A stretch of DNA of 64,000 bases from contig JAAZBV010000115.1 in assembly GCA_012513605.1 (NCBI GenBank), forward strand, positions 15,227 to 79,226. The letters are read 5' to 3'. The notes under the pieces are model-generated. The model was not told the DNA's origin. It ran no database searches and worked only from the letters and a program-made list of their open reading frames with translations. This DNA is from Desulfatiglans sp. (GTDB lineage Bacteria > Desulfobacterota > DSM-4660 > Desulfatiglandales > HGW-15). The position numbers and the translations under genes were made by a program. This document shows positions 1 through 64,000 of this stretch, one piece after another (positions within the stretch are counted from its first letter, which is position 1; every line of letters starts with the position of its first letter).

Positions 1-903
1 CATGGGTTCCGCTGTTTCAAGCCAGAACTGATCAACACACATGGTTTCACCGCCATTGATGCTGTTCCTGCGGCGGTCAGCCCTCAGGCACGGATTGCAT
101 GAGGCAGATCCTGGCTTGGCCGGACCGAAAGATCCGGATGTAACATTGCCATTAGCCATATGCCAGAGTCTTGCATCCATAATACCTTTTGCATCCGCAA
201 TTTTGATACCTTTTGTGCCTATGACGCTAATAGCCTTCAACTTCTTTGCTCCAAATACCGCACCATAACCCCCTACACGGGAGCTTACACCGCTGCCGGT
301 AATCAGGGCCGCAAGCCTTGATCTCGTTTCACCAACTGGCCCTATACATAATATCTGGGGATACCCGGTTGTATAATCCTTATCTATCTGGCGCCAGTCC
401 TCACCATAACGGGTGCGCCCTCCAACCATGTCAGATATTCTCTTCTGGGTTTCCCATGTATCAGTCCCCCATAACTCCTTGCCATCCTCAATCTTGATCT
501 GATCATTGATTATGTTTATCCATACAGGGTTTTCTGACATACCTTCCACTACAATACCATCCCACCCTGCCAGCTTAAGCATGGTTGCAAAACGACCGCC
601 AAAATTACCGCGATTAAATTCACTCGTAGGATATGTCTCCGGCGACAAACCGCAGATGCTGGTTCTTCCTGCACCGGGAACACCAGTAGCCGCAAGAGGA
701 CCGGCCATGATAGGTAATACATGATGGGGGTCATATGGGTCTTTCAGGTCCCATTCTCCCGGTGCAACAGAAAGCTCCCAGAAAAGGGCGGCCCCTATAC
801 CATATCCTCCACCAAATTCTGCATATTTTTCAGTATCAATTGTGCTTATCTGCTTGGTCGTAAGATTGACTCGTGCTATCTTTCCTGTGTATCCATTAGC
901 CAT
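1..903 (-). CDS. Aldehyde:ferredoxin oxidoreductase (AOR) family pterin enzyme, N-terminal ~300 codons; the rest lies beyond the window start
   Basis: Missing from the ORF track because it runs off the edge. My translation of the reverse strand from ATG 903..901 gives MANGYTGKIARVNLTTKQIS...LPIMAGPLAATGVPGAGR...GGRFATMLKLAGWDGIVVEGMSENPVWINIINDQIKIEDGKELWGTDTWET...ILCIGPVGE...GGYGAVFGAKKLKAISVIG. The frame stays open to nt 1. The pattern is typical of the AOR N-terminal domain. AAGGAGA RBS; the start is 15 nt after the stop of the upstream ferredoxin gene. Confidence 0.8.
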   Translation of the reverse strand, partial: MANGYTGKIARVNLTTKQISTIDTEKYAEFGGGYGIGAALFWELSVAPGEWDLKDPYDPHHVLPIMAGPLAATGVPGAGRTSICGLSPETYPTSEFNRGNFGGRFATMLKLAGWDGIVVEGMSENPVWINIINDQIKIEDGKELWGTDTWETQKRISDMVGGRTRYGEDWRQIDKDYTTGYPQILCIGPVGETRSRLAALITGSGVSSRVGGYGAVFGAKKLKAISVIGTKGIKIADAKGIMDARLWHMANGNVTSGSFGPAKPGSASCNPCLRADRRRNSINGGETMCVDQFWLETAEPM

Positions 904-918
904 TTTATTTCTCCTTTC

Positions 919-1641
919 CTATGATTTGGGCGCCGGTTTTTTTGCGCCTCGGCCAGATGGCATTTTGGGTATCGGTGGCGCAAGATCAACATCATAACCT
1001 CTGGTGTCCTCCTGGGATGGCGTCTCATGAACCAGTTTAAGAGCCTTGGCCGGACATATTGTTACACATGCCGGCTCTCCAGCAGGGCCGCCCTTTTTGC
1101 TCCAGAAAGGAGTATCTAAACACAGGTCACATTTTGTAGATTTCTTAATAATCGGATTCCACACTGTCCGGTGAGGTCTCTGCGGACACATCTGGATACA
1201 TTTTTTGCAGCCGATACATTTGTCAGTATCTATAACCCTTACGTTTCCATGCTCTGTATCTATATGGGCAGCACCTGTCGGACAGTTTGAAACGCATACA
1301 GGCGTAACACACTGTCTGCATACTGCCATTACTATATCATTAGGATAGGTCGTAAATGAAGGGGCATCACGTATAATCTGGATTCGCGACAATGCCGGGT
1401 TAGCCTCTCCATAATGGGCCGCAGAGCATGCGAACATACAACTCTGACACCCCCAGCAAACCCTGCTGTCATAGACTATATACCCTTGGGATTTCGGATA
1501 AGAGTCATTGGCTTTAGCCTGTGCGGCAACAGGAATGCCTGTTACTATAGCGCCTGCTGCAAGCGCTGCCCCGCTTCCCACCAGGAACTCACGACGGTTT
1601 AATTTCTTTTTATCTCCTTCGGGTTTTTCAGATTCAGCCAT
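919..1641 (-). CDS. Tat-signal 4x[4Fe-4S] ferredoxin-type electron-transfer subunit (NrfC/HybA/YdhX-like)
   Basis: N-terminus KKKLNRREFLVGSGAALAAGAIVTGIPVAAQA-KA carries a twin-arginine motif, an h-region and an AxA site. Four Cys clusters: CWGCQSCMFAC, CRQCVTPVCVSNC, CIGCKKCIQMC, CDLC...CVTIC. Confidence 0.85.
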   Translation of the reverse strand: MAESEKPEGDKKKLNRREFLVGSGAALAAGAIVTGIPVAAQAKANDSYPKSQGYIVYDSRVCWGCQSCMFACSAAHYGEANPALSRIQIIRDAPSFTTYPNDIVMAVCRQCVTPVCVSNCPTGAAHIDTEHGNVRVIDTDKCIGCKKCIQMCPQRPHRTVWNPIIKKSTKCDLCLDTPFWSKKGGPAGEPACVTICPAKALKLVHETPSQEDTRGYDVDLAPPIPKMPSGRGAKKPAPKS

Positions 1642-1822
1642 GTGTAATTCTCCTTCTGGTAAAAATATTTTTTATTCTCAGTTAATCAGCTACCATCAAC
1701 TTATTAACTGATTGCACTAATTAATCATGAAAATTTAAAAAATGCTCATTTCAGCTATATGTTAACATGAACACAACCAAATTAAGCTTTTTTACCTAGT
1801 AGTAAGCTAATAGAATTTCCTT

Positions 1823-1838
1823 ATATCGGATTAGACAT
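1823..1838. promoter_or_regulatory. Candidate operator, dyad ATATC-N6-GACAT, upstream of the ferredoxin/AOR operon
   Basis: ccttATATCggattaGACATaa. Same left half (YWTATATCR) and spacing as the sites at 3315, 6819, 14379/14401 and 24801/24823. One mismatch in the right half. Confidence 0.4.
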
Positions 1839-2032
1839 AACTGTCAATAAAAATTTTTTAAAATTATCTAAAGATCTTTTTTTAACGCATACTTGTAATA
1901 GATAATGCTAATAAATATACTTTTATATCCAGTCTCATAGTGAATAGTTTCCACGGCTCTATTACAGTCGGCAAAGTGTTTATCTCTTTCTGATGACGCC
2001 TTTTTTCAGCACATTAACTACCGGAGAGCAGA

Positions 2033-3136
2033 CTAATTAATATTATCAAGCATGATGATATGCGTAAGGCCCCATGTCTCCCGGTCAACATAATAATCTT
2101 TTACCGGCCCAAGGCTGGCCCCGCCCCTTACAGGTTTTCCATCAACCTCATTTACCAGCATCATACGTCGGCCAGCCTCTGTTTTAAATATCTCTCTGCC
2201 GGAAAATAGGGTTCTGTATCCATCACATGCAACAAAGAGAAAAAATTTCTCAGGCCCTGCCTCAGGGAAATTGTTTTTGAGGAGAGAACGCATGTTGTAT
2301 CCCCTGGCAGACGATATTACTTTAAAACCTCTTCCGTGCCCGGTCCTGACCCACCCATCGATAGATGCGGTTTCAACCCCTTCAAAGCTCAAAGGATTGC
2401 TGACTCCGTTTTTGACAATGCTGATTGCCTCTGAAGAGCATTTCAGCCCCTGCTGCATCACAGGTAACCCTTTATTATCAACAACAGGATCACTGTAAAC
2501 AATCCTTATCACATTATCGAGATATCTTGCAGTGTCAGGCTCAGCAGGGCATACTAGACGCAGACCATTAAGGGGTTCTTTATGAATATTGTATTTATAT
2601 TCTTCTCCATTTTGCGATTTTGCAGGGAGCAGCTCATTTCTTTTGTAAGCAAGAATTACAGGCTCAGAATCATCGGTCATAGTCAGTTCACCAAAGCTGA
2701 AATGACGACTTTCTCCGCTTTCAGAGATAAATGTGACCACAACATCAAGAGGTCGGTCAAAAGGAGCTCCTTCAGGCTTTTTTGGTGCAACACCTTCAAG
2801 TATATGAAGCACAGGGATTCCTGTGTACCTGTATGTCCCCTCAAAATCCCCTTCTAAAGAAACCTCGTGAGTGCGGACATATGTTGAGGCAAAGGCATTA
2901 AGAGCACCTCTGTCAAACCGGTAAACCTTTTCCGTATCTCCGGCAACTTCAAGTAAAAAGCCCTTTCCAACATCCTCTTTTACCGCAAGGGGTGTTGCCC
3001 CGGTAACGGCTATTATTTCGATATAGTTTCTTTTATTGTGAACATATAAAAACACTGTACTCGTGATTACAAGCGCCACGACAAATCCGACCGCCCCGTA
3101 TATCAGATGTTTTCCGATCATATTGCTCCCCTGCAT
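2033..3136 (-). CDS. Membrane-anchored hypothetical protein with an internally duplicated domain that resembles the sulfite-oxidase/YedY Oxidored_molyb fold
   Basis: N-terminal TM helix (HLIYGAVGFVVALVITSTVFLYV). Two similar halves: YTGIPVLHILEG...VVTFISESGESRHFSFGEL...VILAYKRNELLP...LRLVCPAEPDTARYLDNVIRIVY versus GYNMRSLLKN...FVACDGYRTLFSGREI...MMLVNEVDGKPV...YYVDRETWGLTHIIML. The fold assignment is from memory only. Confidence 0.45.
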   Translation of the reverse strand: MQGSNMIGKHLIYGAVGFVVALVITSTVFLYVHNKRNYIEIIAVTGATPLAVKEDVGKGFLLEVAGDTEKVYRFDRGALNAFASTYVRTHEVSLEGDFEGTYRYTGIPVLHILEGVAPKKPEGAPFDRPLDVVVTFISESGESRHFSFGELTMTDDSEPVILAYKRNELLPAKSQNGEEYKYNIHKEPLNGLRLVCPAEPDTARYLDNVIRIVYSDPVVDNKGLPVMQQGLKCSSEAISIVKNGVSNPLSFEGVETASIDGWVRTGHGRGFKVISSARGYNMRSLLKNNFPEAGPEKFFLFVACDGYRTLFSGREIFKTEAGRRMMLVNEVDGKPVRGGASLGPVKDYYVDRETWGLTHIIMLDNIN

Positions 3137-3278
3137 CCTCTTTCAGTTTTTCTTCTTATATCCATATCTCATTAAGAATGATCACTTCTATTACAAAATT
3201 TATACATATGTCAATATTGATATAAATTATAATTGACAGGAAAAGACATCTGGTTTATTTTGGCTATCCTTAAAAACC

Positions 3279-3304
3279 ACCCGCATTGCTGCGGGTTCTT
3301 TTTT
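3279..3304. terminator. GC hairpin with T-runs on both strands (bidirectional terminator-like)
   Basis: ACCCGC-attgct-GCGGGT followed by tcttttt. The reverse strand reads the same stem followed by ggttttt. It lies between divergent genes, just upstream of the 3315 operator. Confidence 0.45.
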
Positions 3305-3314
3305 AACATCGCTT

Positions 3315-3330
3315 ATATCAATTCCGATAT
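3315..3330. promoter_or_regulatory. Candidate operator, perfect dyad ATATC-aattcc-GATAT, about 80-95 bp upstream of the ALDH start
   Basis: gcttATATCAATTCCGATATaag. The 16-mer matches the site at 6819-6834 at 15 of 16 positions (final T vs C). Confidence 0.55.
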
Positions 3331-3409
3331 AAGACAATTTAATTATTTTTTTAAAAAAGATCATAGTTAAAAGACCGGATAAGTGGTCTTACATAAAAGG
3401 AGAAGGAAA

Positions 3410-4876
3410 ATGAAGGAATTCAAATTGCTGATAAATGGAAAACTGGTTAATGCATTATCCGGTAAGAGATATCCGGTCATCAATCCCGCAAATGAAGAAA
3501 CATTTACAGATCTGCCTCTCGGGGGAATAGATGAGGTTAACATGGCAGTTAAAGCGGCTGGCTCGGCCTTCCCCATATGGTCAAAAGTCCCTATATCCGA
3601 AAGATGCAGGTTCGTAAAAGAAATCGCAACGGGCATAAGGGAAAATGCAGACGAGCTTGCACAACTTGATACCCTTGATCATGGCACTCCGGCAAAAATG
3701 GCATTTCACATGGCAATGGCCTCTGCTTCGTGTCTTGATTTTGCGGCTGAAGCAGCAAGAACTATGATGAGTGAGATGATCCCGGCGTCCAGTAATACCC
3801 TCACATACACCAGAAAAGAGCCTGTCGGAGTTGTTGCGCTTATCACCCCATGGAATGCACCCTTAATGATGATCTGTGATAAACTCGGCGGAATCCTGGC
3901 AACAGGCAACACCTGTATTATAAAGCCGCCAAGTATTGATTCCCTTGAGGCCCTGAAGCTTGCTGAAATTATCTCTAAAGTAAATCTTCCTCCAGGAACT
4001 GTAAATATAATAACCGGACCAGGCGGATTGGTTGGCAATGCCCTGTCATCACATCCTGATGTCAACATGGTTGCCTTTACCGGCAGTTGTGAAACCGGGA
4101 AGGTAATTTTTGAAAATGCGAGCAGGACAGTAAAGAAAGTCGGCATGGAACTCGGTGGTAAAAACCCCTATATCGTTCTTGAAGATGCTGACTTAGATGT
4201 TGCACTGGATAAAATAGTAAGGTCTCAGTATATAAATACAGGGATGATATGCGCGGCTCCTGGAAGAATATATGTTCATGCAAAAATATATGATGAATTT
4301 ATTAATAGATTCATCGAAGAATCAAAAAAGATAACAGCAGGCAATCCCAATGATGAAAAGACATTCATGGGGCCGGTTGTAAGCGCTGAACACAGGGATA
4401 AGGTAGAAGGGCTTATCAAGTCAGGCATAGAAGAGGGTGCAACCCTTTTGCTCGGCGGAAAGAGACCGACTGATCCTTTACTTGAAAAGGGTTACTATAT
4501 ATTGCCCACGGTGTTCAGCAATGTAACGCAGGAAATGAAGATATACCGTGAAGAGATTTTTGGGCCGGTTGCATGTATTGTGAAATTCTCTTCTGAAGAT
4601 GATGTTATCAGGGCTGCAAATGATAATGCCTTTGGCCTCTGTGCAGCAGTGTTCACTAAAGACACGGCTAAAGGCATCAGGTTTGCCAATGAGATTCAGG
4701 CGGGGACAGTATGGATAAATGAGGGATTAACCGCATCAACCGATCTTCCCTGGGGCGGTTATAAGGAAAGCGGATTCGGAAAGGTAAGCGGGGTAAAGGG
4801 CATTCATGAGTTTACACAGGAAAAACTTGTGTGGATTGACCTGCATGGCGGGAAAATGCAGCAGATGCCGGGCTAA
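3410..4876 (+). CDS. NAD(P)-dependent aldehyde dehydrogenase (ALDH superfamily)
   Basis: MKEFKLLINGKLV..., with ALDH signatures PWNAPL, FTGS..TG, MELGGKNP, catalytic Cys region MICAAPGR, EEIFGPV and PWGGYKESGFG. I prefer ATG 3410 with the AAGGAGAAGG RBS over the GTG at 3383 in the ORF track. Confidence 0.9.
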   Translation: MKEFKLLINGKLVNALSGKRYPVINPANEETFTDLPLGGIDEVNMAVKAAGSAFPIWSKVPISERCRFVKEIATGIRENADELAQLDTLDHGTPAKMAFHMAMASASCLDFAAEAARTMMSEMIPASSNTLTYTRKEPVGVVALITPWNAPLMMICDKLGGILATGNTCIIKPPSIDSLEALKLAEIISKVNLPPGTVNIITGPGGLVGNALSSHPDVNMVAFTGSCETGKVIFENASRTVKKVGMELGGKNPYIVLEDADLDVALDKIVRSQYINTGMICAAPGRIYVHAKIYDEFINRFIEESKKITAGNPNDEKTFMGPVVSAEHRDKVEGLIKSGIEEGATLLLGGKRPTDPLLEKGYYILPTVFSNVTQEMKIYREEIFGPVACIVKFSSEDDVIRAANDNAFGLCAAVFTKDTAKGIRFANEIQAGTVWINEGLTASTDLPWGGYKESGFGKVSGVKGIHEFTQEKLVWIDLHGGKMQQMPG

Positions 4877-5009
4877 TTTCTACAAACATGCCTCTGTGGT
4901 CTTTTTTATCGGGCGGAGACGCAGGTCCGCCCTTACCATAAAAAAAAAATCAAAACTCTTACCAGAAAAATAACCGGATATTGTCAGTCTCATAGAAAAG
5001 CTGAATCTC

Positions 5010-5085
5010 ACACAAAGACACAAAGTCGCAAAGGTAACCACTTAAAATAAGACTGTTTTTCTTGGTGTTCTTTGCGGCTTTGCGT
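5010..5085. repeat. Octamer tandem repeats forming an inverted pair between convergent ALDH genes
   Basis: ACACAAAG ACACAAAG TCGCAAAG (5010-5033), and on the other arm CTTTGCGG CTTTGCGT (5070-5085). The arms are complementary and could form a long imperfect stem-loop. Confidence 0.6.
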
Positions 5086-5150
5086 GATAACTTTCCTCTA
5101 TACAATGTTGTCAATATTGGAAATATACTCTGTTAAAAATAAAATATTTC

Positions 5151-5171
5151 CCTGCGCCTTGCGCCCTCGGC
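5151..5171. repeat. Heptamer tandem repeat immediately 3' of the minus-strand ALDH stop
   Basis: CCTGCGC CTTGCGC CCTCGGC, ending 9 nt before the stop codon at 5180. Confidence 0.5.
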
Positions 5172-5179
5172 CGTTTTAC

Positions 5180-6691
5180 CTACAGCACAATACTGACTGT
5201 CTTCACCTCTGTATGGTAATCTATCGCTGACTTACCATTTTCTCTTCCAATGCCTGACTGCTTGAACCCTCCAAAGGGAAGGTTTGGATCAGGTGGCAGG
5301 GTTGCCCCGTTTATTGTTATCATTCCTGCATTAACCGCTGCAGCGGTCTTGATGGCGTTATTCAGATCCTTTGTCCAGATATTGGCTGCCAGACCATAGT
5401 TTGTGTCATTGGCTTCTGGAATAAGGTCTTCAAGTGTATTAAAAGGCGTTGCTATAAGTACAGGCCCGAATATCTCTTCTCTATAGATTGCTGCCTTTTT
5501 ATCAACATCCACAAATATGGTTGGTCTTACAAAATTGCCGGGCCTGTCTATGCCTTTACCGCCTGTAACAAGCCTTGCGCCTGAATCAATACCCTTCTGC
5601 ATATACTGGAGCACCTTGACCTTCTGTGATGCGTTTATAAGCGGCCCCATCTCATTTTCAGGGTCCATGCCAGGGCCTATCTTCATGGTTTCAGCCCTGT
5701 GCTGGATGGCGCTTACCACCTCATCAAAACGCTTTTTCTGAATAAAGAGCCTTGAACCTGCAACGCAGATCTGGCCGCAGTTGTGATAGACACACATTGA
5801 TGCCTCAAAAGGGGCTGATTTCATATCTGCATCATCAAATATGATGCTCGGTGATTTGCCGCCCAATTCAAGGGAGATACGTGTAAGGTTCTCCATTGCA
5901 GCCTTGGCAATGCTTTTACCCACTTCTGTTGAACCGGTAAATGTAATTTTATTGATCCTCGGGTCAGAAACAAGCCTTGAACCTACTACCCCGCCAGGCC
6001 CCTGCAGAAGATTCACTACCCCGTCCGGCACCCCGGCCTCCTGTAACAGTTCCATGAGTCTGCCTGCTATAAGGGGTGTATCCGAGGCAGGTTTGATGAC
6101 CATTGTGCACCCGGTCGCAATCGCAGGGGCAACCTTGCTAACAAACATGGGCATTGGTGCGTTCCATGGAATAACCGCAGCAACAACACCAACAGGCTGA
6201 CGAAGGGTATATGAAAAAACCTGATCCACATGGGGTAAAAGTGTCATAGGGACAAGGGTTTCACCCGCGATCTTGGTTGCAAGACCAGCATAATATTTGG
6301 AAAAATTGATACCCATCATACAGTGTCCAGGATCAGTTGCGGGCCTGCCCAGATCCATACACTCAATCTGACAGAGCTCCTCACGGTTTTTATCAATAAG
6401 ATCTGCAAATCTGAGGAGTATATCCTGGCGTTCCGCGCCGGTCATCTTTTTCCAGGGAGAGTCATCAAATGCCCTGCGTGCCGCTGTCACAGCCATGTCA
6501 ACATCAGCTATTCCGCTTTTTGATGCATGGGCAACAACTTCATTTGTTGCAGGGTCTTTTTTTTCAAAAGTCTCGCCACCCACCGCGCTCTGCCATTTAC
6601 CATTAATGCAGTTTTTAACTTCCTTTGAAAGGAATGCCTTAACCCTGGGCAATAAATTATATTCCGATACTGATAAAAATTTCTCTGCCAT
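5180..6691 (-). CDS. NAD(P)-dependent aldehyde dehydrogenase (ALDH superfamily), second paralogue
   Basis: 503 aa with PWNAPMPM, FTGSTEVGK, LELGGKSP, catalytic Cys region GQICVAGSR, EEIFGPV and PFGGFKQSGIGRE. AAGGAGAA RBS. Confidence 0.9.
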   Translation of the reverse strand: MAEKFLSVSEYNLLPRVKAFLSKEVKNCINGKWQSAVGGETFEKKDPATNEVVAHASKSGIADVDMAVTAARRAFDDSPWKKMTGAERQDILLRFADLIDKNREELCQIECMDLGRPATDPGHCMMGINFSKYYAGLATKIAGETLVPMTLLPHVDQVFSYTLRQPVGVVAAVIPWNAPMPMFVSKVAPAIATGCTMVIKPASDTPLIAGRLMELLQEAGVPDGVVNLLQGPGGVVGSRLVSDPRINKITFTGSTEVGKSIAKAAMENLTRISLELGGKSPSIIFDDADMKSAPFEASMCVYHNCGQICVAGSRLFIQKKRFDEVVSAIQHRAETMKIGPGMDPENEMGPLINASQKVKVLQYMQKGIDSGARLVTGGKGIDRPGNFVRPTIFVDVDKKAAIYREEIFGPVLIATPFNTLEDLIPEANDTNYGLAANIWTKDLNNAIKTAAAVNAGMITINGATLPPDPNLPFGGFKQSGIGRENGKSAIDYHTEVKTVSIVL

Positions 6692-6791
6692 TTTTTCTCC
6701 TTAATTTTTATTGTTTTTCATTTATTAACAAAATGCAGGTCTTTTAATATCCAGCAGGGGCATGCTTTCCCTTTAAGACAAAATTGACTTT

Positions 6792-6834
6792 GCATATGGG
6801 ATTTTTGATATATCCCATATATCAATTCCGATAC
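6792..6834. promoter_or_regulatory. Candidate tandem operator in the divergent ALDH / Mo-enzyme intergenic region
   Basis: GCATATGGGatttttGATATATCCCATATATCAATTCCGATAC. The core ATATC-aattcc-GATAC lies at 6819-6834, with a possible TTGTAA-N16-TATAAC promoter just downstream. Confidence 0.5.
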
Positions 6835-6919
6835 AACAAGTAAATTTTTTTTGTAAAATAAAAATATTATGTTATAACCCACTGGCTAAGCAAAAAAGCA
6901 GAAAGGAAAATAATAATAA

Positions 6920-9358
6920 ATGACTGATGACGGAATAAAGAAGGTCCGCACCACTACATGGTCAGGGGGACCTGGGTGCCACGGCGGATGCGGTGTTATA
7001 GCCCACATTAAGGATAATAAGCTTGTAAAGATAGAAGGTGACCCGGATCACCCCATGAACAGAGGCAGGCTCTGCTCCAGGTGTCTGGCCATGACACAGA
7101 TTGTGCATCACTCTGAGAGGCTGACAAAGCCCCTTAAACGCATTGGCGAGAGAGGTGAAAACAAATGGCAGGAGATCTCCTGGGATGAGGCATTTGATTA
7201 CATTGAAGAAAAGATGAATAAGATCAAGGCGGAATACGGCCCTGAAAGCATGACCTTTTCAATGGGCACAGGCCGCGATGTTGGGGCCTGGATATGTATG
7301 CTTGCCTATGCTTTCGGCAGCCCGAATGTCTCATTTGCCATGAGCGGAAATGGCTGTTATTCACCCAGGATTGCAGCCACAGAAATAGTTATAGGTGACT
7401 ACTGCATATTTGATGGCGGTCAGTGGTTCCCAAAGGGCCATGACGACCCGGGCTATACGGTCCCTGAATGCATAGTCATATGGGGTTATAATATTCCGGC
7501 TTCATGCCCGGACAATATCTTTGGCCACTGGGTAACAGACCTGATGAAAAAGGGTTCCAAGGTTATCACAATAGACCCGCGCCTGAGTTTTTTTGCATCC
7601 AGGTCAGATAAATGGCTCCCGCTCAGACCAGGTACAGACGGCGCCCTTGCAATGGGCTTTCTGAATATTGTCATAAAGGAAGGGCTTTATGACAGAGACT
7701 TTGTAAAAAAATGGACAAACGCACCACACCTGATCAGACAAGACACAGGTAAGTTATTAAGGGAGATAGATATTGACCCGAAAGGCGATACCAAAAACTT
7801 TGTGGTATGGGATAAAGCCTCATGTAAAACTGTGATATGGGATTCAGGATGCGCTGGCTATAAAGCTGAGGTAGGTGAAGCAGCTCTTGAGGGTGAGTTT
7901 GATATAACCCTTGCCTCCGGTGCAGAAATAAAGACAACAACCGTCTGGACAAAGTTCTGCGCAAGGGCAGCGGAATACCCGGTTGAAAAGGTGGCTCAAA
8001 TCACCTGGCTCAAAGAGAAGGACATAATAGAGGCGGCACACCTGTATGCGAAGAGCAAACCCGCATCCATCCAGTGGGGCCTTGCAATTGATTCCACACC
8101 TGCCGTAACACCCACAGCCACAGCCATTGCCTCATTATGGAGCATTATGGGGAACCTGGATATTCCGGGTGGAAACCCGATTGCGCGATATGCCTATAAT
8201 GCAGTGGCCTATGCTTTGCCCGGCGCTAAAGGGGTAATCAGGCTGGAAGACAAAGAGATGGATAAAAAGCGGATAGGTTATAATGACTATGGCCCGTTCA
8301 GGGAATTCATCTGGAGAACCCAGACCGATAAGATGTTTGAGCAGATATTTACTGAAAAGCCCTACCCTGTTAAAGGTATGTGGCTCCAGTGCTGCAACCT
8401 TATAGGCGGCACAGGGTATGATCCTAAAAAATGGATAGAGGCCCTTAAAAAGCTGGATTTTGTGGCTGTTACCGATATCTTCATGACACCCACATGCCAG
8501 ATGGCTGATATTGTGCTGCCTGCAACATCATTTCTTGAAAAGGACAGCATCAGAAGCTGGTGGGTGCCTTTGCAGACCATTAATAAGGCAATGACAGTAG
8601 ATGAATGCAGGTCGCTTATTGAGATAAATTTTGAGATGGCAAAGAGGTTTGATCCTAACTTCAGATGGAAAACCATTCATGACCTGTTTGACGAGATACT
8701 TGCGCCGTCAGGTATGACATTTAAGGAGTTACAGAAAAAGGGGTGGTCAATACCCCCTGATGGAAACCCCAGCGCGCCATATCATCGACATGAAAGGGGC
8801 CTGTTAAGGCAGGATAAAAATCCCGGGTTCCAGACCCATTCAGGCAAGGTTGAACTCTATTCAACCCTGAGGGAGGAGTGGGGCCTTGACCCCATACCCT
8901 GCTATGAAGAACCCCCATTTACACCCATAAGCAGGCCTGACCTGGCTGAAAAATATCCACTTATCCTATCAACTGGTAGAAGATCACCGGTCTTTTTCCT
9001 ATCGGAACACAGGAACATACCATGGTTAAGGGAGGCTGATCCTGATCCTGTTGTGGAAATCCACCCGGATACTGCAAAATCCCTTGGTATTGAAAACGGT
9101 GAATGGGTATGGGTGGAAAACTGGATGGGCAAATGCAAGCTCAAGGCAAAGGTCACACCTATTGTACCAAGGTGGATGGTAATGGCTGCACACGGCTGGT
9201 GGTTTCCTGAAAAGGAGGGTGCAGAACCTTCGCTTTATGGGATGTGGGATTCCAATATCAACCAGTTAATGCCCATGGGGGCAAACGGAAAAGATGGCCT
9301 TGGTACAATCACAAAGCATCTTTTATGTAAAGTTTACAAGGTGAATGGAGAGGCATAG
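6920..9358 (+). CDS. Cytoplasmic bis-MGD molybdo/tungstopterin oxidoreductase, catalytic subunit (DMSO-reductase superfamily; substrate unknown)
   Basis: 812 aa with no Tat signal. N-terminal Fe-S Cys pattern GPGCHGGCGV...RLCSRC. The size and the C-terminal barrel-like segment (VEIHPDTAKSLGIENGEWVWVEN..GKCKLKAKV) are typical of the family. Confidence 0.8.
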   Translation: MTDDGIKKVRTTTWSGGPGCHGGCGVIAHIKDNKLVKIEGDPDHPMNRGRLCSRCLAMTQIVHHSERLTKPLKRIGERGENKWQEISWDEAFDYIEEKMNKIKAEYGPESMTFSMGTGRDVGAWICMLAYAFGSPNVSFAMSGNGCYSPRIAATEIVIGDYCIFDGGQWFPKGHDDPGYTVPECIVIWGYNIPASCPDNIFGHWVTDLMKKGSKVITIDPRLSFFASRSDKWLPLRPGTDGALAMGFLNIVIKEGLYDRDFVKKWTNAPHLIRQDTGKLLREIDIDPKGDTKNFVVWDKASCKTVIWDSGCAGYKAEVGEAALEGEFDITLASGAEIKTTTVWTKFCARAAEYPVEKVAQITWLKEKDIIEAAHLYAKSKPASIQWGLAIDSTPAVTPTATAIASLWSIMGNLDIPGGNPIARYAYNAVAYALPGAKGVIRLEDKEMDKKRIGYNDYGPFREFIWRTQTDKMFEQIFTEKPYPVKGMWLQCCNLIGGTGYDPKKWIEALKKLDFVAVTDIFMTPTCQMADIVLPATSFLEKDSIRSWWVPLQTINKAMTVDECRSLIEINFEMAKRFDPNFRWKTIHDLFDEILAPSGMTFKELQKKGWSIPPDGNPSAPYHRHERGLLRQDKNPGFQTHSGKVELYSTLREEWGLDPIPCYEEPPFTPISRPDLAEKYPLILSTGRRSPVFFLSEHRNIPWLREADPDPVVEIHPDTAKSLGIENGEWVWVENWMGKCKLKAKVTPIVPRWMVMAAHGWWFPEKEGAEPSLYGMWDSNINQLMPMGANGKDGLGTITKHLLCKVYKVNGEA

Positions 9359-9361
9359 ATA

Positions 9362-9703
9362 ATGGCAAAAAAACCGGAATACGGACTACTGATAGATTAT
9401 GAATACTGCACAGGGTGTTTTGCATGTCAGGTAGCATGCGCTCAGGAATATAAATGGCCGGCAGGCATGGGTGGCATCAGGGTTATTGAGATTGTGGAAA
9501 ATCTCCCCAATGACAAACACTATTTAAAATTCATGCCCATACCGACAGAGTTGTGCATCCTCTGCGCAGGGAGAACAAAGAAGGGGGAAAAGCCTGCATG
9601 CGTTCATCACTGTATGGCAGCATGCATGAAGTATGGAAAGATAGAGGAACTGGCAAAAGAGATTAACAAGCCCAGAATGGTATTGTGGGCGCCAAGGGGG
9701 TAA
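9362..9703 (+). CDS. Small 2x[4Fe-4S] ferredoxin-like subunit of the Mo/W enzyme
   Basis: 113 aa with CTGCFACQVAC and CILC...CVHHCMAAC. The start is 4 nt after the upstream stop. GGAGAGG RBS. Confidence 0.75.
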   Translation: MAKKPEYGLLIDYEYCTGCFACQVACAQEYKWPAGMGGIRVIEIVENLPNDKHYLKFMPIPTELCILCAGRTKKGEKPACVHHCMAACMKYGKIEELAKEINKPRMVLWAPRG

Positions 9704-9713
9704 AAAGACAGCT

Positions 9714-9741
9714 ATCAGCGATCAGCGGTCAGCATTCAGCA
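9714..9741 (+). repeat. 4 x heptamer tandem repeat (NTCAGCN) 11 nt after a stop codon
   Basis: ATCAGCG ATCAGCG GTCAGCA TTCAGCA. A reverse-complement copy of the same family lies at 19121-19148. Confidence 0.7.
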
Positions 9742-9794
9742 AACTCGTTATAAACAATTTGATTCTATAACATCAGGTTTTAGAATCAAATTTA

Positions 9795-10958
9795 TCAAGT
9801 TCTGCTATAGCGGTCAATGGCAGTCATTGCCTCAATCGCTTTTTCTATGTGTTCATCCGTATTAAACGGTCCCAGACTGAATCTTACTGTCCCCCTTGGA
9901 AATGTCCCGATACCCTCATGAACAAGGGGCGCGCAATGAAGCCCTGTACGGACCGCAATGTTATAATCCGCATCAAGGATAGAACCAGCATCACCGGGGT
10001 CCATCCCCTTAATATTGACTGAGATAAGGGCAACATGGTTTTCATTATTTGCTGCACAGTAGCACTCCACAGTTTCAAGGTTTGACAGGCCATCCCTTAA
10101 CTTTATGAAGAGCTCCATCTCTTTTTTGTGAATTGCCTCCATGCCTCTTTGTTCAATATATTTCAGACCTTCTGACAGACCAATAATACCGATCAGGTTT
10201 ATTGTGCCTGCCTCAAGCCTTTGCGGGTATGTCTCATTATGGATAGGGCTTTCAGAGTCTACCCCTGTGCCGCCAAAACGGGTGGGTTCAATGATAAGAT
10301 CAGGGGATACAGCAAGACCGCCAGTGCCTGTTGGCCCAAGCAGGGATTTATGCCCTGTAAATGCAACAGCGCTGATATTCCAATCCTGCATATTGATTGG
10401 TATTACCCCAGCGCTCTGTGCAGCATCAATTACAAAAGGTACACCTCTCTTTGCACAGATTTCACTGATCTCTTTAATTGGCTGGATAGTCCCAAGCACA
10501 TTAGATACATGGTTAATGAGTACAAGCCTGGTATTCTCTCTTATTGCCTTTGAGATATCATCCAGATCAATAAAACCCTTGGGATCAAAGCCGACCAGAT
10601 CATATGTAATAATGCCGTTTTTCTTCAGGTGATACAGGGGTCTTAATACAGAGTTATGTTCAAGCCTGGTTGATACTACATGATCGCCCGTTTTTAACAT
10701 TCCCTGTAAAACAATATTGATTGCATCTGTGGCGTTTGATGTAAAGATTACCCTTTTTGGATCAGGCGTATTAAACAGGCGGCCAAGCCTTGTCCTTACA
10801 TCGTAAACAATATCATCTGCCTCAAAGGCAAGGTCATAGCTGCCCCTGCCCGGAGAGACCCCTTTTTTTTTGTATAATTCTATCATGCGATCCAGTGCAC
10901 CCACTGGTTTCGGAAAGGTGGTGGCCGCATTATCAAGATAAACAATATCAGGATTCAT
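9795..10958 (-). CDS. Class V PLP-dependent cysteine desulfurase (NifS/CsdA/SufS-like)
   Basis: MNPDIVYLDNAATT..., PLP-Lys motif FTGHKSLLGPTGTGGL and active-site Cys loop RTGLHCAPL. I prefer ATG 10958 (1 nt after the upstream TAA) over TTG 11000. Confidence 0.85.
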   Translation of the reverse strand: MNPDIVYLDNAATTFPKPVGALDRMIELYKKKGVSPGRGSYDLAFEADDIVYDVRTRLGRLFNTPDPKRVIFTSNATDAINIVLQGMLKTGDHVVSTRLEHNSVLRPLYHLKKNGIITYDLVGFDPKGFIDLDDISKAIRENTRLVLINHVSNVLGTIQPIKEISEICAKRGVPFVIDAAQSAGVIPINMQDWNISAVAFTGHKSLLGPTGTGGLAVSPDLIIEPTRFGGTGVDSESPIHNETYPQRLEAGTINLIGIIGLSEGLKYIEQRGMEAIHKKEMELFIKLRDGLSNLETVECYCAANNENHVALISVNIKGMDPGDAGSILDADYNIAVRTGLHCAPLVHEGIGTFPRGTVRFSLGPFNTDEHIEKAIEAMTAIDRYSRT

Positions 10959-10959
10959 T

Positions 10960-11328
10960 TTAGTAACCGGCGCATGACTTGGGGTTGGGTAAACCTGCAA
11001 AGCGGCGGGCGCCTCGTTTTATGCCTCCGGGAAAGAGCCCCTCCATCTCCATAAAACTCATCCCCGTTGCGGCCTTTATATCACGATTCATTGGCGCCCT
11101 GCCGTTGTAAAAATAAAACTCTCTTAAAAACAGTATAATCTTCCACTGTACTTCAGTAAAACTATCCACTCCGTTTTCAGCCCCAAGTATCCCGGCTATC
11201 TCTTCTGTCCAGTCTTCAGGATGCCATATAAAACCCTCATTATCAAAGAGTATCTTTTTTCCGGCAATCTCCCTGTATACCCTGGAGAGATCGCCGGTTA
11301 GCGGTTTTGATCCTTCAAACTGGACCAT
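10960..11328 (-). CDS. TusE/DsrC-family sulfur-carrier-like protein (single C-terminal Cys)
   Basis: ILFDNEGFIWHPEDWTEEIA...FTEVQWKIILFLREFYFYNGRAPMNRDI...LFPGGIKRGARRFAGLPNPKSCAGY. This is the characteristic family pattern with the ..GLP.P..C tail. There is no second Cys 10 residues upstream, so it is TusE-like rather than DsrC proper. Confidence 0.8.
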   Translation of the reverse strand: MVQFEGSKPLTGDLSRVYREIAGKKILFDNEGFIWHPEDWTEEIAGILGAENGVDSFTEVQWKIILFLREFYFYNGRAPMNRDIKAATGMSFMEMEGLFPGGIKRGARRFAGLPNPKSCAGY

Positions 11329-11333
11329 TTTTC

Positions 11334-13988
11334 TTATTTACCTGCCAGGGCCTTTTTTACCTTATCCGGTGTTGCCGGAAGATGGGTTATCCAGACCCCG
11401 CATGCGTCATGAATGGCATTGATCACAGCCGGGGCTGTTGATACCATTGTCATTTCTCCAACACCAATTGAACCTAAAGCGCCCTTTTTACGGGGTGTTT
11501 CAAGTGGGGGTATTATCTCCATCTCAAATGATGTCTTAAATGTCGGGAACTTGAAGGTTACCCAGTCCTTTGTCTCACCATGGATATACTCTTCCCTTAA
11601 AGCATAGCCTACACCCTGATCCATACCGCCCTCAAGCTGTCCTTCCAGGTTGATTGGATGGATAACCGGGCCAGGGTCAACAGATGTGGTCATCCTGATT
11701 ACCTTCACTTCACCTGTCTCTGTATTGACCTCAACCTCTGCCATCTGGATATTGTGAACCTGTGTCTCATATGAGGCGCCCTGCCCTGTCTTGGGATCAA
11801 GTTCTGCAACACGGGTGGTCTTTTTACCAACATACCTGGTGGCCTTTCCCGCCTTCTTCAGACCTTCATATGTTTTGGTTTTAGCCTCTTTCATGGCGGT
11901 AAGCATCTCATTAATACCATTGATCATGGCTCCGCCAACCATGTAGGTGATACGGCTGCTTGCAGCAGGGCCTGTTTCAGAGGTATTTTCAGTTGTCCTT
12001 GTTACAAGCCTTACCTTATTGAGTGGCAGATCAAGAAGATGGGCTGCAAGCTGTGTAAACATGGAGTCGTTTCCTTCCCCGGGGTCAGCAGCGGCAGTGT
12101 ATATTGTTACGCCGTTATCCTCGTTCATCTCAACTACTGCAATGGCGTTGTCACTGGGCATACCGATACCAAAGGAATGGGCGCCAAGACCAACCCCGCG
12201 CCTGATCTTACCTGTCTTTGACTTTGCAGCCTCCTTCTTTGCCCTTTCATAGTGGGGTCTGATCATCTCACAGACCTGCGGGAATGTTGAGTCATCAATG
12301 AGCACCACGCCTGTTGAAAGGCTGTCACCCGGTTTGAGTGAGTTTTTGATCCTGAACTCAAGCGGGTCCATGCCTATCTTTTCCGCCAGCATATCCATGG
12401 CGCATTCAAGGGCAAAATTTACCTGGGGTGGCCCTGCGCCGCGCGCTGCCCCGCCTGCCGCATCGTTTGTGTAAACGAGTTTTGCCATTGCTTCAATATT
12501 GGGGATATTGTATGCCCCCGAAAACATTTCTATAGAGCGCCCGACAACAATTATGCCCAGTAGCATATATGCGCCGTTATTAATTATGAAGTCATTTGCA
12601 TATGCGGTGAGGTGGCCATCTTTATCAGCGGCAAGCTTTACCTTCATTTCAAATGGATGACGTTTGTTGCTCAGTAGCATGGATTCATGAATGCTCGGGA
12701 TATACCTTACAGGCCTCTTGAAATGCAATGCAGCAGCGCCTGATATGCCTTCAGTGGTGATGGATGCCTTGATCCCGAACTGACCGCCTGAATATGGCTC
12801 CTCATACCTCATGTTTTCATACCCCAGCCCCTCCTGGAGGGCCGCCATATGGGTATGGATCATGATGCTTCTGCCTGAAACAACAAGGATCGGGTCTTCA
12901 TCCCCCTCAAGCCATGCTACAGTTGTTTCCGGCTCAAGAGGTGCCTGATGATTCATCTGGGTTGAAAAATCACATTCAACCACTGCTTTCGCCTCTTTAA
13001 ATGCCTTTGCTGCATCGCCCCTTATCTGTGGTTGCTGATAAACAAGGTTAGGAAATTCATCATGCACCCTCACATCATCCCTTGCCATTGCCTCCTTAAC
13101 GGTCTTAAGCACAGGCAGTTTCTCATATACAACCTTTACTGCATCGGCTGCAGCGAGTGCCTGTTTCAGGGTCTCAGCCGCAACTATCACGATCGGGTCA
13201 CCAAGGGTCCTGACCTTTTTATCACAGAGGATCGGCTGGTCATTAAATATAAATCTCAATCTGTTGGTGCCCTTTATGTCTTTTGCGGTCATTGTGCCGA
13301 TAACCCCTGGCATCTTATCCGCAACAGAAGTATCAATGGATATTATCTTTGCGTGTTCTTCAATGCTTCTTACAACAGCAAGCTCAAGCGCCCCTTCAGG
13401 ATAGATGTCTGCGCCAAACTGTGCCACACCGCATGCCTTTATCATTGCTGATGGGCGCGGGTGAGATACACCCAGTTTGGGGCCATCAGGGTCGGGACGA
13501 ACCTGATCAGGCGTAAGCTCACCTTTAAGAAATTTGGCAGAGAGTTTTACCGCATCAAATATCTTCCTGTACCCTGTACAGCGACAGAGGTTTCTTGCAA
13601 GGGCCTTTTTTATATCATCATCAGTCGGGTCAGGGTTCTGATCAAGCAATACCTTTGTTGCCATGATCATTCCCGGTGTACAAAAACCGCATTGAATGGC
13701 GCCTGAAAGTACAAATGCCTCCTGGATAAGATGGGGATTGTCCGGGGTGCCCAGCCCTTCAATGGTAATTACATCAGCGTCCTGAAGATTGGCGACCTTT
13801 GTTATACAGGATTTCACAGCCTTTTTGTTGACTATTACCGTGCAGGCGCCGCACTGCACCTTCCTGTCACACGACTGCTTCGTACCGGTAAGATGCATGT
13901 CTTCACGAAGCAGATCAAGCAGCGTCTTATCAGGTTCAACAACAAACTGATACGGCCTCCCATTGATTTTTAATGATACTTTTTGCAT
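11334..13988 (-). CDS. Mop-type aldehyde oxidoreductase (xanthine-oxidase family; fused 2x[2Fe-2S] + Moco domains, no FAD domain), paralogue 1
   Basis: 884 aa. N-terminus GTKQSCDRKVQCGACTV...QCGFCTPGMIM...LCRCTGY carries both [2Fe-2S] motifs. Canonical C-terminal active-site loop GSIGVGEMTMVSTAPAVINAI. The overall layout matches my recollection of the Desulfovibrio gigas MOP sequence. Confidence 0.9.
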   Translation of the reverse strand: MQKVSLKINGRPYQFVVEPDKTLLDLLREDMHLTGTKQSCDRKVQCGACTVIVNKKAVKSCITKVANLQDADVITIEGLGTPDNPHLIQEAFVLSGAIQCGFCTPGMIMATKVLLDQNPDPTDDDIKKALARNLCRCTGYRKIFDAVKLSAKFLKGELTPDQVRPDPDGPKLGVSHPRPSAMIKACGVAQFGADIYPEGALELAVVRSIEEHAKIISIDTSVADKMPGVIGTMTAKDIKGTNRLRFIFNDQPILCDKKVRTLGDPIVIVAAETLKQALAAADAVKVVYEKLPVLKTVKEAMARDDVRVHDEFPNLVYQQPQIRGDAAKAFKEAKAVVECDFSTQMNHQAPLEPETTVAWLEGDEDPILVVSGRSIMIHTHMAALQEGLGYENMRYEEPYSGGQFGIKASITTEGISGAAALHFKRPVRYIPSIHESMLLSNKRHPFEMKVKLAADKDGHLTAYANDFIINNGAYMLLGIIVVGRSIEMFSGAYNIPNIEAMAKLVYTNDAAGGAARGAGPPQVNFALECAMDMLAEKIGMDPLEFRIKNSLKPGDSLSTGVVLIDDSTFPQVCEMIRPHYERAKKEAAKSKTGKIRRGVGLGAHSFGIGMPSDNAIAVVEMNEDNGVTIYTAAADPGEGNDSMFTQLAAHLLDLPLNKVRLVTRTTENTSETGPAASSRITYMVGGAMINGINEMLTAMKEAKTKTYEGLKKAGKATRYVGKKTTRVAELDPKTGQGASYETQVHNIQMAEVEVNTETGEVKVIRMTTSVDPGPVIHPINLEGQLEGGMDQGVGYALREEYIHGETKDWVTFKFPTFKTSFEMEIIPPLETPRKKGALGSIGVGEMTMVSTAPAVINAIHDACGVWITHLPATPDKVKKALAGK

Positions 13989-14079
13989 TAATTATCCTCC
14001 TTTTCGGTTAAAAAGATTTGCATATAGCTATCTAATAATCATAGATATTTCCCGATAACCAACTTCTTACTCTTATCCA

Positions 14080-14343
14080 TTATAACTTCAGATCATTCCG
14101 GCGTATTTCATGAGCCAGGATATTAATAGCCTTTTCGTATGATCTAATAACCAATGTCTCTGGAGAATTTTTGAGTACCTGTCTCGATATGGGGCATGTT
14201 GTGTTATGGAGAAAGTCAGTTAATATATCCCCTGCCATGTCATTCAGATATTCGACTGTTCTATAGCATCGGATCATTATCTCCTCTTCCTTTTCCCCAG
14301 ATAGGTCCAGTGCTTTTATGCCCTTCTTCTTAAACTCTTCCAT
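14080..14343 (-). CDS. Hypothetical 87-aa protein, first gene of the Mop-1 transcription unit
   Basis: GAGG RBS 7 nt upstream; 92 nt upstream of mop paralogue 1; sits directly behind the tandem operator. I recognise no family. Confidence 0.5.
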   Translation of the reverse strand: MEEFKKKGIKALDLSGEKEEEIMIRCYRTVEYLNDMAGDILTDFLHNTTCPISRQVLKNSPETLVIRSYEKAINILAHEIRRNDLKL

Positions 14344-14374
14344 TTTCGCCTCGTTTTAAATCCAATTAATAAAG

Positions 14375-14430
14375 CCATATATCAGTTTTAATACTTCCAT
14401 ATATCAGTTTCGATATATCAAATCAAAATA
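14375..14430. promoter_or_regulatory. Tandem operator module (two CCATATATCAGTTT units 22 bp apart, then ATATCAAATCAAAA)
   Basis: CCATATATCagttttAATACttCCATATATCagtttcGATATATCAAATCAAAATAAATAT. Nearly colinear with 24797-24852 upstream of mop paralogue 2. Confidence 0.6.
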
Positions 14431-14523
14431 AATATGTTTTTTTAAAAACCTGTAATAATTTGATGAAAATCAGGGACAGAGATGATACACATATGAGAAA
14501 TTGTCTTTAATCGAGGTTAACTC

Positions 14524-14922
14524 TTGGATAACAGTGAAAAAAATCAATCAGCAAGAAAAAAAATCACCCGTGAAGAGATGGATGAGATAGTGTCAAAGGC
14601 ACGCCGTGCTCAGGAAGACAAGATGAAGGGGTACCGTGAGAAATCATTATCTATCCATCCCTGGGTGTGCGCCCGCTGCGGAATGGAATTTACCCAGAAA
14701 AATCTTCATCTTTTGACAGTGCACCATAGAGATCATGATCATGATAATAATCCGCCTGATGGAAGCAACTGGGAAAACCTGTGCGTATACTGTCATGATA
14801 ATGAACACAGGAGATACACTGATCACCTTCAGGGTGAAATGCCTGATTCAGGGGCAGTAAAATCCGAAACTGTTACACATAAGCCCTTTGCAGCCCTTGC
14901 AGATCTGCTTAAAAAAAAATAA
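14524..14922 (+). CDS. yajD: YajD-family HNH nuclease
   Basis: GYREKSLSIHPWVCARCG...LTVHHRDHDHDNNPPDGSNWENLCVYCHDNEH closely parallels E. coli YajD as I remember it. The start is uncertain (TTG 14524 or ATG 14578). Confidence 0.8.
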   Translation: MDNSEKNQSARKKITREEMDEIVSKARRAQEDKMKGYREKSLSIHPWVCARCGMEFTQKNLHLLTVHHRDHDHDNNPPDGSNWENLCVYCHDNEHRRYTDHLQGEMPDSGAVKSETVTHKPFAALADLLKKK

Positions 14923-14949
14923 TAAGATAAAAGCTGTGCAGGAGATAAT

Positions 14950-16245
14950 GTGACTAATATAATTAACAACACTCATAGTGTCTGTCCGGTATGTCTAAAA
15001 AGAATCCCTGCAATAATAACAAAACATGGCAATGATTATTTCATGGAGAAATCCTGTGAGGATCATGGAGATTTTTCAGTTGTAATCTGGCGGGGAGACG
15101 ACATTCCGCTTACGAAATGGGGAAATTACAAGCCCCCGGAACATGAAAATAATCCTTCTGATTGTCCTGGATCATGCGGACTCTGTTCAGGGCATCTGCA
15201 AAAGACCTGCTGCGCACTGGTGGAGATCACTGATCGATGCAATCTAAACTGCCCCATATGTTTTGCTCAAAGCGGTGGTTTCTCCCATGACCCTGCTATT
15301 TCAGATATTTCGGATCAGTTTAAAGAGCTTGTAAAAAATGGGAACACCTTTGTGCAGATTTCCGGTGGTGAACCGACTGTGAGGGATGATCTGCCGGATA
15401 TTGTAGCAGCAGCAAGAGATGCAGGGTGTGAAAACATACAACTGAATTCAAACGGGATCAGGCTTGGCCAGGATAAGGGATTTACTAAGGCCCTTGCTAA
15501 GGCAGGCATTTCCTTTGTTTTTATGCAGTTTGACGGCACAGAAGAGGCCATTTATGAAAGGCTCAGGGGGAGGCCGCTTTTAGCCGAGAAACAAGCGGCA
15601 ATTGAGGCATGTTCCAATGAACTGATCGGCGTAACCCTTGTCCCTACACTGGTGCCAGGCATTAATGATCATAACATAGGAGAGATACTGAAATTTGGGT
15701 TTAACCATTCCCCTGCGGTGAGAGGGGTTCATTTTCAGCCTGTTAGTTATTTCGGTCGTTACCCCCTTCCTCCTGAAGATAAAGACAGGATCACCCTCCC
15801 TGAGGTTTTACACCTGATAGAGAAGCAGACAGAGGGAGTAGTAAATATCACGGATTTTCTTCCATCAGCATGCGATCATCCGAGATGCGGTTTTCATGGT
15901 GATTTTGTGGTTTTACCCGAAGGGCTGATGAAGCTTACGAAAAGGAGCAACAGTAATGCATGCTGCCCTTCTGACGGGACAGAGCATCTTAAAAACAGGA
16001 ATTTTGTCTCCAGAAGGTGGAAACGCACTGCCGCACAAAACATCGTGGACGAAAACGGGAACAATGGGAAAAGCGACTTTGATCTTTTTCTCAAACAGGT
16101 TGAGACCCATGGTTTTACTATTACTGCGATGGCATTTCAGGATGCCTATACCCTTGATATTGAGCGGTTACGCAGATGCAGCCTTCATGTTTATAAAGAT
16201 GGTAAGACCATTCCCTTTTGTGCTAGGTACCTGACAAAAGGATAA
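14950..16245 (+). CDS. Radical SAM enzyme with N-terminal Zn-ribbon (COG1964-like; MJ0619 / GDGT-MAS clade by recollection)
   Basis: GTG start with AGGAG RBS. Features: HSVCPVCLKRIPA...CEDHG; CPGSCGLCSGH; radical-SAM box DRCNLNCPICF; SGGEPT; C-terminal ITAMAFQDAYTLDIERLRRCSLHV...IPFCARY. Confidence 0.8.
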   Translation: MTNIINNTHSVCPVCLKRIPAIITKHGNDYFMEKSCEDHGDFSVVIWRGDDIPLTKWGNYKPPEHENNPSDCPGSCGLCSGHLQKTCCALVEITDRCNLNCPICFAQSGGFSHDPAISDISDQFKELVKNGNTFVQISGGEPTVRDDLPDIVAAARDAGCENIQLNSNGIRLGQDKGFTKALAKAGISFVFMQFDGTEEAIYERLRGRPLLAEKQAAIEACSNELIGVTLVPTLVPGINDHNIGEILKFGFNHSPAVRGVHFQPVSYFGRYPLPPEDKDRITLPEVLHLIEKQTEGVVNITDFLPSACDHPRCGFHGDFVVLPEGLMKLTKRSNSNACCPSDGTEHLKNRNFVSRRWKRTAAQNIVDENGNNGKSDFDLFLKQVETHGFTITAMAFQDAYTLDIERLRRCSLHVYKDGKTIPFCARYLTKG

Positions 16246-16249
16246 AGCT

Positions 16250-17068
16250 ATGGCTAAAGAGAATCATTCAAATGAAATCACCGCTCCTGAAGCTGATAAT
16301 CAATGTTGTCCTACAGAAACAGGCAGCATTATAGGCATATATAAATCAGGCTGCCTTGTTTGCGGTGCGCCCCTTATCTATTACTGGAAAAATAAAGAAA
16401 GCAGATGCTGTTTTTGTGGAGAAATTTTACAGGCTAATGCCGGGTGCCCTGTTGGTCATTTTGTATGCGATAAATGCCACAGCGCAGATGTAATAGAGAT
16501 CATTAAAAATGTCTGCCTGCAGAGCCGGGAGAGTAACATGGTAAAGCTTATGCAGGCCATACGATCGCACCCCCTGTTCAAGATGCACGGACCGGAACAC
16601 CATTCCATGGTACCGGCTGTTATACTCACCGCCCTTAAAAACAGAGGGGAACAGATTACAGATGATGATATAGTGACGGCAATTGAGAGAGGGAAGACGG
16701 TCTGCGGCGGGGCATGTGCAATTTTAGGCGCATGCGGCGCTGCAATTGGTGCAGGCATTGCAATATCAATAGTACTGAAAGCGAGCCCCAATGATGGAGG
16801 AAAAAGACAGGCTGTTCAGCAGGCCACACAGAGGGTGCTTGCAAGAATAGCATCATTTAAGGCTCCGCGTTGCTGCCAGAGAGACTCATGGCTGGCATTG
16901 AAGGAGGCTTCAGCTATCATAAATGAAATAACCGGAAAATCTTTACCGGTATATTCTTTTAAATGTGAACAGTTACAGGAAAACAGGGAATGCATCCATG
17001 AGCATTGTCCGCTGTGGCCCGGTATTCGTGACTCCCTTAAAGGCGGGAATCCAGAATTTTACGTTTAA
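16250..17068 (+). CDS. Cys-rich protein, C-GCAxxG-C-C-like (putative redox-active; DVU_1555-like by recollection)
   Basis: 272 aa. N-terminal Zn-ribbon-like Cys pairs (CLVCGAP...CCFCG...CDKCH), HGPEHH, CGGACAILGACGAAIGAGIA, then RCCQRD. The start is 5 nt after the radical SAM stop. Confidence 0.55.
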   Translation: MAKENHSNEITAPEADNQCCPTETGSIIGIYKSGCLVCGAPLIYYWKNKESRCCFCGEILQANAGCPVGHFVCDKCHSADVIEIIKNVCLQSRESNMVKLMQAIRSHPLFKMHGPEHHSMVPAVILTALKNRGEQITDDDIVTAIERGKTVCGGACAILGACGAAIGAGIAISIVLKASPNDGGKRQAVQQATQRVLARIASFKAPRCCQRDSWLALKEASAIINEITGKSLPVYSFKCEQLQENRECIHEHCPLWPGIRDSLKGGNPEFYV

Positions 17069-18341
17069 GTGTACCGGTTGTAAAATAATCGACATCACCT
17101 TCTTCAACATATAAAATCAGGCCCTCTTCCTTGAACAGAGAGGGTAGCTCCATTTTTATCCTGCGAATCAGAGCCTCCGGATCAGAAGGGCCGCTTGCCG
17201 GTTTAACAATAATTCGCAGACAGTCACGTCCATTCACAGTTTGAAGCTCTGCGCCATATGTCAGTATTGATGGTTCTTTGCACAATATTTCATCGAGCTG
17301 GGTAATAGAGAGGATGTTCCCGTCTGCGAGCATTAGAGGTTCTGCGAACCTGCCTGTGATGCGATCCAGACGCCTGAGTAGTGTGCCGCAGGGACACTTA
17401 TCAACTAGAAACCTTGCTCTGTCTCCTGTCCTGTATCTTATAAGCGGCATGCCCTGCCGCGTTAGCGTGGAAAACACCACCTCACCATATTCGCCCTCCT
17501 GTACCTGAAAAGCGCTTACAGGGTCTATTACCTCAAATAGGAGATCTGACTCACGCAGGTGATACCCCTCACCTGCATCACACGCCACACCTCCGCCAAG
17601 GCCCATTTCAGTCATACCATAATGCTCGTATAGGGTTGCTCCCCAGGCCTTTTTAATCACACTGGCAGCAGAGAGAGGGACATAGTCCGCGCTAAGCAGG
17701 ACGCTTTTAAGTGATATCCTGTAGTTACTGTTTTCACTCATACGGGCAATGGATAGAATCTGGGCGGGTATCCCTACCATGCAGGTGATTTTCTCCTTAA
17801 CGATCATGTCCAGTGCGTGTGTGTTATCTTTTATTGGGCCGTATACGATGCTTTTACAACCAAAACGGGCAAGGCCGCGTTTAAGCAGGTCGCCAACACT
17901 GCCTTCAGTCCCCCCAGGCATAAAGATCATGACAATATCGTGTTCATCGGTCATCGTCATCATGCCGTGATGAAAAAAATCCATGGTGACCTCCTGATCC
18001 TCATTTGTAAAAAAAACCCGTTTAGGCATCCCGGTTGTGCCTGATGTCCCCAATGTAACGATGCGTCCTACTTCCCTGGGAGACACACACAAAAAACCTT
18101 CTGGGTCTGATGCAATATCATCAGGTGTTGTCAATGGCAGACGGGTGATATCCGCCATATCACGGATATCAGAGGGATTAATTTCTGCCAGATGCTTCCT
18201 ATAAAAGCGGCTGTTCTTTTTTACATTAGTAAGGGTTTCACGTAATTTTTCAAGCTGGTATTCATGCAGCCTTTTCAGATCAAGTCGTCCGGGGATATTG
18301 ATTTTATTCGCTATCCATTTATCTAAAGGGGTCATATTCAT
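17037..18341 (-). CDS. Adenylate-forming ligase, phenylacetate-CoA ligase / F390-synthetase-like (PaaK family)
   Basis: AMP-binding motif TSGTTGMPKRVFFT, YGMTEMG, RYRTGD. I prefer ATG 18341 over TTG 18374. The 3' end overlaps the convergent gene by 32 nt. Confidence 0.8.
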   Translation of the reverse strand: MNMTPLDKWIANKINIPGRLDLKRLHEYQLEKLRETLTNVKKNSRFYRKHLAEINPSDIRDMADITRLPLTTPDDIASDPEGFLCVSPREVGRIVTLGTSGTTGMPKRVFFTNEDQEVTMDFFHHGMMTMTDEHDIVMIFMPGGTEGSVGDLLKRGLARFGCKSIVYGPIKDNTHALDMIVKEKITCMVGIPAQILSIARMSENSNYRISLKSVLLSADYVPLSAASVIKKAWGATLYEHYGMTEMGLGGGVACDAGEGYHLRESDLLFEVIDPVSAFQVQEGEYGEVVFSTLTRQGMPLIRYRTGDRARFLVDKCPCGTLLRRLDRITGRFAEPLMLADGNILSITQLDEILCKEPSILTYGAELQTVNGRDCLRIIVKPASGPSDPEALIRRIKMELPSLFKEEGLILYVEEGDVDYFTTGTLKRKILDSRL

Positions 18342-18351
18342 AGGTAGCAGA

Positions 18352-19056
18352 TTATCTCTCCACTTTCCTGGCAATAATCAGGCGATAACAGTGATCAGAG
18401 ATCTTGAATCCCCCTGCAAACCTGTTACAGATGAACCAGCTAGCATCACAGGCACCACCAAATTTCTCAGAGAGCTCTGCTGCATAGGTGATAAGCGCAG
18501 GGGTATGATCCTCGCTTACATCTATATTAAACCCTGCCTCAGCGAGCCTTGATTCAAGCCATGTGAAAAGGGGCAAAGAGGAATTTTGTGCCTCTTGCCT
18601 TGAAAAGATGTCAGATATAATAAGTTTTCCCTTGCTACTGAGCGCGCTATAACATTCATCAACCAATCTTTCGCTAAAGCCCATCACCGATAGCGAACAC
18701 TCAAATAAAGCGGCATCAAGGCTCTGCGACTCAAAAGGTAGCTTTTTCCCATCCCGATGAATGAGGTTAAGGCCAGGGTTTTTGCTGAGTCCGATACAGA
18801 TGAGCGGCCCGGAGATATCGAGCCCGGTCATTAAGAGTCCGTATTTCCAGGTAAGATAGGCCGCTGTGGTCCCTGCGCCGCAGCCTATATCAGCCACCTT
18901 CATCCCTTTATGAAGCCCGGCCAGCCTTATGGCCCTGTCAGTCAGCCTTAGCCCGCCGGGATGCATTGAGTGATCATTCAGAAGAGAGAATTCTTCGGAT
19001 TCGTAGATATTATTCATTTCCGTTTGGTGTGTGGACTGTCGGATTTTTATTTTCAT
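18352..19056 (-). CDS. Class I SAM-dependent methyltransferase with an extra C-terminal domain
   Basis: SAM motif I VADIGCGAGTTAAYL, then LDIS..., GKLIISD. The start is uncertain (ATG 19056 with a GGAAGA RBS, or TTG 19077). Confidence 0.75.
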   Translation of the reverse strand: MKIKIRQSTHQTEMNNIYESEEFSLLNDHSMHPGGLRLTDRAIRLAGLHKGMKVADIGCGAGTTAAYLTWKYGLLMTGLDISGPLICIGLSKNPGLNLIHRDGKKLPFESQSLDAALFECSLSVMGFSERLVDECYSALSSKGKLIISDIFSRQEAQNSSLPLFTWLESRLAEAGFNIDVSEDHTPALITYAAELSEKFGGACDASWFICNRFAGGFKISDHCYRLIIARKVER

Positions 19057-19120
19057 ACTGCTATTCTTCCGGAACAAAAGGGATGACCTTCTCTATTTAG
19101 TCTTTGATTAAAATGCCTTT

Positions 19121-19148
19121 CGCTGAAGGCTGATCGCTGACTGCTGAC
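19121..19148 (-). repeat. 4 x heptamer tandem repeat, reverse complement of the NTCAGCN family
   Basis: The plus strand reads CGCTGAA GGCTGAT CGCTGAC TGCTGAC. On the minus strand it reads as TCAGC heptads, beginning 37 nt after the stop of the 64-aa gene. Confidence 0.7.
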
Positions 19149-19184
19149 CGCTTTCATCTAAAAACACGGGTTTTTGGGTGAACT

Positions 19185-19379
19185 CTATTTATCTTCCAGT
19201 TGCGCCTCCACCTCTGCCATGCGGCCTTCTGCCAATTCCTTTGGAATAAGGCCGTTTCCGCATTTGGGGCACCGCATGATTTCATGGGAGAATGTGTGTC
19301 CAAGGTATGAAAACAGCATCTTCTTCAATACGAGCTCTTTATCACATTTTGCGCATTTCCAGGTTCTGTTCGCATCCAA
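19185..19379 (-). CDS. 64-aa double-CxxC zinc-ribbon / redox mini-protein
   Basis: WKCAKCDKEL...MRCPKCGNGL. TTG start with a GGGAGGG RBS, 4 nt after the upstream stop (codons checked by hand against the sequence). Confidence 0.6.
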   Translation of the reverse strand: MDANRTWKCAKCDKELVLKKMLFSYLGHTFSHEIMRCPKCGNGLIPKELAEGRMAEVEAQLEDK

Positions 19380-19383
19380 GGCA

Positions 19384-21627
19384 TTAACCCTCCCTGTTGA
19401 ATTTCATTCTGTGGATATAGGCGCTCCGGATCTCATACTCGCCCGTTTTAAGCTCTTTATACTGGACCCAGTAAGTGAGTACAGATTTAACCATACTGCA
19501 CTGGATCACACCATCATCACTGAGAAACCTCTCGCCCGTTTGCTTGGCCAGCCATATGGCCTCCTTCAGGTCGTCTTCAATAATGAGTTTCCTGTCAAGC
19601 TCATCCTGCAACTCCACGCTGATAATGAGTCTGATGCTGTCCCATTCATGTTTCTCCGGGATGAAATCATCTCCAGTTAATCTTTTCATGAGTTTCTTTT
19701 TTACCTCCAGGGCATTTTCCTTTTGTGACTTAAGGGTGGGCAAACATTTTTTCAGATCAATGTCATATACCATGTCAAGTATATGGGCACACTCCTTGCC
19801 TTTCTGCCGGAACACCTCCCTGCAATTGGCGCAGTATACAATATAGGGTTTATCGCTGGCATCGTTGCGGTGTTTTGTGATCTCCTCATACAGACCGGGA
19901 TTGGCAAGGCGCATATGACCGCCATAGCCGCAGCATCTGTTCGGATTATCAAGCTCTTCAATCGCTACACCGGCCCGTCCGGCCAGGATACGTACGCCTT
20001 CCTGCATGGTCTTATCGTCGCGGGCTGTACATGGGTCAAACATGGCCGCTGACTCAAAAAGCCTGGCCGGGACAATAGAATCATCCTTTGCCATCAGTGT
20101 ATAGAGACTTTCCTGTTTTATTTCCGGCATGAGCAGTCTGAAAATATTCTCACAGTAGGCGCAGGCAAATATTAATGTGGGTCTCTCCATGCTGTTCCAG
20201 ATAGAGCGGATGCGTTCAATGTTGTCCGCAAGACGTTTTTTATCTCCAGCCCAGTAAGCCGGTGCCCCGCAACAGCCGACCATAATCCCGGCATTGAACT
20301 TTTCCTGCAGATAGTTGTAGGGCTTGAGGACATGGTCAGGTTCTGCCGCTCCAAGCTGACACCCCGGAAAAAAGAGATATTCACAGCTCTCCTCCTTTTT
20401 AGAAGGCGAAACAAAAAAGGCTTCCGAGGTGTGAAAATCAAACTGGCCTATCCAGAAATCATGAAAAGCCGGTATATTTTTATTGGTACGTAACCGGTCT
20501 TCCCTGGAAAATTGCATCAATGCGCCAACATCCACACCAACCGGACATACGCTTTTACATTTACCACAGATGTTGCAGGAATAGGTCTCACGGGTAAGAG
20601 AGCGCTTGGAAAGCGATGAGCCAGATTGAGAGTCAGTATATACCTCAACGCCAAGTTTGGGAGGCATCTTCCTGAACCACTTGATCATCTCGCAGTTTTC
20701 CCAGCATATCCTGCAGTCGCATAGAAAGCATCTGGAGGCCTCTGCCTTGGCCTCACCCTCGGTATATCCCTCAGGAGAGGTCATCGTAACAAGCGCCTTA
20801 TTTTCTTCCCCACTATGGTTCAGAAAGTGTACGCGGTTTTTTGTAACCCGATCTGAATCGGGTAGGGCCGCCTTACCTGTTTCAAAATATCCCTCCATGA
20901 TCCTGGCAAGGAGCGAGCCCTGTGCGATGGATTCCATGAGAGGAACCCCGCAGAGAGCGCCGCCCATAAATACCCCTGTGCGGGAGGTAGTCATAAGATC
21001 AGAATCATGGCTATCCATAAGACCGAATGTTGCCCCGTTTTTACCAGTGGCAACATATATGGCATCAAAGCCTGTAAGAGTATCTAAAGAGCCGATCTCC
21101 CGGTTGAATTCAAAGAGAGCATCAGTAGCTGAGAACTGCAGGGTAATGTCATCATCGAACAACTTAAAATCAGGGTGGGACCGCAAAGCGCCACCCCAGC
21201 CTGTCTCTTTTTCAAAGATTGTAACATGAAATTTTTTCTGTGCGAGATTCAGTGCACACGACAGGCCCGCAGGCCCCCCACCTATAATGGCTATATGCTG
21301 TTTTTTTGGTGGTATTACAAAATTTTCCGGCCTTCGGGTTAAGGCATACCGTGTACAGGCGTATTCAAGGTCTCGCACTGCCAGAGGTTCGTCTCCGATG
21401 GATGGTCGCTGGCAGTTATTCCTGCATGGCTGAGGGCATAGCCTGCTTACGATCACAGGAAAAAGAACTGTGTCCCGGAACGTTTTATATGCCGGAATCC
21501 ACCTCCCCTTTTTCACCCTTTCCATAAAAAAACGGATGTCAAGGCCGAACGGGCAGGCGTATGAGCAGGAGGCTGGCTCACCGCTAAAACAATCATTGAC
21601 AAATACTCTTGATTCTTCAAGCTTCAT
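19384..21627 (-). CDS. Fusion protein: GltD-like NAD(P)H flavoprotein + 2x[4Fe-4S] + two HdrD/GlpC-type CCG domains + C-terminal domain
   Basis: 747 aa. Dinucleotide fold HIAIIGGGPAGLSCALNL after an N-terminal Cys-rich segment. CFLCDCRICWENC and CNICGKCKSVCP. CCG motifs FFPGCQLG...GCCGAPA and FDPCTA...RCCGYGG. Confidence 0.8.
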   Translation of the reverse strand: MKLEESRVFVNDCFSGEPASCSYACPFGLDIRFFMERVKKGRWIPAYKTFRDTVLFPVIVSRLCPQPCRNNCQRPSIGDEPLAVRDLEYACTRYALTRRPENFVIPPKKQHIAIIGGGPAGLSCALNLAQKKFHVTIFEKETGWGGALRSHPDFKLFDDDITLQFSATDALFEFNREIGSLDTLTGFDAIYVATGKNGATFGLMDSHDSDLMTTSRTGVFMGGALCGVPLMESIAQGSLLARIMEGYFETGKAALPDSDRVTKNRVHFLNHSGEENKALVTMTSPEGYTEGEAKAEASRCFLCDCRICWENCEMIKWFRKMPPKLGVEVYTDSQSGSSLSKRSLTRETYSCNICGKCKSVCPVGVDVGALMQFSREDRLRTNKNIPAFHDFWIGQFDFHTSEAFFVSPSKKEESCEYLFFPGCQLGAAEPDHVLKPYNYLQEKFNAGIMVGCCGAPAYWAGDKKRLADNIERIRSIWNSMERPTLIFACAYCENIFRLLMPEIKQESLYTLMAKDDSIVPARLFESAAMFDPCTARDDKTMQEGVRILAGRAGVAIEELDNPNRCCGYGGHMRLANPGLYEEITKHRNDASDKPYIVYCANCREVFRQKGKECAHILDMVYDIDLKKCLPTLKSQKENALEVKKKLMKRLTGDDFIPEKHEWDSIRLIISVELQDELDRKLIIEDDLKEAIWLAKQTGERFLSDDGVIQCSMVKSVLTYWVQYKELKTGEYEIRSAYIHRMKFNREG

Positions 21628-21689
21628 GTGTACTAATCATCCTAAAGGGTTAAGCAAGGTGCTGCTTCAGATACTCCAGCGCAGATAAT

Positions 21690-21719
21690 GTTTCGTAATC
21701 CCCGCAGGGATTACGAAAC
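21690..21719 (-). other. Perfect 13-bp intercistronic hairpin between mop-2 and the flavoprotein gene
   Basis: GTTTCGTAATCCC-cgca-GGGATTACGAAAC. No T-run on either strand. Confidence 0.6.
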
Positions 21720-21749
21720 GGTTGGTTTATAAAGGTTAAACCCCGGTGC

Positions 21750-24578
21750 TTAGATGGGATTGGCCTTGATATTTTCAAGCTCTTCCTCAAAGTCAGTGCC
21801 AAGGTAATACTTTGGTGGTGTGAGATCCTCACCGCGATGTTTTGCCTCTAATCCGGCTTTGACTTTGTCAGGCGTTGCAGGCAGTGAATAAATGCGAACC
21901 CCGCAGGCGTTGTTGATACCGTTGATGACCGCCATATGACCGGAAGACTGGTAGCACTCAGAGCAACCGCCTGAACCGTGTGGTCCAGCCTTACGGGGAG
22001 TCTCCTGGAAGATCAGGGTGATATCATCAGGAATCACATCGATTGTGGGGATACCACAGCCGGCCATATTGCCATGCCTGTTTTCTGCGTTGTAATCCTC
22101 ACTTAATGCAAAACCGATGCTGTGAGACAACCCGCCATAGGCCTGCCCTTCAACAGAGAGCCTGTTACCTATTACGCCGATATCGGAAACACATGTGTAC
22201 CTTAGCACCTTTGATTTTCCGGTTTTAATATCAACCTCTACCAGCGCAACATTTACACAGTACATATATCCCGGGTTTTTCTCACCCTCTCCGGTATTTG
22301 GATCAAGACCGGGTGGCAGTCCTATGTTAAATTGATCATAGTGCCCGATATATTTTGTTGGTATTTTTTCAGCAACCATCTCATCATATGTTCTGTAGGT
22401 GCCATCAGCCTTACGCATGGCGTCCATGAGCCTGGCAGCAGCATCAAGGGTGGCATTACCTGCCATATAGTGAGAACGGCTGGCAGCTGCCACGCCAGTA
22501 TCCGGGCAGATCTTGCTGTCATTCATAACAAGTTTAATCTGATCAGGTTTAACCCCGAGCGGTGCAAGGGCCTTGACAGCGTGTGTAAGAGCCCCAATAT
22601 CTGCACCCTGACCAACATCCTCCCAGGTGTTAAAGTGGGTGAAGGTTCCGTCAGCATTCATCTCAATAGCTACCTCGGCCTGATCAAAAGCGCCGATAGT
22701 GTATATGAAACCGCCCATACTGATACCGACCCCAACATGTCTTCCCTCTTTTTTGGCTGCTTCAGCCTCGGCCTTGTATTTATCATAATAGGGTTTTGCC
22801 TTATTAAGCAGTTCAGGATAGAGGTAATCATGGTATGGCCTGCTGTTGATGGTCAGGTCACCTGGTCTGGCCGCGTTTTTATAGCGGAACTCCCAGGGGT
22901 CCATTCCGATCTTTTCAGCGATCATGTCAATAAGGGCCTCTGTAGTAGTATATACCTGCGGGGCGCCAAAACCGCGGTATGCCGCACAGAAGGCGTGGTT
23001 TGTAGATGCTCCTCGTGCAAGGGCCTTGAAATTTGGAATATTGTATCCGTGGAAACCGACAGAAACAAGGTTGTTGAATATCTTATTGCCCATGGTTCCG
23101 TAAGCCCCGTGATCCAGACCTATATCATACTCTGCGGCTGTGATCCTGCCATCCTTGTCACAGGCTATCCGTGCGTTACTGAATGTGGCGGATCGCTTAC
23201 CGGTCATATGGTTGAATTCCTCATAGCTCAATGTAAGTGTGCAGGGTATACGGAGGTGCTGGACAGCGGTTGCTACGATGGCAAAGGTGTTAGCGCTTAC
23301 AGAATATCCAAAGGAACCGCCAACCGGATTCATAATGATCCGGAGCTCTTCTATAGGAATACCACATGCGTGTGATATACTTTCACGGTCCTCACCGATC
23401 CCCTGTGATTTACACTGGAGTGTCAACATACCGTCCAATCCGATGTACCCCTGAACAACATCCGGCTCTATGGGCAGATGGGGCTCGTGCTGTGAGTGGA
23501 AGCTTCCTTCCGCAACAAATTCTGCCTCCTCAAAGACCTCGACAGTATCTCTGCCTTTAAAAACCGGCTGTTCCAGATAAAAATTGGGCAGGCCCTCATG
23601 CAACTGAATGGCATTGGGCATAACCGCCTCCGGGAATGTCATATATGCGGGCAGCACTTCAAGGTTCTGTTTAACCTTCTTTGCAGCCTCACGTGCATGC
23701 TCTTCTGTGTCAGCGGCAACGAGGGCCACACAGTCGCCGCGTTTATTTATCTTTTTATCGGCAATTACCGGGAAGGGGGCAATCCCGCGGCCCAGGACGC
23801 GCGGAAGAAGCGGAGGGGCATCAAGGTTGTTTGAGCCCAGGACATCCTTGGCTGTAAAAATCCTGATGACACCGGGCATCTTTTCAGCCTCTTCCGTATC
23901 GATATTGATAATCTTGGCATGTGCAACCTGAGAGATAACAACGGCCAGATGCGCAGTACCTTCAGGCATTTTATGTTTTATGTCATCGCCGTAATTGGTT
24001 AGTCCGCACACCTTGGCAAGCGCTGTTGGTCGCGGGCGATATGAACCGTATATCTCCTTTTCGCCATCAAAGTCATAGGTGATATCATTCATTGTGGCCT
24101 CGCCGCGCATAACTTTGGCAGCAGCCATAACTGAATCAACAAGAGGTTTGTACCCTGTGCAGCGGCAGACATTCTTGTGTACCCTGAACCATTCACGGAC
24201 CTCTTCCCGGGTAGGATTCGGGTTTTCTTTAAGGAGCCCATAGGATGAAACAATAAAACCGGGCGTACAGAAACCGCACTGGACACCGCCATAAGTAATC
24301 CACGCCTGCTGAAGCGGGTGCAGGTTCTGAGGGGTGCCTATGCCCTCTATTGTTGTGATCTCGCTGTAGTCAGGGACGTTTTTCATCTTTTTTGTGCAGG
24401 AACGGATGACATCACCGTTGAATAAAATGGAACAGGCGCCACACACGCCGGTGCCACATCCGATTTTTACCCCTGTCAGCCCCATTCTCCTCAGGACAAC
24501 AGCCAGATTGTCTTTATTCGGGTCGCATATAACAGACCTGGGAACACCATTGATATTTAAGTGTATACATGTCACCAT
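21750..24578 (-). CDS. mop: Mop-type aldehyde oxidoreductase (xanthine-oxidase family; 2x[2Fe-2S] + Moco), paralogue 2
   Basis: 942 aa. LTGVKIGCGTGVCGACS...TIEGIGTPQNLHPLQQAWITYGGVQCGFCTPGFIVS...VCRCTGYKPLVDSVMAAA...YRPRPTALAKVCG is nearly colinear with D. gigas MOP as I recall it. It has an atypical active-site loop, GSGGCSECYQSS, and a C-terminal extension. Confidence 0.9.
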   Translation of the reverse strand: MVTCIHLNINGVPRSVICDPNKDNLAVVLRRMGLTGVKIGCGTGVCGACSILFNGDVIRSCTKKMKNVPDYSEITTIEGIGTPQNLHPLQQAWITYGGVQCGFCTPGFIVSSYGLLKENPNPTREEVREWFRVHKNVCRCTGYKPLVDSVMAAAKVMRGEATMNDITYDFDGEKEIYGSYRPRPTALAKVCGLTNYGDDIKHKMPEGTAHLAVVISQVAHAKIINIDTEEAEKMPGVIRIFTAKDVLGSNNLDAPPLLPRVLGRGIAPFPVIADKKINKRGDCVALVAADTEEHAREAAKKVKQNLEVLPAYMTFPEAVMPNAIQLHEGLPNFYLEQPVFKGRDTVEVFEEAEFVAEGSFHSQHEPHLPIEPDVVQGYIGLDGMLTLQCKSQGIGEDRESISHACGIPIEELRIIMNPVGGSFGYSVSANTFAIVATAVQHLRIPCTLTLSYEEFNHMTGKRSATFSNARIACDKDGRITAAEYDIGLDHGAYGTMGNKIFNNLVSVGFHGYNIPNFKALARGASTNHAFCAAYRGFGAPQVYTTTEALIDMIAEKIGMDPWEFRYKNAARPGDLTINSRPYHDYLYPELLNKAKPYYDKYKAEAEAAKKEGRHVGVGISMGGFIYTIGAFDQAEVAIEMNADGTFTHFNTWEDVGQGADIGALTHAVKALAPLGVKPDQIKLVMNDSKICPDTGVAAASRSHYMAGNATLDAAARLMDAMRKADGTYRTYDEMVAEKIPTKYIGHYDQFNIGLPPGLDPNTGEGEKNPGYMYCVNVALVEVDIKTGKSKVLRYTCVSDIGVIGNRLSVEGQAYGGLSHSIGFALSEDYNAENRHGNMAGCGIPTIDVIPDDITLIFQETPRKAGPHGSGGCSECYQSSGHMAVINGINNACGVRIYSLPATPDKVKAGLEAKHRGEDLTPPKYYLGTDFEEELENIKANPI

Positions 24579-24796
24579 AAATCAGATCCTTTCAATCCCA
24601 TATGATCTCACTGAAAAGCGACTCGGGTTATGGGCCATTCATTCTCCCTTTCATTGTGCAATCATATGTATTTAAATGTGTTAATAAATAACCTTTTCAA
24701 AAGAATACCCATTTTAATGAAGGGACTATAATGGATTTATACCCCTATTTTTATACCCTTCCTTTTTTACCCTGTTTTTCATCCATTAGATAAAAT

Positions 24797-24852
24797 GCAT
24801 ATATCGATTTTGATATTTCTATATATCAGGTTCGTCATATCAAATCAAAAAA
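24797..24852. promoter_or_regulatory. Tandem operator module upstream of mop-2 (homologous to 14375-14430)
   Basis: GCATATATCgattttGATATttCTATATATCaggttcGTCATATCAAATCAAAAAATATTT. Confidence 0.6.
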
Positions 24853-25316
24853 TATTTGCTTATATTTAAATTAAATAAGGGAACTCATTCATTTGGAGTG
24901 ATTGATTGAAATAGCCCTTACGGTTAATAGACTATTTTTTGTCTGCGATCATTGCTATGCATTTGGTTATATATTATTTAAAAATAACATGACTCACTTT
25001 ATTAGGAGAAAATAAACGCAGATGGAAATATTCTTTACATATGACATCAATATGCATATAATACGGATCATTTATTGAGATGCAAAAAGATATGTGGCCG
25101 CTTGCTGGTGAAACCTCTGCTTTAATAAGAAAAAAAGGGTAACAATTCCTCTCTCAGACATAATAACAGGCGTAATTGCAGATAGAAAAAAATATTAAAT
25201 TTTTACCACTGACTGCCATTTTGAAAAGATTCCTGGCGTAATTCTTTATAACCCTGAATAATGAATTATATCAAAAATACAAATAATCATAATTATCTCC
25301 CATAAAGGTTTTTATC

Positions 25317-25778
25317 TTGCTGAATATATTTATTGATGCTGATGCCTGCCCTGTAAAGCAGGAGGTTTTTCGTGTAGCAGAGAGGTTTAAACTCGGTGTT
25401 ACCCTCGTGTCAAACATGCATATGCGGATCCCGGAAAACCCCCGCATAAAACTTGTTATTGTTGAGAGCGGGCCTGATGAGGCTGACAACTGGATAGCGG
25501 AAAAGGCGGGAGAGGGTGACATAGTGATAACCGCAGATATTCCCCTGGCAGGTCGAAGCCTCAAAAAAGGGGCAAGCGTAATAAGCCCGTCCGGCAGACT
25601 GTTTACAGAAGATAATATCGGGCAGATTCTTGCCACCAGAAACCTCATGGCTGATCTAAGGGACCTTGGAGAGATTACCGGGGGGCCTGCGCCCTTTAAA
25701 AAAAAAGATAGATCCAATTTTTTGCAGCAGCTTGATGAACTGATACATTCAATTCTTCGCAGGTTTCCAGGACGATAA
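25317..25778 (+). CDS. yaiI: YaiI/YqxD family protein (UPF0178/DUF188)
   Basis: LNIFIDADACPVKQEVFRVAER...GDIVITADIPLAGRSLKKGA... parallels E. coli YaiI. TTG start. Confidence 0.85.
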   Translation: MLNIFIDADACPVKQEVFRVAERFKLGVTLVSNMHMRIPENPRIKLVIVESGPDEADNWIAEKAGEGDIVITADIPLAGRSLKKGASVISPSGRLFTEDNIGQILATRNLMADLRDLGEITGGPAPFKKKDRSNFLQQLDELIHSILRRFPGR

Positions 25779-25898
25779 TTATCTTTCTATTCCTGACAAT
25801 AGTGTGCTATACAGCTTCGCTGATTTTTAAAACTTTATAAAAAAATACAGGGGCGAATAATTATTTACCGCCGCTGTTTAATTAGAGGGAAAAAAGGT

Positions 25899-27746
25899 AT
25901 GACTAAAAAAGAACAGAACAAAGATATACGCAACATAGCAATAATCGCCCATGTTGACCATGGTAAAACCACCCTTGTGGATGCCATGTTCAGGCAGAGC
26001 GGCCTTTTCAGGGAGGGTCAGGAGGTGGAAACACGCCTCATGGACAATATGGAGCTTGAAAAGGAGCGAGGCATTACAATAGCTGCAAAGAACTGCTCTG
26101 TAGTTTGGAAGGGTACAAAGATAAACATAATAGACACACCCGGCCATGCCGATTTTGGGGGCGAGGTTGAGAGGGCGCTTGCAATGGCTGATGGTGCCCT
26201 GCTCCTGGTTGATTCATCTGAAGGCCCACTTCCCCAGACCAGGTTTGTCTTGAAAAAAACCTTTGAGGCAGGGCTAAAGGTTATTGTTGTTATAAACAAG
26301 ATAGACAGGCAGGATACCAGGCCCCAGGAGGTGCTTAATGAGATATATGATCTATTTATTGAGCTTGGCGCCAATGATGAGCAGATAGAGTTTCCCCTGC
26401 TTTATGCAATAGGCAGAGATGGTATGGCAAAGAAAAAACTCACTGACAGGTCAAACAACCTTGAGGTACTCTTTGAGACGATTATAAAACACACCCCGCC
26501 TCCATCATATGACCCTAAAGAGCCTTTCCAGATGCTGGTTGCTGACCTTGGCTATTCAGCCTATATGGGAAGGCTTGCCATAGGCAGGGTGATAAACGGC
26601 AATGTTAATTTCAATGACAGCCTTGTGTGCTTGGGAGAGGATGATGCTGAGACACCTCTCAAGGTGACCAAGATCCAGGTGTATGAAGGTGTAACACTCA
26701 AAGAGGTAAAGCAGGCAGGCCCAGGCGATATTGTAGTGCTCTCCGGTATAGAGGATGTCAAGATCGGTGATACCATATGCAACAAAGAGTTCCCAAAGGC
26801 ATTAAAAAGGATAACCATAGAGGAGCCTACTGTATCCATGCGCTTTACCATTAACACCTCCCCCCTTGCAGGAAAGGAGGGTAAATATGTGCAGTCAAGC
26901 AAGATCAAGGAGAGGCTTTTTAAAGAGACCCTGAGGAACGTTGCTATTAAGGTGGATGAATCCGAAGAGAGAGACAGTTTTAATGTAAAGGGGCGTGGTG
27001 AATTCCAGCTTGCTATACTGATCGAAACCATGCGCAGAGAGGGATACGAATTCTGCGTGGGTAGACCAGAGGTCATCCTTAAGGAAAAGGATGGCAGAAA
27101 ACAGGAGCCGATTGAACATCTCTACATTGATGCTGATGAGGCCTTCATGGGAATCATTACAGAAAAACTCTCCCAGAGAAAAGCCAAGATGTTAAACCTG
27201 ACAAACAGTGGCACAGGCAGGGTAAGAATGGAATTTACAGTACCGTCGCGCGGGCTTATAGGGTTCAGGGATGAATTTCTTACTGCCACCAGGGGAACGG
27301 GTATTATGAATTCATACCTTGAAGGGTTTGATGACTACAGGGGAGACTTCCCATCAAGGTTCAGCGGCTCAATAATTTCCGACCGTCAGGGTGAGTCGGT
27401 TGCTTATGCACTCTTTAACCTGGAGCCAAGAGGGAGGCTCTTTATTGTACCAGGTGAACAGGTGTATGAGGGCATGGTAATAGGTGAGCACAACAGGGAT
27501 AATGATATAAATGTTAACCCCTGCAAGGAAAAAAAGCTCTCCAACATGCGCGCCGCAGGAAAGGATGACAATATACTCCTTTCACCCGCTAGGCCACTTA
27601 CCCTTGAAAGCGCTATTGTATTTATCAGGGATGATGAGATGGTGGAGATTACCCCAAAATCAATTCGCTTAAGGAAAGAAGAACTCTCATCCCAGAAACG
27701 GCACATGGCCCAGTCAAAGAAGTTCAAGGAAAGAGAGGGACTTTAA
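25899..27746 (+). CDS. typA: Translational GTPase TypA/BipA
   Basis: IRNIAIIAHVDHGKTTLVD, DTPGHADFGGEVER, NKIDR; 615 aa with full-length family pattern. Confidence 0.95.
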   Translation: MTKKEQNKDIRNIAIIAHVDHGKTTLVDAMFRQSGLFREGQEVETRLMDNMELEKERGITIAAKNCSVVWKGTKINIIDTPGHADFGGEVERALAMADGALLLVDSSEGPLPQTRFVLKKTFEAGLKVIVVINKIDRQDTRPQEVLNEIYDLFIELGANDEQIEFPLLYAIGRDGMAKKKLTDRSNNLEVLFETIIKHTPPPSYDPKEPFQMLVADLGYSAYMGRLAIGRVINGNVNFNDSLVCLGEDDAETPLKVTKIQVYEGVTLKEVKQAGPGDIVVLSGIEDVKIGDTICNKEFPKALKRITIEEPTVSMRFTINTSPLAGKEGKYVQSSKIKERLFKETLRNVAIKVDESEERDSFNVKGRGEFQLAILIETMRREGYEFCVGRPEVILKEKDGRKQEPIEHLYIDADEAFMGIITEKLSQRKAKMLNLTNSGTGRVRMEFTVPSRGLIGFRDEFLTATRGTGIMNSYLEGFDDYRGDFPSRFSGSIISDRQGESVAYALFNLEPRGRLFIVPGEQVYEGMVIGEHNRDNDINVNPCKEKKLSNMRAAGKDDNILLSPARPLTLESAIVFIRDDEMVEITPKSIRLRKEELSSQKRHMAQSKKFKEREGL

Positions 27747-27790
27747 CGCATAGAGCAAAGCGAAAAATATTACCGGCTCGTTTTTTTACG

Positions 27791-27818
27791 CTATGCGCCA
27801 TGCTCCATGCGCTATGCG
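27791..27818. repeat. 4 x heptamer tandem repeat between convergent typA and nrdG
   Basis: CTATGCG CCATGCT CCATGCG CTATGCG. Confidence 0.65.
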
Positions 27819-27823
27819 TCTTT

Positions 27824-28522
27824 TTAGCGCACAACGCACTCTTTAACCCACGGTGCTGCTATAGATTTAAACTCTGTCAGTTCGGAATCTGAAAATTCTG
27901 GTGATATATCCTTGAAATACTCCGGGTGCAGTATCTCTGCCCTGTGGAAATTCTGCAGGGCATAGAGTTTTGCATCTTTAATTACCTTGACTATATTACT
28001 GATAACACCCTTATCCACAATGCCCCTCACGCAGGTGGTGCGGAACTCATAGTCAGGGGCTTTCTCCATTATGGTCTCTATGCTGGTAAGTATATCTTCA
28101 GGGTTACATCCCTTTGCAATAAGCGGATTATATCTTGTGGGGTCAGTCTTGATATCCATTGCAATGTAATCCACAAGCCCTCGCTCAATCAGAACATCAA
28201 TATCTTTTGGCCTGCTCCCGTTTGTATCTAGCTTTATGGAGTAACCCAACCCTTTTACTGCCTCGCAGAGCTTGACAAGTTTTTTGGACAGCGTCGGTTC
28301 ACCTCCGGAAATTACAACTCCATCGAGAAATCCTCTTCTGCTTTTAAGAAATTCATAAAGGCCATCACCCTTAAAAGAGGCGGGACATTCCTCACTACAC
28401 CTTACAAGGGATGGATTATGGCAGTATGGGCAGTCAAAATTACACCCTGACATAAATATTACACAGCTCAACTTGCCAGGGTAATCTATTAAAGAATTTT
28501 TCTGTATGCCCCCTATATTCAT
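27824..28522 (-). CDS. nrdG: Anaerobic ribonucleotide reductase activating protein (radical SAM)
   Basis: MNIGGIQKNSLIDYPGK...GCNFDCPYCHNP...ISGGEPT. I prefer ATG 28522 (10 nt after the nrdD stop) over the longer overlapping ORF that starts at 28585. Confidence 0.9.
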   Translation of the reverse strand: MNIGGIQKNSLIDYPGKLSCVIFMSGCNFDCPYCHNPSLVRCSEECPASFKGDGLYEFLKSRRGFLDGVVISGGEPTLSKKLVKLCEAVKGLGYSIKLDTNGSRPKDIDVLIERGLVDYIAMDIKTDPTRYNPLIAKGCNPEDILTSIETIMEKAPDYEFRTTCVRGIVDKGVISNIVKVIKDAKLYALQNFHRAEILHPEYFKDISPEFSDSELTEFKSIAAPWVKECVVR

Positions 28523-28532
28523 CCTGCCATTC

Positions 28533-30623
28533 CTATGCTGCCTTAAACATCTTTCGCATGCTGAACTCCTGCTGCTTGCCATCATTCCATTGTTTCACAG
28601 GCCTTAAGTAGCCTACAACCCTTGAATAGACCTCAGTCTCACAACCGCACACACTGCATTTTTCCTGGTTCCCTGCAAGGTAGCCGTGAGACGGGCATAT
28701 ACTGAATGTGGGTGAAAGGGTGAGGTAGGGGAGTCTGAAACCCGTAACCACCTTTTTAACAAGACTCTTAACAGACTCAATCTCACTTATGTTTTCGCCA
28801 AGAAATATATGCATGACCGTTCCGCCGGTATATTTGGTCTGAAGCTCATCCTGAAGCGTGAGCGTTTCATATATGTCATCAGAATAGTTTACAGGGAGCT
28901 GTGTAGAGTTAGTATAGAAGGGCTCGCCCCCATGTTTGAATGAATCCTCGTTGGCGCAAATAATCTCGGGATATTTTGCCTTGTCCTTTTTTGCAAGCCT
29001 GTATGTGGTACCCTCGGCTGGTGTCGCCTCAAGGTTGTATATGTCACCGGTCTTCTCCTGAATGGCAGCAAGGGTGTGGCGCAAAAAATCCATTACCTTA
29101 AGCGAAAATCTCCTGCCCTCTTCACTTGCTATGTCATGGCCCATAAAGTTGAGGCATGCCTCATTCATGCCTATAATACCAATGGTGGAAAAGTGATTTT
29201 TCCAGTATCTGCCTGAGCCTTCCTTTATTTCACGCAAATAGAAGCGGGAGTAAGGGTAAAGGTTGTTCTCTGTAAACCTCTCAAGGATTTTTCTCTTTAT
29301 ATCGAGGCTTTTTGAGGCAAGACTTACCAGTTTCTCAAGCCTTTCAAAAAAGTCTGCCTCATCCTTTGCCAGATAGCCTATTCGCGGCAGGTTAATAGTT
29401 ACAACACCAATGGAGCCTGTTAAAGGGTTTGCCCCGAACAGCCCTCCACCCCTTTTCATAAGCTCACGGTTATCAAGCCTGAGCCGACAGCACATGGACC
29501 TAGCATCCTCCGGGGACATGTCGGAGTTTACGAAATTTGAAAAATAGGGAATGCCGTATTTCCCTGTCATCTGCCATATGCTTGTAATGTTGGGGTTATC
29601 CCAGTCAAAGTCAGCCGTTATATTATAGGTGGGGATAGGAAACGTAAATACCCTACCCTTTGCATCCCCGGCCATCATCACCTCTGCAAAGGCCCTGTTA
29701 AGCATATCCATTTCAGCCTGAAACTCAGAATATTTCTGTTCGCATTCTACACCACCGACAATAACGTAGTTCTCCTTAAGCATGGATGGAACAGAGAGAT
29801 CCATTGTAATGTTGGTAAATGGGGTCTGGAAACCTACACGTGTTGGGATATTTATGTTAAAAACAAACTCCTGGATGGCCTGTTTTACCTCTTTGTAGCC
29901 AAGGTTGTCATACCTTATAAAGGGTGCAAGCAGGGTATCAAAATTGGACAGGGCCTGCGCGCCAGCTGCCTCACCCTGAAGCGTATAGAAAAAGTTCACA
30001 ATCTGACCAAGGGCCGATCTCAAATGTTTGGGCGGACCGCTCTCTACCTTTCCCTCTACACCCTTAAAGCCGTTAACAAGAAGGTCTTTAAGATCCCACC
30101 CCACACAGTATACTGAAAGCAGGCTCAGGTCATGTATATGCATATCACCATCCTTGTGTGCATCCCTGATCTCACGGGGGTATATGCTGTTGAGCCAGTA
30201 TTCAGATGTTACATCTGATGATATATAGTTGTTAAGCCCCTGAAGAGAGAATGACATGTTGCTGTTCTCTTTTATCTTCCAGTCCAGCTTCTGGATGTAA
30301 TGATCAACCAGGTCAATGTTACTCTTGGTGGTGATAGCCCTTATCTGGGCATGCTGCTCCCTGTAGAGTATGTATGCCTTTGCGCTTTTATAAAAGGGGG
30401 TGTCAAGGAGCACCCTTTCAACTATATCCTGCACCTCCTCAACATCAACTTCTTCACCCAGCCTCATCTGATGTGCAAGGGTCAGCACATGGAGAGTGAG
30501 TTTTTTTGCCTCTTTATCGCCAAATTCACTCGTTGCCTTTCCTGCCTTGGCAATTGCTGATGTAATCTTTGATGAGTCAAATTCTACAACCCTTCCATCC
30601 CTTTTTTTAATCTTTTCAAGCAT
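28533..30623 (-). CDS. nrdD: Class III anaerobic ribonucleoside-triphosphate reductase
   Basis: N-terminal ATP-cone (KRDGRVVEFDSSKITSAI), C-terminal Zn site CPSHG...CSVCGC and glycyl-radical motif SRVVGYLRP. Confidence 0.95.
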   Translation of the reverse strand: MLEKIKKRDGRVVEFDSSKITSAIAKAGKATSEFGDKEAKKLTLHVLTLAHQMRLGEEVDVEEVQDIVERVLLDTPFYKSAKAYILYREQHAQIRAITTKSNIDLVDHYIQKLDWKIKENSNMSFSLQGLNNYISSDVTSEYWLNSIYPREIRDAHKDGDMHIHDLSLLSVYCVGWDLKDLLVNGFKGVEGKVESGPPKHLRSALGQIVNFFYTLQGEAAGAQALSNFDTLLAPFIRYDNLGYKEVKQAIQEFVFNINIPTRVGFQTPFTNITMDLSVPSMLKENYVIVGGVECEQKYSEFQAEMDMLNRAFAEVMMAGDAKGRVFTFPIPTYNITADFDWDNPNITSIWQMTGKYGIPYFSNFVNSDMSPEDARSMCCRLRLDNRELMKRGGGLFGANPLTGSIGVVTINLPRIGYLAKDEADFFERLEKLVSLASKSLDIKRKILERFTENNLYPYSRFYLREIKEGSGRYWKNHFSTIGIIGMNEACLNFMGHDIASEEGRRFSLKVMDFLRHTLAAIQEKTGDIYNLEATPAEGTTYRLAKKDKAKYPEIICANEDSFKHGGEPFYTNSTQLPVNYSDDIYETLTLQDELQTKYTGGTVMHIFLGENISEIESVKSLVKKVVTGFRLPYLTLSPTFSICPSHGYLAGNQEKCSVCGCETEVYSRVVGYLRPVKQWNDGKQQEFSMRKMFKAA

Positions 30624-30808
30624 GAAAAATACCCCCAGAAAACAAAATACCTCTACAGAGTCCTAATAATTTTCAAATAAATATTCCGGAAAACCGGGTT
30701 TGTGCAACTTCATCTGGCCCTCCCCAATAAAAAAAAATACAACCAGAAAAATTTATAAATTCCGTAGAAAGATTGATCATTACTATTTGTGAGTACCTAG
30801 GAAAATAA

Positions 30809-30851
30809 ACAATATATTGTGGCATGTCAAGCAGAAAAACCAATATATTGT
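30809..30851. promoter_or_regulatory. Two NrdR boxes 31 bp apart upstream of nrdDG
   Basis: ACAATATATTGT (30809-30820, a perfect palindrome) and CCAATATATTGT (30840-30851). They match the NrdR-box consensus acaCwAtATaTwGtgt and its usual tandem spacing. Confidence 0.7.
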
Positions 30852-31185
30852 TATTTACCGGTTTAATGCAGGTATTATTTACCTTTTTATCCGCATAGTC
30901 AATAAGATTGAAATGAGAGGCTGCATCTCTTTATTTTTTTGGTGGGTCATGGACCATGTGGTACTAGAAGTCCTATTCTCCCAGTGAAGAGACAGGTTTG
31001 AAACCTGTCTCTACTGTGGATGGCGAACCTAACCAAGCGTCATTACCCCGCTCCGATCGGGAACCCAGATTTTAAATTTCCTTAGAACGCTTGCCAATCC
31101 AAAAACCTTATGGTATTGATTACAAAACCTTGTCTCACAGAGTATTTTCAGCTTTCTGCTTGAAACGCTGAAAGCCTTAATTCAC

Positions 31186-31283
31186 GGAAGTGGAAAGCTC
31201 ACTGGTGGGGCTCCCGGACTTCAAATCCGGTGTACCGGGCTAAAACCTCGGTAGGTGGGTTCGATTCCCATGCACTTCCGCCA
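31186..31283 (+). tRNA. selC: tRNA-Sec (anticodon UCA)
   Basis: GGAAGTGG...CCCGGACTTCAAATCCGG...long variable arm GTACCGGGctaaaaCCTCGGTA...GGTTCGATTCCC...CACTTCCGCCA. The anticodon TCA is at 31221-31223. It closely parallels E. coli selC (GGAAGATC..GGACTTCAAATCC..GGTTCGACTCC..ATCTTCCGCCA). CCA is encoded. Confidence 0.9.
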
Positions 31284-31297
31284 CTGATAATTACCGC

Positions 31298-31789
31298 TTA
31301 TTCAATAGGGATACGAAGGACCTGACCAGGATAGATCAGGTCAGGATTCGTCAGCATTGGTTTATTAGCCTCAAAAATCACTGTATATTTCATCGGATTT
31401 CCATAAAATTCCTTTGCAATTTTTGACAGAGTATCACCCTTGGCAACTGTGTAGTATTTGGTTTCAGGCTCTGGCTTTTGTTCAGGTGCTGCTTTGCTTG
31501 TATCAACCTGAATTCGATCATCCACCTTTGAAACCCCGTTTACATTGCCGACAGCAAGTGCAATCTTCTCCCTGTCCGGCTGGCTTTTTGTTGTCCCGTA
31601 GACAGTAGCGACCTCATCATCAAATTCAATTTTGAGATTTTCAATAGCTACTCCGGTCTTTTGAACATGCCTTTCCAGTGCCTTTGCCAGAGCATTTTCT
31701 GCAATTTTTTCCCGCTCCTGTAATACTGCTTTGGTTTCAACACCCATAACCTTGGCACCCGCGTTTTTTACAAAATCAATTAATCCCAT
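31298..31789 (-). CDS. kbp: BON + LysM protein, Kbp/YgaU-like potassium-binding protein
   Basis: MGLIDFVKNAGAKV...VGNVNGVSKVDDRI...YYTVAKGDTLSKIAKEFYGNPMKYTVIFEANKPMLTNPDLIYPGQVLRIP parallels E. coli YgaU. Confidence 0.85.
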   Translation of the reverse strand: MGLIDFVKNAGAKVMGVETKAVLQEREKIAENALAKALERHVQKTGVAIENLKIEFDDEVATVYGTTKSQPDREKIALAVGNVNGVSKVDDRIQVDTSKAAPEQKPEPETKYYTVAKGDTLSKIAKEFYGNPMKYTVIFEANKPMLTNPDLIYPGQVLRIPIE

Positions 31790-31866
31790 AGCTAATCTCC
31801 TTTTAAAATTTTTTTTGCGTAATCCGGCATTTCACAGCCGTTTATCAGATCGTATGACACCCACTG

Positions 31867-32424
31867 TTATTTTTTAAACAGTTTTGATGCCATGCCCAGG
31901 ACATCATCAAGCATTGAACCGTCATTATCTCTGTCAAGAAACTCCCCCAGCATGCCCATCAATCCGCCCTGTGATTGACCGTCTGAACCGAGTGAATTTA
32001 TGGCAGAACCGGAACTCTGTTTACCCAATGCCCCCATTGCCATAGCCGCAACGACCGGCAACATTTTTTTCAGGACATCCTGTCCTATCCCTGTTTTAGC
32101 CGAAGCTGCCCCAGCAACCTGCCTGCTGACATCCTTGCTGCCCAGAATATGGCCCAGGATACCGTTACCATCTGTTACTGTGTTCTCGTCACTCAGGGTA
32201 TCAAGATTATCTATATACTGAGTGTGTTTACCTGATGAGAGGGCCTTCATAATACTGTCAATACCGTTTGGTTTTGAGGCATTATGCGCCAGTCCCTGAC
32301 CAATCGCTGGCAGAAGATTGGATATAGCTGATGCAGCCTGATTCTCATCCAGCCCAAAATTCCTGGCCATTTGTTTTACAGCCCCTCCATTACCTGCATT
32401 TAAAAGCATGTTTAATAGATCCAT
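31867..32424 (-). CDS. DUF937 family protein
   Basis: MDLLNMLLNAGNGG...GNGILGHILGSKD...LKKMLPVVAAMAMGALGKQ. AAGGAGG RBS. Confidence 0.7.
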   Translation of the reverse strand: MDLLNMLLNAGNGGAVKQMARNFGLDENQAASAISNLLPAIGQGLAHNASKPNGIDSIMKALSSGKHTQYIDNLDTLSDENTVTDGNGILGHILGSKDVSRQVAGAASAKTGIGQDVLKKMLPVVAAMAMGALGKQSSGSAINSLGSDGQSQGGLMGMLGEFLDRDNDGSMLDDVLGMASKLFKK

Positions 32425-32732
32425 AGCCCCTCCTTGTTAAGATGTTTTGGATTAGGAAGCATGAGATGTTAACTTTACTTGTTGAAAGGATATCTTATCG
32501 TAATATAAAGTGTCAATGAACAATATCAACAGGGTAGAATAGGGTAGGATATGGTATACCTTCAAGTGTATGAAGATATCCACAATTCACACCTTTAATC
32601 TTTATGCATCCCACCGGTTTATTCACACCAGCATTGTGGCATGTGATTTGCATTTATATATGCAGTTTTAACAGCTTAAAAGTCAAAACAGATAGAGGCA
32701 TAATAAATTTCAATACCCAACAGGAGAAAATT

Positions 32733-33800
32733 GTGGACAAATTAACCCAATTTTTAAAGGAACTTCAAACAGATACTAAATATAAAGACTTAGAGGAAGC
32801 ATCTATTAAACAGGCAATAATTTTAAAAACCCTGTTACTTCTGGGATGGGACCCTTTTGACGTAAATGAAATCCAGCCAGAACACATAACAAAAATGCAA
32901 AAAATTGACTATGCAATCAAACAAAATGATTCAGTCAAAGCATTTCTAATTGTCAGAAAGGGTCTTGAGAATCTTAAGGCCGATATTGAATTATTACTGG
33001 AGTCCGCTGAAAAGTCTGATGTAAAAATTGCAATATTCACAAATGGTTTTTCATGGTGGTTCTTTCTGCCCACAATCGAAGGGAATATTGATGATAAAAG
33101 GTTCTGGTCTATTGATACAGGAAATGAAAAACCGGATCTGGTTGCCGGGAAATTTTTTGATTTTCTTTCAAAGGAGAGTTTTATCAAAGACAATGCAGTA
33201 AAACTTGCTGAAGAGATCTGCAATAAAAGAAAAGAAGCAGTACTGATTAATACATATCTTCCAAAGGCATGGGAAAAGGTCATTTCTGAACCGGAAAAAT
33301 ATCTGGTTGATATCATATCAGAGGTGACAATGGAACTTTGCGGATATAAACCCAAACGGGAAAAGATTGTAGAGTTTGTAAGGGCCGAAGGTAAAACCAG
33401 ATATAAAAAATCCGAGCATTATGAACTAACTGACCTCACAAAAATCGCAGGTGAAAAATCTGATAAATCAAAAGCAGGGTATAAGGGTAAGGCCATTAAA
33501 TCATTCAATTTTGAAACTATTGAATATAATGTCAAGTCATGGCAGGAATTACCTTGGGAACTGTGCAATTCCATCGTAAAAAAACACAGGGAATCTTTTG
33601 AAAATGTATTATATATAAGTATAAAAGGAAGAGACTATTTTTCAAACAACCCCTATCAGTTTATTATGAATAAAGAAATAGACGGCACTGGTATATACAT
33701 CAATACCGATTTATCGGAGGCTATTTCTATAACCCTGTGTAATGAGATCCTTAAACTATTTGGTTATAAGGAGAGTGATCTTACAATTGATACCAAGTAG
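32733..33800 (+). CDS. AT-rich orphan protein with an N-terminal region resembling the HsdR-N / PD-(D/E)xK restriction-endonuclease-like fold
   Basis: I prefer GTG 32733 with an AGGAG RBS over the ORF-track start at 32604. EEASIKQAIILKTLLLLGWDPF...IQPEH...KIDYAI...KAFLIVRK resembles the type I R-subunit N-terminal domain. The remainder is unrecognised. Confidence 0.45.
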   Translation: MDKLTQFLKELQTDTKYKDLEEASIKQAIILKTLLLLGWDPFDVNEIQPEHITKMQKIDYAIKQNDSVKAFLIVRKGLENLKADIELLLESAEKSDVKIAIFTNGFSWWFFLPTIEGNIDDKRFWSIDTGNEKPDLVAGKFFDFLSKESFIKDNAVKLAEEICNKRKEAVLINTYLPKAWEKVISEPEKYLVDIISEVTMELCGYKPKREKIVEFVRAEGKTRYKKSEHYELTDLTKIAGEKSDKSKAGYKGKAIKSFNFETIEYNVKSWQELPWELCNSIVKKHRESFENVLYISIKGRDYFSNNPYQFIMNKEIDGTGIYINTDLSEAISITLCNEILKLFGYKESDLTIDTK

Positions 33801-33843
33801 CCTCTTAAGGCAACCCACTCTTGGCACCATCTATTGAACCCCC

Positions 33844-33869
33844 GGATAACGGCAAACATGCCGTTATCC
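33844..33869. terminator. 10-bp GC-containing hairpin between convergent genes (no clear U-tract)
   Basis: GGATAACGGC-aaacat-GCCGTTATCC. Confidence 0.35.
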
Positions 33870-33932
33870 ATACAACCTGTCAAATACCCGCCTATCTGTA
33901 TATAACATTATTTCTTCATGTTGAAATTATGT

Positions 33933-34697
33933 TCATCTCTTTGTGTATACTCTCGGCACCTTCATCTTAATGTAAAAGTTTTTACTCTGAAGAATATTAA
34001 CGAACTTCCTTCGTTTTTCGACCGCTCTTTTAAGTATGGATTTGAGCCCGGATATAGCATAAATATTACGCTCACTGGATTTTTCATAAAACACTTTCCT
34101 GATCGGCTCCCCAACCTTCAGACCTGCTTCCTCTGCGAAAGAGCCCGGTGTAACCTCTGATACAACAACCCTGCTGTACTCCTGTTTTACCTTAAAACCA
34201 TACATCACAAAAACATCGATCTCCGGCTCTTTTGGTTCCTCCACCTCTTCTTCATCGTAATAATCATCATCTTTCTTCTCAACAGACTGCTCAGCTACCT
34301 TTTCTGTAATGCTTTTAGCAACATTTGCCTCACTATTCCCAGTTACCTTTTCTTCAAATCTTTTTTCGCTCTTTGTAGTGTCTGATGCTAATCTACCTTT
34401 AAAACCTTTCTGAAGATGAATCGCCTCTACTATAGTACTGTCACTTAATACCTCCAGGGAAAGCCCGATGTTGTCATAAGACATGATTACCGTACCAATA
34501 TCACTGATCTTTACCTTTTCGGGAGGACCCAGCAGTTCGATAGCATCTTTCAAGGCCATACCGGGCTTAAGATTTTCATCTATTGTTATCCCGCTTCCTG
34601 CCTGTGCGAAGGCGATTCCTGTTAAATAGTAAAATGATATCAGAAGAACAGCTGCAACCACCATAAAATACGTTGTTTTTTTTCTAATGACTGTCAT
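33933..34697 (-). CDS. Hypothetical membrane-anchored/secreted protein with an acidic linker and a PDZ-like C-terminal segment
   Basis: MTVIRKKTTYFMVVAAVLLISFYYLTGIAFAQA signal/anchor; DDDYYDEEEVEEPKEPE; VSEVTPGSFAEEAGLKVGEPI. I prefer ATG 34697 over 34742. Confidence 0.45.
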   Translation of the reverse strand: MTVIRKKTTYFMVVAAVLLISFYYLTGIAFAQAGSGITIDENLKPGMALKDAIELLGPPEKVKISDIGTVIMSYDNIGLSLEVLSDSTIVEAIHLQKGFKGRLASDTTKSEKRFEEKVTGNSEANVAKSITEKVAEQSVEKKDDDYYDEEEVEEPKEPEIDVFVMYGFKVKQEYSRVVVSEVTPGSFAEEAGLKVGEPIRKVFYEKSSERNIYAISGLKSILKRAVEKRRKFVNILQSKNFYIKMKVPRVYTKR

Positions 34698-35017
34698 AAT
34701 TATCCCTTTTATTAGAACCCTATTAATAAGAGCCAATTCCATACGGATATTTTAAAACCGTATGGATATAAATAAAAAACTGTAAATTTCATACCCTGAA
34801 TTGCAGAGACAACATATACTTTTCCAGATTAAAAAACAACTTACCTGTGTAAAAAAACCTCTTATATCACTTGATTTTTATATAATTTAAAGCACGAATT
34901 ATATTTATGAATACCTCTTACATTTTTCGCTTTTTATGTTCATTATTTCCATTTAAAAGCTTAAATAGTTCGTTATTTTCATTAATCAGCGTTTTATGGT
35001 CTCCATTAAGATTGATT

Positions 35018-35091
35018 TTACAATTTTTTTACATTTTTTTTACATTTTTTCACCAAAGAGCAGTTGACACAATCAGACTTCTTGTTTAAAT
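35018..35091 (+). promoter_or_regulatory. Phased T-tract (TTACA every 11 bp) UP-like region plus TTGACA-N16-TTAAAT promoter, copy 1
   Basis: TTACA at 35018, 35029 and 35040; TTGACA 35064-35069; TTAAAT 35086-35091. Colinear with 51704-51777. Confidence 0.5.
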
Positions 35092-35097
35092 TTGTGA

Positions 35098-35168
35098 GTA
35101 CCAAAGCTTAACCAATAACCTTAAATTGAAAGGCCGGGATACCACCTCATCCCGGCCTTTCGCTTTTT
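35098..35168 (+). ncRNA. Candidate ~70-nt small RNA, copy 1 (conserved 5' CCAAAGCTTA; terminator hairpin with a CACCUC loop)
   Basis: CCAAAGCTTA 35101-35110. GGCCGGGAT-accacctc-ATCCCGGCC 35132-35157, followed by tttcgcttttt. No plus-strand gene follows for 7 kb. Confidence 0.35.
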
Positions 35169-35393
35169 AATCAAGCAATTGTTCATATGTTTTTTATGTC
35201 TCCGGAATACAGGTTATAAAAGTAAGATGGCAGGCCCAATATAAAATCAGGCCTGTCGATTAGGAATTATGAAGCAGCTTTTATTATCCCTCTTTAACCT
35301 ACTCATTAACATGAATCAATGATCAACCCATCTCTTGATTGGGTCAAAGGAGATAAAAACAGTGCTACCCCCTCCTGTCTTAACCGGGTTTTG

Positions 35394-35834
35394 TTATACC
35401 TTTGGCAAGGCTGTCATGGTAAAAACCATTACAAATAAGGCAACCGTTTCAACAACGCCAATTGTCATGATATAGTTACCAAACCCCTTACCGGTTTCTG
35501 CCAGTGCGTCAGCCGCCTTTGCTCCCACCTTTCCCTGAAAAAAGGCTGACATGGCAATGGCAAGACCGGCAAACAGACCCAGCAGCATCTGATAAATATA
35601 ACTTTCAGGGGGAAGATTTGCTCCTTTAATAGCATTGCGCAATATCATGCCGTATATAGTCTGGGATAATGGGGCGCCAACAAACGCTATAAGGATAAAC
35701 GGGGCTGCCTTGTTATTCATATATGCCCTCTTCCACGCACCTACCGCTGCCATACCTGCGATACCAATGCCAAGAGCAGAACCAACAGCTGAAATTGCCA
35801 ATGAAATGCTCATATCTCCTAAGCCTGCGATCAT
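35394..35834 (-). CDS. ntpK: V-type ATPase proteolipid subunit K (4 TM)
   Basis: 146 aa. APLSQTIYGM, AFFQGKVGA and IGVVETVALF align with the E. hirae NtpK Na+-ligand positions (T64/Q65, Q110, E139) as I recall them. Confidence 0.85.
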   Translation of the reverse strand: MIAGLGDMSISLAISAVGSALGIGIAGMAAVGAWKRAYMNNKAAPFILIAFVGAPLSQTIYGMILRNAIKGANLPPESYIYQMLLGLFAGLAIAMSAFFQGKVGAKAADALAETGKGFGNYIMTIGVVETVALFVMVFTMTALPKV

Positions 35835-35897
35835 ATTGAATCTCCTTTCAAAATAAGTACTGAAAAATAAATCCTATCTCTATTTCATATAATTTCG

Positions 35898-37664
35898 TTA
35901 TTCTCTGAACGGTTCATAGGGCTTACCCGTCCACTGAACACCGACATGCCCTGAAAATTCAAGCATATTAAGCCTGACACCATGTACCAGCACCGACATG
36001 GTGCAGAGCGCTATATTGAGCGCATGACCGACAAACATAATCAAAGCGGCTACAATACCGCTTACAACACTATCTATCCCTGCCCCAACTGCCATGGTAT
36101 TAAAACTGCTTGATACAATAAACCCGGCAAACCCGACAGCAAAAAGGCGGATATAGGATACAATGTCAGAAAAAGAACCTATTACGCTCAGGGGCAGATT
36201 TGACAATGTAACAAGGATACCCTTAAAAATATTTCTCTGAAAATTGCTAAAAATAATTATAATTGCAAGCCCTACCCAGAGCAGTGTCATTGCATAGCCT
36301 GGCATATCGATCCCGAGAACCAGGTTTTTTGCCAGAAAAAAGATAAACCATAATTCACAAACCCAGCCTATCTCTCCCAGTGATGTAATATTATGCTTCC
36401 TGGCCGCTGCCATTAAATGTGCAACACTGAGATGAATAGCACCTATAATAAAAGAAAGCAGCATTACAAATGACTCTGATTCTTCACTGAAACTGTCAAG
36501 TTTATCAACGACAAAGGGGCGCAGAAATGGCAATCCGGCGAGTGTCTGTGATCCGAACCATGTGCCTGTGAGCAGACCCCATACCAGGGTTGTTCCGCTC
36601 AAAAGAAACATCAGGTTTACAAATTCACGGTTTGCCTTCTTGAACTTGATCCTCATCCAGATGGTAAGCAGCATAAAGATCAATCCGTACCCGCCGTCGC
36701 CGATTATGATGGCAAAAAATACACTGAAAAAGCCAAGAAAGATCATGCTGACATCCATTTCATCATAACCGGGGAGTGTACTCATGAACTTAAACAGGGG
36801 GTTTATCATGTTAATAAATCGGGAATTTTTAGTTAATGTGGGCACCTGGCCCGGGTCATCGGGCTCTTCGACAAAATAACCCCACCCATGGCTATCTGCC
36901 TCGCGCTGTACAGATTGAACAGCTTCATCAGGGCAAAAACCCTGTAAATAGGATATATCACCCACATCACCCATACCTGCTTTAACCCTGCTGACAACAA
37001 GATTCTTTTCAAGTTTTGTACGATAATCTGTAAGCATATCACGATAAGCTACCATTGAACCAAGCTGCCCGTTTATCTCATCACTAAGCTGTTTTAATTG
37101 ATTAATCTTTAATCGTACTTCACCCGGTTCTGTCTGTGGGATGGTATCCTGACGAAAATCAAGATGCACATCCTCTGATTGTGAGATCAATGCAAGGTGT
37201 ACTACATTATTTGAGGTGCCTGCCACCATCACCTGCATCTCATCAGGGATACGGGTTAAACCGCTTTTATCAGTAAGGTATAGTCTGATAAAAACACCAG
37301 ACTCTTTTAATGCCTGAACAGATGAATAGGATATATCTCCCCATCGTTCAAACCAGTCTGATAGCTCCTGGAATTCGTGCAATTCTCTCTGGATAGAATC
37401 TTTCTGCTGAAGCAAACCGAGGATCTTTTGAATGATCTCTCCCGGGTCATATTCCGATATCTGACCGGTATCCTGTTGCAGTTCAGGCAGCTTCAGTATA
37501 CGCTCTATATTTTCCAGGGTGGTTTCAATCTGTTGAATATCATCACTCGCCCTGTGTTCAACATCCTGTATGTGCAAAACACCCAGCTGTCTCAGGCGAA
37601 GCAGGGCTTCATCATGATGTTTGGCGCTGAAAAACAGGGTAACCTTTTTCATGGGAACGATCAT
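35898..37664 (-). CDS. ntpI: V-type ATPase subunit I (a-type membrane subunit)
   Basis: 588 aa. Soluble N-terminal half (MKKVTLFFSAKHHDEALLRLRQLGVLHI) and a polytopic C-terminal half with the conserved SYIRLFAVG motif. Confidence 0.85.
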   Translation of the reverse strand: MIVPMKKVTLFFSAKHHDEALLRLRQLGVLHIQDVEHRASDDIQQIETTLENIERILKLPELQQDTGQISEYDPGEIIQKILGLLQQKDSIQRELHEFQELSDWFERWGDISYSSVQALKESGVFIRLYLTDKSGLTRIPDEMQVMVAGTSNNVVHLALISQSEDVHLDFRQDTIPQTEPGEVRLKINQLKQLSDEINGQLGSMVAYRDMLTDYRTKLEKNLVVSRVKAGMGDVGDISYLQGFCPDEAVQSVQREADSHGWGYFVEEPDDPGQVPTLTKNSRFINMINPLFKFMSTLPGYDEMDVSMIFLGFFSVFFAIIIGDGGYGLIFMLLTIWMRIKFKKANREFVNLMFLLSGTTLVWGLLTGTWFGSQTLAGLPFLRPFVVDKLDSFSEESESFVMLLSFIIGAIHLSVAHLMAAARKHNITSLGEIGWVCELWFIFFLAKNLVLGIDMPGYAMTLLWVGLAIIIIFSNFQRNIFKGILVTLSNLPLSVIGSFSDIVSYIRLFAVGFAGFIVSSSFNTMAVGAGIDSVVSGIVAALIMFVGHALNIALCTMSVLVHGVRLNMLEFSGHVGVQWTGKPYEPFRE

Positions 37665-38275
37665 TGGTGAGCCTCCTGTTTTTTCTTGCTCTCGAGTTTG
37701 GTCTTGGCGATTTTTCCACGAACAACAGCAGCTGTCATCTGATCACCCAGGAATATCCTGATCACCCGGATATTCTCCTTTGACTCAGGGATCTTCACCT
37801 CTTCAAACAGCTTGATCCGCTGCACTGTGATACGTAACTCTTCACGGATTATTTCCTGCTGCCTGTGCAGGATATCCAGCTCGGCTATACGCCTGATCTG
37901 AGACTTTGTTACCTCAAGGGCTTTATCCACCCAGATCGGGGTGGTAAAAAAGTCATATTCATAGTCTTCAAAGATTACATCCTTAAACAGAGGAATATCA
38001 ATGCCTGCTATGTTACCTGTATCTGTAAGCACCTGTTTTACAGAGAACATGCTGTGAAGATCAATATCTTCGGCAAACACATCTGCCCAGTTCGATACCT
38101 CCTGCTCAAGCTCTTTTGCCTCTGCCTCCAGCTTCTCAACTGCACCCTGAATGGTGCGAATCTCCACAAGAAGCTGCTGTTTTTTCAATTCAAGAGTAGG
38201 CAGATACCTGGTAAATCGCTTGAGATTATCTTTCTGGAGCTTCAGCTCATTTTTTGTATATTTTATTTTTGCCAT
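37661..38275 (-). CDS. ntpD: V-type ATPase subunit D
   Basis: MAKIKYTKNELKLQKDNLKRFTRYLPTLELKKQQL... coiled-coil pattern typical of subunit D. Confidence 0.8.
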   Translation of the reverse strand: MAKIKYTKNELKLQKDNLKRFTRYLPTLELKKQQLLVEIRTIQGAVEKLEAEAKELEQEVSNWADVFAEDIDLHSMFSVKQVLTDTGNIAGIDIPLFKDVIFEDYEYDFFTTPIWVDKALEVTKSQIRRIAELDILHRQQEIIREELRITVQRIKLFEEVKIPESKENIRVIRIFLGDQMTAAVVRGKIAKTKLESKKKQEAHQ

Positions 38276-38293
38276 CTGACAGATTACCCGCCT

Positions 38294-39595
38294 TTAATTT
38301 TTAGGCCAGAACTCAGTTATCAACTCAGTTCTCATCCTTGTCTCATCCGAGGTAAAGCAGTCAGCCAAAATTTCCCAGCCTCGGTCAAGTGCCTTTTCAA
38401 GGGGTATATTTACTGTAAGATTCATCATCTGGGCCTTGAACTGTTCACCGTATTTAAGCAGCTTCTGATCCCAGTTACTCATGCGAAAACCCATTGAACG
38501 CTTTTCTTCTGTCTCTATATACTGTGCATAAAGCTGAATCATACCATCCATGATTGCGCGATGATCCTTGCGGCTGCTTTTCGGGTCATTAACCTGCTGT
38601 TTCAGGCGGCTCAATGATCCAAAGGGGTCAATAGAGCCATGGTGCAGATAGAACTGACCCTCAGTAATATAACCCGTGTTATCAGGAACAGGGTGAGTAA
38701 CATCATCGCCCGGCATTGTTGTAACAGCAAGAACCGTAATGGAACCAGCACCCTCAAAGTCAACCGCTTTTTCATAACGGGCAGCAAGCTGGCTGTAAAG
38801 GTCACCCGGATAACCACGGTTTGAAGGCACCTGTTCCATGGTTATAGCAATCTCTTTCATTGCATCAGCAAAGTTCGTCATGTCAGAGAGCAATACAAGC
38901 ACATCCTTACCTTTAAGTGCAAATTTTTCAGCTACAGCGAGCGACAGATCCGGAACCATAAGACTCTCAACTATAGGATCAGATGCTGTGTTCATAAAGA
39001 AGATTGAGCGTGACAGCGCTCCTCCCTCCTCAAGGGTACTTTTAAATTTCATATATTCATCATATTTGAGACCAATTCCGCCAAGGATGATCATATCAAC
39101 CTCTGCCTGCAGTGCTATTCTTGCAAGCAGTTCGTTGTATGGTTCGCCTGATACTGAAAAGATCGGCAGCTTCTGGGAGACTACCAGGGAGTTAAAGATA
39201 TCTATCATCGGTATATTTGTGCGTATCATGCGTTTTGGGATAATACGTTTGGCAGGATTAACACTTGGGCCTGCCACCTCGATCATGTTGTCTGCAAGCT
39301 GTGGCCCTTTATCACGCGGGTTACCTGCGCCATCAAAAATACGACCCAGCATATTGTCCGAAAATGTCACCTGCATTGGGTGTCCAAGAAAACGTATTTC
39401 ATCACTTACAGAAACCCCGCGGCTTCCGGCAAAGACCTGCAATGAGACAAGATCACCATCAAGTTTGATTACCTGTGCGAGTGATTTGCCACGCTGGGTA
39501 GTGATTTCAGCGAGTTCCTCATAGCCTACATTTGAAGCCTTAACGGTTATAACGTTACCGCTAATGCTTAGAATCTTGTTATAGACCTTTCTCAT
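38294..39595 (-). CDS. ntpB: V-type ATPase subunit B
   Basis: 433 aa with [26 protein letters not shown] and [28 protein letters not shown]. Confidence 0.9.
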
Positions 39596-41321
39596 TTCCG
39601 GAATTCTCCTTTATTAATGTGTCGATTGCTGTTTCCTGTGCCTTAAATTCGGACGAATCCATTGCAATGTAGTTCCAATCGATGAACAGCTGCCGCAGGC
39701 GGTTGAAGAAACCACGCGCTTTTTCCTTGTCATCCAATTGAAATTCTGTTTTCAAAACCCGGTTTACCTTATTAAACACATGTTGCTGCCTCTCTTTGCT
39801 TGTGCCGGCATCAACCTTATCAAAAGAATTCTGCTGGAGGTAAACACTGTCAAGAAATTCACCTTTCAGGTAAAGCTGAAAGTCATCATTTGAAGTTCCC
39901 TCTTCGCCAACAACCATCATCATCTGGCCAACATCATTTCCGCGCTGTAACATATCACGTGCTGCAATAATCTCACCAGGATCAACAAAGCTTCGGTATT
40001 TTGACCAGCTCTCAAGGGGATGGATTGATGGAAAGCGGCGTGCATTTGCCCTGTCACGCGATAGACCTAGAAATGCACCTACAACCTTGAGGGTTGCCTG
40101 TGTCACAGGCTCTTCAAAATTTCCACCGGCAGGGCTTACTGTACCGCCTATTGTAAGACTTCCTGATTTACCATTGTTAAGTTCCACCAGCCCCGAACGC
40201 TCATAGAACTCAGCGATCCTGGATTCAAGATAGGCCGGAAAGGCCTCCTCACCCGGTATCTCCTCGAGTCTGCCGGATAATTCTCTCATTGCCTGGGCCC
40301 AGCGGGATGTTGAGTCGGCCATCAAGAGTACATCCAGACCCATCTGACGATAGTATTCACCTAAAGTTACCGCTGTATAAACAGATGCCTCACGGGCAGC
40401 AACAGGCATCGAACTGGTATTACAGATAATGATTGTTCTATCCATCAATGTTTTACCTGTACGTGGATCTTCCAGTTCAGGGAATTCACGCAGCAGCTCG
40501 ACAACTTCACCGGCACGCTCTCCGCATGCTGCCACAATAACTATATCCACCTGGGAGTATCTGCTTAAAACATGCTGAAGAACTGTTTTACCTGCGCCAA
40601 ATGGACCGGGAACACAAAAGGTGCCACCCTTGGCAACAGGGAAAAAGGTATCTATTATACGAGCCTGGGTGACAAGGGGATCAACAGGAACAATCTTTTC
40701 TTTATAGGATTCAATGGCTATTTTAACCGGCCACCTGAAGCTCATGGTTATCTCATGAGATTTTCCCTTTTCATCCTTTATCCGGGCAATATTATCGACT
40801 ATTGTGTAATCACCGGCCTTTGCTATTTCTTCAACAATAAACTCTCCATGGAGTGTGAAGGGAACCATAATCTTATGATCAAAAATACCTTCAGGCACAG
40901 AGCCTAATGCGTCTCCGGCAATGACAATATCACCTGCCTTTACCGCAGGTGTAAACTGCCATTTCTTTGCCTCATCAAGGGGTTTGAATTCCACACCGCG
41001 TGGAAGAAAAAACCCGTACTCCTCAGCCAACTCGGGCAGCGGGTTCTGCAGGCCATCATATATCTGTTTTAACAGTCCAGGCCCGAGCTGAACCGACAGC
41101 AGCTGACCACTGAACTCTACATCATCACCAATGATAAGGCCCTTTGTACTTTCAAACACCTGTAAAAAGGCAACACCATCACCGATGCGAACAATCTCTG
41201 ACTTCAATCGTTCATTGCCTTTTATTATGTAGGCAACCTCATTCTGCATGATATTTCCATCAACAGAGACAGTTACCATATTGCCGCTGACACCAATAAT
41301 TTTTCCGGTAGTGGGTTTCAT
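39579..41321 (-). CDS. ntpA: V-type ATPase catalytic subunit A
   Basis: 580 aa. Walker [25 protein letters not shown] and [22 protein letters not shown]. Confidence 0.92.
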
Positions 41322-41818
41322 GATCTTACCTCGTGATATAACATTTGGAATCTTAGTAGTCCTTTTTCTTTTTCAAAAGTAAAATATCTTTGCAACAGAA
41401 GTAATTTCAGGAGATATATAACTATGGTTGTAAAATCGAAATGATGCTCCCGCTCCATTTCATCCAGAAACTGCCAGCGCAAATCCATGAATCGCAATTC
41501 AACATCAAGGGGATTGCCCTCCTTGATGGCTGACAGGGGAAAACTGGAAGGCTTGTATTCGATGTCTTTATGCTGGGCCTCGCGAAATGCCGCAATGTCT
41601 GTGCGAAGATCATTTTCAAAGTTTTTGTATCTTTTCACGTCAGCCGGTTCGCCCCTGTTAATGGCTACTGATTGCAGATCAAGTGAACAGAGCATTTCAA
41701 AATCAGCAGGATCAAGCCATTTTTCAGCTTCATTCATAAAGCGGTCAATGGTAATTTCAGGCTCTTTCCTGAAAAACAGCGTTGGCAGTTGGGCTATAAA
41801 ATAGTAGTATTTATCCAT
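41318..41818 (-). CDS. DUF2764 protein (V-ATPase accessory subunit, probable C/d equivalent of Bacteroidetes-type operons)
   Basis: MDKYYYFIAQLPTLFF... The position between E and A matches the E-DUF2764-A-B-D-I-K order I recall from Bacteroides/Porphyromonas. Confidence 0.65.
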   Translation of the reverse strand: MDKYYYFIAQLPTLFFRKEPEITIDRFMNEAEKWLDPADFEMLCSLDLQSVAINRGEPADVKRYKNFENDLRTDIAAFREAQHKDIEYKPSSFPLSAIKEGNPLDVELRFMDLRWQFLDEMEREHHFDFTTIVIYLLKLLLLQRYFTFEKEKGLLRFQMLYHEVRS

Positions 41819-41820
41819 CC

Positions 41821-42414
41821 TTATTTATCCAGTATAGATTTCAGATTAGGGTTTACGAGTGACTTCAGCAGATCGGAAATCGCCCCGTCGGAAAAATCAT
41901 AATAGACATCCGTCCCCTTTAAACCTATACGGAAACCACTGGTAATATCGGCTCCAACCTTGAGTGTGATCCCTTTTTTAAGATCGGTTTTTATGCCATT
42001 AAAGAGAAGGGCTTCAAGTTGCTTTTTATCAGCATCGCCCAGAATTACCTCTTTTTCACTGTCTTTAGCCCAGGTCTCAACAATTTTAAGGATCATCTCT
42101 TTCATCAGGTCTGGTGTGAGTTTTTCACCAACCTCACGTTTGAAAACCGCATCAAACAACCTGTTGAATCTTTCCTTGAGCAGTAATTCTGCATTACGGA
42201 CAGACTGTTTTAAATCGGCCTCAGCGGTTGCACGGAATTGATCAACCTTGCTCTGTCCTTCATTAATTACCTTCAGGGCCTCCTTGCCGGCATCCTCAAT
42301 AATCCCTGCTGCCTTCTGATTTGCCTCTTTTACAATCTGCTCGGCCCTGTTTTCCGCCTCTTCTATCCCCTCTTTCCTGATCTTCTCAATAAGGCTATCC
42401 AACTTGACATCCAT
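41821..42414 (-). CDS. ntpE: V-type ATPase subunit E
   Basis: MDVKLDSLIEKIRKEGIEEAENRAEQIVKEANQKA... I prefer ATG 42414 with a GGGAGGA RBS over ATG 42429. Confidence 0.8.
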   Translation of the reverse strand: MDVKLDSLIEKIRKEGIEEAENRAEQIVKEANQKAAGIIEDAGKEALKVINEGQSKVDQFRATAEADLKQSVRNAELLLKERFNRLFDAVFKREVGEKLTPDLMKEMILKIVETWAKDSEKEVILGDADKKQLEALLFNGIKTDLKKGITLKVGADITSGFRIGLKGTDVYYDFSDGAISDLLKSLVNPNLKSILDK

Positions 42415-42839
42415 CAGAAATCCTCCCATTTAACCCGGTGTGGAATTAAGAGTCCTTTCCGGGTGGTTTTTAGGAATAAAGCTATTTTCCTGGTAATGCT
42501 CTTTTCAGTTCTCCCTGCAACAATTAGATTTTAAAATTTTAGGGGATTATATGATGTGGTCATATTTAGGTCAAGAAGAAACGGAATGCAAACTATTTTA
42601 ATTATTTTTACCTTTTCTATAATAGCAAACTCTTAACATGGGTTAAAGTAACATATCAGTGCATACTTACCAACTATATATCATATTAATTGGCAGTTAT
42701 TATTACTTTCTATGCAGCAGTTTATAGATTTGATTATTGCAATATGGTCTGCTATATAACAAGGTGTCTATTTAATCAGATGCGAAATGATATTATTTAA
42801 AGCTATGAAATATTATCAATATACTTGGGGAAAAAAGAA

Positions 42840-43643
42840 ATGATCAATTCTAACTCTGTTATAGTGCCATTTACCAGCCTTGGCAGATATACCTTATTTA
42901 TACTGCAGGAGATGGGCAGGAGTGGCACTTTCTTTTTCAGGGGTTTCTACAGTATTTTTACATTCCCCTTTCAATTTTCAAAGATTATACAGCAGATATA
43001 TTTTATAGGTCTTAAATCAGTATTTGTAATCTGCCTGACAGGGGCCTTCACTGGCATGGTGCTCGGGCTCCAGGGATATTATACCCTCTCAAAATTCGGT
43101 TCAGAGGGGCTCCTTGGAGCTGCTGTTGCACTCTCTTTGATCCGCGAGCTGGGGCCTGTGCTTACCGCTATTATGATAATAGGACGTGCAGGGTCAGCCA
43201 TTGCTGCAGAGATAGGCATAATGAGGATCTCCGAACAGATAGATGCACTTGACACAATGGATATTGACCCAGTAAGGTTTCTTGTAAGCCCCAGGATCGC
43301 TGCCTCCCTTATATCATTCCCTCTGCTTACTGCTATGTTCAATGTGATCGGAATATGGGGAGGATATCTCACTGGTTCCATCTTGCTGGGTTTGAATAAG
43401 GGGGTTTATTTTTCAAGGGTGCAATCGGGGATATCCATGGATGATCTGACCGGATGCGGCATTAAATCCATTGTATTCTCCATCATTGTTGCAACAATAT
43501 GCTGCTACCAGGGTTACTACACCCATACTAGAAAAGAGGGTCACGGGGCAAAGGGGGTAGGTTTTGCGACAACATCCGCTGTAGTGATATCCTGTGTCCT
43601 TGTCCTTGTTTCCGACTATATCATGACATCGTTACTGCTGTAA
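42840..43643 (+). CDS. mlaE: MlaE-type ABC transporter permease
   Basis: GRSGTFFFRGF...QQIYFIGLKS...RELGPVLTAIMIIGRAGSAIAAEIGIMRISEQIDAL. Confidence 0.85.
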   Translation: MINSNSVIVPFTSLGRYTLFILQEMGRSGTFFFRGFYSIFTFPFQFSKIIQQIYFIGLKSVFVICLTGAFTGMVLGLQGYYTLSKFGSEGLLGAAVALSLIRELGPVLTAIMIIGRAGSAIAAEIGIMRISEQIDALDTMDIDPVRFLVSPRIAASLISFPLLTAMFNVIGIWGGYLTGSILLGLNKGVYFSRVQSGISMDDLTGCGIKSIVFSIIVATICCYQGYYTHTRKEGHGAKGVGFATTSAVVISCVLVLVSDYIMTSLLL

Positions 43644-43672
43644 TAATGGCCCCTGAAAAGTTATGAGGGAAT

Positions 43673-44896
43673 ATGGAATATAATCATCTTATAGAGTTCA
43701 GAAATATCACAAAAAGTTTTGGCAATCAGGTGGTGCTGAACAATGTTAACCTAACCATAGACAGAGGCGAGATCACTACCATTATCGGCATGAGCGGTGT
43801 TGGTAAATCTGTGCTTCTCAAGCATATAATAGGGTTGATCAACCCTGATTCGGGTGAAATCCTTTTTCAGGGAAGAGATATCGCAAAACTACCCCGCAGA
43901 GAAAAGAGTCAATTAAAAAAGAAATTCAGCTATATGTTCCAGGGCACTGCATTATTTGATTCCATGACTGTTTATGAAAATATTGCCCTTCCCCTTATGG
44001 AAAAAAACCTTTTATCCCAAAATGCGATACAGAGATTGGTTCTCGATAAAATGGAGCAGCTAGATATCGGAACCATGGCAAATAAATACCCCTCAGAGCT
44101 TTCAGGAGGAATGAAAAAACGGGTAGCGCTTGCGAGATCACTTGTTACAGACCCTGAAATTGTACTTTTTGATGAGCCTACTACCGGCCTTGACCCTATA
44201 AGAAGAAACGCAGTGCACAGTATGATATCAGAATATCAGAAAAAGCTGGGCTTTACGGGAATAATTGTAAGCCATGAAATTCCTGAGATATTCTATATAT
44301 CCCAGAAAATTGTTATGCTCCACGAAGGCGGGATTATCTTCCAGGGTTCAGCTGAAGCACTCCATGAGACTAATGCCACAGTCGTGAAACAGTTTATTAA
44401 TGGCCTTGAGAACCGACATGATTCTCTAACCGGGTTGCTTCCTCAGCCCAGAGGAGAGGAGAGGCTAAGGGAAGAGCTTGCACGGTTTAAAAGACACAAT
44501 TATGTTTTTTCAATAATAGTGTTCAGGATCAAAGATCTGGATAATATCAATAAAAATGCCGGGCATGTTGCAGGGCAGGAACTTCTCAGGCGTTTTGCAG
44601 AAGAACTCAGAAGCCATCTAAGGCTAACCGATGTATGTTTCAGATACAGCATGAATAAAATAATAACCATACTGCCGGATACCGGTCTTGAACAGGCCCG
44701 CCAGACATGCAGAAAACTTTCAAAAAAGATAGACAAAATGAAAATAACAGAAATAGTGAGTGGGTCAGCTCTTGAATGTTCAATCAATGTAGGTTTTGCC
44801 GAGGCAAAAAAAGACCTCCAGTTTGAACACATAATAAGAGAAGCTGAATCAAACATAGAAGATACCTGTTTTTTAAGTGGAATGGAGGAACAATGA
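43673..44896 (+). CDS. mlaF: MlaF-type ABC ATPase fused to a C-terminal degenerate GGDEF domain
   Basis: Walker A GMSGVGKS, signature LSGGMKKR, Walker B VLFDEPTTGLD. From residue ~250: DSLTGLL...FSIIVFRIKDLDNINKNAGHVAGQELLRRFAEEL...DVCFRYSMNKIITIL. This fits the GGDEF fold, with SMNKI (nt 44648-44662) in place of GGDEF. Confidence 0.8.
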   Translation: MEYNHLIEFRNITKSFGNQVVLNNVNLTIDRGEITTIIGMSGVGKSVLLKHIIGLINPDSGEILFQGRDIAKLPRREKSQLKKKFSYMFQGTALFDSMTVYENIALPLMEKNLLSQNAIQRLVLDKMEQLDIGTMANKYPSELSGGMKKRVALARSLVTDPEIVLFDEPTTGLDPIRRNAVHSMISEYQKKLGFTGIIVSHEIPEIFYISQKIVMLHEGGIIFQGSAEALHETNATVVKQFINGLENRHDSLTGLLPQPRGEERLREELARFKRHNYVFSIIVFRIKDLDNINKNAGHVAGQELLRRFAEELRSHLRLTDVCFRYSMNKIITILPDTGLEQARQTCRKLSKKIDKMKITEIVSGSALECSINVGFAEAKKDLQFEHIIREAESNIEDTCFLSGMEEQ

Positions 44897-45342
44897 AAAA
44901 ATCATCGATAGAGACTTCAGTTGGAATTTTTATGTTTATCGGTATTATCTGTGTCGGATACCTGACTGTTCATCTTGGAAACATAGATTTGTTCAGGTCT
45001 GACCATTACCAGTTGCGGGCCCGTTTCCAGTCTGTTTCCGGTCTTAAGGCAGGCTCTTCAGTCGAAATCGCAGGGGTGCAGATAGGCTATATAGCAGCCA
45101 TATCACTGGATCATGAGAAAAAACTGGCGAACGTAATCCTGAATATCAAAAATGATGTTCAGCTGGAGGAGGATGCAATCGCTTCAGTTAAAACATCCGG
45201 ACTTATCGGTGATAAATATATTATGATTTCGCCCGGTGGTTCCGATGAAATATTAAGGCATGGAGATATGATACTTGAAACAGAATCGGCTGTTGATCTG
45301 GAAGACCTGATCAGCAAATATCTGTTTGGCGATGCAAAATAA
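44893..45342 (+). CDS. mlaD: MlaD (MCE domain) substrate-binding component
   Basis: ATGA overlap with mlaF. N-terminal TM helix, then FQSVSGLKAGSSVEIAGVQIGYI and SGLIGDKYIMISPG. Confidence 0.85.
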   Translation: MKKSSIETSVGIFMFIGIICVGYLTVHLGNIDLFRSDHYQLRARFQSVSGLKAGSSVEIAGVQIGYIAAISLDHEKKLANVILNIKNDVQLEEDAIASVKTSGLIGDKYIMISPGGSDEILRHGDMILETESAVDLEDLISKYLFGDAK

Positions 45343-45368
45343 AATAAACGAAACCATCGGAGACCAAT

Positions 45369-45959
45369 ATGAAAAAATTTAAACCTATCCTCTGCATTTT
45401 TATCCTTATAACCTGCATATTCACTGCAAACGCATCTGAACCATTTGATATCATAAAGGATAAAATTGACCGGGTCTTCAGAATACTGAATGACCCTGTC
45501 TATTCCGATCAGGCAAAAAAAACCGAACAGCATGATATACTCTATGGCATAATTGAGGAGGCATTTGATTTCAACGGGATGGCCAGGCTTACACTTGCAA
45601 GAAACTGGCAGGCCTTTACTCCGTCACAGCAGGAAGAGTTCTCCGGATTGTTCGGGCAGTTTTTAGGCAATACCTACCTTGATAAGATACAGTCAGGTTT
45701 TTCAGACGAGCAGGTTGAGTATACAGGGGAAGAGCTTTTGTCCGTTACAAAGGCTGTTGTGATGACCAACCTTATAAGAAAGGGCGTAAAGACCCCTATA
45801 CATTACAGCCTGCAAAAAAAAGGGGATAGCTGGCGCATATATGATGTAAAAATTGAGGGGGTCAGCCTGTTAAAAAACTACAGGACTCAGTTCAGCAACA
45901 TACTGATCAGGGAAAAGCCTGAAGGTCTTATAGCCATGCTAAAGAATAAACTTAAATAG
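45369..45959 (+). CDS. mlaC: MlaC/Ttg2D-type periplasmic lipid-binding protein
   Basis: Signal peptide, then FDFNGMARLTLARNWQAFTPSQQEEF..LFGQFLGNTY...WRIYDVKIEGVSLLKNYRTQF. Confidence 0.8.
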   Translation: MKKFKPILCIFILITCIFTANASEPFDIIKDKIDRVFRILNDPVYSDQAKKTEQHDILYGIIEEAFDFNGMARLTLARNWQAFTPSQQEEFSGLFGQFLGNTYLDKIQSGFSDEQVEYTGEELLSVTKAVVMTNLIRKGVKTPIHYSLQKKGDSWRIYDVKIEGVSLLKNYRTQFSNILIREKPEGLIAMLKNKLK

Positions 45960-45983
45960 GCCGTTAGGGTATCACTATCAACC

Positions 45984-46790
45984 ATGATTTATGCTATTAA
46001 AAGGATAATAATCCAGGCCATTGGTATATTACTTATTACAGGCTTAATCTGCATTAATGCGAGTGAGACATATAAATGGGTCGATAAGGATGGGGTGGTG
46101 CATTTTTCAGACCGGACACCTGATGACCCTGACTCCAGCCGTGATATTATCCTTGCAAAAAATAATGAAGAACCTGGTGGTAGTGCTGTAAAGATATCAG
46201 CAGAAAGGCCTGATGCAGATGAAAAGAACCCCATTAGAAACACTATCAAGAGTACATTTACCATAAAGGGCAGCAAGAACACAGGGACAGGATTTTTCAT
46301 ATCCCCGGATGGATATGCCATTACATGCAAACATGTCATCGAGGCAAACGGGATACATACTGCTATACTTAACAACCAGGAAGAGTTTCCTATAGGCGTA
46401 ATCTCAAAGAGTAACAGATATGATCTGGCCCTGATCCTGGTAACAACACATCAAAAGGTGCCCTATTTAAAATTCAGAGACCCGTTTACAATGGAAGCCG
46501 GTGACAGGGTTTACGCGGTCGGAAGTTCCGTCGGCCTTCAGTCAACAATAACAGACGGCCTTTTTACAGGCGTTAGAAGGCAGATGCCTTCAGAGATAAT
46601 GGCTGTTCAATTTTCCGCCCCTGTTAACCCCGGAAACAGCGGAGGCCCACTTATAGATAAAGATGGTAGAGTTCTAGGGGCTGTGAGCTGGAAACTGCTT
46701 TCAAATGACGGGGTTCCCGTATCAGGTATTGGTTTTGCGGTGCCATCAGAGTATATCCTAAATGAATACAGGGGGTATACAAAAGATTAA
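45984..46790 (+). CDS. DUF4124 + trypsin-like (S1/DegP-type) serine protease
   Basis: YKWVDKDGVVHFSDRTPDD (DUF4124), GTGFFISPDGYAITCKHV and NPGNSGGPLIDKDGRVLG. Confidence 0.75.
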   Translation: MIYAIKRIIIQAIGILLITGLICINASETYKWVDKDGVVHFSDRTPDDPDSSRDIILAKNNEEPGGSAVKISAERPDADEKNPIRNTIKSTFTIKGSKNTGTGFFISPDGYAITCKHVIEANGIHTAILNNQEEFPIGVISKSNRYDLALILVTTHQKVPYLKFRDPFTMEAGDRVYAVGSSVGLQSTITDGLFTGVRRQMPSEIMAVQFSAPVNPGNSGGPLIDKDGRVLGAVSWKLLSNDGVPVSGIGFAVPSEYILNEYRGYTKD

Positions 46791-46791
46791 A

Positions 46792-49434
46792 ATGCCACAC
46801 ACAAAATCTGTTGAAGAAATATTGAATGAACTGAATGCGAACCCGGAAAAAGGTCTTACCGGTGATGAGGCAAAGGCCAGGCTCAGCAAATACGGTTATA
46901 ACAGGCTTACAGCCCAAAAGAAAAAGGGGATACTCCAGCTCTTTTTGGCCCAGCTGAATGACTGGCTTATATATATACTTTTTGCCGCGGTAATAATCAC
47001 CCTTATCCTTGGTGAATATGTAGATTCAATAATTATCATGGCAGTTATCATCCTTAATGCAGCGCTGGGTGTATTTCAGGAGATAAAGGCAGGCAATGCC
47101 ATAGAGGCATTAAAGAGAATGTCCTCACCAAGATCCCTTGTAAAAAGGGATAATAAGATCATGGAGATAGATTCGGAACTGGTTGTGCCCGGTGATATCC
47201 TTATCCTTGATGCAGGGAGGTTTGTCTCTGCGGATATCCGCCTCGTTAATACTGCTGCCATACACATAGAAGAGTCTGTTCTGACAGGCGAGTCAATGGC
47301 ATCTGAAAAAGAGGCACGCATGGTTCTTGCCCCTAAAACCCCTGTTGGTGATCGTGAGAACATGGCCTACATGTCATCGATAGTCACATCCGGACGTGGT
47401 GAAGGTGTTGTTACAGCTACAGGGATGAATACGGAGGTCGGTAAAATCGCCGGTCTTATTGAAGGTGAAGAGGAAAACAAGACACCACTTGAGATAAGGC
47501 TGAGCCGACTTGGAAAGACCCTTGGAAAGTCCGCAATAGGTATATGCCTTTTTATCTTTGCAGTTTCCCTTTTTCAGGGCCGTGATCTTGTTGAGATGTT
47601 CCTTGTATCCGTCTCACTTGCAGTAGCTGCAATCCCTGAAGGGCTAGCGGCTATTGTAGCTGTAGTGCTCTCCATAGGCGTTACGGGCATGTCAAAAAGA
47701 AACGCCATCATCAGGCGCCTGCCTGCTGTTGAGACATTAGGCTCGGTAAATATTATCTGTTCGGATAAAACAGGCACACTCACACAGAACAGGATGACCG
47801 TGGTAAAATATTTCACACTTGATAGTGATGCGGTCACTGTTGATGAAGATATGCAACCAGCCGGCAGTGATGCAAAAAGGCTGGCAGAGGTCATGATCCT
47901 TTGCAGTGATGCAACGTATGAAGATGGCAAAGGCACAGGCGACCCGACCGAGACTGCGCTACTGCAATTTGGGGATAAACTCGGCATTGACAGAAAATAT
48001 TTGAACTCATCAAATCCACGTATATCAGAGTATGCATTTGATTCTGACCGAAAGCTCATGTCAACCCTTACTAAAAATGAGGGGAGGCTTGTGGTTAACA
48101 CAAAGGGGGCGATAGATAACCTTTTAGACCTCTGCACCAGTGTGATTGTTGACGGAAGATCGGTACCGATGACAGAAGGGCATAAAAACAGGTTCAGGCA
48201 GACAATGGAGAGTATGTCCAATGAGGCATTGCGCACCCTTGGCGCCGCTTACAGAGAGGTAGACTCAGTGATTCCGCCCTTGGATATGGAAAGGGAGCTT
48301 GTCCTTACAGGGATTATCGGCATGATCGATCCACCCAGAAACGAGGTCAGGGATTCTGTAAAACAGGCGGCTGAAGCGGGCATCACAACCGTAATGATTA
48401 CTGGTGATCACAAAAACACGGCATTTGCCATAGCAGAATCCCTTGGCATTGCGAATCACCATGATCAGGTAATAACAGGCAGTGAGATCGATGATGCGGG
48501 TGACATAAAGTTAAAGGAAAAGATACTGGACTATCGTGTCTTTGCAAGGGTTTCCCCTGAACACAAGGTAAAGATAGTACATGCACTCAAGGCAAAAGGG
48601 AAGATCGTCTCCATGACAGGAGATGGCGTGAATGATGCCCCATCTCTCAAGGCCGCTGATATCGGTGTGGCTATGGGCATCACAGGCACAGATGTAGCCA
48701 AAAATGCCTCAGACATGATCCTTACTGATGACAATTTTGCGACCATAGTAAAGGCAGTTGAACAGGGCCGCAATATCTATAACAACATAAAAAAATCAAT
48801 AATATTTCTTCTCTCCAGCAACCTCGGTGAAGTTACAGCCATGTTTGTGGCCGTAACAGCAGGGTGGGAGGCGCCACTTCTTGCCACCCAGATACTCTGG
48901 ATTAATCTTCTTACTGACTCGCTTCCCGCCGTTGCCCTTGGTATGGACCCCTCTGATCCTGATGTAATGAAGGAAAAGCCAAGAAGCCCTGATGAGGGTT
49001 TCTTTTCAGGCAGGGCCGGCTTTAACGTGATATCAGGAGGGCTTGCCATAGGAATTATCACTGTTATCACATTCTGGTATGGATACTATATTCACGGGTA
49101 CAGCCCCTTTGATCACTCTGCACCATCCTATGTGCTGGAATATGCAAGGACAGTGGCATTTCTATCCATTATTTTCAGCCAGTTGTTTTTCTCATTGTCT
49201 TTCTGGCATAACCGGAAAACCATCTTCACAACAGGCATCCTGTCCAACAGGTATCTAATCGGGGCAATAGCAATCGCCATCATGCTTCAGGTAGCCATCC
49301 TGACTGTTCCGCCCCTTAAATCTGCCTTTAAACTTACTACACCGGATATGTTTGCATGGATGGTAATAATCGTGGCGGGTCTTATACCACTAATATTCAG
49401 GGAAATATCAAAACTATTTTTTTGGAAAAAATAA
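46792..49434 (+). CDS. P-type ATPase, type IIA (Ca2+-ATPase-like)
   Basis: MPHTKSVEEILNELN..., TGES, AIPEGL (PEGL in TM4), CSDKTGTLTQN, TGDHKNTA and MTGDGVNDAPSLK. I prefer ATG 46792 (2 nt after the upstream stop) over 46762. Confidence 0.9.
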   Translation: MPHTKSVEEILNELNANPEKGLTGDEAKARLSKYGYNRLTAQKKKGILQLFLAQLNDWLIYILFAAVIITLILGEYVDSIIIMAVIILNAALGVFQEIKAGNAIEALKRMSSPRSLVKRDNKIMEIDSELVVPGDILILDAGRFVSADIRLVNTAAIHIEESVLTGESMASEKEARMVLAPKTPVGDRENMAYMSSIVTSGRGEGVVTATGMNTEVGKIAGLIEGEEENKTPLEIRLSRLGKTLGKSAIGICLFIFAVSLFQGRDLVEMFLVSVSLAVAAIPEGLAAIVAVVLSIGVTGMSKRNAIIRRLPAVETLGSVNIICSDKTGTLTQNRMTVVKYFTLDSDAVTVDEDMQPAGSDAKRLAEVMILCSDATYEDGKGTGDPTETALLQFGDKLGIDRKYLNSSNPRISEYAFDSDRKLMSTLTKNEGRLVVNTKGAIDNLLDLCTSVIVDGRSVPMTEGHKNRFRQTMESMSNEALRTLGAAYREVDSVIPPLDMERELVLTGIIGMIDPPRNEVRDSVKQAAEAGITTVMITGDHKNTAFAIAESLGIANHHDQVITGSEIDDAGDIKLKEKILDYRVFARVSPEHKVKIVHALKAKGKIVSMTGDGVNDAPSLKAADIGVAMGITGTDVAKNASDMILTDDNFATIVKAVEQGRNIYNNIKKSIIFLLSSNLGEVTAMFVAVTAGWEAPLLATQILWINLLTDSLPAVALGMDPSDPDVMKEKPRSPDEGFFSGRAGFNVISGGLAIGIITVITFWYGYYIHGYSPFDHSAPSYVLEYARTVAFLSIIFSQLFFSLSFWHNRKTIFTTGILSNRYLIGAIAIAIMLQVAILTVPPLKSAFKLTTPDMFAWMVIIVAGLIPLIFREISKLFFWKK

Positions 49435-49438
49435 AACA

Positions 49439-49465
49439 GGTACTGCCCACATAAAAGGCAGTACC
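49439..49465. terminator. Hairpin between convergent P-type ATPase and hisF genes; the T-run is on the minus strand
   Basis: GGTACTGCC-cacataaaa-GGCAGTACC. The minus strand continues tgttttatttttt. Confidence 0.55.
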
Positions 49466-49505
49466 ATCATAAGAAACTATCTTTCAGTGGCTTATTTGCC
49501 TTTAC

Positions 49506-50276
49506 CTATATTTTCAACTTCACAGAGACGCCCTTTTTGTGGAGATATTCTTTAAGCTCTTTTATCCCTATTATCCCGAAGTGGAATACAGAGGCCGCAA
49601 GAAGTATTGTTGCACCTGCCTCTGTGGCCTCGTAAAAATGCTTTAACTCCCCTGCCCCGCCTGATGCAACAACCTCTGCTGATACCGCACCTTTTATAAG
49701 CCTGATCACCGGAAGATCATAACCGGTCCTCACACCATCGCCTGCCTTGCTTGTAGGCAGAATTACCGGTACGCCATAACCGTCAACACGTTTTGCCCAT
49801 TCAACCGCATCAGCGCCGGTCGCTGTACGCCCCCCATCAATATATACCTCGTATCCTGACGGCATTACAGGATTCTTATCAACATCAATGGCCACGGTTA
49901 TCTTTTCAGGCCCGAATGACCTTATCATCTCGCTGATAACTTCAGGCCTTCTGAAGGCGGCGCTGCTGACAGATACCTTACTTGCCCCTGCCTCAAGCAC
50001 TAGACCGGCTGATTTCACATCTGATATGCCCCCACCCACGGTAAATGGCACTGTTGTGACCTTTGCGACACGTTTTACAACCTCAAGCATGGTCATCCTT
50101 CCCTCAACAGTGGCGGTGATATCAAGCATCCCCAGCTCATCAGCGCCGGATGCACAATAGGCGCGTGCGCATTCAACAGGGTCACCGGCATCCTTTATAT
50201 CAACAAAATGAACTCCCTTTACAACGCGCCCGTTCTGCATATCCAGACAGGGCATGATTTTCACACTCTTTCCCAT
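49506..50276 (-). CDS. hisF: HisF-like imidazole glycerol phosphate synthase cyclase subunit (no adjacent his genes)
   Basis: KIMPCLDMQNGRVVKGVHFVDIKDAGDPVE...DELGMLDITA...PFTVGGGI...ASGGAG. GGAGAAGG RBS. Confidence 0.8.
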   Translation of the reverse strand: MGKSVKIMPCLDMQNGRVVKGVHFVDIKDAGDPVECARAYCASGADELGMLDITATVEGRMTMLEVVKRVAKVTTVPFTVGGGISDVKSAGLVLEAGASKVSVSSAAFRRPEVISEMIRSFGPEKITVAIDVDKNPVMPSGYEVYIDGGRTATGADAVEWAKRVDGYGVPVILPTSKAGDGVRTGYDLPVIRLIKGAVSAEVVASGGAGELKHFYEATEAGATILLAASVFHFGIIGIKELKEYLHKKGVSVKLKI

Positions 50277-50429
50277 AAACCTTCTCCTTTCGTCTTATAC
50301 CCGGCATACACTAAAATATATATGATGTAAAGCCTCTTGCCTTCAACCGCTGCTTTTGGTATTAACAAAACCCAGATCAATATTAAACACCTTTACTTAT
50401 AAATTATTAATTTTTTGTAACAGGAAAAT

Positions 50430-51476
50430 ATGATATTACTATTTTTATTCTTGTTAATGGCATTATTTGTTTCATTCCTTTGTTCAATAATGGAGGCAGT
50501 CCTGCTTTCTACACCTCAGTCATTCCTGATTTCCCAAAAAGAGCAGGGAAAATCATGGGCTGTAAGGTTATCAGGGTTAAAGGAAAACATTGATAGACCA
50601 TTGTCTGCCATCCTCTCTTTGAATACTATCGCCCACACAATAGGGGCAGCAGGTGTGGGCGCACAGTCGATAAAGGTCTTCGGTGAAGCCTATTTCGGGA
50701 TTATCTCTGCAACAATGACCATAATGATTCTCATTTTTACGGAGATCATCCCCAAGTCTATTGGCGCACGATTCTGGCGCGAGCTTGCTATGGTTTCGTC
50801 ACAGATGATCAGTTTCATGATCATAATTACCTATCCGCTTGTATATATGTCTCTATTTATCACAAAGGTATTTTCAAAAAGCAGCCCCGAGAGAACAACC
50901 AGCAGGGAAGAGATCTCCGCCCTTTCAGGCATAGGGGTTGAAGAGGGTATTGTCCATGAGAGGGAACATAAAATAATACAGAATATACTCAAGCTCAAGA
51001 ATGTGAAGGTAACCAATATCATGACCCCAAGGGTGGTGCTTGTGACTGCTGATGAAAATTTATCTCTGGAAGAATTTCTGATGCAAAAAGATTACCTGAA
51101 ATTTTCCAGGATACCTGTATATTCAGGGCATATTGAAAACATTTCCGGTTATGTATTCAGGGAGCAGGTGTTTGAAAAACTTGCTGAAGGCAGCCATGAC
51201 TTAAGGCTTAAGGATATCAAACGTGAGATAGTAATCATACCTGATACCAAAAACCTGTTCGGGGTATGGGAGACGCTTTTACAGAAAAAAGAGCAGTTGT
51301 CATTAATCGTTGATGAGTATGGAGGGATTGAAGGCATTGTAACAATGGAGGATATTATTGAAACACTCCTGGGCCTCGAGATAATAGATGAAAAGGATGT
51401 GTTCAGTGATATGCAGAAATTTGCCCGCGACAGATGGAAGGCAAGACAGACTAAATATAAACTACTGGAAAAATAG
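50430..51476 (+). CDS. CNNM/HlyC/CorC-family membrane protein (DUF21 + CBS pair)
   Basis: FLCSIMEAVLLS..., LSLNTIAHTIGA, EREHKIIQNILKLKNVKVTNIMTPR and VDEYGGIEGIVTMEDIIE. Confidence 0.8.
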   Translation: MILLFLFLLMALFVSFLCSIMEAVLLSTPQSFLISQKEQGKSWAVRLSGLKENIDRPLSAILSLNTIAHTIGAAGVGAQSIKVFGEAYFGIISATMTIMILIFTEIIPKSIGARFWRELAMVSSQMISFMIIITYPLVYMSLFITKVFSKSSPERTTSREEISALSGIGVEEGIVHEREHKIIQNILKLKNVKVTNIMTPRVVLVTADENLSLEEFLMQKDYLKFSRIPVYSGHIENISGYVFREQVFEKLAEGSHDLRLKDIKREIVIIPDTKNLFGVWETLLQKKEQLSLIVDEYGGIEGIVTMEDIIETLLGLEIIDEKDVFSDMQKFARDRWKARQTKYKLLEK

Positions 51477-51703
51477 CCTTAAAAAATATCTGAGAAGGCC
51501 ATACCTCCTGATATTATCGTTTTGAATGCCGCTTTATGGTTAAAAAAACTCTGCATGACCTGTTTTGTTGCCGAATAGATCGTTGAAATAAACCATTTTC
51601 ATATATGATATCTGCTATCCAGGCATGTATTTATCTATAACACATTTAATTTTTGCTCTATTCAAGCATTTTTTATTATTTATATGACCTTATTGGTTAT
51701 TTT

Positions 51704-51777
51704 TTACATTTTTTTAACAATTTAATTACATTTTTTTACCTTTTTGTTATTGACACAACCAGCAAATTTCTTTAACA
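51704..51777 (+). promoter_or_regulatory. Phased T-tract region plus TTGACA-N16-TTAACA promoter, copy 2
   Basis: TTACA-like units at 51704, 51715, 51726 and 51736. TTGACACAACCAG 51750-51762; TTAACA 51772-51777. Colinear with copy 1. Confidence 0.45.
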
Positions 51778-51783
51778 TCACAG

Positions 51784-51880
51784 ATGCCAAAGCTTAGACG
51801 AAAGTCTAAGACCCTACAAGGCCGGACTTGCCTCAATGAATTCCTCCCAGAATTCCTCCGGGCAGTCCGGCCTTTCCTAA
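51784..51880 (+). ncRNA. Candidate small RNA or 5' leader, copy 2 (CCAAAGCTTA, GNRA hairpin, long hairpin displaying 2 x GAATTCCTCC)
   Basis: CCAAAGCTTA 51787-51796. CTTAGAC-gaaa-GTCTAAG. Stem GGCCGGACTtGCC / GGCAGTCCGGCC (51820-51872) with the loop repeats GAATTCCTCC at 51838-51847 and 51850-51859. Confidence 0.3.
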
Positions 51881-52359
51881 AAAACAGACTTTCAACAAAT
51901 TTGAATCAAGATATGGCAAACCAATAGCCAAATTAATTATTATCAAAATATTTCATGCATATTTTGATCATTTTAAAAAAAGCCTTGATTTTAATTTTTA
52001 TTCGATTTAGATTAATTCAACGCTTGAAATAATATGTAGGGTCTTTGGCATATATTTATAAGCTATGATTTACAGATTTACGGTTTTAAGTTTTACGGAT
52101 TTTCTCTCCAGGACGTAGTTGAGATTTTTCTGTGACTACCAGTTTTCAGCAAATCATTGCTTTCCAATTGTAACAACAGGCGATCAGTATTTTCTTTAGG
52201 ATTTTACTGGCGTAATGGGAGAGGTGGGCCAAGTTTTTGGCAAACTAGCGGGTTCTTTTTTACAAAAGATAGGCCTTTCAGGTGAAGGCATTATTTTCAG
52301 GGGACTTTTGAAAATAGAATTTTCACCTTTTTTACTATTAATTTTTTTGGAGGATTTAA

Positions 52360-54882
52360 ATGAGCAGTAGAATTGGTTTACGTTGTAAAAACTGGCAATT
52401 TAGTTGCTTCATGCTGTTGGCATTGTTTATCTTCAGCACTGCAACTCCAATCTTTGCAGCAGAAGACGAGGAGTTTATGCTGGAAGAGATTACTGTAACA
52501 GCAGAAAAAAGAGAGGCGGAATTACAGAAGGTGCCTATTGACATCACTGTACTCAGGCCTGAAGAGATGGACCGTTCGGGCGTGTATTCCATATATGACC
52601 TTAAGAAGGTGATTCCTGATCTTGATACCGCCACACAGACAGGTAACCAGGTAATGGTTAGTATCCGTGGCGTTGGCGGCGCAGCAGATACATTATGGAA
52701 CCCTATTCATGAAACAACAACCGCTATTCACATTGATGGTATTCAGCTTACCAGAGCAAATGGTTTTGACAATATGTTCTATGATCTCCAGAGGGTTGAA
52801 GTGCTTAAAGGACCCCAGGGCACCCTTTATGGCCGTGGATCAACCGCAGGAAGCATGAATATGCTGACCCAGAAGCCTATTATTGGCGAATTTGGTGGTA
52901 ATTTCACCTTTGAAGAGGGTAATTATGACCTCCGCAGATCAGAGGCTGCCATAAACATTCCTGTCATGGATAAATTGGCTTTTCGTCTTTCAGGGCGCTG
53001 GATAAGAAAAGGCGGCTACAGTGATGCTGGCGACGGTTCAAGTGAAGCCAGAAGCGGACGCTTATCAATGACATGGGAACCTACTGATAAAGATACAATC
53101 ACCATGACATTTGACATGGGAAAATCTGACTCAAATGGTTACGGTAACAGCGGTTCTTACTTTGCAACTTACGGTGGAGTCAGGATAGTGCCTGTTTCTC
53201 CCTGGACAACAGACTATACAACTGTTTTGGAACTTCCATATAAAACCAGGTGGTACAAGAATGATGCCTTGAGGAATGGCGGGGTTTTTAACGATTCATA
53301 CGGTTACATGGCACAGTGGGAAAGAGAACTCCCCTTTGCATATGGAGTAGCGCTTTATGGGCATCGTGACATGGAGGAGGAGCTGGCATACATGTATGGC
53401 TATGCAATGCTTTCTCCATTTGCGCCTGACTTGACACAGCCAACCCCCGGCTTAATTACAGATGTTGGCTTATATACTCGCGAACCTTATCTTTATTCAC
53501 ATTCAATCTCAAAGGGAAAGACTGATTCTCTGGAAGTGCGCCTGCTTTCAAAGGAGACCATAACCAAGGGAGACAAATATGAGTGGGTTGTGGGCGCTAT
53601 GGCTCAGGATGATGAAACAGATGAAGTTAATGATCTGGGAGCCAATTACTGGGTTAACATCAAGACTAAATCATACGGCCTTTATGCCCAGGCAGCATAT
53701 GAGCTCTATGACAAATTGAACCTCTCAGTTGGCTATCGCCGTGCTATGGATGAAAAGGAGTATAATGGAGATTATATAGTCACTCCTGAGGTTGATGTCC
53801 CTTATCGAAAAGTAGATTGGGATGAAAACGTATATAAAATAAACCTGAACTGGTTTGTAACTGATAATTCAATGACCTATGTACAGTACTCAAAGGGTTA
53901 CAAGACCGGGAATTTTAATTACGGCGGCAAGGTGAGCCCGCCAGAGTTCATGGATTCATATGAGGTAGGTTTTAAATCCCGGTTCCTTGACAACAAGTTA
54001 CAGGTCAATGGCACTGCATACTATTATGATTATAAAAACTACACCAAATGGACAACCGCTGTCTACTGTGCCTATCCGGCTGACGGACCTGCGCCGATGG
54101 TACCAAATATAGACGATCCGGAGGGGCCGATGATTCCAGCAAGAAGCACGAATGGTATCTGCTATGATATTGACTCCGATGAAACAAATGAAACTTATCA
54201 AGGTATCTACCCTGACAACAATGTTAGCAGATGGGATTATGTTGACCAGCGAGATGCAGCCTCTATTGCTGTATCACCCGGCGGGGCAGAGCAGATGGGC
54301 GCTAATTTAAACATAATGTATCTCTTAACAGCAAAAGATACATTCTCATTTAATGGTTCATACTCAAAAAATGAGTATAAGGATTATAATATTAGCAATG
54401 CTATATTGGCAACGTACCCTGGCGCTGATAACGCAAGGTTAGATCCAGAGCTGTATAACGATCTTGATGGCGAGAGGTTCGGCAGCGCCCCCTATCGTTT
54501 TAATGTAGGCTACTCCCACACTGAATTTATCGGTATGGATATGCTTACCTTTAATACGACTGCCTATTATAATGGCAAGGCACTGGATCAGATAATGCTT
54601 AAATTTAGGGACAACCAGTATACTATGCCAACTACATCTGACTATTGGACAATGGATGCTTCAGTTACATACAGCTCAAGCCGCTGGGTGCCTGAAGGCA
54701 CGAGATGGAATGCAAGGTTCTGGTGCAATAATGTATTTGGAAGTGAACATTTGGCAAGTCTTTACTGGACAGATATGGCTCAATATTTTGCCCAGTATGG
54801 GGGACAGCCTAACACGGGTTATGCATCGGGTACTTATATTTCACCCAGGACCTATGGTGTTACACTTTCATTTGATTTCTAA
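52360..54882 (+). CDS. TonB-dependent outer-membrane receptor
   Basis: Signal peptide, plug domain (LEEITVTAEKRE...IEVLKGPQGTLYGRGSTAG) and C-terminal beta-barrel ending in ...YGVTLSFDF. GGAGGA RBS. Confidence 0.9.
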   Translation: MSSRIGLRCKNWQFSCFMLLALFIFSTATPIFAAEDEEFMLEEITVTAEKREAELQKVPIDITVLRPEEMDRSGVYSIYDLKKVIPDLDTATQTGNQVMVSIRGVGGAADTLWNPIHETTTAIHIDGIQLTRANGFDNMFYDLQRVEVLKGPQGTLYGRGSTAGSMNMLTQKPIIGEFGGNFTFEEGNYDLRRSEAAINIPVMDKLAFRLSGRWIRKGGYSDAGDGSSEARSGRLSMTWEPTDKDTITMTFDMGKSDSNGYGNSGSYFATYGGVRIVPVSPWTTDYTTVLELPYKTRWYKNDALRNGGVFNDSYGYMAQWERELPFAYGVALYGHRDMEEELAYMYGYAMLSPFAPDLTQPTPGLITDVGLYTREPYLYSHSISKGKTDSLEVRLLSKETITKGDKYEWVVGAMAQDDETDEVNDLGANYWVNIKTKSYGLYAQAAYELYDKLNLSVGYRRAMDEKEYNGDYIVTPEVDVPYRKVDWDENVYKINLNWFVTDNSMTYVQYSKGYKTGNFNYGGKVSPPEFMDSYEVGFKSRFLDNKLQVNGTAYYYDYKNYTKWTTAVYCAYPADGPAPMVPNIDDPEGPMIPARSTNGICYDIDSDETNETYQGIYPDNNVSRWDYVDQRDAASIAVSPGGAEQMGANLNIMYLLTAKDTFSFNGSYSKNEYKDYNISNAILATYPGADNARLDPELYNDLDGERFGSAPYRFNVGYSHTEFIGMDMLTFNTTAYYNGKALDQIMLKFRDNQYTMPTTSDYWTMDASVTYSSSRWVPEGTRWNARFWCNNVFGSEHLASLYWTDMAQYFAQYGGQPNTGYASGTYISPRTYGVTLSFDF

Positions 54883-54959
54883 CATAGGGAGTCTTAGAAG
54901 GGCTAATTAGGGCTTCCTGCTCTAAAAGATTTTAGTAACTTCTTAGATCCTGAAGTATC

Positions 54960-55002
54960 AAGGCGGTTAAAAGGTTATACCTTTTAACCGCCTTTTCTTT
55001 TT
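54960..55002 (+). terminator. Rho-independent terminator after the TonB-dependent receptor gene
   Basis: AGGCGGTTAAAAGG-ttata-CCTTTTAACCGCCT followed by tttcttttt. Confidence 0.85.
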
Positions 55003-55144
55003 GCATAAAAAACTGTCCTTCACAGGGAAAAATTTACCTACTCTTTTATCCTGTTGGTAATTTTTTACCTTTAAACAATGGCTCCCATTTTCCACTATCA
55101 CTGTATCACATTGATTATACTGCATTTTTCCATCACATCTCTTT

Positions 55145-55160
55145 TGGCACAGCCATTGCT
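55145..55160 (+). promoter_or_regulatory. Sigma-54 promoter upstream of fliK
   Basis: TGGCAC-agcca-TTGCT, an exact match to TGGCAC-N5-TTGC, 44 nt before the fliK start. Confidence 0.8.
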
Positions 55161-55203
55161 TTATAGCAGTGCATGAATAAAATATTGCTGTATACAAGGA
55201 TGC

Positions 55204-57336
55204 ATGATGAACAACTTTTTTGAGATAAATAAACTTCCCGGCCCTGGATCATTTGGTAATATGGATGGCATGAAAACCGGTGGTGCAGGCAAGAACGATC
55301 TATTCGCATCCATGCTGGAGAACATAGGCAAAAATGCAGGCGGGAAGAATCTCTTTTCAGCGCTATACTCAGACAACAGCGGAGAGACTATCAACAAAAG
55401 TGGTTTAATATCAGGCAAACCGGTCATAAAATCTGCAACTGAGAATCTTAAAAATAAAAATTTAAATCCTGATGAAATGATCCTCCCTGCGGCCCTGCAG
55501 AACCAGTTGATAGCCTATCTTGAAAAACAGGGGTTTTCATTCAGAGACATAAACCAGGCTATCTCCGCATCAAAAAATCAAAATGGCCTGATAGAGCTTG
55601 GCAGGCTGTTCAAGGGGCTTACAGCCATTACAAATGAAAATACAGGGGTTATAAACTTAGTATCCTTTAAGCAGGGTTTTTCAGCTTTCCTGAATGAACA
55701 GGGCATTGATATTAAAAATTTCGAAGGCTTTCTTTCCGGGATTAAAAATGAACATGCAAGCAACGGTCAAAAAGAGTCATCCTTTATAGAGCCATCTTCT
55801 GTTCCAGCCACAGGTGAAGTCCTATTCAAACTGGGTCTTGGCGCAGATGATGTAAAAAAGGTGCTTGAAAAGAGTACGAATGGCAAGGGTGAAATTGAGA
55901 CAGGTAAACTCACCCTGGAGCTTAACAGGTTACTGACAAACCCTGTTACTGAATCAGGCATTATATCTCTCCTTTCAGAAAACAGCATCTCTGTGACAAA
56001 ACGCATGTTCAGTAAACCTGATGAAAAAACCGCATTGGATAATTTATCAGCCTATTCAAAAGAAAACAGGTTAAATGTAATACAGAGGGAGCTGAAACAA
56101 AATATAGATGAACTCCTCAAAGAAAAAGGCATTTCCGAAGATAAAATCAGCTCAGTAATGACAAGGCTGGATTCGGCAATCATGCGATTCAGCATTGATC
56201 AGCAGGCAAATAATATAACTGCAAACGCTAACAAGAACATATCAGGCACAAAAGAAAACAATGCAAAACAGGATATCTTTGCCACACTCAAAGAAGCAGG
56301 CATTTCTGAAGAAAAGATTGATTCTGTTGTTCAAAAGCTCAATTCCGCTATTACAGGATTAGCAGTCAATCAACAGCAGGTAAAGGACTCAATAACTGGG
56401 GCACGAAACACCATCAGTACAATGGCTGAAGATAAAAAGGTCATATCAGGCATGTTTGGGGAAAATTCCGGCCAAAATATCACCTCCTTCTTAAAGAGCA
56501 GGGGAGTCACGGACAGGGATGTAAAAAACATACTTGAATCATTAAGAGCGGGTTCTAAAAACACAGACCTTAATCAGAATGATAATCTCAGGTCTGCCCT
56601 TTTAAATGACAGGATACCAGGCGCATCAAAGAATAATTCCTTCACTTCTTCAGACACCCAGGGAAACCTGAAACTTAACTTTACAGAACTGCTCAAGACA
56701 GCCGAAAAAGGATCGGGCACAGAATTTAACAGAAAATCATTTGAAGGCGGCACACACTCAGAGACAACCTTTAAAGCTACCCTTTCAGCAAAGGATAAGG
56801 GCAGTTTTACTATAAAGGAATCTAATGATCAGGCCTCTATCAACATGCTCAATGCAAACAGCATCAGGAATATTGCTAAGACAGGCCAGGCAGATACAGG
56901 AACCTATATACCCCAGCCGCTCCCAAAGATAGTTGAAAAAATGATATTCATGTTCAGGGCAGGGGAATACCAGAGCAGACTTCAGATAACACCACCTGAA
57001 CTTGGCAGGCTGGATATTGATCTCACAATAAAAAACGGCCATGTGCAGGCAAACCTGAGCGCAGAAAGTACCGCTGTAAAGGAGATCATAGAGGCTAACC
57101 TTAACCAGCTCAAGCAGCAGTTAAACAACCAGGGGTTAACTATAGATAAGTTCAATGTAATGGTCAGCCCTGATAATGGAGAGAGAAAAGATAACAGCAC
57201 ATGGGCACATGAAAAAGAGAATAAAGGTTCTGGCCGGGGTCATGATTTCAAACAGGATAGCATAGCAGAGATACCTGCGGCTGCCTCTTTAACAAAAAGT
57301 TTTACAGGCAACAACCAGATTGATGTTCATGTATAG
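55204..57336 (+). CDS. fliK: Flagellar hook-length control protein FliK
   Basis: 710 aa, Q/N/S-rich. C-terminal Flg_hook domain LQITPPELGRLDIDLTIKNGHVQANLSAESTAVKEIIEANLNQLKQQL. Confidence 0.8.
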   Translation: MMNNFFEINKLPGPGSFGNMDGMKTGGAGKNDLFASMLENIGKNAGGKNLFSALYSDNSGETINKSGLISGKPVIKSATENLKNKNLNPDEMILPAALQNQLIAYLEKQGFSFRDINQAISASKNQNGLIELGRLFKGLTAITNENTGVINLVSFKQGFSAFLNEQGIDIKNFEGFLSGIKNEHASNGQKESSFIEPSSVPATGEVLFKLGLGADDVKKVLEKSTNGKGEIETGKLTLELNRLLTNPVTESGIISLLSENSISVTKRMFSKPDEKTALDNLSAYSKENRLNVIQRELKQNIDELLKEKGISEDKISSVMTRLDSAIMRFSIDQQANNITANANKNISGTKENNAKQDIFATLKEAGISEEKIDSVVQKLNSAITGLAVNQQQVKDSITGARNTISTMAEDKKVISGMFGENSGQNITSFLKSRGVTDRDVKNILESLRAGSKNTDLNQNDNLRSALLNDRIPGASKNNSFTSSDTQGNLKLNFTELLKTAEKGSGTEFNRKSFEGGTHSETTFKATLSAKDKGSFTIKESNDQASINMLNANSIRNIAKTGQADTGTYIPQPLPKIVEKMIFMFRAGEYQSRLQITPPELGRLDIDLTIKNGHVQANLSAESTAVKEIIEANLNQLKQQLNNQGLTIDKFNVMVSPDNGERKDNSTWAHEKENKGSGRGHDFKQDSIAEIPAAASLTKSFTGNNQIDVHV

Positions 57337-57356
57337 AATAAAGGAATGGTGATAAT

Positions 57357-58031
57357 ATGTTAACAGGAATCAGCGCATTACCAACTTACGAGACAAAAAC
57401 CACAACAGCAAAGGCAGAGGACAAGCTTGGGCGAGATTCCTTCCTCAAGATGTTTATCGCCCAGATGAATAATCAGGACCCTCTTAACCCTATGGATATA
57501 TCACAAATGAGTTCGCAGCTTGCACAGTACAGCTCCCTTGAGCAGTTGCTGAATATAAACAGTAATCTCGAATCTATTGAGGGTATCCAGAACAGCAGCA
57601 ACAGGTACCAGTCAATTGACCTGATAGGGAAAGAGGTACAGGCAGACAGCAGCACACTTGTCCTGGATAATGGGAAGGCGGCAAATGGCATGTTTTATCT
57701 TGGTGAGGCAGCGAACTGCACAGTGCAAATATTTGATGAAAACGGCGCCTCTATCAGGAAAATTGATCTTGGGGTGCTTGAACCCGGTAACAACGAATTC
57801 GAATGGGATGGATTTGACAACAATAAAAAACTCTATAAATCCGGCCAGTTCATCTATGAGGTAACAGCCATTAACAACAATAATAATTTAGTATCTGTTG
57901 ATAAAACCATTAAGGGGGTAGTCACAGGGATAAACTTAAATGATAAAGAACCGGTAATATATGTAAATTCAACACCTATATCCATGTCTCAAATAATGAA
58001 TGTAAACATGGTCAAGGATACGCAAATATAA
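57357..58031 (+). CDS. flgD: Flagellar hook assembly/capping protein FlgD
   Basis: LGRDSFLKMFIAQMNNQDPLNPMD...QLAQYSSLEQL, then an Ig-like C-terminal domain. Confidence 0.88.
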   Translation: MLTGISALPTYETKTTTAKAEDKLGRDSFLKMFIAQMNNQDPLNPMDISQMSSQLAQYSSLEQLLNINSNLESIEGIQNSSNRYQSIDLIGKEVQADSSTLVLDNGKAANGMFYLGEAANCTVQIFDENGASIRKIDLGVLEPGNNEFEWDGFDNNKKLYKSGQFIYEVTAINNNNNLVSVDKTIKGVVTGINLNDKEPVIYVNSTPISMSQIMNVNMVKDTQI

Positions 58032-58091
58032 ATCAATATCCCGGAACAGTTCCGGAGAAATTATTAATTAAGATAATTACAGGAGGCAATT

Positions 58092-59522
58092 ATGGCTTTA
58101 TCAAGTGCACTTTTTTCAGGTATCAGCGGTCTGACAAATTTAGGCAATGCAATGCAGATCATTGGTGACAACATCTCGAATCTAAACACCATTGGTTTTA
58201 AAAGCAGCAGTTTTACGTTTCAGGACCTTTTAAGCCAGAGCATGTTCACAAGGTCAGGGACATCCCAGGTAGGCAGGGGCACAGCAATAGCTGATGTCTA
58301 TGCATCATTTGAGCAGGGCTCTTTTGAGACTACCGGCAACACAACAGACCTTGCAATAGGCGGCGATGGCTTTTTTGTAATAAGGGAATCAGGTTCAGAC
58401 AGCTTATTCTATACAAGGGCTGGTAATTTCCGCTTTAACAATGACGGTCAGATGATAAACCCTGAAGGCTATGTGGTGCAGGGATGGGCTGTTGATGATA
58501 ATGGAAATATCATGGGATCAGCAGTGGATATAGCGATGACATCATTTACATCACAGCCCCAGCCAACCGACAGTGTCTCCATTATTACAAACCTTGACAA
58601 GGACCAGGTGAGTAACAACGAGGACCCCTTTTTATCAGACGCATGGGATGGTAGTGTAATCGATTCGCCGCCTATTGCGGCTTCCTCTTATGGGTATCAG
58701 ACAACTGTAAAAGCATATGACTCACTTGGCAGTACCCACGATATAACTATCTATTATGACAAGGTAGATGGATCAACCCCTCCTCAATGGGAATATCTTG
58801 TAACATGCCCTCCAGGTGAAGACCTGAGAGAAAATATGCCAGGGTCAGTGTCAGCCGGCCTTCTTGCACGTGGCACTATTACATTTAATGAAGGGAGTGG
58901 TACTATTACAGATGTTACCATGTCAAGGCTTACAGATCCAGGTACAGGTCCTGTGTGGACAAATTTAACAACAGCAGACTGCAACGCCGACGGGTACTAT
59001 GAATTCGGGGCAGACTTTCTTGGCGGCACAGTAACATCACAGGATATAGCCCTTGATATAGGGGTCAGATGGAATGGCGCCTCATTTGTACCGGATTCAC
59101 TTTCCACCACACAGTATGCAAGCGCATCCACCACCATTTATCAGTCTGCAACCGGTTACGGCGCCGGCGACCTGCAGGGTGTTGATGTGGATGTTGATGG
59201 CCTGATCACAGGTGTATACTCAAACGGCCAGGTGCTTCCTCTGTACAAGATAGCCCTTGCAAAGTTCCAGAGTGTACAGGGTCTGCACAAGATGGGCGGT
59301 AACCTTTACAGGGAGACAAGGGAAAGCGGTTCAGCAACAACGAGCCTGCCCGGTTCAAACGGGTTAGGCAGTATTGCGCCAAACTCTTTGGAGCAGTCAA
59401 ATGTTGATATGGCGGCCGAGTTTGTTAAGATGATCACAACACAGAGGAATTTCCAGGCAAACTCAAAGATCATCACAACAACCGACACCATGCTTTCAGA
59501 GCTTATCAACCTGAAGAGGTAA
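58092..59522 (+). CDS. flgE: Flagellar hook protein FlgE
   Basis: MALSSALFSGISGLTNLGNAMQIIGDNISNLNTIGFK...LEQSNVDMAAEFVKMITTQRNFQANSKIITTTDTMLSELINLKR. Confidence 0.92.
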   Translation: MALSSALFSGISGLTNLGNAMQIIGDNISNLNTIGFKSSSFTFQDLLSQSMFTRSGTSQVGRGTAIADVYASFEQGSFETTGNTTDLAIGGDGFFVIRESGSDSLFYTRAGNFRFNNDGQMINPEGYVVQGWAVDDNGNIMGSAVDIAMTSFTSQPQPTDSVSIITNLDKDQVSNNEDPFLSDAWDGSVIDSPPIAASSYGYQTTVKAYDSLGSTHDITIYYDKVDGSTPPQWEYLVTCPPGEDLRENMPGSVSAGLLARGTITFNEGSGTITDVTMSRLTDPGTGPVWTNLTTADCNADGYYEFGADFLGGTVTSQDIALDIGVRWNGASFVPDSLSTTQYASASTTIYQSATGYGAGDLQGVDVDVDGLITGVYSNGQVLPLYKIALAKFQSVQGLHKMGGNLYRETRESGSATTSLPGSNGLGSIAPNSLEQSNVDMAAEFVKMITTQRNFQANSKIITTTDTMLSELINLKR

Positions 59523-59819
59523 TATTTTCGGGTTATATAAGGGCGCATAAATAATGCCTGCCCGGTGACAGGGGCGACTTCACCAAAAGGCATTATAAAA
59601 AATGTGAAAGTAGAGATTGGAGTATTTCCTCCAGGGCATAATAAGTTGCCTCCACAACCAAGGCCCTGGCGGAAATAATTATGCCTCCAGGCGGGTAATG
59701 CTCTTCTGCCCTGTGAAACAGACCCTGTTTCATACGGCAGGAGTCATTCACCCAATCTCAGTAACTCCTTTAGTAAAAGGATATCAGCTTTTTGACAGAC
59801 CATTATCACAACAATTAAA

Positions 59820-59880
59820 GTCATTATTTTGACAGAATAAAGGGGCCAATAACCTCTAAATCAATGTCATTATTTTGACA
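59820..59880. promoter_or_regulatory. Two copies of the palindrome (T)GTCA-TTATTT-TGACA 46 bp apart; candidate enhancer-binding-protein UAS for the motA sigma-54 promoter
   Basis: aGTCATTATTTTGACA (59820-59834) and TGTCATTATTTTGACA (59865-59880), 160-220 bp upstream of the promoter at 60041. Confidence 0.45.
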
Positions 59881-60040
59881 TCTATCTTTAAATGTTTTAA
59901 ATCCCTTTAGCAAAAATAGAGGCAACAGATTTAAAGCCATTTACTCCTTCCTTGTAATCACAGATTATTCCTTAGTTAATACAGCATGTTAACACCACAC
60001 ATCTTATGTCCTTAAAATATACCCCCCCTAAAAACTGATG

Positions 60041-60056
60041 TGGCACAGAGGTTGCT
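60041..60056 (+). promoter_or_regulatory. Sigma-54 promoter upstream of motA-fliLMNOPQ
   Basis: TGGCAC-agagg-TTGCT, an exact consensus match, 48 nt before the motA start. Confidence 0.8.
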
Positions 60057-60103
60057 TTACAGTACGGTGAGAATATTTCTTTCGCTAATCTGGAGATCTG
60101 AAT

Positions 60104-60868
60104 ATGGATATAGCAACCATAATAGGAATTATTACTGCATTCACTCTTGTGATATGGTCAATAATGATGGGGAGTTCGCTCTTTCTGTTTATTGATTTAC
60201 CCTCAGTGATGATAGTTTTCGGAGGCACCTTCGGGTGTTCAATGATAAATTATCCGCTCCCTGATATCCTCAAGGTAATGAAGGTGGTTAAAAATGCCTT
60301 TTTTGTTAAACCGGCCACATCCAAGGATTTAATCAGCAAGTTTGTAAGCCTGGCAGGAACAGCGAGAAGAGAGGGGATCCTGGCCCTTGAGACCGCCCTG
60401 AATGATATCACAGATGACTTTATGAAAAAAGGTCTTCAGCTTTCTGTTGACGGGCTGGAGCCTACATCCATTAAAGATATCCTTGACACGGAAATCGAAA
60501 ACATCAAAGACAGGCACAAACTTGGCGCCGAGATATTCAGTACAATGGGGACATTCGGGCCTGCCATGGGTATGCTGGGTACACTTATAGGGCTTGTACA
60601 GATGCTCCAGTCAATGGATGACCCAAGCAGCATCGGACCCGCGATGGCAGTTGCCCTTTTGACCACATTTTATGGCTCACTACTGGCTAATATCTGCTGT
60701 CTCCCCATCGCCGGCAAACTGAGAGGAAAGAGTGCAGAAGAGGTAGCGATTAAGGGAATCATGCTGGAGGGGATCATGTCCATAGCAAAGGGCGATAACC
60801 CTAGACTACTGGAGCAAAAGCTGAATGCATTTCTCTCACCTGAAAAGCGTGAAACGAGCTTTAAATAA
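60104..60868 (+). CDS. motA: Flagellar stator protein MotA/PomA
   Basis: 254 aa with a 2+2 TM layout. Large cytoplasmic loop ARREGILALE; TM3 FGPAMGMLGTLIGLV; TM4 ALLTTFYGSLLANICCLPIAGKL. Confidence 0.85.
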   Translation: MDIATIIGIITAFTLVIWSIMMGSSLFLFIDLPSVMIVFGGTFGCSMINYPLPDILKVMKVVKNAFFVKPATSKDLISKFVSLAGTARREGILALETALNDITDDFMKKGLQLSVDGLEPTSIKDILDTEIENIKDRHKLGAEIFSTMGTFGPAMGMLGTLIGLVQMLQSMDDPSSIGPAMAVALLTTFYGSLLANICCLPIAGKLRGKSAEEVAIKGIMLEGIMSIAKGDNPRLLEQKLNAFLSPEKRETSFK

Positions 60869-60894
60869 TAAGAAATCCACATGGAGATAAAATA

Positions 60895-61407
60895 ATGGCA
60901 GAAAAAGAAAGAGATGAAAGGGAAGATGAGGCAGTAAAGAGCGAAGAGGCGCCAAAACGAAAAAAGGTCCCTATAAATATGATTATCATTATCATACTGG
61001 TTTTATGCCTTGTCGGCGGTGGTGTATTTGTCTGGAAGAGCGGGCTCTTCTCAAAAGGCACTGATGGCTCTGCTATAGATACAGAAAAACAAAATAAGGA
61101 GCTCATCGGGCCTATACTTACACTGGACACCTTTATTGTTAATCTTATCGGTGACCGCGGTAAAAACTATCTCAAGGCAAAGGTGGAGCTGGAACTTGAT
61201 TCTGAGAAAACAATAGTGGAGATAAATAAACGGCTTCCCCAGATAAGAGATTCAATACTGACGTTATTAAGCTCAAAGTCAAGCGAGGATATAAACACCC
61301 TTGATGGCAAGTTCCAGTTAAGGGCTGAGATAATGACCACGATAAACCAATACCTTAGAACAGGGAAGATCAGGAATGTCTTCCTGACAGATTTTATTAT
61401 CCAGTAA
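60895..61407 (+). CDS. fliL: Flagellar basal-body-associated protein FliL
   Basis: Charged N-terminus, single TM helix, then LDTFIVNLIGDRGKNYLKAKVELELD...IRDSILTLLSSKS...FLTDFIIQ. Confidence 0.85.
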   Translation: MAEKERDEREDEAVKSEEAPKRKKVPINMIIIIILVLCLVGGGVFVWKSGLFSKGTDGSAIDTEKQNKELIGPILTLDTFIVNLIGDRGKNYLKAKVELELDSEKTIVEINKRLPQIRDSILTLLSSKSSEDINTLDGKFQLRAEIMTTINQYLRTGKIRNVFLTDFIIQ

Positions 61408-61444
61408 TGGGAATTATGTGCTTTACAGGAGTATAGGTTAGGAT

Positions 61445-62440
61445 ATGAATAAGCTACTATCACAGGATGAGGTTGATTCCCTCTTAAAAGGGCTTGATGC
61501 AGGAGATATTGACAGCATCAATGACTTTTCTTCCGATAACAGTGATGATGTCAATGTAGACTCATTTGACTGGGCAATAGCAGGCCTTAATGTAAGGGGC
61601 AATATGCCTCTTCTTGAGGTTGTGAACAGCAAGTTCAGTCAGAAACTGAGGGGAACACTCTCCAATTCATTAAGAAAAATGCTGGATATCACGCCTGACC
61701 CTCTTGAAACAATAAAATACAGCGACTTTCAGAAGTCACTTCCTGTGCCAACCAGCATGCACCTCTTCAAAATGGAGCCCTTAAGGGGCATCGGCATAAT
61801 CGTTGTTGAAAGCAGGCTTGTATTCAGCCTTGTGGAGGCATACTTCGGAGGAAAAGGCATCGGCGCAACAAAGATTGAAGGCAGGGAATTCACAGTAATA
61901 GAAAACAGGATCATCGAGAAGGTTGTGCATATGGCGCTCAATAACCTCGCAGAGGCGTGGGAGGATGTGCACCCTCTGAAGACAGAATTTTTAAGATCAG
62001 AGAGTAACCCCCTTGTAGTAAATGTTATTCCAGGTGAGGAGCTCATGATTTCAACAAAGTATGAGGTAGAACTCACAAAGGTTCTGGGCAACATAATCAT
62101 CTGTTTTCCTTACGCATCGTATCAGCCAATAAGGCACAAGCTTGCGGGTGATTACAGAGACGAGGCAGAGACAACCCAGCTAGACAGGACATGGATAGAG
62201 GGTATCGAATACCAGCTCAGGGGAACTGAAGTAACCATGAACATTGATCTTGGTAAAACCCAGCTCTCTGTCGGTGATTTTTTGAACCTAAGAGAAGGGG
62301 ATATCCTCATACTTGATAAACACTTTAAACAGCCATTGATAGGTAAAGTTGAGGATATAAAGCTGTTTGAGGGTTTTGCAGGCAGATACAAAAACAATAA
62401 GGTCTTCAAGGTGGAAAGGCCTTATGTTGAACAGGTATAA
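61445..62440 (+). CDS. fliM: Flagellar motor switch protein FliM
   Basis: MNKLLSQDEVDSLL (CheY-P binding LSQxEIDxLL motif), followed by the middle and C-terminal SpoA-like domains. Confidence 0.9.
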   Translation: MNKLLSQDEVDSLLKGLDAGDIDSINDFSSDNSDDVNVDSFDWAIAGLNVRGNMPLLEVVNSKFSQKLRGTLSNSLRKMLDITPDPLETIKYSDFQKSLPVPTSMHLFKMEPLRGIGIIVVESRLVFSLVEAYFGGKGIGATKIEGREFTVIENRIIEKVVHMALNNLAEAWEDVHPLKTEFLRSESNPLVVNVIPGEELMISTKYEVELTKVLGNIIICFPYASYQPIRHKLAGDYRDEAETTQLDRTWIEGIEYQLRGTEVTMNIDLGKTQLSVGDFLNLREGDILILDKHFKQPLIGKVEDIKLFEGFAGRYKNNKVFKVERPYVEQV

Positions 62441-62467
62441 AGCAATATTTACGAAGGAGAGACAATA

Positions 62468-62785
62468 ATGCCAGGAGGAATGGATTTGACAGAACTTGAA
62501 CCAGGATTGGGACAGAACGGGGCCGGAAGAAACATGGATTTTCTGCTGGATATCCCGCTGGAAATCTCGGTTGAACTGGGAAATGCAAAGATCAAGATCG
62601 GCGAACTGCTAAAGCTGAGCCAGGGATCCGTGGTAGAGCTTAACAGGCTTACAGATGAGCCCCTTGAGATATTTGTAAACAAAAAACTGATGGCACACGG
62701 CGAGGTTGTTGTGGTCAATGAAAAATTCGGCATCAGGCTGACCAATATAATAAGCCCCGGTGAGAGGGTAAAGAGCCTTACCTGA
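62468..62785 (+). CDS. fliN: Flagellar motor switch protein FliN
   Basis: LLDIPLEISVELGNAKIKIGELLKLSQGSVVELNRLTDEPLEIFVNKKLMAHGEVVVVNEKFGIRLT. Confidence 0.9.
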   Translation: MPGGMDLTELEPGLGQNGAGRNMDFLLDIPLEISVELGNAKIKIGELLKLSQGSVVELNRLTDEPLEIFVNKKLMAHGEVVVVNEKFGIRLTNIISPGERVKSLT

Positions 62786-62815
62786 TTATGTGGCCATGAA
62801 ACACGGAGAAACATC

Positions 62816-63199
62816 TTGAACCCTGACATCAATATACTATCATACAAGCATGGAATCTCCATGCTTATTGTCTTTATCCTGCTGATATTGTTTATGCTCA
62901 TACTGAAACGATTAAAAGGGGGCACACTCTCATTAAGAAAATACCCTGCAATGAAGATCATCAGCACACTCTCCCTGGCGCCGAAAAGATCTCTTGCTAT
63001 TGTTGAAGTCCGTAATGAATGGCTCCTCCTTGGTGTAGGGGCTGAAAACATCTCCATCTTATCAAAGTACGATAAACCGGAAGAGACAGGTGAAAATACA
63101 AAGTCAAATGGTGAAGGAGCGTTTGCCTCATTTCTTTTAAGGGCAGGGATAACCGGAAAATCACCTGAAAAAAGCAGCAGAAAAGATGAAAAAAGATAA
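62816..63199 (+). CDS. fliO: Flagellar biosynthesis protein FliO
   Basis: TTG start with a GGAGA RBS. Single TM helix, then MKIISTLSLAPKRSLAIVEVRNEWLLLGVGAENIS. Confidence 0.7.
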   Translation: MNPDINILSYKHGISMLIVFILLILFMLILKRLKGGTLSLRKYPAMKIISTLSLAPKRSLAIVEVRNEWLLLGVGAENISILSKYDKPEETGENTKSNGEGAFASFLLRAGITGKSPEKSSRKDEKR

Positions 63200-63953
63200 A
63201 AAAATAACAATATTAATCGCTGTCATAATGGGCACGGGGCTTCTGTTATTAGCATCTAATGCTATGGCTCAAGCCCCATCGCTTCCGAACCTGACAATAG
63301 GTCTTGGGCAGGCAGATAACCCAGAACAGGTCTCAACATTATTGCAGGTACTCCTCCTGCTTACAGTCCTGACACTGGCCCCTGCTATTGTTGTTATGAT
63401 GACATCATTTACAAGGCTTGCTATCGTACTTTCACTTGTAAGGCATGCATTAGGCACACAACAGATGCCCCCAAATCAGATCATCATTGGGCTTGCGCTA
63501 TTACTGACATTTTTTATCATGACCCCTGTTTTTAATGAGATCAATGATGTAGCACTCAAGCCCTACCTTGCTGAAGAGATCTCCCAGAAAGATGCTATGG
63601 AAAAGGCGGTTAAACCAATAAGGGCCTTCATGTTAAAGCAGACAAGGAAAAAGGACCTTGCTCTGTTTATGGATATCGCAAAGCTTAAAAAACCTGCTAA
63701 TTATGATGAGATACCAACCGTCGTTCTCATATCTTCTTTTGTGGTAAGCGAACTCAAGACCGCATTTCAAATAGGCTTTGTAATATATATCCCGTTCCTT
63801 GTCATAGACATGGTTGTAGCCAGTGTGCTCTTATCAATGGGCATGATGATGCTGCCACCCTTCATGGTATCTCTCCCCTTCAAGCTCATGCTCTTTGTCC
63901 TTATTGATGGCTGGAACATCCTTGTAGGGTCAATGGTTAAAAGTTTTTTATGA
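63186..63953 (+). CDS. fliP: Flagellar export apparatus protein FliP
   Basis: LLLLTVLTLAPAIVVMMTSFTRLAIVLSLVRHALGTQQMPPNQIIIGLALLLTFFIMTPV... Confidence 0.92.
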   Translation: MKKDKKITILIAVIMGTGLLLLASNAMAQAPSLPNLTIGLGQADNPEQVSTLLQVLLLLTVLTLAPAIVVMMTSFTRLAIVLSLVRHALGTQQMPPNQIIIGLALLLTFFIMTPVFNEINDVALKPYLAEEISQKDAMEKAVKPIRAFMLKQTRKKDLALFMDIAKLKKPANYDEIPTVVLISSFVVSELKTAFQIGFVIYIPFLVIDMVVASVLLSMGMMMLPPFMVSLPFKLMLFVLIDGWNILVGSMVKSFL

Positions 63954-63964
63954 GGAAAATATAA

Positions 63965-64000
63965 ATGACTCCTGAATATGTAATAAATCTAGGCGCAGAG
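63965..64000 (+). CDS. fliQ: Flagellar export apparatus protein FliQ, first 12 codons (continues beyond window end)
   Basis: GAGGAAA RBS, then ATG ACT CCT GAA TAT GTA ATA AAT CTA GGC GCA GAG = MTPEYVINLGAE. Position after fliP. Confidence 0.6.
   Translation, partial: MTPEYVINLGAE

Follow-up and report, generated by a model that had tools for sequence, protein, structure and literature searches.

A palindrome embedded in the predicted promoters of aldehyde-oxidation operons suggests a shared repressor regulon in Desulfatiglandales

RESULTS

A non-random palindrome recurs upstream of aldehyde-oxidation genes

In the 64,000-nt stretch of Desulfatiglans sp. DNA analysed here (the window), a 20–22 bp palindrome, TTATATC-N6-GATATAA, recurs in front of most of the aldehyde-oxidation operons. 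The sites are non-random and conserved, and their distance from promoter-like hexamers stays constant. We consider the palindrome, with a probability of roughly 0.6, to be the operator of a single repressor that would be encoded elsewhere in the genome and would act by promoter occlusion; protein binding, repression, the dimeric or oligomeric state, and the identity of the effector are what we infer from the layout of the sites.

The motif, wTRTRTCR-N4-YGAYAYAw, is best written cTTATATC-N6-GATATAAg. Sites with the core ATATC-N6-GATAT start at 1823, 3208, 3315, 6819, 14401, and 24801, with weaker phased copies at 14379 and 24823, and all of them are intergenic and lie within the first 25 kb of the window. 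The sequences quoted in the first-pass annotation were found where it had placed them, and the sites at 3315 and 6819 are indeed identical at 15 of 16 positions. However, its list was incomplete, with the strong site at 3208–3223 overlooked; the site at 1823, which it had called weak, is of full strength (25–26 bits), and the "degenerate copy" it had noted near 6792, with a spacer of 8 nt, fails to score as a canonical site.

When up to one mismatch was allowed, ATATC-N6-GATAT gave 16 matches, compared to 3.1 ± 1.8 in shuffled sequences, and 0 of 100 shuffles reached 16. A scoring matrix made solely from sites in relatives was then applied to the window and gave 25.7, 24.8, 25.5, 27.0, 26.7, and 15.9 bits for six sites, while the top score of 100 simulated windows was 15.3; the seed sites in relatives had been selected with a core pattern derived from the window, which makes these core statistics partly circular. 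At 15 bits or more, 5 sites were counted against 0.01 expected in the AT-rich intergenic DNA of the window (7481 nt, 34% GC). The motif might have occurred at a similar frequency in other AT-rich intergenic DNA, and the matrix found no site in the remaining 21 intergenic segments of the window. A separate repeat finder ranked the same elements first and second among the direct-repeat families of the first 26 kb. The short pattern ATATATCANTT alone was not significant, with 13 matches against 8.7 expected.

Across 36 distinct sites, C5 and G12 were invariant (36/36), a figure that is partly circular because the matrix that picked these sites rewards the two bases. T2/T4 were kept at 71–72 of 72, the spacer positions were variable, and A/G and T/C changes were symmetrical between the two half-sites. 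Dyad symmetry with conserved half-sites and a free spacer was thus observed in these 36 score-selected sites.

Sites and their target operons

The leftmost target is a minus-strand operon (1–3136) encoding a 367-aa membrane protein (2033–3136, minus strand), a TAT-signal 4Fe-4S ferredoxin (919–1641, minus strand), and a tungsten-type aldehyde:ferredoxin oxidoreductase (AOR; 1–918, minus strand) that is truncated by the window edge. A search with the ferredoxin protein for the left flank of the window matched nothing longer than contigs of about 1 kb. The AOR operator (ATATCGGATTAGACAT; 1823–1838, minus strand) lies in the promoter of the TAT-ferredoxin/AOR operon, and its minus-strand reading is ATTGACA-gtt-ATGTCTAATCCGATAT-aagg. 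The -35 box TTGACA (1842–1847, minus strand), read from sequence, is a conserved island in a six-sequence alignment, and the -10 box TATAAG (1820–1825, minus strand) overlaps the proximal half-site. The strong operator at 3208–3223 (ATGTCAATATTGATAT) is located about 70 bp upstream of the membrane-protein gene and has counterparts in relatives at L008:9465, L013:11366, and L007:5766. A perfect operator, CTTATATCAATTCCGATATAAG, occupies 3315–3330, where the sequence reads ATATCAATTCCGATAT, between the minus-strand operon and the gene for ALDH-1, an NAD(P)-dependent aldehyde dehydrogenase (3410–4876, plus strand, ATG at 3410). Together, the sites at 3208 and 3315 probably serve both ALDH-1 and the membrane-protein/ferredoxin/AOR operon. 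Between these two operators lies a GC-rich hairpin with U-runs on both strands (3279–3296), and a hairpin with a T-run was seen at the equivalent position in L008 and L013.

ALDH-2 (5180–6691, minus strand) is an aldehyde dehydrogenase closest to phenylacetaldehyde dehydrogenase models, below their cutoff. Its promoter operator, ATATCAATTCCGATAC (6819–6834, minus strand), is accompanied by the minus-strand boxes TTTACT (6839–6844) and TATATG (6816–6821), separated by a 17-nt spacer. The same operator stands about 60 bp ahead of where the divergent gene for a Mo/W-bisPGD oxidoreductase (812 aa) is predicted to start. This gene forms a unit with a 113-aa ferredoxin (6920–9703, plus strand), and whether the 6819 site controls the unit is uncertain. 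In the relatives' loci L009 and L010, the ALDH-2 operon also contains an AOR paralog and MoeA.

The Mop-1 operon (9795–14343, minus strand) encodes ORF87, a Mop-type aldehyde oxidoreductase (11334–13988), a DsrC/TusE-like protein, and a cysteine desulfurase. Its operator O1 (14401–14416, minus strand) is accompanied by a -35 box TTGATT (14421–14426) and a -10 box TATATG (14398–14403) with a 17-nt spacer on the minus strand, and the weaker O2 (10 bits; 14379–14394, minus strand) follows 22 bp downstream, over the predicted transcription start; CCATATATCAGTTT occurs twice, at 14376 and 14398, with a spacing of 22 bp. Mop-2 (21750–24578, minus strand) is a molybdopterin-dependent aldehyde oxidoreductase that matches NF045668 above the curated cutoff. 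Here O1' (24823–24838, minus strand) has two mismatches and is associated with the minus-strand boxes TTGATT (24843–24848) and TATATA (24820–24825), and O2' (24801–24816, minus strand), 22 bp downstream, has a perfect core. On annotation, every target operon oxidises aldehydes or matures cofactors for doing so.

The colinearity of the Mop-1 and Mop-2 promoters that had been described earlier is real, but it extends over about 78–105 nt rather than about 55 nt. The promoter/operator block is duplicated (14371–14448 and 24793–24870), its two copies being 77% identical and 10,422 bp apart, and in L028–L031 a single copy abuts yaiI-bipA. The likeness comes from a promoter that is duplicated on either side of a 10.4 kb insertion, and the two Mop promoters are therefore not independent instances. 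The trailing ATATCAAATCAAAA is conserved as claimed and corresponds to the predicted -35 box TTGATT plus an upstream A/T tract.

The palindrome lies inside predicted core promoters

Read on the minus strand, the sites of the AOR, ALDH-2, Mop-1, and Mop-2 promoters fall inside the predicted core promoter, as judged by consensus boxes, a placement that the first-pass annotation had not pointed out. The spacings are TTGAC(A/T)-N16-TATAAG (AOR), TTTACT-N17-TATATG (ALDH-2), TTGATT-N17-TATATG (Mop-1), and TTGATT-N17-TATATA (Mop-2). The dyad centre is 11–12 nt past the -35 box, with one half-site over the -10 box, and at all four promoters the proximal half-site, GATATAAG or GATATATG, is the putative -10 element. 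Consensus-like TTGACA/TTGATT/TTTACT hexamers 16–17 nt before TATAAG/TATATG, boxes assigned from consensus only, are conserved in 5 AOR, 9 ALDH-2, and 5 Mop promoters. The AOR arrangement, for instance, also appears at L007:5930, L008:9600, L009:12267, and L013:11531. An automatic promoter scanner, which demands T at the last -10 position, called none of these boxes. The implied leaders are long, about 170 nt for AOR and about 120 nt for ALDH-2.

The plus-strand genes differ in layout. For ALDH-1 in the window, TATAAG is present and there is no convincing -35 box. At both ALDH-1 and the Mo/W-bisPGD unit, a plausible plus-strand promoter would have the site at around -50 to -60, a position that could plausibly suit activation or have no effect. 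A sigma-54 promoter downstream of the sites was also considered and none was found by eye, the Mop-1 sites being only 36 bp from the ORF87 start codon. Rfam covariance models detected no known RNA family overlapping the sites and no Moco riboswitch, and the sole match in the window was tRNA-Sec (31186–31279).

These positions suggest how the system may work. The transcription factor would probably bind as a homodimer, each subunit contacting one half-site. The palindrome would fill the 16–17 nt spacer behind a TTGACA-like -35 box, with the proximal half-site doubling as the -10 element (TATAAG/TATATG/TATATA), and since it would cover both spacer and -10 box, a bound protein would exclude RNA polymerase. 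Extra copies on the same helix face would be expected to strengthen repression via cooperative binding or looping, and dimer-of-dimers binding at the 22-bp-phased sites is plausible from their spacing. Because the targets oxidise aldehydes or mature the cofactors needed, the most economical signal would be an aldehyde, a precursor alcohol, or an aromatic compound, which would release the repressor.

The sites are conserved in relatives

The shared operator proposed earlier was also borne out in relatives, where sites are retained upstream of the orthologous genes in about 12 related Desulfatiglandales assemblies, with fixed half-sites and drifting spacers and flanks. The ALDH-2 site was found in 8 of 8 relatives (L007–L014), whose ALDH-2 proteins are 89–95% identical to that of the window; together with the flanking AGTAAA and T-tract, it forms a conserved island amid diverged intergenic DNA, and most of these promoters (L009–L014) carry a single high-scoring site. 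The AOR promoter/operator island is kept in five lineages with flanks that cannot be aligned, and the site that relatives conserve best is the ortholog of the one at 1823.

The 22-bp phasing likewise holds in relatives. Mop promoter arrays of two to three sites at 22–23 bp steps are present in L027, L028–L031, and L152, with three copies in L028–L031 and L152. Additional copies occur at +22 and +44 bp at Mop promoters and at +67 to +73 bp at the AOR promoters of relatives. The ALDH, AOR, and Mop promoters have in common only an element of about 26–34 bp.

Outside the clade whose Mop-1 is at least 86% identical, the motif is essentially absent. Where the Mop-1 homolog is more distant (73% identity), L153 lacks a site and L154 carries a single one, which scores 16.6 bits and lies 127 bp upstream. 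A metagenome scan for CTTATATC-N6-GATATAAG returned at least 120 matches, and those listed were almost all chance occurrences in unrelated GC backgrounds, with no new regulon member or regulator among them. Only L064 looks related among the matches listed (Mop 61% identical, two sites upstream); L074, also listed, is a possible second related case.

No regulator gene is linked to the sites

Full annotation of the window confirmed that it holds no regulator gene, and no consistently linked one was found within 10 kb of the sites in the relatives' annotated flanks. The regulator genes seen were, in L027, a sigma-54 activator/kinase pair at a distance of 2.5–5.5 kb from the Mop promoter and, in the site-less L153, TetR genes. 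ORF87 (14080–14343), the first gene after the Mop-1 operators, was considered as a candidate and was not supported. It is conserved in this clade only (four clusters, 64–100% identity), it had no sequence match in Pfam or PDB, and its AlphaFold model is a helical hairpin (pLDDT 71) for which Foldseek returned a best E-value of 2.3 and matched no DNA-binding fold. Nothing usable was found in the literature on TunR or on AOR regulators.

DISCUSSION

We favor a repressor acting from an operator inside the promoter, and three other explanations were weighed against it. An activator or dual regulator is unlikely. It could be an aldehyde-responsive protein of the MerR/NmlR/AdhR type, of which Bacillus subtilis AdhR is an aldehyde-sensing example, and the location of the operator between -35 and -10 recalls MerR-type promoters. 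However, the spacers here are 16–17 nt while MerR-type activation needs 19–20 nt, and the dyad is off-centre, shifted so that a half-site covers the -10 box. Alternatively, it could activate ALDH-1 and the Mo/W-bisPGD unit in a class I manner, with the site centre about 50–60 bp upstream of plausible starts, while repressing the divergent promoters. Against an activating role, Mop and AOR have extra operators that cover the start site and the leader, a layout that fits repression.

It is rather unlikely that the palindrome represents a ModE box that has diverged and is read by a ModE-family regulator responding to molybdate or tungstate, with a regulon built on the pterin cofactor and not on the substrate. 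The ModE consensus of Escherichia coli and Geobacter, ATCGNTATATA-N6-TATATANCGAT (PMC545781), is likewise built 6-6-6, and each of its halves contains the TATAT that is also found in TATATC-N6-GATATA. The gene content is also suggestive: Mo/W enzymes are encoded by 4 of 6 units, and the pterin set comprises the W-dependent AOR, the two Mo-dependent Mop enzymes, the Mo/W-bisPGD enzyme, MoeA (within the ALDH-2 operon of L010), and sulfur-relay maturation genes. Against this, the ModE box has A and T at the positions that are most informative here, C5/G12, and the flanking CG dinucleotides conserved in ModE boxes are missing. ModE binds DNA when loaded with molybdate, and a metal-loaded repressor on the promoters of Mo/W enzymes would make no regulatory sense. 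ALDH-1 and ALDH-2 require no pterin, and a Mo-sparing isoenzyme switch was rejected because the L009 and L010 operons that contain ALDH-2 also encode an AOR paralog and MoeA. The sites stand on enzyme promoters in a repressor position, and no mod/tup transporter or ModE gene lies near any of them in the loci examined. A variant in which an evolved ModE-type box binds an Mo/W- or cofactor-sensing apo-repressor seems distinctly improbable. Such a protein would silence the pterin aldehyde oxidoreductases and their maturation genes as long as metal or cofactor is lacking, with the ALDH genes carried along; if true, this would be a type of regulon, governed by cofactor availability, that has not been described for sulfate-reducer relatives.

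Hardly credible is the absence of any dedicated regulator: AT-rich DNA, a half-site coinciding with a -10-like hexamer, and the duplicated Mop copies might together reflect shared promoter elements (A/T-rich -10, UP element) and duplication relics, but the symmetric distal half-site, the invariant C5/G12, and the phased downstream copies are left unexplained by a -10 box, the AT-rich background yields 0.01 such sites per 7.5 kb, and the ALDH, AOR, and Mop promoters are alike only over the short shared element.

Desulfatiglandales are anaerobes, uncultured or difficult to grow, that degrade aromatic compounds in digesters and sediments, and we know of no work on their gene regulation. The regulon, a well-supported prediction by comparative genomics, would join W-, Mo-, and NAD-dependent aldehyde oxidation with sulfur-relay and MoeA maturation genes; its mechanism, an operator inside a promoter, would be conventional. 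The operator provides a precise 22-bp bait for the regulator and helps annotation and the design of expression experiments.

Aldehyde-detoxifying dehydrogenases are controlled in response to aldehydes by AdhR/NmlR (MerR family), FrmR (CsoR family), and YqhC (AraC family). Their operators, a dyad in a 19–20 bp spacer, a G/C-tract, and direct repeats, respectively, are unlike the palindrome described here, and each regulator acts on only one or two operons, whereas the predicted regulon combines W-, Mo-, and NAD-dependent enzymes. LytTR-type sites are non-palindromic 9 bp repeats with a 12-bp spacer, always paired at 21–22 bp, whereas each unit here is palindromic.

PadR operators contain an ATGT/ACAT inverted motif with an 8–10 nt spacer (PMC3506622). 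The present sites share the ATRT-N8-AYAT geometry, ATGT/ACAT is exact in 18% of half-sites, and PadR proteins resemble the predicted repressor in being effector-released repressors of detoxification genes. Nevertheless, G/C stands at the PadR-diagnostic positions in only 13 of 72 half-sites, most sites having ATAT, and the PadR motif does not include the invariant C/G beside the core. Genes for PadR proteins usually adjoin their targets, whereas in the window and the relatives' flanks the sites have neither a PadR gene nor another HTH gene beside them. We treat the likenesses to the ModE box and to PadR operators as no more than leads.

In layout, the element resembles the classical promoter-embedded operators of dimeric repressors in the LexA/TetR/Fur/LacI style: its half-site centres are 11 bp apart, it spans the predicted -10 box and spacer, its auxiliary sites are helically phased, and its multi-operon regulon was delineated by comparative genomics. 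In Desulfovibrio, HcpR sites overlap the -10 box of sat/aps (PMC545781). The sequence motif matches none of these systems, and, unlike in them, one half-site itself appears to supply the -10 hexamer.

Operator sites and their gene context

A shared operator in front of five aldehyde-oxidation units had been proposed in the first-pass annotation, and the sequences it quoted were present in all five regions at the positions assigned to them. Across the whole window, the core ATATC-N6-GATAT was matched 16 times with at most one mismatch, compared with 3.1 ± 1.8 times in dinucleotide-preserving shuffles (n = 100), of which 0/100 reached 16. Three matches were exact (3315, 14401, and 24801), and an overlooked site was found at 3208–3223 (ATGTCAATATTGATAT). 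The sites at 1823, 3208, 3315, 6819, 14401, and 24801 were all intergenic (6/6) and all in the first 25 kb (6/6). An unbiased search for repeats over the first 26 kb ranked operator elements as its two top families; taken alone, the shorter pattern ATATATCANTT showed no significant excess. When a weight matrix built from relatives only was applied, five window sites scored 24.8–27.0 bits and 24801 scored 15.9 bits, while the top score in 100 simulated windows was 15.3 bits. At 15 bits or more, five sites were observed against 0.01 expected from the window's own 34%-GC intergenic DNA, and the same scoring gave no site in the remaining 21 intergenic segments.

The minus strand of this region encodes a tungsten-type aldehyde:ferredoxin oxidoreductase (AOR; 1–918, truncated by the window edge), preceded by an NrfC/HybA-like TAT-signal ferredoxin (919–1641) and a 367-aa membrane-anchored protein lacking a Pfam or NCBIfam match (2033–3136). 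The presence of the 367-aa protein ahead of the ferredoxin (919–3136, minus strand) is a feature of this lineage, and in the related locus L008 a paralog of it (45% identical) follows a bisPGD enzyme. The arrangement suggests a membrane-associated or exported AOR complex. ALDH-1 (3410–4876, plus), ALDH-2 (5180–6691, minus), a Mo/W-bisPGD oxidoreductase with a small ferredoxin (6920–9703, plus), the unit of ORF87, Mop-1, a DsrC/TusE-like protein, and cysteine desulfurase (9795–14343, minus), and Mop-2 (21750–24578, minus) complete the set. Elsewhere, the window, which comes from an uncultured Desulfatiglans/Desulfatiglandales lineage, carries genes for anaerobic ribonucleotide reductase, V-type ATPase, Mla transport, a P-type ATPase, and flagella; the ABC ATPase of the Mla lipid-transport operon in the MlaF position (43673–44896, plus) has an unusual architecture, with a fused GGDEF diguanylate-cyclase domain.

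Sites lie within predicted promoters

In the orientation of the downstream gene, the palindrome lies inside a predicted sigma-70-like promoter. The ferredoxin/AOR promoter (minus strand, tttttATTGACAgttATGTCTAATCCGATATaagg) combines −35 TTGACA (1842–1847) and −10 TATAAG (1820–1825) across a 16-nt spacer. Spacers are 17 nt for ALDH-2 (TTTACT, 6839–6844; TATATG, 6816–6821), Mop-1 (TTGATT, 14421–14426; TATATG, 14398–14403), and Mop-2 (TTGATT, 24843–24848; TATATA, 24820–24825). In 4/4 promoters, the −10 box is formed by the outer portion of the promoter-proximal half-site. The AOR layout, with TTGAC(A/T), was identical in four relatives (L007, L008, L009, and L013), being the sole conserved block of the alignment, and the ALDH-2 −35 box with the A/T tract behind it was conserved in 9/9 sequences. 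A second Mop-1 operator lies 22 bp further on, covering the predicted start, and the Mop-2 design is alike; a further operator follows the AOR promoter operator at 73 bp in L008 and L013 and at 67 bp in L007. This arrangement of operators and predicted boxes is the geometry of a repressor. An automated promoter scan did not call these boxes, because it demands T at the last −10 position.

For ALDH-1, TATAAG is present without a good −35 box in the window, and the sites of ALDH-1 and the bisPGD unit would be centred around −50 to −60 relative to plausible promoters on the plus strand; it is thus less certain that these two units are controlled, and the effect there could even be positive.

Terminator-like hairpins with a T-run occur directly downstream of the promoter/operator and ahead of the next operator (window 3279–3296, bidirectional; L008, about 9625–9665; L013, about 11555–11597). 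Their position is conserved and their sequence is not; they could be leader attenuators, insulators between divergent promoters, or ends of tiny transcripts.

Conservation in relatives

Among eight species-level relatives with ALDH-2 89–95% identical to that of the window, the upstream site was kept in 8/8 within a short conserved island, the rest of the intergenic region having diverged or gained insertions. The interval separating ALDH-1 from the ferredoxin/AOR operon holds three to five sites in L007, L008, and L013, and L009 has two upstream of its own ferredoxin/AOR operon. In contigs retrieved via ORF87 and Mop-1 homologs, two (L027) or three sites (L028–L031 and L152) front ORF87-Mop-1 in 22–23 bp steps. 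The two sequence-based grounds that the first-pass annotation set for rejecting the operator, equal frequency in AT-rich intergenic DNA and lack of conservation upstream of orthologous genes, are thus contradicted by the excess of sites (5 vs 0.01) and their retention at ALDH-2, AOR, and Mop-1.

The consensus of 36 pooled distinct sites was wTRTRTCR-N4-YGAYAYAw, in which C5 and G12 of the core never vary, T2 and T4 are almost invariant, and both half-sites show symmetric purine/pyrimidine wobble. Because the core derived from the window was used to choose the relatives' seed sites, and matrix score to choose those that were pooled, these core statistics are partly circular, which does not touch flanking positions or positional conservation.

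Matches listed from a metagenome scan with 16 specified bases were mostly chance, except L064, whose Mop shares 61% identity with Mop-1 and has two possible sites upstream (1779 and 2187). Of two loci with a Mop 73% identical to Mop-1, L154 has a possible site (9874) and L153 none. The motif may, from L064 and L154 (GC 51–54%), extend past the core clade. A perfect 24-bp palindrome, GCTTATATCAGATCTGATATAAGC, was seen in unrelated, high-GC (59–68%) metagenomic contigs (L067:1579–1600, L101:293–314, and L150:1069–1090; variant in L112) and may be an operator or recognition site of another system.

Duplication of the Mop promoter

The Mop-1 and Mop-2 proteins are only about 34% identical, and their upstream regions share 77–82% identity over 78–105 nt. 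In L028–L031, the ORF87-Mop-1 promoter directly adjoins yaiI-bipA, and this single region aligns to both window copies, indicating an insertion of ~10.4 kb in the window (about 14420–24735), absent from these four relatives and flanked by direct repeats (14371–14448 and 24793–24870). The duplicated promoter/operator block bounding it includes a decayed ORF87 start (MDEKQGKKGRV*) upstream of Mop-2. By these alignments, the colinearity noted in the first-pass annotation reflects inheritance through the duplicated block, not convergence, Mop-2 having gained a copy of the regulated promoter.

The insertion encodes an HNH protein, a radical SAM (seleno)protein TrsS (NF045646, above cutoff), DUF5714, an AMP-ligase (AMP-binding enzyme), a methyltransferase, a 'dicluster near Sec' oxidoreductase (NF045663, above cutoff), and Mop-2, and looks like a selenium-linked accessory module placed beside Mop-1. 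A tRNA-Sec gene (31186–31279, plus; RF01852, 73.6 bits) indicates selenocysteine use, which fits the TrsS and 'near Sec' genes and the similarity of Mop-1 to a selenium-dependent xanthine dehydrogenase model (538 bits, under the cutoff of 830).

Regulator, mechanism, and comparison with known operators

The element is a conserved, multi-operon predicted operator in the Desulfatiglans-like clade, and we put the probability that it binds a protein at about 0.9. As the first-pass annotation had remarked, no regulator gene is visible: the annotated window has no transcription-factor gene, and the loci examined in the window and relatives show no HTH gene consistently linked to a site. ORF87 (14080–14343, minus), a small helical protein, heads the Mop-1 operon in every case and occurs only in this clade (four clusters, 64–100% identity); as a regulator it was rejected, its modelled helical hairpin matching no DNA-binding fold.

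The regulator probably represses, most likely by promoter occlusion: occupancy of the operator would obstruct RNA polymerase, with cooperative binding or looping made possible by the phased copies. Aldehyde oxidation is the denominator common to all targets, so an aldehyde-related effector is the most economical guess, although a tentative one. In this clade, one predicted regulon would cover aldehyde oxidation by W-, Mo-, and NAD-dependent enzymes.

A ModE-type box (ATCGNTATATA-N6-TATATANCGAT; PMC545781) has the same geometry, but the present motif differs from it at both of the motif's invariant bases and lacks the flanking CG. Nor would it be logical for a metal-loaded repressor to act at the promoters of Mo/W enzymes, and the isoenzyme-switch rationale is removed by L009 and L010, where ALDH-2 shares an operon with an AOR paralog and MoeA. 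The PadR operator (ATGT-N8-10-ACAT; PMC3506622) shares the geometry with a loose fit, 18% of half-sites matching exactly, and no PadR gene lies near the sites at the loci examined. MerR-type activation is disfavoured by the 16–17 nt spacers and off-centre dyad, and an Rfam search of the leaders matched no family, the Moco riboswitch included. The motif and its predicted regulon are new, and the kind of regulation is familiar.

Follow-up and report, generated by a model that had tools for sequence, protein, structure and literature searches.

A conserved module of a DsrC-type carrier, a cysteine desulfurase and a distinct clade of molybdenum enzymes, and its candidate role as a persulfide relay

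Introduction

Most xanthine-oxidase-family enzymes need a terminal sulfido ligand on molybdenum. In the window, by which we mean the whole 64,000-nucleotide stretch of DNA analysed here, the gene for one such enzyme (Mop1) is closely followed by genes for a small carrier protein and a cysteine desulfurase. The locus raises the question of whether this pair delivers sulfur to the molybdenum centre of Mop1, a route which the original prediction had proposed while knowing of no description of it for Mop-type enzymes. Likewise, we found no published description of the module in the literature searched, and neither DsrC nor TusE is mentioned in a 2026 review of Moco sulfuration.

Results

Gene organization

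The features considered here were as follows:

9795..10958, minus strand: cysteine desulfurase, type II (387 aa from ATG)
9933..9935, minus strand: codon of the catalytic Cys342 of the desulfurase (motif RTGLHCAPL)
10347..10349, minus strand: codon of the PLP-binding Lys204 of the desulfurase (motif FTGHKSLLGP)
10959..10959, minus strand: 1-nt spacer between carrier stop codon and desulfurase ATG
10960..11328, minus strand: DsrC-family single-Cys carrier (122 aa)
10972..10974, minus strand: codon of Cys119 of the carrier, its sole Cys, corresponding to CysA of DsrC; proposed persulfide-carrying residue
11329..11333, minus strand: 5-nt spacer between Mop1 stop codon and carrier ATG
11334..13988, minus strand: Mop1 (884 aa), an ORF spanning these coordinates
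14080..14343, minus strand: orf87, a small ORF 91 nt upstream of Mop1
31186-31279: tRNA-Sec, indicating selenium use by the organism

Both the ORFs and the junction sequences (...GGT AAA TAA gaaaa ATG... between Mop1 and carrier, ...GGT TAC TAA a ATG... between carrier and desulfurase) agreed with the predicted coordinates and with spacings of 5 nt and 1 nt. These spacings hold when the ATG start is used for the desulfurase, whose ORF can be read as 9795-11000 (TTG start) or 9795-10958 (ATG); the ATG was favoured by orthologue alignments and JGI gene calls. The latter, made independently on an identical contig, gave the same trio of 884, 122 and 387 aa. From this spacing, and since no Shine-Dalgarno sequence was obvious, we infer, rather than observe, translational coupling of the trio.

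Conservation of the linkage

Species-representative genomes provided 80 loci for examining the linkage. By record titles these span about six phyla, mostly Desulfobacterota-type lineages but also Bacillota, Chloroflexota, Actinomycetes, Acidobacteriota and Leptospirales. A Mop1-type gene was observed directly upstream of the carrier in 76 of 78 informative loci, and a desulfurase directly downstream in 72 of 76, with median gaps of 7 nt (75 loci) and 9 nt (69 loci), respectively. The 1-nt carrier-desulfurase gap was also observed in loci L001-L007. Recurring this often in other genomes, the arrangement is far beyond chance, and the linkage whose conservation the original prediction had left to be checked was strongly upheld. 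Two loci contained the carrier without Mop1, one of which (L013) retained the desulfurase.

The three proteins also co-evolve, as seen in the correlation of their pairwise distance matrices (r = 0.78-0.79, Mantel p = 0.001). The module was present twice in five genomes, and almost all Mop1 copies had a carrier of their own, and usually a desulfurase as well, closely packed into one operon. We searched for natural proteins in which the carrier is fused to Mop1 or to the desulfurase and found none. Other real gene families were conserved beside the trio in at most 13 of the 80 loci, most often an ALDH (11), an FDH-like gene (10-11) and an ABC ATPase (9). Neighbouring genes were catabolic (aldehyde dehydrogenases, tungsten AOR, acyl-CoA ligases, transporters), and, unlike in classical MOP, no electron-transfer partner gene of Mop1 was conserved in the 80 loci. 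Judged by these comparisons, the three genes are one self-contained, co-inherited module, and conservation does not extend beyond the trio. The small orf87, which had no Pfam or NCBIfam match, may or may not belong to it; homologues were observed in 8 loci, those of the closest relatives only, and mostly directly upstream of Mop1.

Mop1 and Mop2

Mop1 contained the Pfam domains Fer2, Fer2_2, hammerhead, MoCoBD_1 and MoCoBD_2, giving an architecture of two [2Fe-2S] domains, a hammerhead domain and two Moco-binding domains with no FAD domain. The same single-chain architecture is found in the aldehyde oxidoreductase of Desulfovibrio (Megalodesulfovibrio) gigas (MOP/DgAOR; PDB 1VLB, 1SIJ), with which Mop1 aligned over its full length. 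The eight Fe-S cysteines (C40, 46, 49, 61, 100, 103, 135, 137), Arg516 (Arg533 in DgAOR) and the catalytic Glu845 (Glu869 in DgAOR) were conserved between the two enzymes and invariant in 60 members of the Mop1 clade. However, Mop1 is ~38% identical to DgAOR and missed the cut-off of its equivalog (NF045668; 806 bits, cut-off 1100), and the clade has 85 clade-specific invariant positions, including Phe532Ala, Tyr535Ala, His653Pro and Gln655Glu. Phe532 and Tyr535 are the aromatic residues flanking the active-site Arg in DgAOR, and their replacement by the invariant Ala515 and Ala518 suggests a more open active-site floor in the Mop1 clade. The second-best NCBIfam match was TIGR03311, the Se-dependent XDH model (538 bits, cut-off 830). 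We classify Mop1 as a xanthine-oxidase-family Mo enzyme founding a clade distinct from D. gigas AOR; its gene context speaks most for a cytoplasmic oxidoreductase of aldehydes or aromatic compounds.

The second paralogue in the window, Mop2, reached the DgAOR equivalog (1152 bits, cut-off 1100) and is by this measure a classical D. gigas-type enzyme. Neither carrier nor desulfurase was observed at the Mop2 locus or at three classical MOP loci (D. gigas, Desulfobacter curvatus and N. termitidis); the accessory genes at all four are of a different set. As far as these loci tell, the link to the carrier and desulfurase is specific to the Mop1 clade. This bears on the original premise of a sulfido requirement in Mop-type enzymes, which is contradicted for the best-studied one: DgAOR is active with an oxo ligand, and a sulfido ligand was reported not to be needed (PMC3877041, PMC10223205). 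The exception rather sharpens the hypothesis, because Mop1 falls below the DgAOR equivalog and Mop2 is without the partner genes.

Carrier and desulfurase

The carrier sequence ended in ...RRFAGLPNPKSCAGY, its GLPNPKSCAGY terminus lying on a flexible C-terminal arm, and as predicted it had a single Cys, C119. In the AF2 model (pLDDT 82.8) a disordered N-terminus was followed by a DsrC fold and the flexible arm, with the final residues at low confidence. Although it had been described as TusE/DsrC-like, the carrier is closer to true DsrC. It exceeded the cut-offs of the profiles PF04358 DsrC (83.4 bits) and TIGR03342 (62.8 bits, cut-off 53.5), whereas the TusE equivalog gave 41 bits, far under its cut-off of 191. 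The top Foldseek matches were DsrC chains of DsrAB complexes (TM 0.88, 35-37% identity), and for DsrC and the TusE-like 7SYB, profile E-values were 1e-26 to 1e-19 and 9e-9, and identities 36% and 21%, respectively. All 79 carrier-family members of the loci contained GLPNP[KR]xC, and the CysB position was Arg in 78 of the 79, which makes the two-cysteine redox chemistry of DsrC impossible.

The predicted PLP-Lys motif (FTGHKSLLGP, Lys204) and active-site loop (RTGLHCAPL, Cys342) of the desulfurase matched the positions of the PLP-Lys and the catalytic Cys in SufS-type structures, the best PDB match being the SufS-like 5B7S (HK and HCA aligned), and were kept in 72 orthologues. The protein contained an aminotransferase class V domain alone. 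It scored 459.7 bits against TIGR01977 (cut-off 377), and 335 against SclA (cut-off 525), 273 against SufS and 159 against IscS. We assign it to the type II (SufS-like), PLP-dependent desulfurases of family TIGR01977, the family of EF2568/SclA, and not to NifS or CsdA as had been suggested.

Discussion

We propose that sulfur would pass from cysteine to a persulfide on the desulfurase, from there to a persulfide on Cys119 of the carrier, and finally to the Mo centre of Mop1 for installation or repair of the sulfido ligand; we give this proposal an even chance of being right. From its family membership and intact motifs, the desulfurase would draw sulfur from L-cysteine and store it as a persulfide on Cys342. 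Type II desulfurases normally require a dedicated acceptor; here the DsrC-like carrier would take up the sulfur, on Cys119 of its flexible C-terminal arm. In DsrAB-DsrC, the C-terminal arm of DsrC carries sulfur into a buried active site; the carrier arm would bring sulfur through the Mop1 substrate funnel to the Mo centre, where a terminal sulfido ligand would be installed, or re-installed after loss, turning Mo=O to Mo=S. Of the route first proposed, the linkage thus stands as conserved and clade-specific, while the transfer steps and the Mo=S target we infer. The module may point to an undescribed sulfur route to the Mo centre in a distinct branch of aldehyde-oxidoreductase-like enzymes.

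The carrier and desulfurase would fill the role of XdhC and NifS4 for Rhodobacter capsulatus xanthine dehydrogenase, and of ABA3/MOCOS in eukaryotes. They would need no Moco-binding chaperone, and their target may be the enzyme in its assembled form. XdhC and NifS4, and PaoD for E. coli PaoABC, likewise serve a xanthine-oxidase-family target with sulfur from L-cysteine through a desulfurase persulfide, and these maturation factors are system-specific and encoded with the target (PMC13653126, PMC2997495), as is usual in this family (xdhABC, paoABCD; PMC2997495). Unlike in that system, an XdhC-type chaperone is absent from the module; as originally remarked, no such domain was found in the window ORFs scanned, nor was an XdhC-like gene a conserved neighbour across the 80 loci. 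The intermediate is instead a DsrC-family single-Cys carrier, and a type II desulfurase (TIGR01977) is encoded in the same tight cluster as the proposed target. ABA3/MOCOS also has a SufS-like desulfurase domain dedicated to Mo=S formation in the xanthine-oxidase family and may act on the assembled enzyme (PMC13653126), but in ABA3 that domain shares a single chain with a C-terminal Moco-binding domain of the MOSC type, whereas the module has a separate DsrC-like partner. With DsrC and with TusE of the E. coli Tus relay the carrier shares its fold and the arm Cys (CysA) within a related AGLP.P..C motif; unlike them it has no DsrAB, DsrEFH, TusBCD or MnmA neighbours, and its partner is a molybdoenzyme.

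Some points count against the relay. DsrC and TusE proteins are known to receive sulfur from DsrEFH or TusBCD, not straight from a desulfurase, and genes for neither were found with the module. Bacterial sulfuration is thought to occur on XdhC-bound Moco before insertion, and in-situ repair is not known (PMC13653126). The module itself has no Moco-binding chaperone; an XdhC gene may be present in another part of these genomes. The nearest characterised homologue, DgAOR, also works without the sulfido ligand. The lack of natural fusions in our search weighs in the same direction.

The pair may have no direct functional link to Mop1 and serve general sulfur trafficking (e.g. tRNA thiolation) or regulation, as the generic database names 'tRNA 2-thiouridine synthesizing protein E', 'DsrC1' and 'IscS3' and the two loci without Mop1 (L013 still with desulfurase) would allow. 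We regard this as highly improbable given the Mop1 adjacency across phyla, the co-evolution, the double modules, the missed TusE equivalog, and the absence of TusBCD or MnmA neighbours in the 80 loci. Cysteine desulfurases also feed Fe-S and molybdopterin synthesis, and the relay could serve another sulfur need of Mop1, for example its two [2Fe-2S] clusters, the dithiolene sulfurs of molybdopterin, or the reactivation of an oxidised dithiolene by reduction. The strong Mop1 linkage is equally compatible with such a role, but no Fe-S scaffold (IscU, SufBCD, SufU) or MoaD/MoeB gene is conserved in the module, and we know of no DsrC-family protein acting as an Fe-S or MPT sulfur donor. Dithionite and sulfide do reactivate DgAOR in vitro through dithiolene chemistry and not resulfuration (PMC3877041); classical MOP, however, has the same clusters and cofactor type without the pair, and we consider this reading quite unlikely. 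Membership in TIGR01977 opens a selenium alternative, in which the lyase would take Se from selenocysteine, the Cys of the carrier would hold it as a perselenide, and Mop1, as a selenium-dependent molybdenum hydroxylase, would have a terminal Mo=Se. The founding member, EF2568/SclA, is a selenocysteine lyase whose gene neighbours encode SelD, a TusA-like protein and a Mop-architecture Se-dependent XDH (PMC2276186; bioRxiv 10.1101/2020.02.07.939272). This Enterococcus faecalis molybdenum hydroxylase cluster (SclA/EF2568, SelD, TusA-like EF2566, XDH EF2570) resembles the module in combining a lyase of the same family, a small sulfur-relay-type protein and the hydroxylase in one neighbourhood (PMC2276186). 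The second-best match of Mop1 to TIGR03311 and the tRNA-Sec (31186-31279), which shows that the organism uses selenium, point the same way. Nevertheless, the module proteins reached neither the SclA model (335 vs 525 bits) nor TIGR03311 (538 vs 830), SelD, YqeB and YqeC families were not conserved near the module in the 80 loci, and the carrier is of the DsrC rather than the TusA type. S and Se cannot be told apart from sequence in this enzyme class, and we assign selenium delivery a low probability.

Sulfur might also be a stoichiometric co-substrate, with the carrier persulfide re-sulfurating the Mo centre in each catalytic cycle while Mop1 thiolates a heterocycle or forms a thiocarboxylate from an aldehyde; in a variant, Mop1 would use a protein-bound persulfide as Mo ligand or substrate. 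The precedent is MES, the metallopterin-dependent ergothioneine synthase of Caldithrix abyssi, a pterin-Mo/W enzyme fused to its own cysteine desulfurase, in which a protein persulfide is proposed to renew the Mo(VI)=S that the substrate consumes; the authors suggest that heterocycle sulfuration may extend to other uncharacterised mononuclear Mo enzymes (PMC9516567). The two substrate-pocket aromatics replaced by invariant Ala and the lack of a conserved electron-transfer partner gene are in line with this role, but the invariant catalytic Glu is typical of hydroxylation, and the neighbouring genes are catabolic, not biosynthetic. To our knowledge, sulfur transfer is known for no xanthine-oxidase-family enzyme. 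MES is a DMSO-reductase-family (bis-MGD) enzyme that forms a C-S bond and is fused directly to its desulfurase, whereas the module has a xanthine-oxidase-family enzyme with separate desulfurase and carrier proteins. On balance a co-substrate role seems unlikely, though it merits some weight beside sulfido installation or repair: a carrier, and usually a desulfurase, for nearly each Mop1 copy, within a tight operon, would suit a stoichiometric partner no less than a maturation factor that acts once.

Organization of the three-gene module

The module consists of three ORFs on the minus strand of the window, encoding the molybdenum enzyme Mop1, a DsrC-family carrier and a cysteine desulfurase, with a small additional ORF (orf87) lying 91 nt upstream of Mop1:

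11334-13988, minus strand: Mop1, ORF of 884 aa
10960-11328, minus strand: carrier, ORF of 122 aa
9795-11000, minus strand: desulfurase, ORF read from TTG; the in-frame ATG at 10958 gives 387 aa
14080-14343, minus strand: orf87, without family match

The ATG start of the desulfurase is the position at which the orthologue alignments likewise begin, and JGI gene calling on a metagenome contig of identical sequence yielded the same 884, 122 and 387-aa genes. The junction sequences, TAA-gaaaa-ATG between Mop1 and the carrier and TAA-a-ATG between the carrier and the desulfurase, leave gaps of 5 nt and 1 nt, exactly as the original prediction had read them. Its description of the individual proteins was also reproduced: the carrier has C119 as its only cysteine, with an end that reads AGLPNPKSCAGY, and the desulfurase contains both GHKSLLGP (Lys204) and RTGLHCAPL (Cys342). 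Likewise, no XdhC-like gene had been seen, and we found no XdhC/PaoD/CoxF-type chaperone domain (PF02625, PF13478) in any of the scanned window ORFs. Rfam searches near the operon returned neither a Moco riboswitch nor any other RNA, and scans for an operon promoter and terminator gave nothing beyond shuffled expectation. Close relatives retained the small orf87 at 8 loci, usually in the same position, with one locus (L028) carrying it downstream of the desulfurase.

Conservation of the linkage

We scanned one genome per species across 185,579 species using patterns taken from the carrier alignment, which yielded 244 confirmed carrier relatives; 80 of their loci (numbered with the prefix L) were fetched and analysed by tblastn with the window proteins. 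A Mop1-type gene in the same orientation directly preceded the carrier in 76 of the 78 loci with enough upstream sequence, and the desulfurase directly followed the carrier in 72 of the 76 with enough downstream sequence. Conservation of this gene order in other genomes, which the original prediction had named as a check, was therefore borne out. Identity of this neighbouring Mop1-type gene to Mop1 was ~55-95% in most loci. Median intergenic distances were 7 nt and 9 nt, with distances of 30 nt or less in 61/75 and 62/69 loci, respectively (start codons are approximate). By record titles the loci are mainly of the Desulfobacterota type (Desulfatiglandales, Syntrophorhabdus, Syntrophobacter, Desulfosarcina, Desulfarculia and others), together with 11 from Bacillota and a few from Chloroflexota, Actinomycetes, Acidobacteriota and Leptospirales. 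Cultured strains among the 80 loci were Desulfosarcina variabilis, Desulfocicer vacuolatum, Desulfotruncus arcticus and Desulfocucumis palustris.

Clustering of the ORFs from all 80 loci returned no real gene family beyond the three in more than 13 loci, indicating that conservation does not extend beyond the trio; the bigger leftover clusters were antisense shadow ORFs within Mop1 and the desulfurase. No further conserved family, XdhC-type included, was found among the neighbours of the three genes across the 80 loci, and SelD, YqeB and YqeC were absent from both the conserved neighbours and the window ORFs. The commonest real neighbours were aldehyde dehydrogenases (11 loci), FDH-like proteins (10-11), ABC ATPases (9) and acyl-CoA ligases, with tungsten AOR, sigma-54 regulators and CoxM-like subunits occurring occasionally. 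The surroundings of the trio are thus varied, and mostly aldehyde- or aromatic-catabolic.

The distance matrices of the three proteins were correlated (pairwise r = 0.78-0.79, Mantel p = 0.001). Two copies of the module were present in five genomes (L063 and L025; L056 and L064; L024 and L031; L048 and L054; L036 and L069), with Mop1 copies that were 72-95% identical; one of these genomes had the desulfurase at a single copy only and another at neither. Six loci were exceptional. Two had the carrier without Mop1, namely L013, where the desulfurase is present, and L037, whose contig ends too soon after the carrier to show the downstream gene, while four had Mop1 and the carrier without the desulfurase, including L063, whose genome also holds a full trio. 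These exceptions indicate that the Mop1-carrier pair is the tightest link within the module.

The carrier

The carrier falls within the DsrC/TusE/DsvC family (PF04358, 83.4 bits, cut-off 24.9; TIGR03342, 62.8 bits, cut-off 53.5). Its C-terminal-arm cysteine at the CysA position was invariant in 34/34 and 79/79 members, and all 107 homologues of at least 52% identity, each ~120 aa long, carried this invariant Cys in a GLPNPKxC tail. In true DsrC the second arm cysteine, CysB, stands 10 residues upstream of CysA. The aligned stretch reads GACKMAGLPKPTGCV in DsrC vs GARRxAGLPNPKxC in the carrier family, where Arg occupies the CysB position in 78 of 79 members and 57 of the 79 contain a single Cys. 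The carrier thus lacks the second cysteine that marks a bona fide DsrC, and no dsrAB was found in its neighbourhood. With CysB replaced, the carrier should be able to hold a persulfide but unable to perform the two-cysteine chemistry of DsrC. A role as redox-active electron acceptor for Mop1 was also considered and is ruled out by the single Cys.

The original prediction had named the carrier TusE/DsrC-like, and of the two halves of this name the second fits better. The carrier profile matched DsrC chains with E = 1e-26 to 1e-19, vs 9e-9 for the TusE-like 7SYB, and the AlphaFold model (pLDDT 82.8, with low confidence at the N-terminus and the last few residues) aligned with DsrC of the DsrAB complexes at TM 0.88 and 35-37% identity (Foldseek). 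Against the TusE equivalog NF008562 the carrier scored 41.4 bits, far below the cut-off of 191, and neither TusBCD nor MnmA was among its conserved neighbours in the 80 loci. Judged by profile and predicted fold, the carrier is nearer to true DsrC than to TusE.

No natural fusion of the carrier with either trio partner was found when its profile was compared with 1.84 billion representative proteins. An apparent carrier-desulfurase fusion from a metagenome (P0408, 357 aa) proved to be a frameshift product that had lost the GLPNPKxC tail, and is therefore an artefact or pseudogene rather than a Rosetta-stone fusion; the remaining long matches were repeats or fusions of unrelated DsrC-family members. 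Among the DsrC-family proteins in public data (P0383, P0389-P0392 and others), tandem duplications of ~220 aa are common, one member contains five DsrC domains (541 aa), and others are joined to unrelated N-terminal regions. These tandem or fused proteins lie outside the carrier subfamily studied here.

The desulfurase

Lys204 (HK motif) and Cys342 (R-x-G-x-H-C-A loop) align with the PLP-binding lysine and catalytic cysteine of the SufS-like structures 5B7S and 8D8S, and both motifs are kept in the orthologues. The best PDB matches were SufS-type enzymes, and the protein scored 273.6 bits against SufS, 158.8 against IscS and 156.9 against NifS. We therefore assigned it to the type II (SufS/CsdA-like) cysteine desulfurases; by family it is neither NifS nor CsdA, which corrects the earlier label NifS/CsdA-like. 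Type II desulfurases characteristically require a dedicated acceptor protein. An ABA3/MOCOS-type fusion was not observed, as Aminotran_5 (residues 6-373) covers the 387-aa protein end to end and no MOSC-type domain is present. The desulfurase also matched TIGR01977 over its full length (459.7 bits, cut-off 377), with a score of 335.4 bits against the SclA-specific model NF040779 (cut-off 525). TIGR01977 was named for Enterococcus faecalis EF2568, now SclA, a selenocysteine lyase whose gene lies near that of a selenium-dependent molybdenum hydroxylase (PMC2276186; bioRxiv 10.1101/2020.02.07.939272).

Mop1 and the classical aldehyde oxidoreductases

Mop1 contains Fer2, Fer2_2, hammerhead, MoCoBD_1 and MoCoBD_2 domains (PF00111, PF01799, PF01315, PF02738, PF20256), the single-chain MOP-type xanthine oxidase architecture with two [2Fe-2S] domains and no FAD domain. 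It aligned over its full length with the structures of the Desulfovibrio (Megalodesulfovibrio) gigas aldehyde oxidoreductase (DgAOR; 1SIJ, 1VLB), with an identity of only ~38%. Among 60 clade members the eight Fe-S cysteines, which align with those of DgAOR, were invariant, as were the catalytic Glu845 (DgAOR Glu869) and the active-site Arg516 (DgAOR Arg533). Mop1 scored 806 bits against the DgAOR-type equivalog NF045668, below the cut-off of 1100, and its second-best NCBIfam match was the selenium-dependent XDH model. The Mop1 homologue table listed the best 120 matches, none of them below 66% identity, and the outgroup was therefore formed instead by the contexts of classical MOP genes and by Mop2, the second paralogue in the window.

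A total of 85 positions were invariant among the 60 clade members yet different from both DgAOR and Mop2. DgAOR Phe532 and Tyr535, the aromatics beside the active-site Arg, are both Ala in the Mop1 clade, while His653 is replaced by Pro and Gln655 by Glu. These substitutions around the active-site Arg suggest that the floor of the Mop1 active site has a different shape and is probably more open.

The second paralogue and its surroundings are as follows:

21750-24578, minus strand: Mop2
14950-21627: accessory gene set, downstream of Mop2

Mop2 was 44% identical to DgAOR and scored 1152 bits against NF045668 (cut-off 1100); by these measures it is a true D. gigas-type aldehyde oxidoreductase. 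The set that follows it comprises an NF045663 oxidoreductase, a DVU_1557-family protein, a DVU_1553-type AMP ligase, a DVU_1556-type methyltransferase (152.4 bits, cut-off 155), the radical SAM (seleno)protein TrsS and a DUF5714/MbdU-like protein. A largely matching set lies downstream of MOP in D. gigas, Desulfobacter curvatus and Nitratidesulfovibrio termitidis, although in these three loci a C_GCAxxG_C_C protein replaces DUF5714. Neither a DsrC-family gene nor a class V aminotransferase gene was found near the MOP of these three species.

A terminal Mo=S ligand is required by most xanthine-oxidase-family enzymes, and the original prediction had taken this need as general. DgAOR is the documented exception, being sulfido-independent (PMC3877041, PMC10223205). 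Together with the absence of the partner genes from its loci, this exception means that the sulfido-independent type lacks the carrier/desulfurase pair while the divergent Mop1 clade has it. In these comparisons the association is specific to one clade, that of Mop1.

A proposed sulfur relay

In formate dehydrogenases the Mo=S ligand is made by FdhD with IscS. Rhodobacter capsulatus uses the desulfurase NifS4, which makes Mo=S on XdhC-bound Moco, and eukaryotes use the Moco sulfurase ABA3, whose desulfurase domain is SufS-like (PMC13653126). A 2026 review of the sulfido ligand still calls its route to the buried Mo centre unknown, and mentions neither DsrC, TusE nor TusA. The route had been thought undescribed for Mop-type enzymes, and indeed we found no paper among the open-access literature searched that ties a DsrC/TusE-family protein to a xanthine-oxidase-family enzyme. 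All of the parts belong to known families and Moco sulfuration is a known process; the combination and the route it implies are new.

The best-supported reading, to which we give roughly an even chance, is a relay that passes sulfur from the desulfurase through the carrier to the Mo centre of Mop1. Sulfur from L-cysteine would form a persulfide on Cys342 of the desulfurase, as its family membership and motifs predict, and would then move to the carrier, onto Cys119 of its flexible arm. The arm may in turn deliver it to the Mo centre, in maturation or as repair, by analogy with the DsrC arm that reaches the buried active site of DsrAB.

The same three proteins could instead use sulfur in every catalytic cycle, which we consider unlikely. 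The carrier would then be no one-off maturation factor but a stoichiometric catalytic partner, and Mop1 a xanthine-oxidase-family enzyme of a new kind; the adjacent lyase would recharge Cys119 as a persulfide or perselenide, which would enter the Mop1 funnel each cycle as a Mo ligand or sulfur-atom donor. The module might thereby convert an aldehyde or heterocycle to a thiocarboxylate or thione by sulfur insertion, or consume cysteine-derived sulfane sulfur as a co-substrate. A precedent exists in the metallopterin-dependent ergothioneine synthase (MES), a pterin enzyme fused to a desulfurase in which the substrate is proposed to consume Mo=S and a persulfide to restore it (PMC9516567), and if this reading were true the module would be the xanthine-oxidase-family counterpart of MES. 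The pattern of one carrier per Mop1 and the altered pocket fit such chemistry, while the catabolic gene context and the invariant catalytic Glu fit it less well.

Delivery of selenium in place of sulfur appears improbable. It would agree with the SclA family membership of the desulfurase, with the rank of the selenium-dependent XDH model among the Mop1 matches and with a tRNA-Sec gene in the window (31186-31279, plus strand; Rfam RF01852, 73.6 bits), which indicates that the organism uses selenium, but SelD, YqeB and YqeC are not linked to the module. Since the candidate residue H100 does not set specificity in SclA (bioRxiv 10.1101/2020.02.07.939272), sequence is unable to decide between the two elements. 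There is a similarly small chance that the sulfur is meant for Fe-S clusters or the pterin dithiolene, given that the module is linked to neither a scaffold nor a MoaD/MoeB gene and that classical MOP contains these cofactors yet lacks the pair. A coincidental co-location of the three genes runs counter to their conservation and co-evolution, and is very improbable.

Returning to the relay from desulfurase to Mop1, the module is a compact three-protein system whose gene order defines the candidate sulfur donor, carrier and target, with XdhC not linked. If correct, the relay would be a third route of Moco sulfuration besides XdhC/NifS4 and ABA3, and the DsrC fold would gain a role beyond sulfite reduction and tRNA thiolation. 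Anaerobes would then have "Mop" genes of at least two classes with differing maturation needs, one of them probably sulfido-dependent. Widespread "TusE", "DsrC1" and "IscS3" annotations would also be corrected; the Desulfosarcina variabilis genome record, for example, names Mop1, "DsrC1: sulfite reductase gamma subunit" and "IscS3".

Other features of the window

An aldehyde-related neighbourhood (3383-9703) is convergent with the desulfurase and includes:

3383-4876, plus strand: aldehyde dehydrogenase
5180-6691, minus strand: aldehyde dehydrogenase
6920-9358: bis-MGD molybdopterin oxidoreductase, 812 aa, best match PhsA-like (below cut-off)
9362-9703: small 4Fe-4S protein

Housekeeping regions were observed at 14524-14922 (plus strand), 25899-30623, 35394-42429, 42825-45959 and 55204-63953. 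Their content includes a YajD-family HNH nuclease, BipA/TypA, an anaerobic ribonucleotide reductase with its activase, a V-type ATPase operon, Mla lipid-transport genes and flagellar genes.
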